The notes beneath the pieces are model-generated. The model was given only the letters and a program-made list of their open reading frames with translations. It searched no databases and had not been told where the DNA came from. Positions 1-29,277 of a DNA stretch of 29,277 nt are shown piece after piece. Positions within the stretch are counted from its first letter, which is position 1, and each line of letters opens with the position of its first letter. Source of the stretch: a virus (lineage: Duplodnaviria; Caudoviricetes); IMG/VR virus record IMGVR_UViG_3300048579_000179, positions 1-29,277 of that record. One strand, written 5' to 3'. The position numbers and the translations under genes were made by a program.

Positions 1-2
1 AT

Positions 3-803
3 ATCCCTGATCTTGCCTACGAGTTAGCACAACGCTTTTGGCCTGGCCCATTGACATTTGTCTTGCAGCGAAACCCAAAGGTTCCTTCGAATGTCTCTGC
101 AGGAATGCCCACTGTTGCAGTGAGAATGCCGTCACACCCTGTAGCAGTGGCGCTGCTTAGGAAGGTTGATTTGCCTGTCGCCGCACCGAGTGCCAATCGA
201 TTTGCCCGTCCCAGCGCGACCACTGCTGCCCATGTTTTGGAAGACCTAGGTGGACGCATTGATCTCATCCTAGATGGGGGTGCTGCGGTCATCGGTGTCG
301 AATCAACTATTCTTGATCTCACCTCCGTTCACCCCGTTATCTTACGTCCGGGCGGTATCACGGTCGAAAGTTTGCGAAACCTAATACCTGAATTAACAGT
401 TGTATCGAAGCACTTGCGGGAAGATGAGCAAGGTATTATCGCACCCGGCATGCTTTACAAACATTACTCGCCTCGGGCTAAGCTGCTGCTTTTCGACGGT
501 GCCGCGGAAAAACTGCTTCCTGCCATGCATGAAAACGCCGCAGATGAAATCCGACAGGGCAAGAAAGTTGGTCTGCTGCTGCCTCAGTACGAGCAATCAA
601 TGTTTGCCAATTTGGCTGTTGAAACCGTGAATCTCGGCGTATCCGAGGACGAAATTAGCCACAACCTATTTGATGCGATGCGTTCGCTTGACCAAGCCCA
701 AGTCGATGTGATGCTCGTTCACACCTTTGGGCGATCAGGACTTGGCCTAGCACTATGGGATCGATTGCTTCGTGCTGCCGAGGGTCATGTGATTGAAGTT
801 TGA
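3..803 (+). CDS. sua5: L-threonylcarbamoyladenylate synthase, Sua5-type (5'-partial, host gene)
   Basis: Frame is open from base 3 (IPDLAYELAQRFWPGPLT). It carries the TsaC/Sua5 motifs FWPGPLT, AVRMP, AAPSAN, GVESTI and LRPGG, the linker PGMLYKHYSP, and a C-terminal SUA5 domain ending DRLLRAA. Confidence 0.95.
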   Translation: MPDLAYELAQRFWPGPLTFVLQRNPKVPSNVSAGMPTVAVRMPSHPVAVALLRKVDLPVAAPSANRFARPSATTAAHVLEDLGGRIDLILDGGAAVIGVESTILDLTSVHPVILRPGGITVESLRNLIPELTVVSKHLREDEQGIIAPGMLYKHYSPRAKLLLFDGAAEKLLPAMHENAADEIRQGKKVGLLLPQYEQSMFANLAVETVNLGVSEDEISHNLFDAMRSLDQAQVDVMLVHTFGRSGLGLALWDRLLRAAEGHVIEV

Positions 804-824
804 ACCAAGCGGAGAGATGCTCAG

Positions 825-1058
825 ATGGACAATGAGACGCTTAAGAACTACGCGCTGGACAAAATAGCGACCACATCCGATTTCCCTTTTGACAACGAGA
901 CGCTAGTTTTACGCGTCAAGAACAAGATTTTCGCGCTCATTCCCCTTAACGCCGAACCGCAGCGCATAAACCTCAAATGTGATCCGGACTGGGCTGAAAT
1001 CCTGCGCCAAACTTACAGCGCAGTCACGCCCGGATACCACATGAATAAGCCGGACTAA
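825..1058 (+). pseudogene. MmcQ/YjbR family protein, 3'-truncated at the prophage junction
   Basis: DFPF, KIFAL, INLKCDP and PGYHMNK are YjbR family motifs. The usual continuation (xHWNT plus ~40 aa) is replaced by PD-stop, 18 bp from the stop of the last phage gene. Confidence 0.85.
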
Positions 1059-1076
1059 GTACCACACCATCACACC

Positions 1077-2564
1077 TTACGGCTTATCCACCACCTGAAT
1101 ATCCCGTGTGGGATAGACCGCAAAAGCCGCCCGCTGAAGGAAAGCATTGAAGGCCGTCCACATGGCAGCGCTGGCCGCTTTCTGTTCTGCCGTGCCCTGA
1201 TAGTCGATGACCACCTGCCACTTCACCACATCCGGCTGTGGATTCAGAATCACCGGCTGCACATCCAGATACGCGTTGAATGACCATCCCTTGACCGTGC
1301 CCACCACCACCGGCAGCCACACGCCCAGCCGGTCGCCGATGGTCTGCTGCACCCGCTCGTTAGGCCGTAAATCTGCCGCATCAATCAATTTCAAGATACA
1401 GGGCAGCGGCGAAATAGTGGTCAGCATGTCGGCATTCTGGGACGGTTTGGCCCGCACGGTGGTGGCACCGTCGGTTGCTCGCACCATGTAAGGCTTGGCA
1501 CGGCTGTCGAAGTCGGCAGGGAAGGCAGGCAGCGCCGGTGCAGGGATGACCACTTCAACCGACTTTTCCAGCAGCTTGTGAAACTCATCCGCCTCGCTCA
1601 TATCGAACTCGTTCCACTGGAAGTTGCCGGATAGCGTGAACAGCAGCCACCCTTCAATATTTGGGAAGTGGTCATAAACAGCGGTCTTAAGATACTGCAC
1701 GTTCTCGAAGTACGCTTGCTGATGGCTACGACCGGGCAGCAGCTTCGCCCACAGCGCACCTAAGCTTTTCCACGCGCGGTGCTGGCCGTATCCGTCGCTT
1801 ATTGGGAACTTCTTCACCCACAGCGCCATGTCGGCAAGTGCATCTGCGCCGTGTTCGGTGATGACGATGCGCGGCGGTTGATAGCCGAAACTGCGAGCCG
1901 CGTCATTGACCACCTTGAAGCGGCCACAGTGCCACAGCGTGCCGATGTTGCTGGCATCTTCCGGCCAGTTGCGCCGGTCTTCATAGTTCGGATGCAGGTT
2001 GGTACGCCCATCCGTCCATGAGCCATCGGGAAAGCCACCGATAAAGCCGCTGGGTGCGATCCCGCAGAAGTATTCGTGCAGCCCTAAAACAAACTGGTCG
2101 CGATGCTCATCCAGCAGTTGGAAGAATTCGCGCATCTCAGGCCGTTTCCATTCATTGATGTCTGATGGCGTGCCGACGGCGACGTTACAGATGACGAGCT
2201 TCACCATCTTCAAATTACGCTGGACAATCAGCTTCATCAGGTCGATGTGCCACTTGGCTGCAATGCCTGCCTCGTTGCCAGTGTGCAAATAGAGGTTGCC
2301 CAGCGTGATGCCCAGTTCCACCAACCGCGCCTCGAGCCATGCTGCCGGAGTCATCGAATAGGCGTTTTCATCGCCCTGCGTCAGTGCCCAATTACGGATA
2401 GCAATGTTGGTGTTCTGGAATCGTCGCCCGTAATCTCGCGCCAGATCATCATTGTCCATCACCAGCAGCCAGCGCGGGTTAATCGCCTCAAAATGCTTCT
2501 CTAACTCGCCCTGATGCGGAAAGTTAGCCCCGTTGATGTTGTAACCTGTTTTGGATTGAGTCAT
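1077..2564 (-). CDS. Putative endolysin: clan GH-A-like glycoside hydrolase with C-terminal SH3b-like domain
   Basis: TIM-barrel-type motifs HTGNEAG (acid/base NE), LGLHEY and IVITEHG (nucleophile E). A Pro linker precedes an SH3b-like segment (VRAKPS...WLPVVVGTVKGW). It is the last gene of the operon, after membrane proteins. Confidence 0.6.
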   Translation of the reverse strand: MTQSKTGYNINGANFPHQGELEKHFEAINPRWLLVMDNDDLARDYGRRFQNTNIAIRNWALTQGDENAYSMTPAAWLEARLVELGITLGNLYLHTGNEAGIAAKWHIDLMKLIVQRNLKMVKLVICNVAVGTPSDINEWKRPEMREFFQLLDEHRDQFVLGLHEYFCGIAPSGFIGGFPDGSWTDGRTNLHPNYEDRRNWPEDASNIGTLWHCGRFKVVNDAARSFGYQPPRIVITEHGADALADMALWVKKFPISDGYGQHRAWKSLGALWAKLLPGRSHQQAYFENVQYLKTAVYDHFPNIEGWLLFTLSGNFQWNEFDMSEADEFHKLLEKSVEVVIPAPALPAFPADFDSRAKPYMVRATDGATTVRAKPSQNADMLTTISPLPCILKLIDAADLRPNERVQQTIGDRLGVWLPVVVGTVKGWSFNAYLDVQPVILNPQPDVVKWQVVIDYQGTAEQKAASAAMWTAFNAFLQRAAFAVYPTRDIQVVDKP

Positions 2565-2839
2565 GCTTTTTCAATCCAGTGCCATGTGCCGGGTTCTTTG
2601 TTTTCACTGTAGCAAACCGATGTCCGCCACCATAATCCGCGCCGCACCTCTTCATCGCGCTTCTCATCACGCGGCCCATCAAGATGCCATAAATCGTTGG
2701 CACCATCCGTAAAAACCATCAGGTTGACGTACCCCTCGCAGGGATTGTTCGTGTTCCAGTTATTCACAACAATAGCGGGACGATGCACATCTTCTTTAAT
2801 GACAAAATGAACAATACGCCCTTCAGTCAATCCGTCCAT
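2561..2839 (-). CDS. Phage hypothetical protein (GRIVHF...PAIV...VNLxVF...GTWHW type)
   Basis: 92 aa with an AAAGGA RBS; its stop overlaps the lysin start (ATGA). Confidence 0.8.
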   Translation of the reverse strand: MDGLTEGRIVHFVIKEDVHRPAIVVNNWNTNNPCEGYVNLMVFTDGANDLWHLDGPRDEKRDEEVRRGLWWRTSVCYSENKEPGTWHWIEKA

Positions 2840-2857
2840 GAGTCCGTTCCTTTATCT

Positions 2858-2884
2858 AAAAACGCCGCCTCAATGGACGGCGTT
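2858..2884 (-). terminator. Intrinsic terminator upstream of the 92-aa gene and lysin
   Basis: Minus strand AACGCCGTC-cattga-GGCGGCGTT-TTT. Confidence 0.6.
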
Positions 2885-2918
2885 CGGTGTCAAAATAGGA
2901 TGCAAAATAGGTTGGGAA

Positions 2919-3422
2919 TTAGGGTCGCTGATAGCCCCAGATGGGCGTGTTGTGTTCCCGTGCAGCCAGATACAGCTTTGCCGAACCAATCAGGACGGCC
3001 ACCAGCGGCGTTGCCGTGACCAGAATCGGCGTGATAATCGCGGCCAACCCCTGCGCCTGTGTCCCTAAGCCGAACTTAATCGCCAGCGCGTAGCCAATCC
3101 ACACGACCACCGATGTGACATTTTTCAGGGTGTCGGCGGATGCGACCGATGCCGGAATAAGCACCTTTTCCAGATTGACCAGCGCCGTGACAAAAAGTGT
3201 GCCAGCAATCGACGCCGCCCCGGTAAACAAAGTTGCCCAGACCATGCGCAGGATGTCTTCCGGTGATTCAGTGGTGACAGGTAGTGCCGGTTCAGTCGGA
3301 TCCGTCACTGTGACGTCCGTGCCGGTCCCGCTCGTGCCGGTGTCCTGCGCGTGCAGGCTCACAATGCCCATCAGCAGCACCCCGATGACTATCAATCCAA
3401 TCAGTAAACTTCGCAGTCTCAT
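2919..3422 (-). CDS. Holin-like multi-pass membrane protein
   Basis: Start reassigned to ATG 3422 (AAAGGA RBS). Signal-like N-terminus ending HAQD, a Thr/Gly/Asp linker and about 3 hydrophobic helices; located in the lysis module. Confidence 0.6.
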   Translation of the reverse strand: MRLRSLLIGLIVIGVLLMGIVSLHAQDTGTSGTGTDVTVTDPTEPALPVTTESPEDILRMVWATLFTGAASIAGTLFVTALVNLEKVLIPASVASADTLKNVTSVVVWIGYALAIKFGLGTQAQGLAAIITPILVTATPLVAVLIGSAKLYLAAREHNTPIWGYQRP

Positions 3423-3499
3423 CTGACGTTCCTTTCTTGGCAATTACTTGCCTGACCTCAATAAATGGTGTCAACAGACTGGCATGTCGCCAATCCGTG

Positions 3500-4132
3500 T
3501 TATTCTTTGACGACAAACGGTTCAATTTTGGGCGACGATTCAACCGCCGCTGTCGGTGGCGGCGATGCTCGCAAGGCCAGCATCAACACTTCATTGTTAT
3601 TGGTAATCGACTGCCGTGTTTCTTCATGTAAGACTCTCGCCTCACTTAGAATAGCCCCCACGACACGGGCGATGGTTTCCTGCCCCTGTACAATCTGGCT
3701 ATTAACCGACGCCAGCAGCTTGTCATTGGAGTAAATTTCGTCTTCCGCCCGCTTTTCGTCCATCGCACGAATACGGTCCACCAGCATATTGGTCGTCTTG
3801 ACATGTGCTTCAGAGTTGGCCTGCGCCGCCGTAGAATAGTTGGCCGAACTTTCGCGCATCGCCGTGGCAATATCGGTCATCGAATCGGCCAGCCGGTCAA
3901 TCTTGTTAATGGCGTTGGTCGCCATGTCCAATGTCTTCGTTTCGTGCTCATTGCCGGATTTGCTGGCTTCATTCAGCATTTTCCGGCTTTCACTGAGTTC
4001 CTTCAGCCACGCGCGGGTGGTCAGCAGGAACACAATCAAGGCCACGCCCAACATCACCGTTTCCGGCTTGTCACGGACGCCGTTTAAGACAAATTCAAAG
4101 AAATTGATTTCGGCAAAAATCCAAGTGTGCAT
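3500..4132 (-). CDS. Membrane-anchored coiled-coil protein (lysis module, holin/antiholin-like)
   Basis: GGAGG RBS, one TM segment (VMLGVALIVFLL), then a long helical domain. Confidence 0.55.
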   Translation of the reverse strand: MHTWIFAEINFFEFVLNGVRDKPETVMLGVALIVFLLTTRAWLKELSESRKMLNEASKSGNEHETKTLDMATNAINKIDRLADSMTDIATAMRESSANYSTAAQANSEAHVKTTNMLVDRIRAMDEKRAEDEIYSNDKLLASVNSQIVQGQETIARVVGAILSEARVLHEETRQSITNNNEVLMLALRASPPPTAAVESSPKIEPFVVKE

Positions 4133-4144
4133 ATGGGTTTCCTC

Positions 4145-5317
4145 CTAAGTGACAATCTGTCGGGGTGCAGCGCCAAAATCCACACCCACCGGTAAAAAAC
4201 CCTGATTCAGCCGGAACGCGGCACGGGCGGTCGTATCGTCCGCACCAAACCAGCGCACGGTCTGCGAATTGGCGTCATAGTCAATCTTCTGGATATAAAC
4301 GACCGTCGGGTCAGTCTGAAGGCTGCCATTAAAGGGCAGCAGCGCATCCGTGACGCGGATGGCACGGTCAGGCACCACAAGGTAAGGCGCAACCGGCTTG
4401 CCAAACACGCTGCGCGGCTTCAGCATATTGGCCTTCAGCGCCGTGTATTCCACCGTCAGATTGGCCTGCCGGTAGTAAAACAGCCGCTTGCCGGTATTGG
4501 GATTGGTCGGCAGCACGCCGCAAATCCAGTAGTTACTGCCGTCACCGGCTTCTGCCGTTTTAAGCAGATGTTCCCAGAACGATGACCCTCTGTCCTGCTG
4601 GGCAACGGTGGCTGTGTTGGCGCTAATCTTGGTGGCGTTGGTGTTGTCATAAAAGGTTGCGCCGTTCGGGTCCACACCGATGATGCCCGCCGTATCCGTG
4701 CCGAACTGGCTGGTGGCTGCCGTCAAGCCGGTGAAATATTTCGTCCATTCCAGCGTGTGATAGATGCCCAGCAGTTCGAAGTGGACGATATTGGCATTGC
4801 CCTGTGCCTGACCGATAGCCCGCTGCGGGTACGCCTGCTGCGCCAGAATGGTATCCCGCAGCACCGTCGGCTGTGTCGATGCCGATGGATTCGCGCCGAG
4901 GTCAAGCTGCGTCTGCTTAATACCGTAAATGGCCTGTGACGTGGTGTTGTTGACCACCGCCGTCTGGGTCATGGCGTTGGCCGCGCCGGTGTAGATAACA
5001 CTCACCCGGTTGGACATCTCATCCAGACTGATGGTGTACGCGATCCCGCCCGAATTGAAGGTGATGCGGTTGATGAACCCTTCCCAGATGGGCAGCACCG
5101 CATTATCGACGTAAATGGCGACGAAACAGCCCAAATAATTTTCGAGGACGTACTGCCCCTCGCTGTCCGACTTGACCGCGATGTCGCCGCCGGCAGTGTC
5201 AAACCAGCCCTGATTGCAAATCGAGTGCTGGTAGTTGTAAATGGCGTAGCGGTTTAAGAAGCCGCTGCCCTGTTTCGGACGCTGGTAGATGTGAATATGG
5301 TGTCGCAGGTAGCTCAT
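4145..5317 (-). CDS. Tail tip/baseplate hub-like protein
   Basis: Second gene after the tape measure; IWEGFINRI and SQAIYGIKQ segments resemble hub proteins. Call is mainly from synteny. Confidence 0.6.
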   Translation of the reverse strand: MSYLRHHIHIYQRPKQGSGFLNRYAIYNYQHSICNQGWFDTAGGDIAVKSDSEGQYVLENYLGCFVAIYVDNAVLPIWEGFINRITFNSGGIAYTISLDEMSNRVSVIYTGAANAMTQTAVVNNTTSQAIYGIKQTQLDLGANPSASTQPTVLRDTILAQQAYPQRAIGQAQGNANIVHFELLGIYHTLEWTKYFTGLTAATSQFGTDTAGIIGVDPNGATFYDNTNATKISANTATVAQQDRGSSFWEHLLKTAEAGDGSNYWICGVLPTNPNTGKRLFYYRQANLTVEYTALKANMLKPRSVFGKPVAPYLVVPDRAIRVTDALLPFNGSLQTDPTVVYIQKIDYDANSQTVRWFGADDTTARAAFRLNQGFLPVGVDFGAAPRQIVT

Positions 5318-5320
5318 AAA

Positions 5321-7081
5321 TCACACATCCCGAATTCCGGCCCATCGGGGCACAATATTCATCCGGACGGTGAAGTTGTCCATCAGGCCGCGCCGGGTTC
5401 CGCCTGAGAGGAAGAAACTGTTGATGAAATACAAACGCTGCGCTGTGTTGGGCTTCAGGGTAATGCCTTGCCCGCGTGCTTCATTAGCGATGCCGCCGGT
5501 CGTAATATAGGCGTCGGAAAAATTACGTAGGAAGCTAAAAGCCACCTGCCGACCTTCGCCGCGTGTCATGTAGCCGGTGTTGTCACAAATCAGGGACATC
5601 TGCGTGGTGATTGCGATGGAATTTTGAACGACCGACATCAGCCCTTCGTCAATCGGCATCAGCACGAGGTCAATCAGCGTGAAGGTGCGGTTGGCCGTCG
5701 CCACATCCACCCGCTGCTGCAAGGTGAACATGACATTGCTGGATACTTCCTGTATTTGTCTTCCGTACCCCAAACCTGATGACACCGAACGCTCCGAAAG
5801 CGGAAGGGTGAACATGCCCAGATACGTCAAATCAAAGTCGCTATTGCTTCCCAGTAGTGGAACTTGCACCTCTGGAAGAAAAACATAAGCCATATTGTTA
5901 GACGGATCGGCACCTTCACCGATTTGCAGGCGCATCCGCATGTCCGTGACCACCGGTGAAACGGCGCTGGTGTTAAAGGCCCGCGCGAAAACAGCAAATG
6001 TGCCACGATAAATTTCTTTATCCGGACGGATGACTGCTGCAAAGGCTGTTGTCCCGCCCCACATTGCCGAGGTCGTCCAGTCAGGGTCAATGCCCGTGAC
6101 CGTCCGCACGCCGTTGTAATAATTCACCGCGCTGTTATTGCTCTTGACGCCTGTTTCGCTGGTCACTACCGTTTTGACGATATTGCCCGCGCCGTTGCTG
6201 TCACCGGCATTCAAGATGAGCGCCTGCGCCCGTGTCACCCCATCATGGCCGGTCGCTGTAAACGGCTTGGTGGTGTGGCCGATGTACGACGTAATAATGT
6301 TGATTTCCGTGGACGACGGTTCAATCCCGATTTCAACCAGTGCAGGCGCGTCACCGGGCACCTGTGAAGCCGCGATGTCAATATAATTTTTGGAAATGGC
6401 CGTAAGCTGGAGTCCAGCCGCCGCTGGTGTCCACTCGTGTTTGTTTTGCAGGGTCGCTACGATTAAGTGATCCGTCCCGCTCAACAGCGACGCGCCGTTC
6501 TTATTAAACTGTGGATGCGCGGAATTGACGTAATAACTCCACATATTGGGGTTAGCACCCGGTGGAATGCCGCGCCAGTAGGGTTCCCGCTCCAAAGACA
6601 GCGATACCCGCATCGTCGGGCTGGGAGCGTCCAAGTATTCCGGCGACACCTCAATGTTGTACAGCAGCGCATACTGTGGGCCTGCGCCGCATCCCGCTTC
6701 CCATGTCAGGTAGACCGGTTCAATCTGGTATTCGGTTTGCCAGTAATCGCGGCAGTCGTTCGCCATCTGGTTTAGGCTGCTCAGTGCCCGCATCACGTCC
6801 AGATAAGCCGTCGCCGCCACCAGCACCGTGATTTTCTCAGTAACGTTGCCCACGGCAGCCGCCAGCAGTTCACGGCCATCGTTGAGCGGGCTGTCGGCCC
6901 AGATGCCGCCGTTCTTAACCTGCGCCACTTCCGGATTCCAGCCCTGACTGTCGAGCGTAATCAATCCTGACATCAGGCTGATGACCACCGGGTCGCTTTC
7001 CGCGCTCAAACTGTCACCGGCGGTCTTGCCGATGCCCTTGACCAGTAGAAGCTGCTTATGATTCAGCCATCCGGATGCCAT
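5321..7081 (-). CDS. Distal tail (Dit-like) protein with a large inserted beta-rich domain
   Basis: Directly follows the tape measure; LEREPYWRG and terminal IVPRW resemble Dit motifs; 586 aa. Confidence 0.6.
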   Translation of the reverse strand: MASGWLNHKQLLLVKGIGKTAGDSLSAESDPVVISLMSGLITLDSQGWNPEVAQVKNGGIWADSPLNDGRELLAAAVGNVTEKITVLVAATAYLDVMRALSSLNQMANDCRDYWQTEYQIEPVYLTWEAGCGAGPQYALLYNIEVSPEYLDAPSPTMRVSLSLEREPYWRGIPPGANPNMWSYYVNSAHPQFNKNGASLLSGTDHLIVATLQNKHEWTPAAAGLQLTAISKNYIDIAASQVPGDAPALVEIGIEPSSTEINIITSYIGHTTKPFTATGHDGVTRAQALILNAGDSNGAGNIVKTVVTSETGVKSNNSAVNYYNGVRTVTGIDPDWTTSAMWGGTTAFAAVIRPDKEIYRGTFAVFARAFNTSAVSPVVTDMRMRLQIGEGADPSNNMAYVFLPEVQVPLLGSNSDFDLTYLGMFTLPLSERSVSSGLGYGRQIQEVSSNVMFTLQQRVDVATANRTFTLIDLVLMPIDEGLMSVVQNSIAITTQMSLICDNTGYMTRGEGRQVAFSFLRNFSDAYITTGGIANEARGQGITLKPNTAQRLYFINSFFLSGGTRRGLMDNFTVRMNIVPRWAGIRDV

Positions 7082-7082
7082 A

Positions 7083-9854
7083 TCATTGTCCTCTCAAGGT
7101 AGCCGCTTGGCTGAAACCCAGCCGGTCGGCCACCGCTTCGTTCGGAATATAGTTGGTGTTGTTGATGATGTTGGTGCTGCCGCCGCGTGTGAAGCTGCCA
7201 CCCGGAATATAACCTTGCAGCGCCGCCATAATCGCTTCGGTCGTTTTGTTGTTGAGCACCGCCAGATGCTGATTCGAGGTAATCACTTCACGTCCGGCTT
7301 CACCCGCCATAAAGGTGCCCGTCGTATCCCGCGTGCCTAACGCGTGTTTCTTGGTGGGGGTGTCGCCGCCGTCGCCGGTGGATTGGTTATCCAGTTCGGA
7401 CTGTTTCTGCGCCACTGCCGCGTTTGCACCGGCCAGCTTTTCAGACGTCGCAATCAGGATGCCCATCTTGGTGTTGGCCGCATCCAGTGCCCCCGCCAGC
7501 TTGAAGCCGCTGTCCGTCATGACCGCCATTGAGTTTGCCGCGTCACCCACGGGCGCAGCCGCACCCGATACCGAATCACCTAAGTCGTCCGTGGCGTCCG
7601 CCAAATCTTGCACATCGTCCGCCGCCGTGTCCGCGTACTGCCCGTAAGTCTGCGTCGCATTGCCCACGTCCGTGACCGGCTGTGTGGCCGTGGTGGCCTG
7701 TGTGCCGGTGGTTTCGGTGGCCGTACCCAGCGCCGTGACGCTGGTGGTGGTGATGTCCACACTGCTGGTCGCCTTATCGGATGCCGTAACGGTCAATCCG
7801 GCCTGCTCTTGGAATGAACTAAACGCATCCGTGACCGTGTCGGTCGCCTTCTGTACCGCTTGCGGCGGCGAGGCTTTCAGCAGCGCGTCATTAATCTGCT
7901 GCTGGAGTGCCGCAACCGCTTCCGGTGTAACCACCGGTTCAACGTTCATCGGCGCACCGCTGGCCAGCGTCGGCAGTTTGTTCTGGTCAATCGGCTTTGT
8001 TAAGGTGTCAATCAGTGTCTGCGCTTTGGCAATGGCTTCATCCGAGCCGGTCGCGATGAGTTCGTTAACAGCCTGTCCAACGGCTTTGGTGATGTTGCCC
8101 GGCGTCACCCCGCGCGAAACGGCGGTCTGGATGTCCGCTGCCACATCGTCCGGATTATCAACCTTCAGCTTGAACGTGAGCTGCTGTTCGGCCATGCGGG
8201 CAATGGTCGCGTCCGTGCCTTTCTTGGCTTCCCAGTTAGCCGGTGACATCGATTGAAGTTGGGACACGACTTGCAGGATGCCAATAATGAAATCGCCCAT
8301 CGCGCTTTCGAGACTCAGGAACGTCTGGTCAAGCCCCACCGGCTTCAGTGCGATGGTCAGGGCATCACTCAGCGTGCCGCCTTTTGCCAGCGTGTCGAGT
8401 CCGTCCTGTAGGCCGGTCTTCAGCGCGGCAATCTTGCCCGGTAGGTCGATTTGTTCACTGGATAGGAAGTCTTCAGCCGCTTTCTGCGCCGCCAGCATGA
8501 AGTCGTCAATCGCGCCGTGCAGGCTGTCATCAATCTGGCTGGCCGCGTTGGCCGCTGCACCGGTGACATTCTCAAATACCGCCGCCGCATCTTCCGGTGA
8601 CATCTTCATGAAGGCGCTGAATTCCTTGGCGCCGATTTTGCCGCCGACCAGATTGGCGAACATCTTTTGCTTTTCCGAGTCGGATACCGGCGCTTCCTGA
8701 ATGCTCTTAATCACGCTGGTGAAGAAGTCCGCCGACCATGCCTGTCCCGTTTCCACCGGATTGGCGATGCCCAGCATGTTCAGCGTTTCAGTGACCGAGG
8801 ATTTATCATTGCCCGCCGCTTTGCTGACGTTCTGTTTAATCTTCAGCAGCGTGTTCAGCACGTCCTGCGCACTGGTGAAGCCGTTATCCAGTCCGGTCTT
8901 GATGAAGCCCAGCGCTTCCTGTCCATTCAAACCCATGTCGTGCAGCGCGGTGGAGTTGCGTTTCAGCGTGTCCAGCAAATCGCCACCTTTATTGCCGCCG
9001 TTCTGGAAGGCCGTCACCAGCTCGTCACCGGCTGTCTTAAAATCCGGTGCCAGCTTGTTTTTGACCATCGCGTCCAGTGCGTCCAGCACCTGCTGCGGGT
9101 TCTTATCTTGGAAGGTGTGGGTGAAGGTCAGCGCCGAGCGTACCGCTTCATCAATCGGCACTTTGATTTGTTCGGCCTTCACAATCAGGTCGGCCACTTG
9201 GTCAATACTGTCGCCGAGGTCGTCATAAAAAATGTTTTTGATAAGTTCCCGCGCGTTGGGGATGGCGTCGCCGGTGGTCGCACGAACTTTCGCCACGGCA
9301 TCATCCAGCGCCAGCATCGGGTCAATGGCGAAGCTGCTGAACTTGCCGAACACTTCCAGCGCATTACCGGCGATGTTCCAGACGGTTTCCAGCACCTTCA
9401 AGTTCTTAATCATGTTGACGCTGTCCAGCACCGACTTGGACTGGTCGGTCTGGGCCACATCAACAGTCGTCTCAATGGTTTCGCCGTCGGCGGGCAGTTT
9501 GGCCGCATCGCCTTCCACCTCACCATCCGCCGTGAAGTGAACCGTCTCACCATTCAGCGGTAGGTCGCCAAGGTCGCCTTCCACATCCGCTTCGACCGTA
9601 AAATCGACCGTTTCACCATCCAGCGGCAGGTCTTCAATGCCGTCCACTTCCGCATCAACGGTGATGTCAATCGTTTCGCCGTCGGTCGGCAGCTCAACCT
9701 CAAAGCTGGCCGCATCCACATTGGCGCTGACACTGATTTCCAAGCTGCCGAGGCTATCGAAATAATCCGCCAAGAAAATGGCGTCATTCATGGCTTGGGT
9801 GTAGTCGGCGGTGTCGGCTACCAGTTTGATGCCGGATTCAGGGTAGTTGGTCAT
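7083..9854 (-). CDS. Tail tape measure protein
   Basis: 923 aa, Ala-rich and helical, with N-terminal IKLVADT and C-terminal HALG...MAGEAGREVI motifs; lies downstream of the tail chaperone. Confidence 0.9.
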   Translation of the reverse strand: MTNYPESGIKLVADTADYTQAMNDAIFLADYFDSLGSLEISVSANVDAASFEVELPTDGETIDITVDAEVDGIEDLPLDGETVDFTVEADVEGDLGDLPLNGETVHFTADGEVEGDAAKLPADGETIETTVDVAQTDQSKSVLDSVNMIKNLKVLETVWNIAGNALEVFGKFSSFAIDPMLALDDAVAKVRATTGDAIPNARELIKNIFYDDLGDSIDQVADLIVKAEQIKVPIDEAVRSALTFTHTFQDKNPQQVLDALDAMVKNKLAPDFKTAGDELVTAFQNGGNKGGDLLDTLKRNSTALHDMGLNGQEALGFIKTGLDNGFTSAQDVLNTLLKIKQNVSKAAGNDKSSVTETLNMLGIANPVETGQAWSADFFTSVIKSIQEAPVSDSEKQKMFANLVGGKIGAKEFSAFMKMSPEDAAAVFENVTGAAANAASQIDDSLHGAIDDFMLAAQKAAEDFLSSEQIDLPGKIAALKTGLQDGLDTLAKGGTLSDALTIALKPVGLDQTFLSLESAMGDFIIGILQVVSQLQSMSPANWEAKKGTDATIARMAEQQLTFKLKVDNPDDVAADIQTAVSRGVTPGNITKAVGQAVNELIATGSDEAIAKAQTLIDTLTKPIDQNKLPTLASGAPMNVEPVVTPEAVAALQQQINDALLKASPPQAVQKATDTVTDAFSSFQEQAGLTVTASDKATSSVDITTTSVTALGTATETTGTQATTATQPVTDVGNATQTYGQYADTAADDVQDLADATDDLGDSVSGAAAPVGDAANSMAVMTDSGFKLAGALDAANTKMGILIATSEKLAGANAAVAQKQSELDNQSTGDGGDTPTKKHALGTRDTTGTFMAGEAGREVITSNQHLAVLNNKTTEAIMAALQGYIPGGSFTRGGSTNIINNTNYIPNEAVADRLGFSQAATLRGQ
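9456..9692 (-). repeat. Four tandem ~21-22 aa acidic repeats in the tape measure N-terminus
   Basis: Repeat units begin LPTDGETIDITVDAEV, LPLDGETVDFTVEADV, LPLNGETVHFTADGEV and LPADGETIETTVDV. Confidence 0.85.
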
Positions 9855-10039
9855 TTGTGCCGCTTCTTCGCTTCAGCTTCCATTTCACGTTGTTTGGCCA
9901 TGTCATAGCTGCGCATGGCGCTGATGGCATTATCGGCCACCGATCCGCCGGTGATGAGCATCCGGCTGAACCGGTCTTTTTTAAAGTAGTCGTCCGTGTC
10001 GAGTCCCAGCTTGATGCCGGATTCAGGGTAGTTGGTCAT
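9851..10039 (-). CDS. Chimeric 62-aa ORF: tape-measure N-terminus fused in frame to a copy of the chaperone-extension C-terminus
   Basis: MTNYPESGIKL is identical to the tape measure start; the remainder GLDxDDYFKK...EAEAKKR matches 10518-10672. Confidence 0.85.
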   Translation of the reverse strand: MTNYPESGIKLGLDTDDYFKKDRFSRMLITGGSVADNAISAMRSYDMAKQREMEAEAKKRHK

Positions 10040-10672
10040 CGGTGGCCTTCTAGACTATCAATCCATTCCTTTTGTGGACTGCCTTGGTCAATAGCACTGG
10101 CGTTTCCTTCATAATTGCGCCGGACTTTGACAAGTTCTTTAGCTTCCGCCAGTGTTAATCCACGCTGCAAAACATAGTAGGCAAGCAGTATCAATCCAGT
10201 TCGCCCTATGCCACCACGACAGTGAATATAAACAGGGTAGTCTTGATAAGAACCAGTCAGATAACCGACGGCAAGCGCTGCAATACTATCTGTCGGCACA
10301 CCGCAGTCCGGTATCGACGCCATTAGATGTCTATCACCCCACTGCATATCGGGGTAAGTTTCAAAATTACGTCGTGTCAGGCTAAGGATGTTTTGAACGC
10401 CCATTGAACGAAGGATAGCTAAATCTTCCGGCAGTTGAGGGATGCTTCCGGCCAAAATCTTGTCGTTCTCAATCCATGTGTAAGTGAATGGAACTCTTGT
10501 CATTCGCGTCACTTCCTCTTCTTCGCTTCAGCTTCCATTTCCCGTTGTTTGGCCATGTCATAGCTGCGCATGGCGCTGATGGCATTGTCGGCCACCGATC
10601 CGCCGGTGATGAGCATCCGGCTGAACCGGTCTTTTTTAAAGTAGTCGTCCGGGTCGAGTCCCAGCTTGATGC
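9863..10672. repeat. 155-bp direct repeat (9863-10017 and 10518-10672) flanking the phosphatase; also a 29-bp repeat (9826-9854 and 10011-10039)
   Basis: Manual alignment shows 3 mismatches in 155 bp; the 29-bp copies are identical. Confidence 0.95.
10036..10512 (-). CDS. Dual-specificity/protein-tyrosine phosphatase family protein
   Basis: Catalytic CX5R loop IHCRGGIGRTG, plus ILAGSIP and IPDCGVP. More AT-rich than its neighbours and coupled on both sides (GTGA, ATGA). Confidence 0.92.
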   Translation of the reverse strand: MTRMTRVPFTYTWIENDKILAGSIPQLPEDLAILRSMGVQNILSLTRRNFETYPDMQWGDRHLMASIPDCGVPTDSIAALAVGYLTGSYQDYPVYIHCRGGIGRTGLILLAYYVLQRGLTLAEAKELVKVRRNYEGNASAIDQGSPQKEWIDSLEGHR

Positions 10673-10787
10673 AGGCTTGGAATTCAGCCCAGAGGTTGTC
10701 GCTGGCGGTGATGCGTGGCCCTTCGTGGAAAACCGCGTGGTTACCGAGCCACGCGTCCAGCGGCGCGTTCTGATAGGACAGGCCGAA
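10509..10787 (-). CDS. Tail assembly chaperone extension (gpT-like), likely reached by frameshift
   Basis: 92-codon frame FGLSYQNAPLDAWLGNHAVFHEGPRIT...AEFQACIKLGLDPDDYFKK...KKRK* with no ATG or RBS near its 5' end. It overlaps the chaperone gene in the +1 frame and is absent from the ORF track. Confidence 0.75.
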   Translation of the reverse strand, partial: FGLSYQNAPLDAWLGNHAVFHEGPRITASDNLWAEFQACIKLGLDPDDYFKKDRFSRMLITGGSVADNAISAMRSYDMAKQREMEAEAKKRK

Positions 10788-11352
10788 AGAAGCGGATGCC
10801 AGCCGTCACCTCGTCCGGCGTCAGTGCAACCGTCTGGATGGCCAGTTGAATCAGCCGCCCGTATTCATTCGCCGCCACGGCCAGCTTGTTGTTCTCGTCC
10901 ACCGTCGGTTGGTTCCACGTCAGCACGATGTGAAACAGCACCGCTTCATAGTCGTCATCCGGCAGGTTGGCAATCTTGCGCAGGCTGATGAGCTGCGGCA
11001 TGAATCCGGCTACCAAGTCCTGCGGCGTCGGGTATTTCGGGAAGCGCACCGCATAATCAAAAATAGCGCGGTCAGCCCACGTTTTGCGCTGGGCGTCCAC
11101 TGCCGCACAATCAGCAAGATACTGCGGGTTGTCTTCCGCAGGCGTCATCTGATTGTCCGAAAAGCCGTTTTCTTCCGGCTTCTGATACGGTTTCTTGTCG
11201 GGATACGGGAATAAATCTGCCGCTTTGAGCTGCACCGCTCGCAGCGTCGGCAGGTTGACCGGCGTGATGTGTGCCACCACGCCGGACTGTGTTTCGTAAA
11301 TGGTGATGGCCGGGCGGCCAGTCCCGTTGGCTGCGTCATTACCTGACATCAT
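10741..11352 (-). CDS. Tail assembly chaperone (gpG-like)
   Basis: Lies between tail tube and tape measure, has an AAGGAG RBS, and overlaps a start-less downstream frame. Confidence 0.75.
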   Translation of the reverse strand: MMSGNDAANGTGRPAITIYETQSGVVAHITPVNLPTLRAVQLKAADLFPYPDKKPYQKPEENGFSDNQMTPAEDNPQYLADCAAVDAQRKTWADRAIFDYAVRFPKYPTPQDLVAGFMPQLISLRKIANLPDDDYEAVLFHIVLTWNQPTVDENNKLAVAANEYGRLIQLAIQTVALTPDEVTAGIRFFRPVLSERAAGRVAR

Positions 11353-11373
11353 GACTCCTTTTTGAGTGGACGG

Positions 11374-12930
11374 TTACTGCGCCGGACGAACCATGCCGAT
11401 GAACGCGTATGTCCCGTGTGTTGGCCCCACACAAATCGCCATGTTCTCATTGGCCGCCGCAATCGACACCATACCGAAGTTTCCGGGCGTCACATAGTCG
11501 CCGATGATTTCCACATCGTTGGCCAGTGCGCCGCCGCTAAAATCGCGCAGGACACGGCTGCTGCCGTCGGTGTAGGACTGCACCACAAACAGCGTGTTAC
11601 CCTGATAGCCGATGAAATCCATATCGGCAATCGAGCCAATACCCGCCTTATCGAACTTCATGTTCTGGAACACCGGCTTGACGGCGTTGATGTTGCGGCT
11701 GCGCCAGATTTCGCCGCCTGCCGTGCCCAAATACACTTCATCGCCGCGTGTGGAGGGCGTCCGGATGCTGTTGATGTTGGACGACAGCACGTTCAAGCTG
11801 GCATCCTTGACACTGACGACCGCGCCGACGAATGACGCCGCGCCCGGCACCTTGGACAGACGAATAAGCGTGCCGCTGTTGCCGCCGACAAACGCGTTGC
11901 CACCCGGCTGGGCATCAATCGCATTCAGGTTGTTGCTGGTCAGTGCGCCCGTGTCATAAATCTTGCTGAAGCTGACACCGCCGTCGGTGCTCAACCAGAT
12001 ACGACCACCCGCGCCGACCGCCAGAATGGTCGCTGCATCCACCGCCACCGCATACTTGGGGAAGTTGGTGCCGGATTCGGAAATGCCGCTGGCCGATGCC
12101 CACAGCAGCGGATCCGTGATGCCGTTGTAAATGTCGGCAAGCTGTGCATAGACCGGCGCTTTGGTGTCACTGAAGACCACCACGCGGCTGCCTGCCAGCA
12201 CCACATCCAGTGCATCCGAACCAATCAGCGCACCGATGCGCACACCGGTACGGGTCACCCAGCGGTCAGTGGTGTAGTACAGCCACGGAGCCGAGCCGCC
12301 GCCATAAGCCGGTGATGCATCTTTGAGCGTCACGGCCAGCCATGCATCTTCCTCAGTGGTGCCGAGTCCGCAGGCCCCTTGGCAGGTTTCGGCGCTGATG
12401 TTGATGACCCGCTTGAAGGCCACGTCACTGGTCGTCAGACTGATGTCGTCATGCGCCAGCGGCGTCCATTTGGCTTCGAGCGAAGCGGCCAGCGCGGCGG
12501 TGCGGTTGACATCGGTGGCCTGTCCATCGTTCATCGCCAGCCCGTTGTCATATCCGAAGCTGGTGATGGTCGCCTGCAAATAACCAATCATGCCCGGCGA
12601 CACATACGCCGTCATGTTGGCGCGGTTCGGGCTGCAGTACTGGCGGCTGCGGATGTTGAAGGGGCAGTTCAGCCGCTTCAGCGCGTTTTCTGAACTGAGG
12701 GGATAGGTCAGGGTGGCCGTCCAGTCATCCGGATTGCCGGTGTAAATCAGCGTGCGCGGTGAAAGTCCGCCTCTATCGTCACGCCCCCACATGGTTGAAC
12801 GGGCACGCGCACCGCCCGACGGCGCATCCAGCATCCCGTTCTGGTCAAATACCTGCCACGGATTGCCCGGGCCGCCCGGCTGAATGTCTACGGTACTGGC
12901 GTCGCCGCCATTTTTCCAAGGTACTGGCAT
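11374..12930 (-). CDS. Major tail (tube) protein with C-terminal Asp-box/BNR beta-propeller
   Basis: Synteny (neck, this gene, chaperone). The C-terminal ~330 aa contain blade repeats AVGAGGRIWLSTDGGVSF, FVGGNSGTLIR and YLGTAGGEIWRSRN. Confidence 0.65.
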   Translation of the reverse strand: MPVPWKNGGDASTVDIQPGGPGNPWQVFDQNGMLDAPSGGARARSTMWGRDDRGGLSPRTLIYTGNPDDWTATLTYPLSSENALKRLNCPFNIRSRQYCSPNRANMTAYVSPGMIGYLQATITSFGYDNGLAMNDGQATDVNRTAALAASLEAKWTPLAHDDISLTTSDVAFKRVINISAETCQGACGLGTTEEDAWLAVTLKDASPAYGGGSAPWLYYTTDRWVTRTGVRIGALIGSDALDVVLAGSRVVVFSDTKAPVYAQLADIYNGITDPLLWASASGISESGTNFPKYAVAVDAATILAVGAGGRIWLSTDGGVSFSKIYDTGALTSNNLNAIDAQPGGNAFVGGNSGTLIRLSKVPGAASFVGAVVSVKDASLNVLSSNINSIRTPSTRGDEVYLGTAGGEIWRSRNINAVKPVFQNMKFDKAGIGSIADMDFIGYQGNTLFVVQSYTDGSSRVLRDFSGGALANDVEIIGDYVTPGNFGMVSIAAANENMAICVGPTHGTYAFIGMVRPAQ

Positions 12931-12943
12931 AATAGTATCCCTC

Positions 12944-13447
12944 TCACGCTACACGACTAATTTCGGTTTGAACCCGGCTCTGCAAGGTCGGAATCAACTT
13001 CTCCAGATACGTTTCCATAAACTTCCGCGGCGCGATGCCCGGATGCACCACCTGCTGCTTACTGACCCATTTCCCGAAGTGCTGTCCGGTGCCCTTGTTG
13101 TACTGGGCTATCGGCATGGTTCGGGCGCTGTAACCCACCTGAAAGCGCAGATACTTACCCGGCACCACCACTTTAGGGATGAGATACGGCCCCTTCGTGC
13201 CCTTATCCACATACCCGAAAATCTTCAGGACACGCTTTGTCCCGCTCGGCTTAATCAGCGCTTCGATGCGGCGTTCATCAACCGTCAGGGTTTCCTTAAA
13301 ATCCGGTCGGTTGCGCCACTGCCGCACGGTGTCACGGCTGGTGGACTGTAAATCATCCGAGGCATTCTGGATTGCCTGTAAGGTTGCCCCGCGCACCCGC
13401 CGGTCAATGTCTCGAATGGTCTTACCTGCCGCTTGAAGTGCCATCAC
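12944..13447 (-). CDS. Neck/tail completion protein (HK97 gp10-like)
   Basis: Basic 167-aa protein with YVDKGTKGPYLIP and VVHPGIAPRKFM motifs. Confidence 0.75.
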   Translation of the reverse strand: MMALQAAGKTIRDIDRRVRGATLQAIQNASDDLQSTSRDTVRQWRNRPDFKETLTVDERRIEALIKPSGTKRVLKIFGYVDKGTKGPYLIPKVVVPGKYLRFQVGYSARTMPIAQYNKGTGQHFGKWVSKQQVVHPGIAPRKFMETYLEKLIPTLQSRVQTEISRVA

Positions 13448-13453
13448 CCACCC

Positions 13454-13484
13454 AATAAAAAAGGACGGTCTGCATGGCCGTCCT
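13454..13484 (-). terminator. Intrinsic terminator immediately upstream of the tail genes
   Basis: Minus strand AGGACGG-ccatgcaga-CCGTCCT-TTTTTATT. Confidence 0.8.
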
Positions 13485-13596
13485 GACTACGGTGTCCTGA
13501 CTTGTTTGTAGTTTCGTTAAGGGCGGGATGAGCCGCCCCACGAAATAACCGTGTGCAATAGTCAGGGTGTTGCACCACATGCCTGTGTTGGTTATT
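13454..13596 (-). ncRNA. Candidate ~140-nt structured leader or small RNA
   Basis: Begins ~7 nt after an extended -10 and ends at a terminator. Stems AATAACC/GGTTATT and GTGCAA/TTGCAC close the loop CACCCTGACTA; a second stem is TTCGT-GGGCGG/CCGCCC-ACGAA. No ORF is evident. Confidence 0.6.
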
Positions 13597-13602
13597 GAAA
13601 GT

Positions 13603-13611
13603 AGTATAGCA
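13603..13611 (-). promoter_or_regulatory. Extended -10 promoter (TGcTATACT)
   Basis: Near-consensus TGn-TATAcT in an intergenic gap; no -35 box found. Confidence 0.6.
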
Positions 13612-13631
13612 AAGAACTTCTAACGGCGTGT

Positions 13632-14309
13632 TTAGCGCACACTGCCAAAAGCCGCTGGATACTTGCTGCGGGCAAGGTCATGGTAGAACGTCCAGTAGGC
13701 GGTCGCTTTGGCTGTCCGTTCATTGCCGTTCGGATGCAGGTAGCGGTCATAAACCGTGGTTTCCACATACTTCGGGCGGATGCCTGCGTGGGTCAGTGCG
13801 CACTGGAAGGCGTAGTCTTCAGCATAGGCAAAGTCGGGGTCATAACCACCCACTTTAAACCAGTCGTGTGAAGAAAAAGCAAATGTCACACCCGTGATAT
13901 TTTTTCGCGCCAGCGTGCCCGCCGGACACCCCTTGACCAGCCGTTCCTGTGGGCCGTCGTGTTCCACATAATCGCCGTACACCCACGTGCCGGGTTCATA
14001 GGCCGCCTTCAGCGCCGAGATGTCCCGCAGTTCGTCATCGGCATCCAGCGGGATAATCAGGCCGTCTTCAGCCAGCGTGCAGAGATAATTTCGCGCACCA
14101 TTCACGCCCATTGGCACATCGGTGATGCTGTTTAATAAGCACACGCGTGGCCGCTGGCCGGCTGCCCGCAGTGACCCATCGGTGCTGAAATCATCGTAGA
14201 CCAGCACCATATCGACACCAGCAGCCAATGCGCTGGTGACAGCCCGTTCAATCGTCTTTTCCGCGTTGTGGCACGGAATAATGCAGGTGGTTTTAAGTAT
14301 CGCTGTCAT
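13632..14309 (-). CDS. Glycosyltransferase family 2
   Basis: Motifs IIPCHNAEKTIERAVTS, YDDFSTDGS, GVNGARN, LDADD and GGYDPDFAYAEDY. Confidence 0.93.
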   Translation of the reverse strand: MTAILKTTCIIPCHNAEKTIERAVTSALAAGVDMVLVYDDFSTDGSLRAAGQRPRVCLLNSITDVPMGVNGARNYLCTLAEDGLIIPLDADDELRDISALKAAYEPGTWVYGDYVEHDGPQERLVKGCPAGTLARKNITGVTFAFSSHDWFKVGGYDPDFAYAEDYAFQCALTHAGIRPKYVETTVYDRYLHPNGNERTAKATAYWTFYHDLARSKYPAAFGSVR

Positions 14310-15078
14310 TTTGTGCAGCCTTTCTCTTTGCCCAAGCCGCCTTCATCGATTCGCTTCTTTTCTTGCGGGTTTCATCACTAATATTTTTTGAAGCCTCGCT
14401 GATTTTAAGACGTGCTTCAGGTGTATGACGTCTCCCTTTTCCCGCTAAACCGATTTTGATACGCGTTTCCGCACTAAGTGGTGGGTGGGTTTTACCTTTT
14501 TGGGCAATGCTTATTTTTCGTCTAGTTTCATCACTCAGCGGATGATGCACTCGATTCTTAGCTGCTACACTCATTTTCCGCCTTGTTTCATCGCTCATTG
14601 GAGGGCGCGATTTAACTGCATCGCTTATTTTCCGTCGAGTTTCCGCGCTAGCAGGTGGTTTATTCCTTTGCGCCACACTCAAATGTTGACGGTGCTGAAT
14701 GCTAAAAACTTTTCCTTTGGCAATTTCACTCATTTTGTGTTTGGTAGCTTCTGAATGAACATGAGTGCGGCCACGCATTGGTGCGGTTGCATCAATTGCG
14801 ATGTTGTAACACAAACCTTGTTCAATATAAATATCAAGGAAATGTTGTTCTCGTTCATCTAATTGTTCAACCGGACAATATTCCAACACTTGAAATTTAA
14901 ACGATTCCGCGCCGTATTTCAGCCATGCTCTTTGTAGATATAGGTTGTAATGAGTTCCTGCCTGCAATGACCTTTTGTGGGTTATCCAGCGCGTTCTAAT
15001 GTTTTGAGACTGACCGAGATAAACTTTCTTTGACTTAATGTTGACAATGATGTAGATACCCGAAGTCTTTGTAGCCAT
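14293..15078 (-). CDS. Free-standing GIY-YIG homing endonuclease with NUMOD3 repeats
   Basis: SGIYII...VYLGQS, RWITH, EREQ and CYN motifs, then ~8 repeats of the SxETRxKIS type. AT-rich; start set to ATG 15078 behind a GGAAGGA RBS. Confidence 0.93.
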   Translation of the reverse strand: MATKTSGIYIIVNIKSKKVYLGQSQNIRTRWITHKRSLQAGTHYNLYLQRAWLKYGAESFKFQVLEYCPVEQLDEREQHFLDIYIEQGLCYNIAIDATAPMRGRTHVHSEATKHKMSEIAKGKVFSIQHRQHLSVAQRNKPPASAETRRKISDAVKSRPPMSDETRRKMSVAAKNRVHHPLSDETRRKISIAQKGKTHPPLSAETRIKIGLAGKGRRHTPEARLKISEASKNISDETRKKRSESMKAAWAKRKAAQNDSDT

Positions 15079-15112
15079 AGCGTAATTCCTTCCGCTAATC
15101 AATCCTTTTGAG

Positions 15113-15170
15113 GGTGACGGGAAGTCGGTGGATTAAGCCGACTTATTGGGAGCTACCCTATCCCGTCACC
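15113..15170 (-). ncRNA. Candidate three-way-junction RNA upstream of the GIY-YIG gene
   Basis: GGTGACGGG/CCCGTCACC stem enclosing GGGtagctCCC and AAGTCGG-cttaatcca-CCGACTT; TATAAT lies at 15175-15180. Confidence 0.6.
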
Positions 15171-15184
15171 TATAATTATATCGC

Positions 15185-16345
15185 CTAAAAGAAAGAATGC
15201 CCCTTCTCGACACGCCGGTCCATAACTACCGTCCACGCCAGCACTTGTCCCGCACGAGCGCCATACCCCGACGAGGACTGCGCCTGTGTCGCCACCGGCA
15301 CCACCGCCCCGCCGACACTTTCGACGAGCGGCTTGTGATACTGGTTCCACATGTCCAGCGTCCAATACGACATCTTGGTCAGTTTGGGCATCATCGACGC
15401 TGCCGCATAGGCTGCGCAGGCTTGGTACAGTTCATTGTCAATTTCGTTGTTGACCAGCGGCGAACCGGCGTAATAATTCACTTCAATCCGCTGCGGACGG
15501 TCTGTCCAGCACACGGTTTCGCACAGGTCGCCCAGCCGGAACGCGCCCAGTTCGGCGTCCATCAGTTCGCCGCTGTAGGTTTGCAGCACTGTGCCGTCGG
15601 CAGCTTTCAGACTGATGCTGGCGCTGGTGTCGGTATACACGCGGTACACATCCACCGCCGTGACAAAATTCTGCACCACACTGGTATCCACCACATTCGG
15701 GCTGTTGAAGTTGGGGTCATTCGCCACATATTCCCGTGCCCACTGCGTCGGTTTGACGAACAAAGCGCGATGTCCGGTAATCGTCACCACGCCGCCGCTG
15801 CTGGTGATGGTCAGCGGTTCAATCTCATAGCGAGTGTCGCCTGCCGTCGGCGCACCGTCTGCCGTGCGGAAGTACAGCTTGATTTCGCCATTCGCCACTG
15901 TCGTGTTGACCGTAACCGTCGCCGTGTCATTGACGCCCACGCCGTTCGGATCACTGTAGACCACATTGACACCGGCTGAAATCAGCGACGTAGCCCGCTG
16001 ACCCAATGAAATCACCTTGGCGTAGCGCGTCTGGTGAATCTGGCGCTGTATCGGTCGTCCCTTGCCGATGGGTATTGTTTCGCTGAAGTAGGCCGGATTA
16101 ATCCAGTAGTTCAAATCCTGCGCCATGCGTCCGGCAGCCGCTTCGAGGTTCCGCGCGATATATTCCCGCTCTTTTTGCAGGTAGACCGCGCCGCCCTTGT
16201 CATTGGCCGTCTGGATGGGTGCGCCGAGTCCCGCGCACTGGTTAAAATGCCAGATATCTTCCATCATCAAGCGCGGCCACGCATTCAGGTAGTGATGGTT
16301 CCGCCCGGGGGTGTAATTGCTGCTGGGAGTAAGCGCGATAGCCAT
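15185..16345 (-). CDS. Head-tail adaptor/connector-like virion protein
   Basis: EYIARNLEAAAGRMAQDLNY...YFSET and IEVNYYAG...LYQACAAYAA resemble adaptor N- and C-terminal motifs around an inserted beta domain; upstream of the neck gene. Confidence 0.6.
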   Translation of the reverse strand: MAIALTPSSNYTPGRNHHYLNAWPRLMMEDIWHFNQCAGLGAPIQTANDKGGAVYLQKEREYIARNLEAAAGRMAQDLNYWINPAYFSETIPIGKGRPIQRQIHQTRYAKVISLGQRATSLISAGVNVVYSDPNGVGVNDTATVTVNTTVANGEIKLYFRTADGAPTAGDTRYEIEPLTITSSGGVVTITGHRALFVKPTQWAREYVANDPNFNSPNVVDTSVVQNFVTAVDVYRVYTDTSASISLKAADGTVLQTYSGELMDAELGAFRLGDLCETVCWTDRPQRIEVNYYAGSPLVNNEIDNELYQACAAYAAASMMPKLTKMSYWTLDMWNQYHKPLVESVGGAVVPVATQAQSSSGYGARAGQVLAWTVVMDRRVEKGHSFF

Positions 16346-16354
16346 AGGCCGCCT

Positions 16355-16501
16355 TCATTCAAATAAGCTGCCGCGCGTGTCCATCCGCAGTTCGTGGTAA
16401 CACCACCGGCAGTAGGCTTTCAGGTGTGCATTCCGTGCCAGATAAATCGGTCGTGAATGCCACCCTATTTTACAAAAGATGAGATGCAGCACGCGGCGCA
16501 T
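16355..16501 (-). CDS. Small 48-aa Cys/His protein (not in ORF track)
   Basis: MRRVLHLIFCKIGWHSRPIYLARNAHLKAYCRWCYHELRMDTRGSLFE fills the intergenic gap and has a C-x4-H...CxxC motif. Confidence 0.7.
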   Translation of the reverse strand: MRRVLHLIFCKIGWHSRPIYLARNAHLKAYCRWCYHELRMDTRGSLFE

Positions 16502-16504
16502 GGC

Positions 16505-18463
16505 TCAATCCGTCCGCTGCCACTCACCTGCATACATGCTGACAATCAGGTCGGCGTCCTGCCGGTGGACGTACAGCAGCCGCCCCGGCTCGTACTCGTA
16601 GCGCTGTCCCGACGGCCACGCGTTGCCCAGCCCGAATCCGGTGCTGTTACGTCCGGTGTACTTCAGCGCGATGCTTTCTTTGAGCTGCGAGTGGTCACCC
16701 AGCCGTTCCTTGATGAGCGTCATCAGCTTGCCCACCTGCGCGTCAAAGCTGAAGTGCTCGCGGACAAAGGCCGTGCCCATAGCGGCAATTTGACGTGATT
16801 CTTCGAGATTTTCGAGCCGCGTCTTAATGTGCGCCTTCAACTCGTCTAAATCATTCCATTCCATGTAGTTCCAATTTGCACGCAATCCGGTCAGTTCATC
16901 CAGTCCATCGACATGCTGCTGGAGCACGACGCATCCGCCCGCCGCCAGCGCTTGGAACAGCCGGTTGCTCACGAATCCGCGCGATGTGAAGCCGTTGTCA
17001 CTGATAGCGACCTTACTGCGATTATAGATGGCTTTAGTAACTGAGAAATTGTAGAGGGATGCGAACTCATCACCCGGCGTAAAGACCCTTCCACCAAAAG
17101 ACTCGACAATGCTTGCAATCGCTTGGCGTTCAGGACTGCGTAACGAGGCCAAATAGACCACAGGCCACACGTCACCGCGACTGAATGGGCTTTGCCGTCC
17201 GAGTTCACTATAATAACTGTCCGCTTTAGCTTGGTAATCATCGCCAACATCCTCATAGCCAATCTGCCAGTATGCCCACTGGATGCGTTCCCGCTCGTAG
17301 ATGTCCACCACGTCCAAGTTGGTGATGAGCTGCAAATCCACATGCCGCAGGACGGCCAGCATTTCAGGGCTGGCGAGTCCGCCGGGCGCTTGGTCGCCGT
17401 TCCAGTTGATGATGGTCGCCCCGCTGCGCTGCCGGATTTCACCGAGTAAAGCGGCGGTCATCGGCTGCGGCGACTGAAGCTGGGTCAGGATGAGGTCGGG
17501 TTTGAAGCTGTCCACCAGCTCAATCAGCCGAATCCGCAAATTTTGCGGATTTACAGCGAGGTAATCGAATTCCTGCACGATATGCCGCGCCCCGTGTTTG
17601 TTGCGCCCGCGTGCCAGCGCGTCCCGCAGCCCATGCTTACCGTGTACCGGATGCTTCTGCACGGCCCAGCCCGGCTCATAAATCGGCAGGTACAAAATCC
17701 GCGCCGCCCGTTTATCCTGCTGCACCAGTTGTGGACTGTCGCTCACGATGACTCCTTGCGGCCATTGGTCATAAAAGAAGTGGCTGTCATTGCTTTCCAG
17801 TCCCTTCTGAAAATTGATTTGTCGCAGCTCATCATTCGCCACGTGGTCTTCAACGATACAGTCCGGCACTTCATCGACCGTGTAGCCGTAATGCCAGATT
17901 TGCGCCGACAGCGAGTTATCGCCGCCATAGACATGTGCGCCCAGCATCTCTTCGTGTTCGCCCAGCCACCACTGGCACTTATCGCCCAGCCACTTGCGGA
18001 ACAGTCCCACCTGCGCGTAGACGATGCCCACATGCCGCCCGTTGATGTTGCCTTCCATCCGCAGCGTCTTGTAGTCACTGCGCGTGAAGTGCGCCACCGG
18101 ACGATTGTCTCTGAAAGCGACAGCGCCGCACTTCATGTTCGTTTCCAGATGCACGATGGCCGGAATCACGGCGTTCATCCGGAAGGCGACGTCATCATTC
18201 GCCAGCAGCACATACTTACCCTGTGCCGCCTGTGCCCCGCGCGTGAAGGCCGAAATCGCGCCGACCAGCTTGCCGTCTTCAATCAGCCGCACGTCCGGCT
18301 GCGCCCGCGCCCAGTCCAGCGTGCCGTCGGTTGACCCACCGTCCACCAGTACGATTTCATAGGGCAGCCCCGGCAGCAGGTTGTCACGGAAGGACTGTAC
18401 CATTTCGGTCAGCATCTTCAGCCGGTTGTAGGTGCCGGACACCAGACTAATGATGGGCTGCAT
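16505..18463 (-). CDS. Bifunctional glycosyltransferase: N-terminal GT2 plus C-terminal GT-B (CgeB/Glyco_trans_1_2-like)
   Basis: GTYNR, VDGGSTDGT and LLANDD in the N-terminal half; KPDLIL, IYNRSKVAIS, VSNRLFQALAAG and IAAMGTAFVREHFSF in the C-terminal half. Confidence 0.9.
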   Translation of the reverse strand: MQPIISLVSGTYNRLKMLTEMVQSFRDNLLPGLPYEIVLVDGGSTDGTLDWARAQPDVRLIEDGKLVGAISAFTRGAQAAQGKYVLLANDDVAFRMNAVIPAIVHLETNMKCGAVAFRDNRPVAHFTRSDYKTLRMEGNINGRHVGIVYAQVGLFRKWLGDKCQWWLGEHEEMLGAHVYGGDNSLSAQIWHYGYTVDEVPDCIVEDHVANDELRQINFQKGLESNDSHFFYDQWPQGVIVSDSPQLVQQDKRAARILYLPIYEPGWAVQKHPVHGKHGLRDALARGRNKHGARHIVQEFDYLAVNPQNLRIRLIELVDSFKPDLILTQLQSPQPMTAALLGEIRQRSGATIINWNGDQAPGGLASPEMLAVLRHVDLQLITNLDVVDIYERERIQWAYWQIGYEDVGDDYQAKADSYYSELGRQSPFSRGDVWPVVYLASLRSPERQAIASIVESFGGRVFTPGDEFASLYNFSVTKAIYNRSKVAISDNGFTSRGFVSNRLFQALAAGGCVVLQQHVDGLDELTGLRANWNYMEWNDLDELKAHIKTRLENLEESRQIAAMGTAFVREHFSFDAQVGKLMTLIKERLGDHSQLKESIALKYTGRNSTGFGLGNAWPSGQRYEYEPGRLLYVHRQDADLIVSMYAGEWQRTD

Positions 18464-18468
18464 GGGTG

Positions 18469-19395
18469 TTACTTTCTGGATTTACTACGCGACTTCGATA
18501 CCGGCTTGGTCAACTGGTCAATCACGTCGGTGTCATTTATTAAAGTGGGTTCTTTCTTGCCATCCGGCACCGGATAACTAACCCGTTCCTGTGATGCATC
18601 AAAAGGCGGCAGTTCAAGGTAGCCGGTCTGCGAGTTCCCATCGATGGGACGCGCTTCTTCAATCTGGGATTTAATCCCATCATCATAAGGTGTGGTTAGT
18701 TCGTTGACCGTCGCCACCGTCCGCACACCGGGCATCACCGTCACGGCCACGCCGCAGTCGCTCGGCTCAATCAGGTACGGCTTGAAGTAGACACCGGCCT
18801 GCGCCAGACCATCCCGAATCGCCCGCCCCACGGAAGACCCAATCCGCTGACCGCCGCCCACAATCGCGAAATCATGCGCCGCATCATGGTTGACCATCAC
18901 GCCGCCCGCTTCCAGCTTATCCACCGCCAGCCGTGCAATCGCCGCTGTCAGTTCGGTGCTGTGGTCGGCATCCTCAAACAGCAGGCCGATGCTGTGGTCT
19001 TCCTGCTCTGCCAGCCACGCGCGTCCATCGGCTTTGACGAAGGTGACGTAATCCCGCACTTCGGGCAGCAGCAAGCTACCGGCGACTGCACCGCCTTCAC
19101 CACTGTCCACACTCATGACACGCCCGCGCCCGTTGGCCTTGACCGCCGCCGCCAGATGGGACGCGCTGCACCCTACCCAGCCGCCGATTTCCGCCACCAC
19201 GTCCGGCTTCAGCCAGCGCACCAGCGCATACAGCAGCTTGCCTTCCGGCTCCCACAGGCTGCCCATCGGAAACTTGCGGTTGGCTTCGTTGATGTCGTAG
19301 CCACCAATCGTGTCTTCTGCCGCGTACTGCATCAATTCCTGCGCGTCAGCCTTGATTTGTGCCGCCAGCAGTGTGAAACCCTGTTCGATATTCAT
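18469..19395 (-). CDS. Class I SAM-dependent methyltransferase (Methyltransf_24-like) with low-complexity tail
   Basis: VVAEIGGWVGCS, LLFEDADHS and GGVMVNHD motifs; start ATG 19395 with GGAGG RBS and ATGA overlap. Confidence 0.88.
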   Translation of the reverse strand: MNIEQGFTLLAAQIKADAQELMQYAAEDTIGGYDINEANRKFPMGSLWEPEGKLLYALVRWLKPDVVAEIGGWVGCSASHLAAAVKANGRGRVMSVDSGEGGAVAGSLLLPEVRDYVTFVKADGRAWLAEQEDHSIGLLFEDADHSTELTAAIARLAVDKLEAGGVMVNHDAAHDFAIVGGGQRIGSSVGRAIRDGLAQAGVYFKPYLIEPSDCGVAVTVMPGVRTVATVNELTTPYDDGIKSQIEEARPIDGNSQTGYLELPPFDASQERVSYPVPDGKKEPTLINDTDVIDQLTKPVSKSRSKSRK

Positions 19396-20123
19396 GTCAA
19401 TGCCTCCCATTGTTTATGCACACACCACAAATCCATGCCTTCCGGCGCGGACCACGTATAGCCCCATTCTTCCACCATCTTGACCATCTCATGCACCGGA
19501 TAGCCGTACTGGTTCGCGTTCTCTTGGCTGTATTCAAACAATAAAAACGGGTGATACTTTTGGATAATCTCTTGCGCCCCTTCGAGTACATATTTTTCCG
19601 CGCCTTCCGTGTCAATCTTAATGAAGCGCGGTTCAACCCCATGTTCACGGCAGTAGGTGTCCAGCTTGCAAACCGAAATCGGCGAATCATCGACCGCCTT
19701 GTGCCACGCCGGTGAGCCGTTGACCATCGACACACCCAGCCCGCCGATGTCATGAACGGTGTGCAGGACGCCCACGCCGTTGTAATTTGAAACGGCCATC
19801 CGGTTGGATACCACTTGCGGCAGCAGGTCATTCAAGTGAATATTTTCACCCAGCACCCGGTAAGCCAGTTCGACCGGCTCAAAGGCGTGGACGGTCAGCC
19901 CGGGATGATGTTTGGCCATCAGCGTGAAGCTGCCGGTGTTTGCGCCGACGTCAATCAGCGTCGCTTTGGGATACTTGATGAGCTGGTCGAAGCACCAGCG
20001 CAGCGGCAGCGGCGAATACGGCTGAAGGTGCGGCTGCATGTAGAAGCTGCCACCCATCAGCGCGGTACGGTCATCAACAGTGACCATGCGGGTATCGTTG
20101 AACAGTGCGACTTCAATGGTCAT
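19392..20123 (-). CDS. FkbM family methyltransferase
   Basis: Motifs IDVGANTG, VHAFEP, KLDTY and FIKIDTEGAEKYVLEGA. Confidence 0.93.
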   Translation of the reverse strand: MTIEVALFNDTRMVTVDDRTALMGGSFYMQPHLQPYSPLPLRWCFDQLIKYPKATLIDVGANTGSFTLMAKHHPGLTVHAFEPVELAYRVLGENIHLNDLLPQVVSNRMAVSNYNGVGVLHTVHDIGGLGVSMVNGSPAWHKAVDDSPISVCKLDTYCREHGVEPRFIKIDTEGAEKYVLEGAQEIIQKYHPFLLFEYSQENANQYGYPVHEMVKMVEEWGYTWSAPEGMDLWCVHKQWEALT

Positions 20124-20346
20124 CGGGCATCCTGAGTTCATCATAAGGAACGTTCAACACGCAGAACGTTCGGCGCGGGTCGTCTAAATGTTCAAATTCC
20201 AAATCAACCGTGCCGCGCATCGGCACATGGTCAACGGCTTTCACGGCGCGGCCAACTTTGCCGATATACCGCCGGGTGTCTGGCGAAAACACGTCTTTTC
20301 GGTGGACTACCCACTGTACTTGTGCGCCAAACTTGACCTGACTCAT
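20113..20346 (-). CDS. Hypothetical protein, 77 aa
   Basis: Translationally coupled (ATGA) to the upstream glycosyltransferase and fills the gap. Confidence 0.7.
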   Translation of the reverse strand: MSQVKFGAQVQWVVHRKDVFSPDTRRYIGKVGRAVKAVDHVPMRGTVDLEFEHLDDPRRTFCVLNVPYDELRMPDDH

Positions 20347-21098
20347 GTAATCACATCCATCCCGTAAAACGGATGCTCACTCATCCACGCGGGCATGTAG
20401 TCGAGTGGATTGACCTGTTCATAATTCCAGAAGGTGCTTCCAACTGGATGCAAATCAGTGCTCCTGTTTTTGTTCATAAACACGTCGTTAAACCAGTTCA
20501 CATCGCGCCGCAGCTCGCCCAGATGCCCGTGTATCTGCCACTTGTAGGCCACGATGTCAGGCCGCGTCGCGTAGCCCATGTGATTGACGACGCCTGATGA
20601 TGGATACCATGACGATTCGCCGGATGGAATGCGCGGGAAGGTCACACGCGCAGGATACGCCGGGTCATGCAGAATGCAGCGGTGAAACGAACGCCAGTAG
20701 TGGATAAAGGGCACGCGTAGGTAACGGAATGGCTGTGAATATTGAACCGAGCCAGCGTAGCGCATGATATTGTTAATCAACTTTTCGCTGTAAATCTCAT
20801 CACTATCCACCGACAGAATCACATCAGCATCCGGCGCATACTGTAAGATGCTGTCCCGCTGCTGGCCTTCATACGTCCAGTCGCCGCGGTGCCACTTCAG
20901 CTTCAATCCGGCGGCCTGCCACGCAATGTCATGCAGTTCATCCTCACTGTCGGGACAAACTGCGTCCGAATAATGGCCGTGCGATGGCCGTGTGGCATAC
21001 AGCACATGGTATTCGTCAATGTGGTCAATCACCGACCGAATCGCCCAGCCGAGATAATCCGCACCGTAGCGCAGAGCGGTGTAGCCAATCACCTTCAT
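20343..21098 (-). CDS. Glycosyltransferase, GT-A fold (GT2-like)
   Basis: YLGWAIRSVIDHID, EGQQRD, ILSVDSDEIY (DxD) and VNHMGY; start ATG 21098 with ATGA overlap. Confidence 0.85.
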   Translation of the reverse strand: MKVIGYTALRYGADYLGWAIRSVIDHIDEYHVLYATRPSHGHYSDAVCPDSEDELHDIAWQAAGLKLKWHRGDWTYEGQQRDSILQYAPDADVILSVDSDEIYSEKLINNIMRYAGSVQYSQPFRYLRVPFIHYWRSFHRCILHDPAYPARVTFPRIPSGESSWYPSSGVVNHMGYATRPDIVAYKWQIHGHLGELRRDVNWFNDVFMNKNRSTDLHPVGSTFWNYEQVNPLDYMPAWMSEHPFYGMDVIT

Positions 21099-21637
21099 TG
21101 ATACGCCCCTGCTTTCGGCAAATCCCACAGGCATTTCAGTGTGTGGGCCGTGCTGTCATACGACCACGCCGGACAATCCCCCAGCACCGGTTCAGGCGTC
21201 GCCGGTACATACACACCATATTGGCCGTCGGCGCAGGGCTTAGTGTCCCATGTGTGCAGTTCCAGTGTGGTGGTCAGTGCGCCGCTGAAGGTCACCGTGA
21301 AGACGTAAGGCGAATCTTCCGCGTGGGCATCCAGATACCAATCGTCGTGCAGCCCCGGCGACGTCACAAAATGTTCCGGTGTATTGATGACCGCCGATCC
21401 GTTGTTGGTGTTTCCGAACTGCACTGTGAACGGTTCGACGCCGTCCGATTGGTAGCCGAAGTGGATGCGGTAGTGGATGTCACCAAGCTGCTCGACACAG
21501 CCGGGCGTGAAGATGGTGAACGGCGGTGGATTGTCCTGCGCGTGGGTGAAGCTCAACCCAATGAGCATCAAAGCGATGACCACCAGAAACAGCACCCCGA
21601 TAAATAGACCTTCACTAAAGGCATCGAGTCGCTTCAT
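21095..21637 (-). CDS. Secreted or membrane-anchored protein of unknown function
   Basis: GGAGG RBS; hydrophobic N-terminus ending THAQD, then a beta-rich domain with 4 Cys. Confidence 0.7.
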   Translation of the reverse strand: MKRLDAFSEGLFIGVLFLVVIALMLIGLSFTHAQDNPPPFTIFTPGCVEQLGDIHYRIHFGYQSDGVEPFTVQFGNTNNGSAVINTPEHFVTSPGLHDDWYLDAHAEDSPYVFTVTFSGALTTTLELHTWDTKPCADGQYGVYVPATPEPVLGDCPAWSYDSTAHTLKCLWDLPKAGAYQ

Positions 21638-21951
21638 TTTTGAACCTCCAATAATGCTTGATAGGGTTCGGCTAGTTTTTCAAATTCCGGCATGACCTTG
21701 ACGCGCACCACATGGTCTTCCGGCAGCGCCAGCAGCAGCCGACGGTAAAAGCGCAGCCACGCGCCGAGCTGCACCAGCATTTGCTTACGCGTCGGGTTTT
21801 CGACCTGTTTGCTCATGTTGCCCAGCGCCAGAAACACGGCGTAATCGCTTTGCGACCAGTCCACGTTCGGCAGTCCCAACAGCATTTGCACTTCCATCTG
21901 GGCGGTTTGCAGTGCCGGTCGCATCTCACGAAACGGGATGAGTCTAGACAT
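21634..21951 (-). CDS. Hypothetical protein, ~105 aa
   Basis: Overlaps both neighbouring genes; predicted helical. Confidence 0.7.
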   Translation of the reverse strand: MSRLIPFREMRPALQTAQMEVQMLLGLPNVDWSQSDYAVFLALGNMSKQVENPTRKQMLVQLGAWLRFYRRLLLALPEDHVVRVKVMPEFEKLAEPYQALLEVQK

Positions 21952-22744
21952 TCGCTTCAACTACTTTCTGGAAGGTGTACTGCTCGCATAACAGTTGATG
22001 CAGTGCCAGCGCATAATCCCTCAACATCCGTTCATCTTTCAGCACGTTGGCGGTGAATTCAGCTAGATGTTTGTAATCGGCCTGCACCATGTACGAATAA
22101 CTAAAGATGCCGCGTTCGTTGACGGTTTCGGTAATCATCGGCAGCTTGTGCGCCGCCGCTAGACACCAACGCAGCGGCGCAATGGTCGGCATGTTGTCAT
22201 GCTGATGGACGTGAAGCATCACCCTGCTGGACAAGAGTCCTGCGGAACGTGCTGTTCCCCATTGGTTTTCGGTTGGCATCAGCGATAATCCGTATTCACG
22301 AAGCTGATGGGTAATCACCTGCCGCCGATGAGTTTGGTAGCTAATCTGGGCAACACCTTTTATCCGTCTCAAAGGCCAAATGTCAGGGCATTCATTCAGT
22401 CCGGCATTCCCGCCAACCGGCACATACCGTGCGCCAATTTTGTTGGCATACCATTTATCAGACGCCCAGACTTCAGCCACACCCGGCGGCTCATTGACGT
22501 CTGCCCGCCAATCCGTCCGCCATTCGAGTTCCCAGTGAATGATGTAGGCTTTCGGCTGCTGCCAGCCATCCAGCCATTCGTCATTCAGCGGTGTGATGAT
22601 GTAGGTGTTGTCGCTCTGCGGGTCCAACTGCGACAGTGGAATCACTGGATAGCCGGACAGTTCGACCAGTTTGAAAAAGTCGGTGTAGGAACGGTAGCCG
22701 CCCTGCAAATAGAAATCGGTGGCACAAAAAATAACGTTACCCAT
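21944..22744 (-). CDS. Putative glycosyltransferase (degenerate GT-B-like)
   Basis: EVWASD, SRVMLHVHQH, PLRWCLAAAHKLPMITET and YTFQKVV resemble a GT-B C-terminal domain; cluster context supports the call. Confidence 0.6.
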   Translation of the reverse strand: MGNVIFCATDFYLQGGYRSYTDFFKLVELSGYPVIPLSQLDPQSDNTYIITPLNDEWLDGWQQPKAYIIHWELEWRTDWRADVNEPPGVAEVWASDKWYANKIGARYVPVGGNAGLNECPDIWPLRRIKGVAQISYQTHRRQVITHQLREYGLSLMPTENQWGTARSAGLLSSRVMLHVHQHDNMPTIAPLRWCLAAAHKLPMITETVNERGIFSYSYMVQADYKHLAEFTANVLKDERMLRDYALALHQLLCEQYTFQKVVEANV

Positions 22745-22970
22745 TGTTCCAACCTACAACTTCCGATTCAACAATTAAGTATTGGCTGCCATCGGATTGA
22801 ACAGGCGTTTTCCACTGTTCTAATTCTTCATACCAATCCGATTGAGGAATGTGGCAGACATCCTCAATATCCTGTTTCAGTCCATCGATGGACGCGTAAA
22901 TTCGCAATGCTTTTTCGTCATACATCGACTGTGTTCTGACCATGAAGCACTGAAACACAATGGCATTCAT
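22737..22970 (-). CDS. Hypothetical protein, 77 aa (variable-slot gene Y)
   Basis: MNAIVFQCF...VVGWNNG; ATGA-coupled to the chimeric ORF, AT-rich, overlaps the next start. Confidence 0.7.
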   Translation of the reverse strand: MNAIVFQCFMVRTQSMYDEKALRIYASIDGLKQDIEDVCHIPQSDWYEELEQWKTPVQSDGSQYLIVESEVVGWNNG

Positions 22971-23299
22971 AGGTTTAACCGCCAGCCGGTGAAGCCGTGC
23001 AGCCACAGCGCCACGCCTGCAATCGCCAGCGCGTCCGTGACCACATTGCGCCCAATGAGACTGAGTATCAATGCCGCCCACACCATCAGGCAGATGATGC
23101 GGGCTTTCGGCTGCTGCCAGCCGTCCAACCATTCATCATTCAGCGGCGTGATGATGTAGGTGTTGTCGCTCTGCGGGTCAAGCTGCGACAGTGGAATCAG
23201 CGGATAGCCGGACAGTTCGACCAGCTTGAAAAAATCGATGTAATAACGGTAGCCGCCATCCAGATAGAATTGAGTTGCACAAAAGATGATGTCAGACAT
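22967..23299 (-). CDS. Chimeric 110-aa ORF: glycosyltransferase N-terminus fused in frame to membrane protein C-terminus
   Basis: Residues 1-66 match the start of 21944-22744; IICLMVW...WRLNL is identical to the end of 23564-23905. Confidence 0.85.
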   Translation of the reverse strand: MSDIIFCATQFYLDGGYRYYIDFFKLVELSGYPLIPLSQLDPQSDNTYIITPLNDEWLDGWQQPKARIICLMVWAALILSLIGRNVVTDALAIAGVALWLHGFTGWRLNL

Positions 23300-23300
23300 A

Positions 23301-23567
23301 TCAGTCCTTTATAGGAAAGTAGCGCGAATAACCGCCTAAACGCATGTCGCCGTAGCCAACCCGCTCTTGATGGTCAATCGTCAACGGCATGTCGGGGTGG
23401 GTTTGACGGATGTGAGCGACTTCCGCCATCGCTTCATCCAAAGACCGGCATTCCTTATGGCAGAAGGCATCATTACTGTAGAGAATGCCCCACACGTCCC
23501 ACCATGCGTCATCCGTCGGCTTGTATCCGCTGAACTGCTCGAAGTAGACCTGCTCGGCTTGATTCAT
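23301..23567 (-). CDS. Hypothetical protein, 88 aa (variable-slot gene X)
   Basis: MNQAEQVYF...YFPIKD; ATGA-coupled to the upstream gene. Confidence 0.7.
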   Translation of the reverse strand: MNQAEQVYFEQFSGYKPTDDAWWDVWGILYSNDAFCHKECRSLDEAMAEVAHIRQTHPDMPLTIDHQERVGYGDMRLGGYSRYFPIKD

Positions 23568-23905
23568 AGGTTCAACCGCCAACCGGTGAAGCCGTGCAGC
23601 CACAGCGCCACGCCTGCAATCGCCAGCGCGTCCGTGACCACATTGCGCCCAATGAGACTGAGTATCAATGCCGCCCACACCATCAGGCAGATGATGCAGT
23701 CCAGCAGGCCGTTCTTAGATGGAAAATAAGCGGCGACATCATGCCCTGGCTCGGATTTCAATTCCCACCCGCGTCGTCCATGCCATCGGCCACCGCCGAT
23801 TTCACGAATCCGTTCAAAGATGCCAAACGGCCCGTGTGTTTTGGTCACTGCGTAACTGATGTACCAAGCGGCGGCTGCGTAATACAGCACATCCAAAATA
23901 GACAT
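23564..23905 (-). CDS. DUF1360-like membrane protein
   Basis: Pattern of a TM segment, GPFGIFERIR, LLDCIICLMVW, then two TM segments. Confidence 0.7.
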   Translation of the reverse strand: MSILDVLYYAAAAWYISYAVTKTHGPFGIFERIREIGGGRWHGRRGWELKSEPGHDVAAYFPSKNGLLDCIICLMVWAALILSLIGRNVVTDALAIAGVALWLHGFTGWRLNL

Positions 23906-24762
23906 TAGACCAGCCCGCTTTCCTTGAGGATGACGTCCCGCTTGGGAGCCAGTGCGTTGACATCCTGCACCGCGCGGAACAAATGCGGCGTCTGCTCAAT
24001 ATCGGCTGGATTGACATAAATCTTTGACCCGTTGCCGCCGACGTATACGCGTCCGGTGGCAACGCCGACTTCACTGCGCATTCCGGCCCACAGCGTCTGG
24101 GCGAGTACATCGCCGGGCTGCTCGGCACCGGGATTCACTTGTGCCGGTTGTCCCGGCTGACCACAACATGCCATGATGGTGAATTGCCCTCCATTTCGTG
24201 CAAACACATCGTCCATAATCGCCTTTTTATCGGCGCGTTGTTTAAAAGAGAGTGACCGCTGTCCGTGTTGAGTGTAGTGGAGCAGCGCCTTGTCCACGTG
24301 CAGGCCGCAAACCCCGGCGCGGTGGCTGCGCAGATAGAAGTCCACGTCTTCATGCCCGGGCAGTGATTCATCAAATCCGCCCAGCGCTTTGAAGATGGCC
24401 GTTGGATACAGCGTCGTCACCAGATGCGAACGGTAAACATTCGATGCCCCGACGCACAGGTTGGGTTTGCGCAGCACCGAATCGCAGTACCAGTTGGTAT
24501 AAACGTAATAGCCGGTGTGGTACGCCCGCAGACATTCCTCGACAAAGGTCGGTTCCAGCACGTCATCGCCGTCTAAAAAGACTAAAAATGGTGTTTCGGC
24601 AAACATCGCGTCATTCCGCAGTCGGGCAGGCGTGTCTTTTGACAAACCACTGATGACATTGCACGGAATCGTCTGGCGTTCGGCGCTCTCAATGGCACGG
24701 ATCACCAGTTCGGCATGATGAGGGGCATAGGGGATATAGATGGAAACCAATGGCTGCGGCAT
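23905..24762 (-). CDS. Glycosyltransferase family 2 with extra C-terminal domain
   Basis: LVSIYIPY, RAIESAERQT, ARLRN, VFLDGDD and GGFDESLPGHEDVDF; start ATG 24762 behind AGGA. Confidence 0.92.
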   Translation of the reverse strand: MPQPLVSIYIPYAPHHAELVIRAIESAERQTIPCNVISGLSKDTPARLRNDAMFAETPFLVFLDGDDVLEPTFVEECLRAYHTGYYVYTNWYCDSVLRKPNLCVGASNVYRSHLVTTLYPTAIFKALGGFDESLPGHEDVDFYLRSHRAGVCGLHVDKALLHYTQHGQRSLSFKQRADKKAIMDDVFARNGGQFTIMACCGQPGQPAQVNPGAEQPGDVLAQTLWAGMRSEVGVATGRVYVGGNGSKIYVNPADIEQTPHLFRAVQDVNALAPKRDVILKESGLV

Positions 24763-24803
24763 GTGATTGTCCTGACACAATCGTCTGGGTCAGCGGTCGC
24801 CGG

Positions 24804-24836
24804 AATAAAAAAGGTGACACGCTGGGTGTCACCTTT
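24804..24836 (-). terminator. Intrinsic terminator after the major capsid gene
   Basis: Minus strand AAAGGTGACAC-ccagc-GTGTCACCTTT-TTTATT. Confidence 0.85.
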
Positions 24837-24864
24837 GTACCACACGGGGGATGAAAGCCGGGGC

Positions 24865-26328
24865 TTACGAAACGGTGTAGTTGCCGTCCCAGCGGGTCGC
24901 ACCACCATCGCGGTAGAACTCGGTCACATCCGGATAAGCACTGCGGGTTGGCGCTTGGTAGGTGAACTGCATGGTGTTGATGACGGCTGCCAAGAACGGC
25001 GCGTCCAATACCAGACGGAACTTGCCCGCGAACAGCAGCTCCATGCAGTAGCCGGTGCGCTGTTTGGTGCCGAGCCACATACCGTTGTTGTAGGCCGCGA
25101 ACTCGTTGGGCGCGATGAACTCGGCAAAAGACATCGCGTCGGCGTTGTTCATAACCTTGTACTGAATGTTGAGTAACGGCTGCCCCATCCAGTCAATCGG
25201 GATGATAAAGAAGTCCTGAGCCGTGTACACATTGTTACCGGCTTTGGTCATCGGAATGCCGTCACTGAAAATCACCCGCACCGGCTCGTCATCAATGAGC
25301 AGGTACCGGCCATCCCACATTTGGAGTTGCAGCTTACGCACTTCCGACGCATCGGTGTAGCTCGGGTTGCCCGCGCTCCCTTGGCACCGGCTGACGTAAT
25401 ACTCGCAAGCCCAGATATAGGTCAGGGCACGGAACATTTCCATGCGCATCCCGATAGCCCATGTCACGCCATCCAAGCCGACATCTTCAGCCAGCACCTT
25501 CAAGGCAAAGTAGGTATCAACCACTGCCTGTTGGAAGGTGCGCCCGCCGACGGATGCGTCGATGCCCGTGCCCCAGTTGATGACGATACTGTCAGCACCC
25601 GGACAGGCGACTCCGGTGTCCATATCAACCCTACCGGTGGTGATTTGGCGTTCCAGTCCGTCGAACTCTTTGAAGAAACCGAGCTGCGCTGCAGCAGGCG
25701 CTTTGGCACGGTTGCCGGTGACCAGTACCCTCTCAAAGGCACGATCCATGGCGACGCCGGTCACACCCAGTTCAACCGCCAACGTCGCCGCATCGCGGTT
25801 GCTGATGTCCAACCGATTCATCAAATCCGGTACGAACTGGTTATTGGACTGTTTCATGTTGAGGATGCGCTTGGCAGCGATGTCGGTGTAGTCGGCATAT
25901 TCACCGGCTTCAGCGATGTTGACCACTTTGGTCTTCCACGCGCTCTTGCCCCACGGGTAATTTTGAACACAGCGTTTGAGCTGCCCTGCCGTCGGGAAGA
26001 GGCCGCAGAAGTCAGATGGGTTGCTACCTTCTTCAGCGGTGACGCCGGTCATGATGCCAATTTTTTCATTGGCGATCCGGCTCTGGCGCACGCCGACGAT
26101 GCTAGAAAGGCTGCGCGGGCGCGCAAAGGATGAGAACATTTCCGGGCGGATGCCGGGATAAGAAAACGTTCCATAGTCACCGCTGCCGTCGGCGTATGGC
26201 CCGTAAGCCGGGTTGTGAGTGTCCGCTGTGCCGGAAGCGTTATGCTTCTCAACCGCGATAAACGCATTGCGGATTTCGGCCCACTCTTGAGCCGAATATT
26301 TACGGTCGTTAATGGTTATGTCGGGCAT
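24865..26328 (-). CDS. Major capsid protein
   Basis: 487 aa, directly after the protease/scaffold and followed by a strong terminator. The FERVLVTGN...EFDGLERQI segment resembles HK97-fold capsids. Confidence 0.8.
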   Translation of the reverse strand: MPDITINDRKYSAQEWAEIRNAFIAVEKHNASGTADTHNPAYGPYADGSGDYGTFSYPGIRPEMFSSFARPRSLSSIVGVRQSRIANEKIGIMTGVTAEEGSNPSDFCGLFPTAGQLKRCVQNYPWGKSAWKTKVVNIAEAGEYADYTDIAAKRILNMKQSNNQFVPDLMNRLDISNRDAATLAVELGVTGVAMDRAFERVLVTGNRAKAPAAAQLGFFKEFDGLERQITTGRVDMDTGVACPGADSIVINWGTGIDASVGGRTFQQAVVDTYFALKVLAEDVGLDGVTWAIGMRMEMFRALTYIWACEYYVSRCQGSAGNPSYTDASEVRKLQLQMWDGRYLLIDDEPVRVIFSDGIPMTKAGNNVYTAQDFFIIPIDWMGQPLLNIQYKVMNNADAMSFAEFIAPNEFAAYNNGMWLGTKQRTGYCMELLFAGKFRLVLDAPFLAAVINTMQFTYQAPTRSAYPDVTEFYRDGGATRWDGNYTVS

Positions 26329-26384
26329 AGTAAGTTGAGCCTCATCAATATGGCGAATGATAAATGGTGAACTAACGCCTAAGC

Positions 26385-27734
26385 TTACTTAAGCGGCAGT
26401 CCGGTAAGGGAATCCTTCGTCGGCAGCGCATCTTTGAGCACCGGCTTCTCGGCATCGGTGACCACGGTGCTTTCATCATGGGCAGCACGGCGCAGCGGCT
26501 GATTCACCAGTGTGCGCAGAGCAGCGTTATCCTGCTTCAGCGCCTGCAGCTCTTTTTCAATCGCCGCCAGCTTGTCGTCACGGGTTTTCAGTTCGCCGGT
26601 CTGCTTTTCAGTCAGCTCGGTCAACTGCCGGTCGAAGGCATCCTGCACTTCAACCATTGAGAGGAGGAGTTCGGCGTTCTGCTTCATCGCCTCGCCCCGC
26701 GCCTTCACGACCGCATCACTGCCGCCGCCCAGCGCCTTGGCTTCAATGCCACGGTCTGCCAGAGTCGCCCGTAATTTTTCAGGGCCTTCTTTGAGCAGGC
26801 CGACAGCATCCTTGATTCCGAATTCCTCTTCGAAGAGGGTATTCAGGAACGTGTCGCGCTTCGATTTCTCGACCATAGGTAACACCTCACTTAAAGTAAA
26901 CATGTTGGATGCCGCTGCACGGGGCAACGAAGTAGACTCATATTTGGCAATCGACTTGTAGACGCCCTGCGCCTTGTCAGTCTTGCTGGCAAAGAACCCT
27001 TGAGATGCGCCCCATTCCATTTCGGGGTGTTTCTCAACATAGTTGTAAAAAGCTTTGGCCACCGGCGTCTGCTCTTTTTCGCGCCACAGTTCGACCAAAA
27101 ACCCTGACCACACGTCCGCGAACACGAGGTCACTAATCGACCCCAGTTCCTTGGTGTGCCAGATGTAATGGGCGTTATCGCCGATAAACTTGCCGTCGTC
27201 CGTCCAGCACTTTTCGACGTAGTCTTCGATGGCTTGGGTGGTGACGTGGGCATTGTCGCGGTCACGGTAGCCGTTAGACGTAATCATGAACATGTAGCGC
27301 CGACCAGCATTGTCCTTCAGCACCTGCGTCCCATCTTTGAGCGGCTGCCCTTTGATGCGGTTTTGCAGTTGCGTCCAGACCGACGGCACCGGGTCAATGA
27401 TGAGGTCTTGCCGCGTCCCGTGGTCATGGCCCTCTTTTTCGTGGCTCATTTCCATCGGTTCGGCTTCAGGCGCTTCAACAATCACCACCGGCACAGGCTC
27501 AACCGTCAACGGTTCGGGCGGCGGCGTGGCTTCCCATCGGTCACAGTAGCCGGTCGCCACTACCGGTTCAGGCCAGCAATCGACGATAAAACAGTCTTGG
27601 TTATGGGCCATAAACCAGCGGCAGTTGGCGCAGGCTTTGCTGCGGGTCGCCGACAGCGGCAGATAGTTGACTTCTTTTTGAGCCAGCGTCCCTTGAAAGG
27701 CTTTGGTTGTTTGGACAGGTTTTGTGTCGGTCAC
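26385..27734 (-). CDS. Prohead protease-scaffold fusion with N-terminal HiPIP-like Cys domain
   Basis: SNGYRDRD, IWH, GASQGF and YESTSLP...ASN follow the motif order of HK97-type proteases, and the C-terminus is a coiled coil. Start moved to GTG 27734 (GAGG RBS) because 27761 lies inside a terminator. Confidence 0.75.
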   Translation of the reverse strand: MTDTKPVQTTKAFQGTLAQKEVNYLPLSATRSKACANCRWFMAHNQDCFIVDCWPEPVVATGYCDRWEATPPPEPLTVEPVPVVIVEAPEAEPMEMSHEKEGHDHGTRQDLIIDPVPSVWTQLQNRIKGQPLKDGTQVLKDNAGRRYMFMITSNGYRDRDNAHVTTQAIEDYVEKCWTDDGKFIGDNAHYIWHTKELGSISDLVFADVWSGFLVELWREKEQTPVAKAFYNYVEKHPEMEWGASQGFFASKTDKAQGVYKSIAKYESTSLPRAAASNMFTLSEVLPMVEKSKRDTFLNTLFEEEFGIKDAVGLLKEGPEKLRATLADRGIEAKALGGGSDAVVKARGEAMKQNAELLLSMVEVQDAFDRQLTELTEKQTGELKTRDDKLAAIEKELQALKQDNAALRTLVNQPLRRAAHDESTVVTDAEKPVLKDALPTKDSLTGLPLK

Positions 27735-27751
27735 GGCAGCCTCGATAAACG

Positions 27752-27777
27752 AAAAAAGCACATGAGTTGCATGTGCT
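27752..27777 (-). terminator. Intrinsic terminator upstream of the protease/capsid genes
   Basis: Minus strand AGCACATG-caact-CATGTGCT-TTTTT. Confidence 0.8.
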
Positions 27778-27838
27778 GCCCTGACCAGCGTCCTTTACCT
27801 GACTAAAGGGGGTTTATAACGTGTTGTTCACTATCAAA

Positions 27839-27847
27839 ATCATACCA
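27839..27847 (-). promoter_or_regulatory. Extended -10 promoter (TGgTATGAT)
   Basis: Near-consensus TGn-TATgAT just after the portal stop, ahead of a short leader and terminator. Confidence 0.55.
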
Positions 27848-27849
27848 CA

Positions 27850-29277
27850 TCAAGCGACGGCTTTGACCTTCTCCAGATAATGCTGGCATCGCCACCCGCC
27901 GCAGTCGAAATTGTGGTGGTCGATACCCGGTCGCAGCTCGTGTTCAATCCACCAGCGCATGCGGTGCTTCACGCCTTTGAGCCGCTGGCAGGTGTCGCAG
28001 CTATCCGCGCCATCGTCGCCTTCAAAGGAATACATGCCGTTCTTATCGGCACTGGCGATGCCCTCGTAGTAGAACTCATCCGTCGTGCCCATCCACATCT
28101 GGGCGCGGGCTTCCGGCGACAGGCTCATACCCTTCTCGCTGTACAGTTCGTTGACCAAGTTGCTGACATACTGCGAGTCGCGTACCGCCAAATCGGCGAT
28201 GATGCGCAGGTCGTCTTCATCCAGTTCGCTGCCGTCCACACCGCCCGCTTCCAGTCCATCCTGATAAGCCAGCTTGCCGTAACGCTGGATGGCACCACGA
28301 ATCCGCGCGGCACATCCGGCTTTGGTGGTCACACGGTCAGCACCATCCTGCAAAATGGCCGTCAGTTCTTGAATGAACTCGTCATTGGTGGCGTCGATTT
28401 CCTTCTTCACCGGCGCGGCATCATCAGCCTGCACGGTTGCATCCGGCGCGGCTGCAGTTGTGGCGGGCATGTTGGAGTTGGCCGTCATGGCAGCGTCCGG
28501 CGGCTGCGCGGTATCAAGCTGCACGGCATCCGGCGCAATCACCACCTGTGCCGGTTCTTTCGGGTCGGCATCAAATACCCGTACCTGACCGCTTTCATCC
28601 AGCAGCACGTCACCAAAGGCCGGAACCTGATTGGCCGCAAGCTGGCGTTTTTCCTCGGCATTCATGAAGGTCGAACCGTTGACAATGTCCGTCCACACCT
28701 TGGCGATGTTGGCCGTCTGCATGTCCTGCTGTGGATTGGCCGCCTTGTACTTCCATTCCAGCGAGCGCGGCAGCACTGTATTCCAGATGCGCGTCAACCG
28801 CGTACTGAGATAGCCCGGGCCTTTCACATCGGTCTTCGCCGCCAGCACCTTGGATTGTTCGCCGCTGCCCATCGACCCGCTCGACAGCGGCCAGATGTCC
28901 TGCGGGTCAAGCCCAAAGTTCAGCGCCAGCAGATTGACGTGGATTTGCGTGTACTTGGCTTTGTCGAAGCCCTGCGGCACCTGCGCCATCGGCACGAAGG
29001 TCACACTGGCAGGCTGCGTCGGGTCTTTGGACGACAGTTGCAGCGGCGCACGGTAAACATTCTGTCCGTCGCGTACCGCTTCATATTGGAACTGCTGCAT
29101 AGCCGTCTGGACTTCATCCGCCTTGACGTTATTGAAGATGACGATGCCCGGCGGCGGCATATCATTCAGTAGTTCGTTCTCATGCTTGCCCAGCAGGATT
29201 TCCGAATTGGCCACAGTCAGCGAGTCGTACAGCGCCGACTTGCCCATGTTGAACATCATTGTGTCCGGTGACGGCTG
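27850..29277 (-). CDS. Portal protein (5'-partial) fused to a MuF-like head morphogenesis domain
   Basis: Frame is open to the window edge. Portal-like PPPGIVIF, LALNFGLDPQDI and AEEKRQL segments precede an Ala/Pro linker and a domain with SCDTC...H...CGGWRCQH. Confidence 0.8.
   Translation of the reverse strand, partial: QPSPDTMMFNMGKSALYDSLTVANSEILLGKHENELLNDMPPPGIVIFNNVKADEVQTAMQQFQYEAVRDGQNVYRAPLQLSSKDPTQPASVTFVPMAQVPQGFDKAKYTQIHVNLLALNFGLDPQDIWPLSSGSMGSGEQSKVLAAKTDVKGPGYLSTRLTRIWNTVLPRSLEWKYKAANPQQDMQTANIAKVWTDIVNGSTFMNAEEKRQLAANQVPAFGDVLLDESGQVRVFDADPKEPAQVVIAPDAVQLDTAQPPDAAMTANSNMPATTAAAPDATVQADDAAPVKKEIDATNDEFIQELTAILQDGADRVTTKAGCAARIRGAIQRYGKLAYQDGLEAGGVDGSELDEDDLRIIADLAVRDSQYVSNLVNELYSEKGMSLSPEARAQMWMGTTDEFYYEGIASADKNGMYSFEGDDGADSCDTCQRLKGVKHRMRWWIEHELRPGIDHHNFDCGGWRCQHYLEKVKAVA

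Follow-up and report, generated by a model that had tools for sequence, protein, structure and literature searches.

A candidate phage RNA with a loop complementary to recurrent GUCAGG boxes in head- and tail-operon leaders

In the window, i.e. the whole 29,277 nt stretch of viral DNA analysed here and read as a prophage of an Anaerolineae-like bacterium, the hexamer GTCAGG recurs in intergenic and start-proximal DNA, which raises the question of whether it constitutes a regulatory box and, if so, what recognises it. A first-pass annotation had listed eight minus-strand copies, all of which were recovered where it had placed them. Overall, 13 copies are present on the minus strand and 12 on the plus strand (25 observed against 12.9 expected for both strands); this total excess was rejected as evidence, since coding DNA accounts for 11 of the 12 on the plus strand. 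When scored by position, eight mRNA-strand copies fall within the 3023 nt that are intergenic or start-proximal, versus four within the 23772 nt of coding-sequence interior, a split that rests on crude ORF calls and that leaves the copy at 28584 outside the scored range. This bias, which agrees with the enrichment proposed earlier, has a post hoc Fisher p of 8.5e-6 (approximately 0.035 when corrected for 4096 hexamers) and places GTCAGG second among hexamers, below the Shine-Dalgarno-like AAAGGA. The GUCAGG box is genuine, and what recognises it is most probably an RNA.

Five of the eight regulatory copies, and none of the five coding copies, are enclosed by a Watson-Crick stem of 4 bp or more (pads of at most 3 nt), against a background of 6.4%. 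The annotation had envisaged a fixed six-nucleotide loop on variable stems in a single orientation. The loops on variable stems are supported by covarying stems in relatives, except that the copies at 3451 and 13496 lack such a loop or stem and that at 20337 forms only three contiguous pairs. Box-bearing loops span 6-11 nt (mainly 7), and the single orientation had overlooked a key plus-strand copy at 13561-13566, which reads on the mRNA strand as the complementary loop CCCUGAC.

The leader of the head genes, unit A, comprises the following features:

27839..27847, minus strand: candidate extended -10 of promoter A, from sequence; placement in the window uncertain, with a second -10-like hexamer at 27813-27818
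27792..27809, minus strand: unit A hairpin 1, with the box in its loop at 27798-27803
27775..27789, minus strand: unit A hairpin 2, GCUG-GUCAGGG-CAGC, whose final two bases form the outer terminator pairs
27751..27777, minus strand: intrinsic terminator A, called by a terminator scan
26385..27734, minus strand: putative scaffold/head-assembly gene, immediately after terminator A and between portal-like and capsid genes; start taken from relatives
24865..26328, minus strand: major capsid protein, from predicted fold and structural matches

Promoter A was not called by a consensus promoter scan of the window; at the corresponding site, TTGACA-18 nt-CATA(C/A)T is present in relatives G001 to G006. 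Hairpin 1 was found in all 12 tabulated records, which were chosen because they carry hairpin 2, and its stems vary in sequence and length yet pair. The hairpin 2 stem is invariant in these records and its loop differs by lineage (GUCAGGG, GUUAGGG, UCGGGG or GUCAGAG); across the boxes, linkers of 1-10 nt, loops of 6-11 nt and the absence of a stem are all tolerated. The inner stem of terminator A covaries, its outer G-C/C-G pairs being fixed. By folding, the hairpin 2 state is less stable than the terminator state by 2.2-5.2 kcal/mol in 10/10 unit A leaders, and such energies would make termination the default state. This leader has no anti-box loop of its own and lies approximately 14 kb from unit B. 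Family searches with the product of 26385..27734 returned no match of known function; the AlphaFold model of the capsid protein (pLDDT 83.5) has HK97-type phage capsids as its best Foldseek matches (E 2e-9), and its atlas neighbours include SU10_MCP.

The complementary loop lies in the leader of the tail genes, unit B, which would give an RNA of approximately 140 nt:

13603..13611, minus strand: extended -10 of promoter B (TGnTATACT)
13545..13595, minus strand: three-way junction of P1, P2 with a GGCA tetraloop (13580-13583) and P3
13561..13567, minus strand: anti-box loop CCCUGAC, complement of GUCAGG(G)
13513..13544, minus strand: hairpin P4, predicted in 8/8 RNAs with differing sequence
13496..13501, minus strand: unit B box 1, single-stranded, kept in 8/8 RNAs
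13478..13492, minus strand: hairpin carrying box 2 of unit B (13482-13487), which cannot form together with terminator B
13457..13483, minus strand: intrinsic terminator B, from folding; its outer two G are the final two bases of box 2
11374..13447, minus strand: genes for a 167-aa putative tail-completion and a 518-aa putative tail tube protein, from synteny before the tape-measure-like gene
7083-9854: tape-measure-like gene, with a PF10145 match below cutoff

The -10 element occurs at the promoter B position in the window and in all seven distinct relatives covering the site, with a -35 of TTGAC(G/C) at 18 nt spacing in G004, G005 and G006. Folding of 13505-13598 gave a z of -3.65, and 12 of the 23 junction pairs are changed on both sides with 88.7% of cells paired (0/500 shuffles), the structure having been derived from the same sequences on which it was scored. 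The GGCA tetraloop is found in 7/8 unit B RNAs; the loop is also CCCUGAC in L015, G001, G002, G004 and G005, CCCUAAC in G006 and CCCCGAA in G003. From these comparisons, 13454-13597 is a conserved structured phage RNA of a previously undescribed family. The sense strand is indicated by terminator polarity, G-U pairs, a GNRA-type loop present in 7/8 RNAs and a promoter located 7-8 nt ahead of P1; strand-wise folding energies favoured it in just 5/8, without clear discrimination.

The consensus fold pairs box 1 with the anti-box loop, and free loop may therefore be scarce. Terminator B was not called by a simple terminator scan of the window. In folding models, this terminator is lost in the window, L015 and G004 when box 2 is occupied, and becomes shorter in G005, G006 and G003; blocking box 2 hardly alters it in G001 and G002. 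The genes that follow, whose identities we infer, are common to 7/7 genomes. Both units are kept in related phages with compensatory stems, and the boxes are located at attenuators and translation starts; the RNA-level site that had been proposed is supported over a DNA operator. A site acting in DNA (for example one where a MarR protein reads GTCAGG either way), or a 13561 hairpin made antisense from the opposite strand, is considered very improbable. In its favour, direct copies and an inverted one would likewise change together, 5/7 genomes have a MarR gene and one P3 mismatch of the window becomes a G-U pair on the opposite strand; neither version, however, accords with compensatory stems at the sites, with sites placed between promoter and terminator, or with the G-U pairs and GNRA-type loop of the sense strand.

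The suggestion that the RNA at 13454-13596 is itself the factor gains direct sequence support from the co-variation of loop and box. At all 31 sites in the seven genomes other than G003, 6-7 of 7 loop-box positions are Watson-Crick pairs, and the four unit A and B boxes of G003 form 5-6 of 7 pairs with their own loop; with five sites in G003, 35 of 36 tabulated sites were scored as pairing. Unit A box 2 forms 7/7 pairs in all seven non-G003 genomes, equal to or better than the unit B boxes. Two lineages have changed loop and boxes together, namely CCCUAAC/GUUAGG in G006 and CCCCGAA/UCGGG in G003, and the change reaches unit A, 14 kb distant; the G006 loop had been predicted from its unit A boxes ahead of the result and was borne out. 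Since G006 nests with the GUCAGG phages G004 and G005 in the tube tree (97/98) and G003 stands apart, two separate changes are likely. Both substitutions in the box (C to U, A to G) can be accommodated by the ancestral loop as G-U wobbles. The regulatory DNA of G006 contains six copies of GUUAGG and none of GUCAGG; the hexamer GUUAGG has no regulatory copy in the five GUCAGG genomes scored. In G003, the hexamer TTCGGG is not enriched (one regulatory versus six coding copies), and in G004 box enrichment is weak (rank 65). The informative loop/box changes number just two.

Early modules vary between relatives, and the RNA travels with the late module. Covariance model R2 found the G006 RNA at E=4e-7 and the G003 RNA at E=1.3 (0.033 within the locus); its match inside a gene of G004 (E=0.078) was set aside as a probable chance match. 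A single-protein search of viral contigs and annotated phages yielded no relative. A hairpin-2 pattern scan gave 80 matches, only four of them genuine unit A sites and each previously known, a dual-box pattern returned one true unit B among the at least 120 matches listed, and a box-agnostic pattern gave 59 matches, six of them known records and none new. A partner loop predicted for the GUCAGA variant of L046 had 46 pattern matches, none of which was found by model R2. No box/anti-box unit was seen in more distant relatives of the capsid or tube (G007, G008, L008, L009, L024, L028, L031, L036, L042, L055 and L287-L297).

Further copies lie near translation starts:

24765..24782, minus strand: box hairpin with a 6-bp stem at a glycosyltransferase-like gene (ATG 24762), covering its ribosome-binding site
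20337..20346, minus strand: box in codons 2-4 of a 77-aa ORF, in a weak hairpin
11335..11355, minus strand: box hairpin covering the start of a putative tail-assembly-chaperone gene (ATG 11352)
3451..3456, minus strand: box 34 nt upstream of a holin-like membrane-protein gene; its GG pairs in a neighbouring stem, so that it is not in a loop

The glycosyltransferase-like gene carries a box at the same 14-nt distance from the ATG, on a different stem, in L013 and L015; no box was present at that distance in G001-G006. The ATG-A-GTCAGG layout of the 77-aa ORF recurs at the start of another gene in G005 and L018. The tube-chaperone junction has a box in 7/7 genomes, which is GUUAGG in G006 and still GUCAGG in G003, where it is mismatched to the resident loop (5/7 pairs, with an internal mismatch). 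The link to the lysis region that had been drawn through the 3451 copy did not hold: this copy is outside a loop, was not detected ahead of the homologous gene in 4/4 relatives checked and probably lies outside the box system.

Co-variation alone fits trans pairing as well as cis pairing with a protein reader and cannot separate the two. In the latter case, a protein (an ANTAR-like dimer or a new fold) would bind the paired box hairpins and antiterminate, and the loop would act only in cis, hiding the unit B boxes, delaying the tail operon and tracking the boxes as protein specificity drifted. This is unlikely, in our estimation, even though paired hairpins whose second member overlaps a terminator follow the ANTAR layout (PMC3369931), the hairpin-2 stem sequence is invariant, cis pairing is predicted and the mismatched chaperone site of G003 indicates that boxes and loop need not agree everywhere. 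A protein would have to tolerate the variable loops (6-11 nt), linkers (1-10 nt) and stemless boxes, and would account poorly for the 7/7 pairing of unit A box 2 in the seven non-G003 genomes and for two box changes that are both wobble-compatible transitions. Furthermore, in the proposed search for an RNA-binding gene, none of 114 proteins taken from four relatives matched such a family above cutoff, neither an ANTAR nor a CsrA domain was detected in five related records, and the sole recognised regulator in families of at least 5/7 genomes is a MarR-type DNA binder. As most phage proteins have no family, an unrecognised RNA-binding protein may be present; the window is without the early half of the prophage.

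In the model that we prefer, and to which we give an even chance on sequence and folding grounds, the unit B RNA would be a trans-acting kissing-loop antiterminator that opens the head and tail operons. Pairing between the RNA and the boxes is likely, given the joint changes of loop and box sequence among related phages. Host RNA polymerase would initiate at promoters A and B and stop by default at terminators A and B, releasing a leader of ~60-90 nt and the RNA of ~140 nt; the loop would then pair with box 2 of the nascent leader, and read-through would follow as the small hairpin is held or the outer G-C pairs of the terminator are covered. A free loop-box duplex is calculated at -9 to -11 kcal/mol, versus the terminator preference of 2.2-5.2 kcal/mol in unit A. 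In the lysogen, the loop would be masked by box 1 of the RNA itself; unmasking by processing, a helper protein or a post-replication rise in copy number would, as a guess, generate a threshold switch. Where boxes overlap the Shine-Dalgarno sequence or AUG, loop pairing would lower translation, tuning stoichiometry; a scheme that activates at terminators and represses at starts follows a mixed logic, which counts against this model.

The same pairing could carry the opposite sign, with a constitutive lysogeny or immunity RNA (P4 CI- or P1/P7 C4-like) blocking ribosome-binding sites and promoting termination, and the loop variants representing immunity groups. The arrangement here, an effector upstream of its own targets in a single transcript, is that of CI (PMC4825925), and C4 has three stems, its loops blocking ribosome-binding sites and its specificity depending on few-base changes (PMC5320573); boxes overlapping the Shine-Dalgarno sequence or AUG at several starts, a constitutive-looking promoter B and loop diversification are also compatible. 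However, folding already favours the terminators without ligand, and box 2 pairing covers the outer G-C pairs of terminator B in 5-6/8 RNAs, from which the terminator should weaken; we regard repression as improbable, to the same degree as a protein reader. The pRNA of phage phi29 forms RNA multimers in assembly and packaging. A comparable structural RNA, in which loop-box pairing builds multimers, would suit a single RNA that combines self-complementary segments with a three-way junction, but Rfam gave no match to pRNA or any other relevant family, and this reading leaves unexplained why matched boxes occur at translation starts and in another leader; we give this explanation scant credence.

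Late-gene switching in phages is usually a protein's job, and gene control in Chloroflexota phages is, to our knowledge, hardly studied. The broader proposal, which falls slightly short of an even chance, is that in a Chloroflexota temperate phage family a diffusible RNA, rather than a Q- or N-like protein, would be the late-gene activator, with a lineage-specific, lock-and-key 7-base loop code opening head and tail attenuators and self-masking creating a copy-number threshold. If true, a trans-acting RNA that relieves intrinsic termination in phage late operons would time the lytic programme in a new way and be a natural, programmable transcription-activating RNA. At least three natural loop/box variants exist; they lend themselves to simple allele swaps, whether performed in vitro or inside a laboratory host, and could yield compact RNA switches. 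Even with the signs of the rival explanations, this is a previously undescribed family of RNAs whose target code is readable.

Among known systems, an Rfam scan of the window (E<=5) gave as its sole match an unrelated sub-threshold snoRNA model. The earlier annotation had likened the layout to ANTAR dual hairpins or lambda boxB while noting that the loop fits neither; a protein site of either type was not supported. Phage lambda nut consists of boxA, a GNRA-like pentaloop boxB and the N protein; it was rejected as the boxB loop differs in size and sequence and no N-like family occurs among the proteins scanned. A CsrA/RsmA site, which carries GGA in its hairpin loop and is read by a CsrA protein, was likewise rejected, the seventh base being U, G, A or C, GGA never occurring in unit A box 2 and PF02599 being found in 0/5 phage records. 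T-box riboswitches operate by an antiterminator mechanism. In them, a trans RNA pairs by a loop with the leader and switches transcription or translation, as proposed here; unlike the T-box, the ligand would be a dedicated phage RNA rather than tRNA and the target a minimal hairpin, and the assignment was discarded with no Rfam match and no tRNA called by ARAGORN in the window. ANTAR target RNAs (PMC3369931) consist of a pair of small hairpins, of which the second overlaps an intrinsic terminator, and have hexanucleotide loops bearing A1/G4. Unit A shares this dual arrangement with the targets of EutV, NasR and AmiR (12 records), and related RNAs also occur at translation starts. In contrast, unit B has the second hairpin only, a complementary RNA loop co-varies with the box, the loops GUCAGG, UGUCAGG, GUCAGGG, GUUAGG, UCGGGA and others break the A1/G4 rule, by which an ANTAR target was rejected, and PF03861 is found in 0/5 phage records (two of them at least 90% complete).

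In the P1/P7 C4 antisense RNA (RF01695), the loops of three stems recognise short targets by pairing, some of them at ribosome-binding sites, and changes of a few bases in loop and target determine phage specificity (PMC5320573). The unit B RNA is similarly a three-stem phage RNA with a loop complementary to repeated targets and co-varying between phages, but it has no RF01695 match, one 7-nt loop instead of two (a', b') and, as targets, hairpin loops at late-operon intrinsic terminators; C4 maintains lysogeny by repression, whereas activation is predicted here. Both C4 and CI are processed from longer precursors and repress their targets; folding of the present units points the other way at the terminators. 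P4 CI RNA is leader-derived, has complementary targets on its own transcript and controls premature termination (PMC4825925); it terminates replication genes, whereas read-through of structural genes is predicted here, with targets up to 14 kb away. The RNA antiterminators HK022 put, EAR and conAn2 are described as cis-only, processive and independent of terminator sequence (PMC8191782), and share with the present proposal RNA-based antitermination in mobile-element operons; the unit B RNA, unlike these, has no Rfam match, and its matched boxes in a leader 14 kb upstream argue for sequence-specific action in trans. C4 and CI, the closest phage loop-pairing RNAs in build, repress, and the mobile-element RNA antiterminators that have been described act only in cis (PMC8191782).

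Apart from its first kilobase, the window, a whole contig of 29,277 nt, contains the late half of a prophage, encoded on the minus strand. In it, the box GUCAGG, read on the mRNA, and an RNA bearing its complement are real and conserved features. From sequence, the most fitting reading of the pair is an RNA lock-and-key system operating on phage late attenuators, with the following components:

27751-27847 (approximate), minus strand: unit A, a promoter, two box hairpins and a terminator before the scaffold and capsid genes
24865-26328, minus strand: major capsid protein gene (487-aa ORF, assigned from predicted fold and atlas neighbours)
13454-13597, minus strand: unit B RNA, behind its own promoter and before the putative tail genes
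13561-13567, minus strand: anti-box loop CCCUGAC within the unit B RNA

The scaffold, tube, chaperone and holin labels are inferred from gene order and a weak tape-measure match. The first kilobase carries host genes including Sua5, whose nearest named homologues are from Anaerolineae/Chloroflexi (70-76% identity). The yjbR gene (825-1076), which adjoins the last phage gene, ends at 77 aa versus 118 aa in cluster relatives, a shortening that fits prophage integration here and makes this the probable attachment site.

All GTCAGG copies listed in the first-pass annotation were found in the window, and the enrichment check counted eight mRNA-strand copies within the 3023 nt that are intergenic or close to gene starts, versus four across coding interiors totalling 23772 nt (p=8.5e-6, a post hoc value based on crude ORF calls). 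Five of the eight regulatory copies lie within a stem of at least four Watson-Crick pairs; such stems surround 0/5 coding copies, with a background of 6.4%. The copy at 3451, previously counted as part of the system, was dropped: it lies outside any loop, and four relatives showed no copy of it. A plus-strand GTCAGG at 13561 had been overlooked, and corresponds to the CCCUGAC loop on the transcript.

Related loci were gathered by capsid and tube profile searches, which listed at least 75 homologues of each protein, and six near-whole related prophage contigs (G001-G006) were examined. Unit A is located between a portal-like gene and the scaffold gene. It opens with a sigma-70-like promoter, which reads TTGACA-18 nt-CATA(C/A)T in six relatives and is harder to recognise in the window; hairpins 1 and 2 follow, both presenting a box in the loop, and then a terminator that reuses the end of hairpin 2 for its outer two pairs. 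Across 12 records, chosen for carrying hairpin 2 and including three near-identical ones, the hairpin-1 stems and terminator interiors vary by phage while pairing is kept; the related locus L022 has just one box hairpin on its terminator. Box variants whose partner RNA was not retrieved were also seen, namely paired GUCAGA in L046:1356-1490 (unit A) and L020:2634-2810 (after the capsid gene), and a single GUCGGG in L022:1464-1583. The putative scaffold protein of the window (26385-27734) has diverged from its counterparts much more than the products of the flanking genes have (branch 4.57), yet the same leader precedes it. Unit B precedes the putative tail genes in 7/7 distinct relatives with DNA covering the site, and constitutes a separate transcription unit in G003 and G006, since a plain terminator lies immediately upstream of promoter B. 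G006 (L012) is a mosaic genome: relative to the window, its capsid shows just 31% identity and its tube 73%, but it retains units A and B.

The region between the capsid and tail genes (13632-24780) holds a glycosyltransferase and methyltransferase block, common to 7/7 genomes, which may glycosylate the virion. A GIY-YIG/NUMOD3 homing endonuclease gene (14293-15102) is inserted directly ahead of the glycosyltransferase gene that lies upstream of unit B, and two interleaved duplications within the cluster (22539-22744/23094-23299, 86%; 22965-23100/23562-23697, 99%) disrupt small genes. The end of the chaperone-extension gene is directly duplicated over 164 nt (9860-10023 and 10515-10678, 96%) on either side of a dual-specificity phosphatase ORF (10036-10512), an arrangement resembling an insertion that left a long duplication of its target. 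In G005 (L148:2119-3740), a Tet/JBP oxygenase gene adjoins that of a TET-associated glycosyltransferase, which suggests DNA base hypermodification.

The unit B RNA forms a three-way junction beginning 7-8 nt after the -10 element, in which P3 is capped by the CCCUGAC loop and P2 by a GGCA tetraloop (7/8 RNAs) on four pairs that vary by lineage. The junction is followed by a GC-rich hairpin, an A-rich linker, a stemless box 1, the box-2 hairpin and the terminator, and in the consensus fold the anti-box loop pairs with box 1 of the same RNA. Six aligned RNAs display both-side changes in 12/23 pairs, a value reached by 0/500 shuffles, the structure tested having come from the same sequences. A covariance model of relatives, as the first-pass annotation had proposed, was built on six GUCAGG-type RNAs and recovers the G006 RNA (E=4e-7); it matches the G003 RNA weakly, at the syntenic place. 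Comparison of the RNA with Rfam gave no match.

Loop and box change together. The unit A boxes of G006 read GUUAGG, from which a CCCUAAC loop was predicted before the search result was known; it was then found, some 65 nt ahead of a pair of GUUAGG boxes and a terminator, and a further GUUAGG hairpin occurs at the chaperone start. The regulatory DNA of G006 contains six GUUAGG and no GUCAGG, while that of GUCAGG genomes contains five to eight GUCAGG and no GUUAGG, a split that rules out mere Shine-Dalgarno bias as the source of the boxes. Outside G003, each of the 31 tabulated box sites forms 6 or 7 of the 7 possible pairs with the loop of its own genome. In G003 the loop is CCCCGAA, and the four unit A/B boxes, of the form (U/G/C)UCGGG, pair with it at 5-6 positions. 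Since G006 groups with G004/G005 in the tube tree and G003 stands apart, two separate events of loop/box change are likely, and either box change creates a G-U pair acceptable to the ancestral loop. Counting against co-variation, the G003 chaperone start retains GUCAGG, mismatched to its loop, the G003 variant hexamer is not enriched and the G004 enrichment is weak. A different repeated inverted element with GTCAGG, unlike the box hairpins, occurs in three intergenic regions of G003 (oriented 11205, 27961 and 33000; L142-L144).

In principle, a protein reading the boxes, with the loop acting in cis only, would explain the co-variation equally well, yet we consider it improbable, as it fits less well with the loose loop sizes and with unit A box 2, which matches at 7/7 positions. 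A search of five related records for ANTAR and CsrA domains gave none, and no RNA-binding family scored above cutoff among 114 proteins of four relatives, these being a subset of ORFs, mostly early-region, of up to about 330 aa and mostly without any family. A MarR-family gene is present in 5/7 genomes, directly behind the capsid gene in G003-G006 and in the early region of G001 (L136:757-1158); the window yielded none. Readings of the boxes as DNA-level sites or of the RNA as a packaging RNA are both unlikely.

For the lock-and-key RNA, activation in trans is the likeliest predicted mechanism. Folding favours the terminator in 10/10 unit A leaders by 2.2-5.2 kcal/mol, so termination would be the default there, and a free duplex of loop and box would contribute -9 to -11 kcal/mol, which sets an upper bound for a kissing interaction. 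When box 2 of unit B is occupied in folding, the terminator is lost in the window, L015 and G004, trimmed in G005, G006 and G003, and nearly unchanged in G001 and G002. Loop pairing should therefore favour read-through. Unit A carries no anti-box loop and lies 14 kb ahead of unit B in the direction of transcription; that its boxes nonetheless match the loop speaks for action in trans. In most conserved cases at gene starts, the distance from box to AUG is 10-18 nt, or the box falls just within the gene, and loop pairing at such places would block ribosomes; self-pairing with box 1 could silence the anti-box loop in the lysogen. A C4/CI-type repressor RNA has precedent and would account for loop diversification as immunity; it leaves the terminator geometry unexplained, and we regard it as a doubtful alternative to activation in trans.

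In distant sister prophages, whose tube proteins are 26-29% identical, there is another conserved hairpin with a bulge, GCC-pyrimidine bulge-stem-loop-YAGC-GGC, which overlaps intrinsic terminators at equivalent late positions, in some cases after a promoter and long non-coding leader. It appears to be a further attenuation signal, perhaps protein-read, and was located at:

L288:9373, bulged hairpin
L289:6047 and 9054, bulged hairpins
L290:5830 and 9372, bulged hairpins
L291:1130, bulged hairpin
L292:7434, bulged hairpin

Among the titles and abstract openings searched, mostly from outside the subscription journals, none describes this element or a phage trans-acting RNA antiterminator. The element was compared with the RNAs treated in PMC8191782, PMC5320573, PMC4825925, PMC2864571, PMC3369931, PMC12197685 and PMC6582626 and in papers on T-box and synthetic activating RNAs. 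It is alike in build to C4/CI (PMC5320573, PMC4825925), and at its target to ANTAR (PMC3369931) and T-box leaders, but failed the membership tests that were run.
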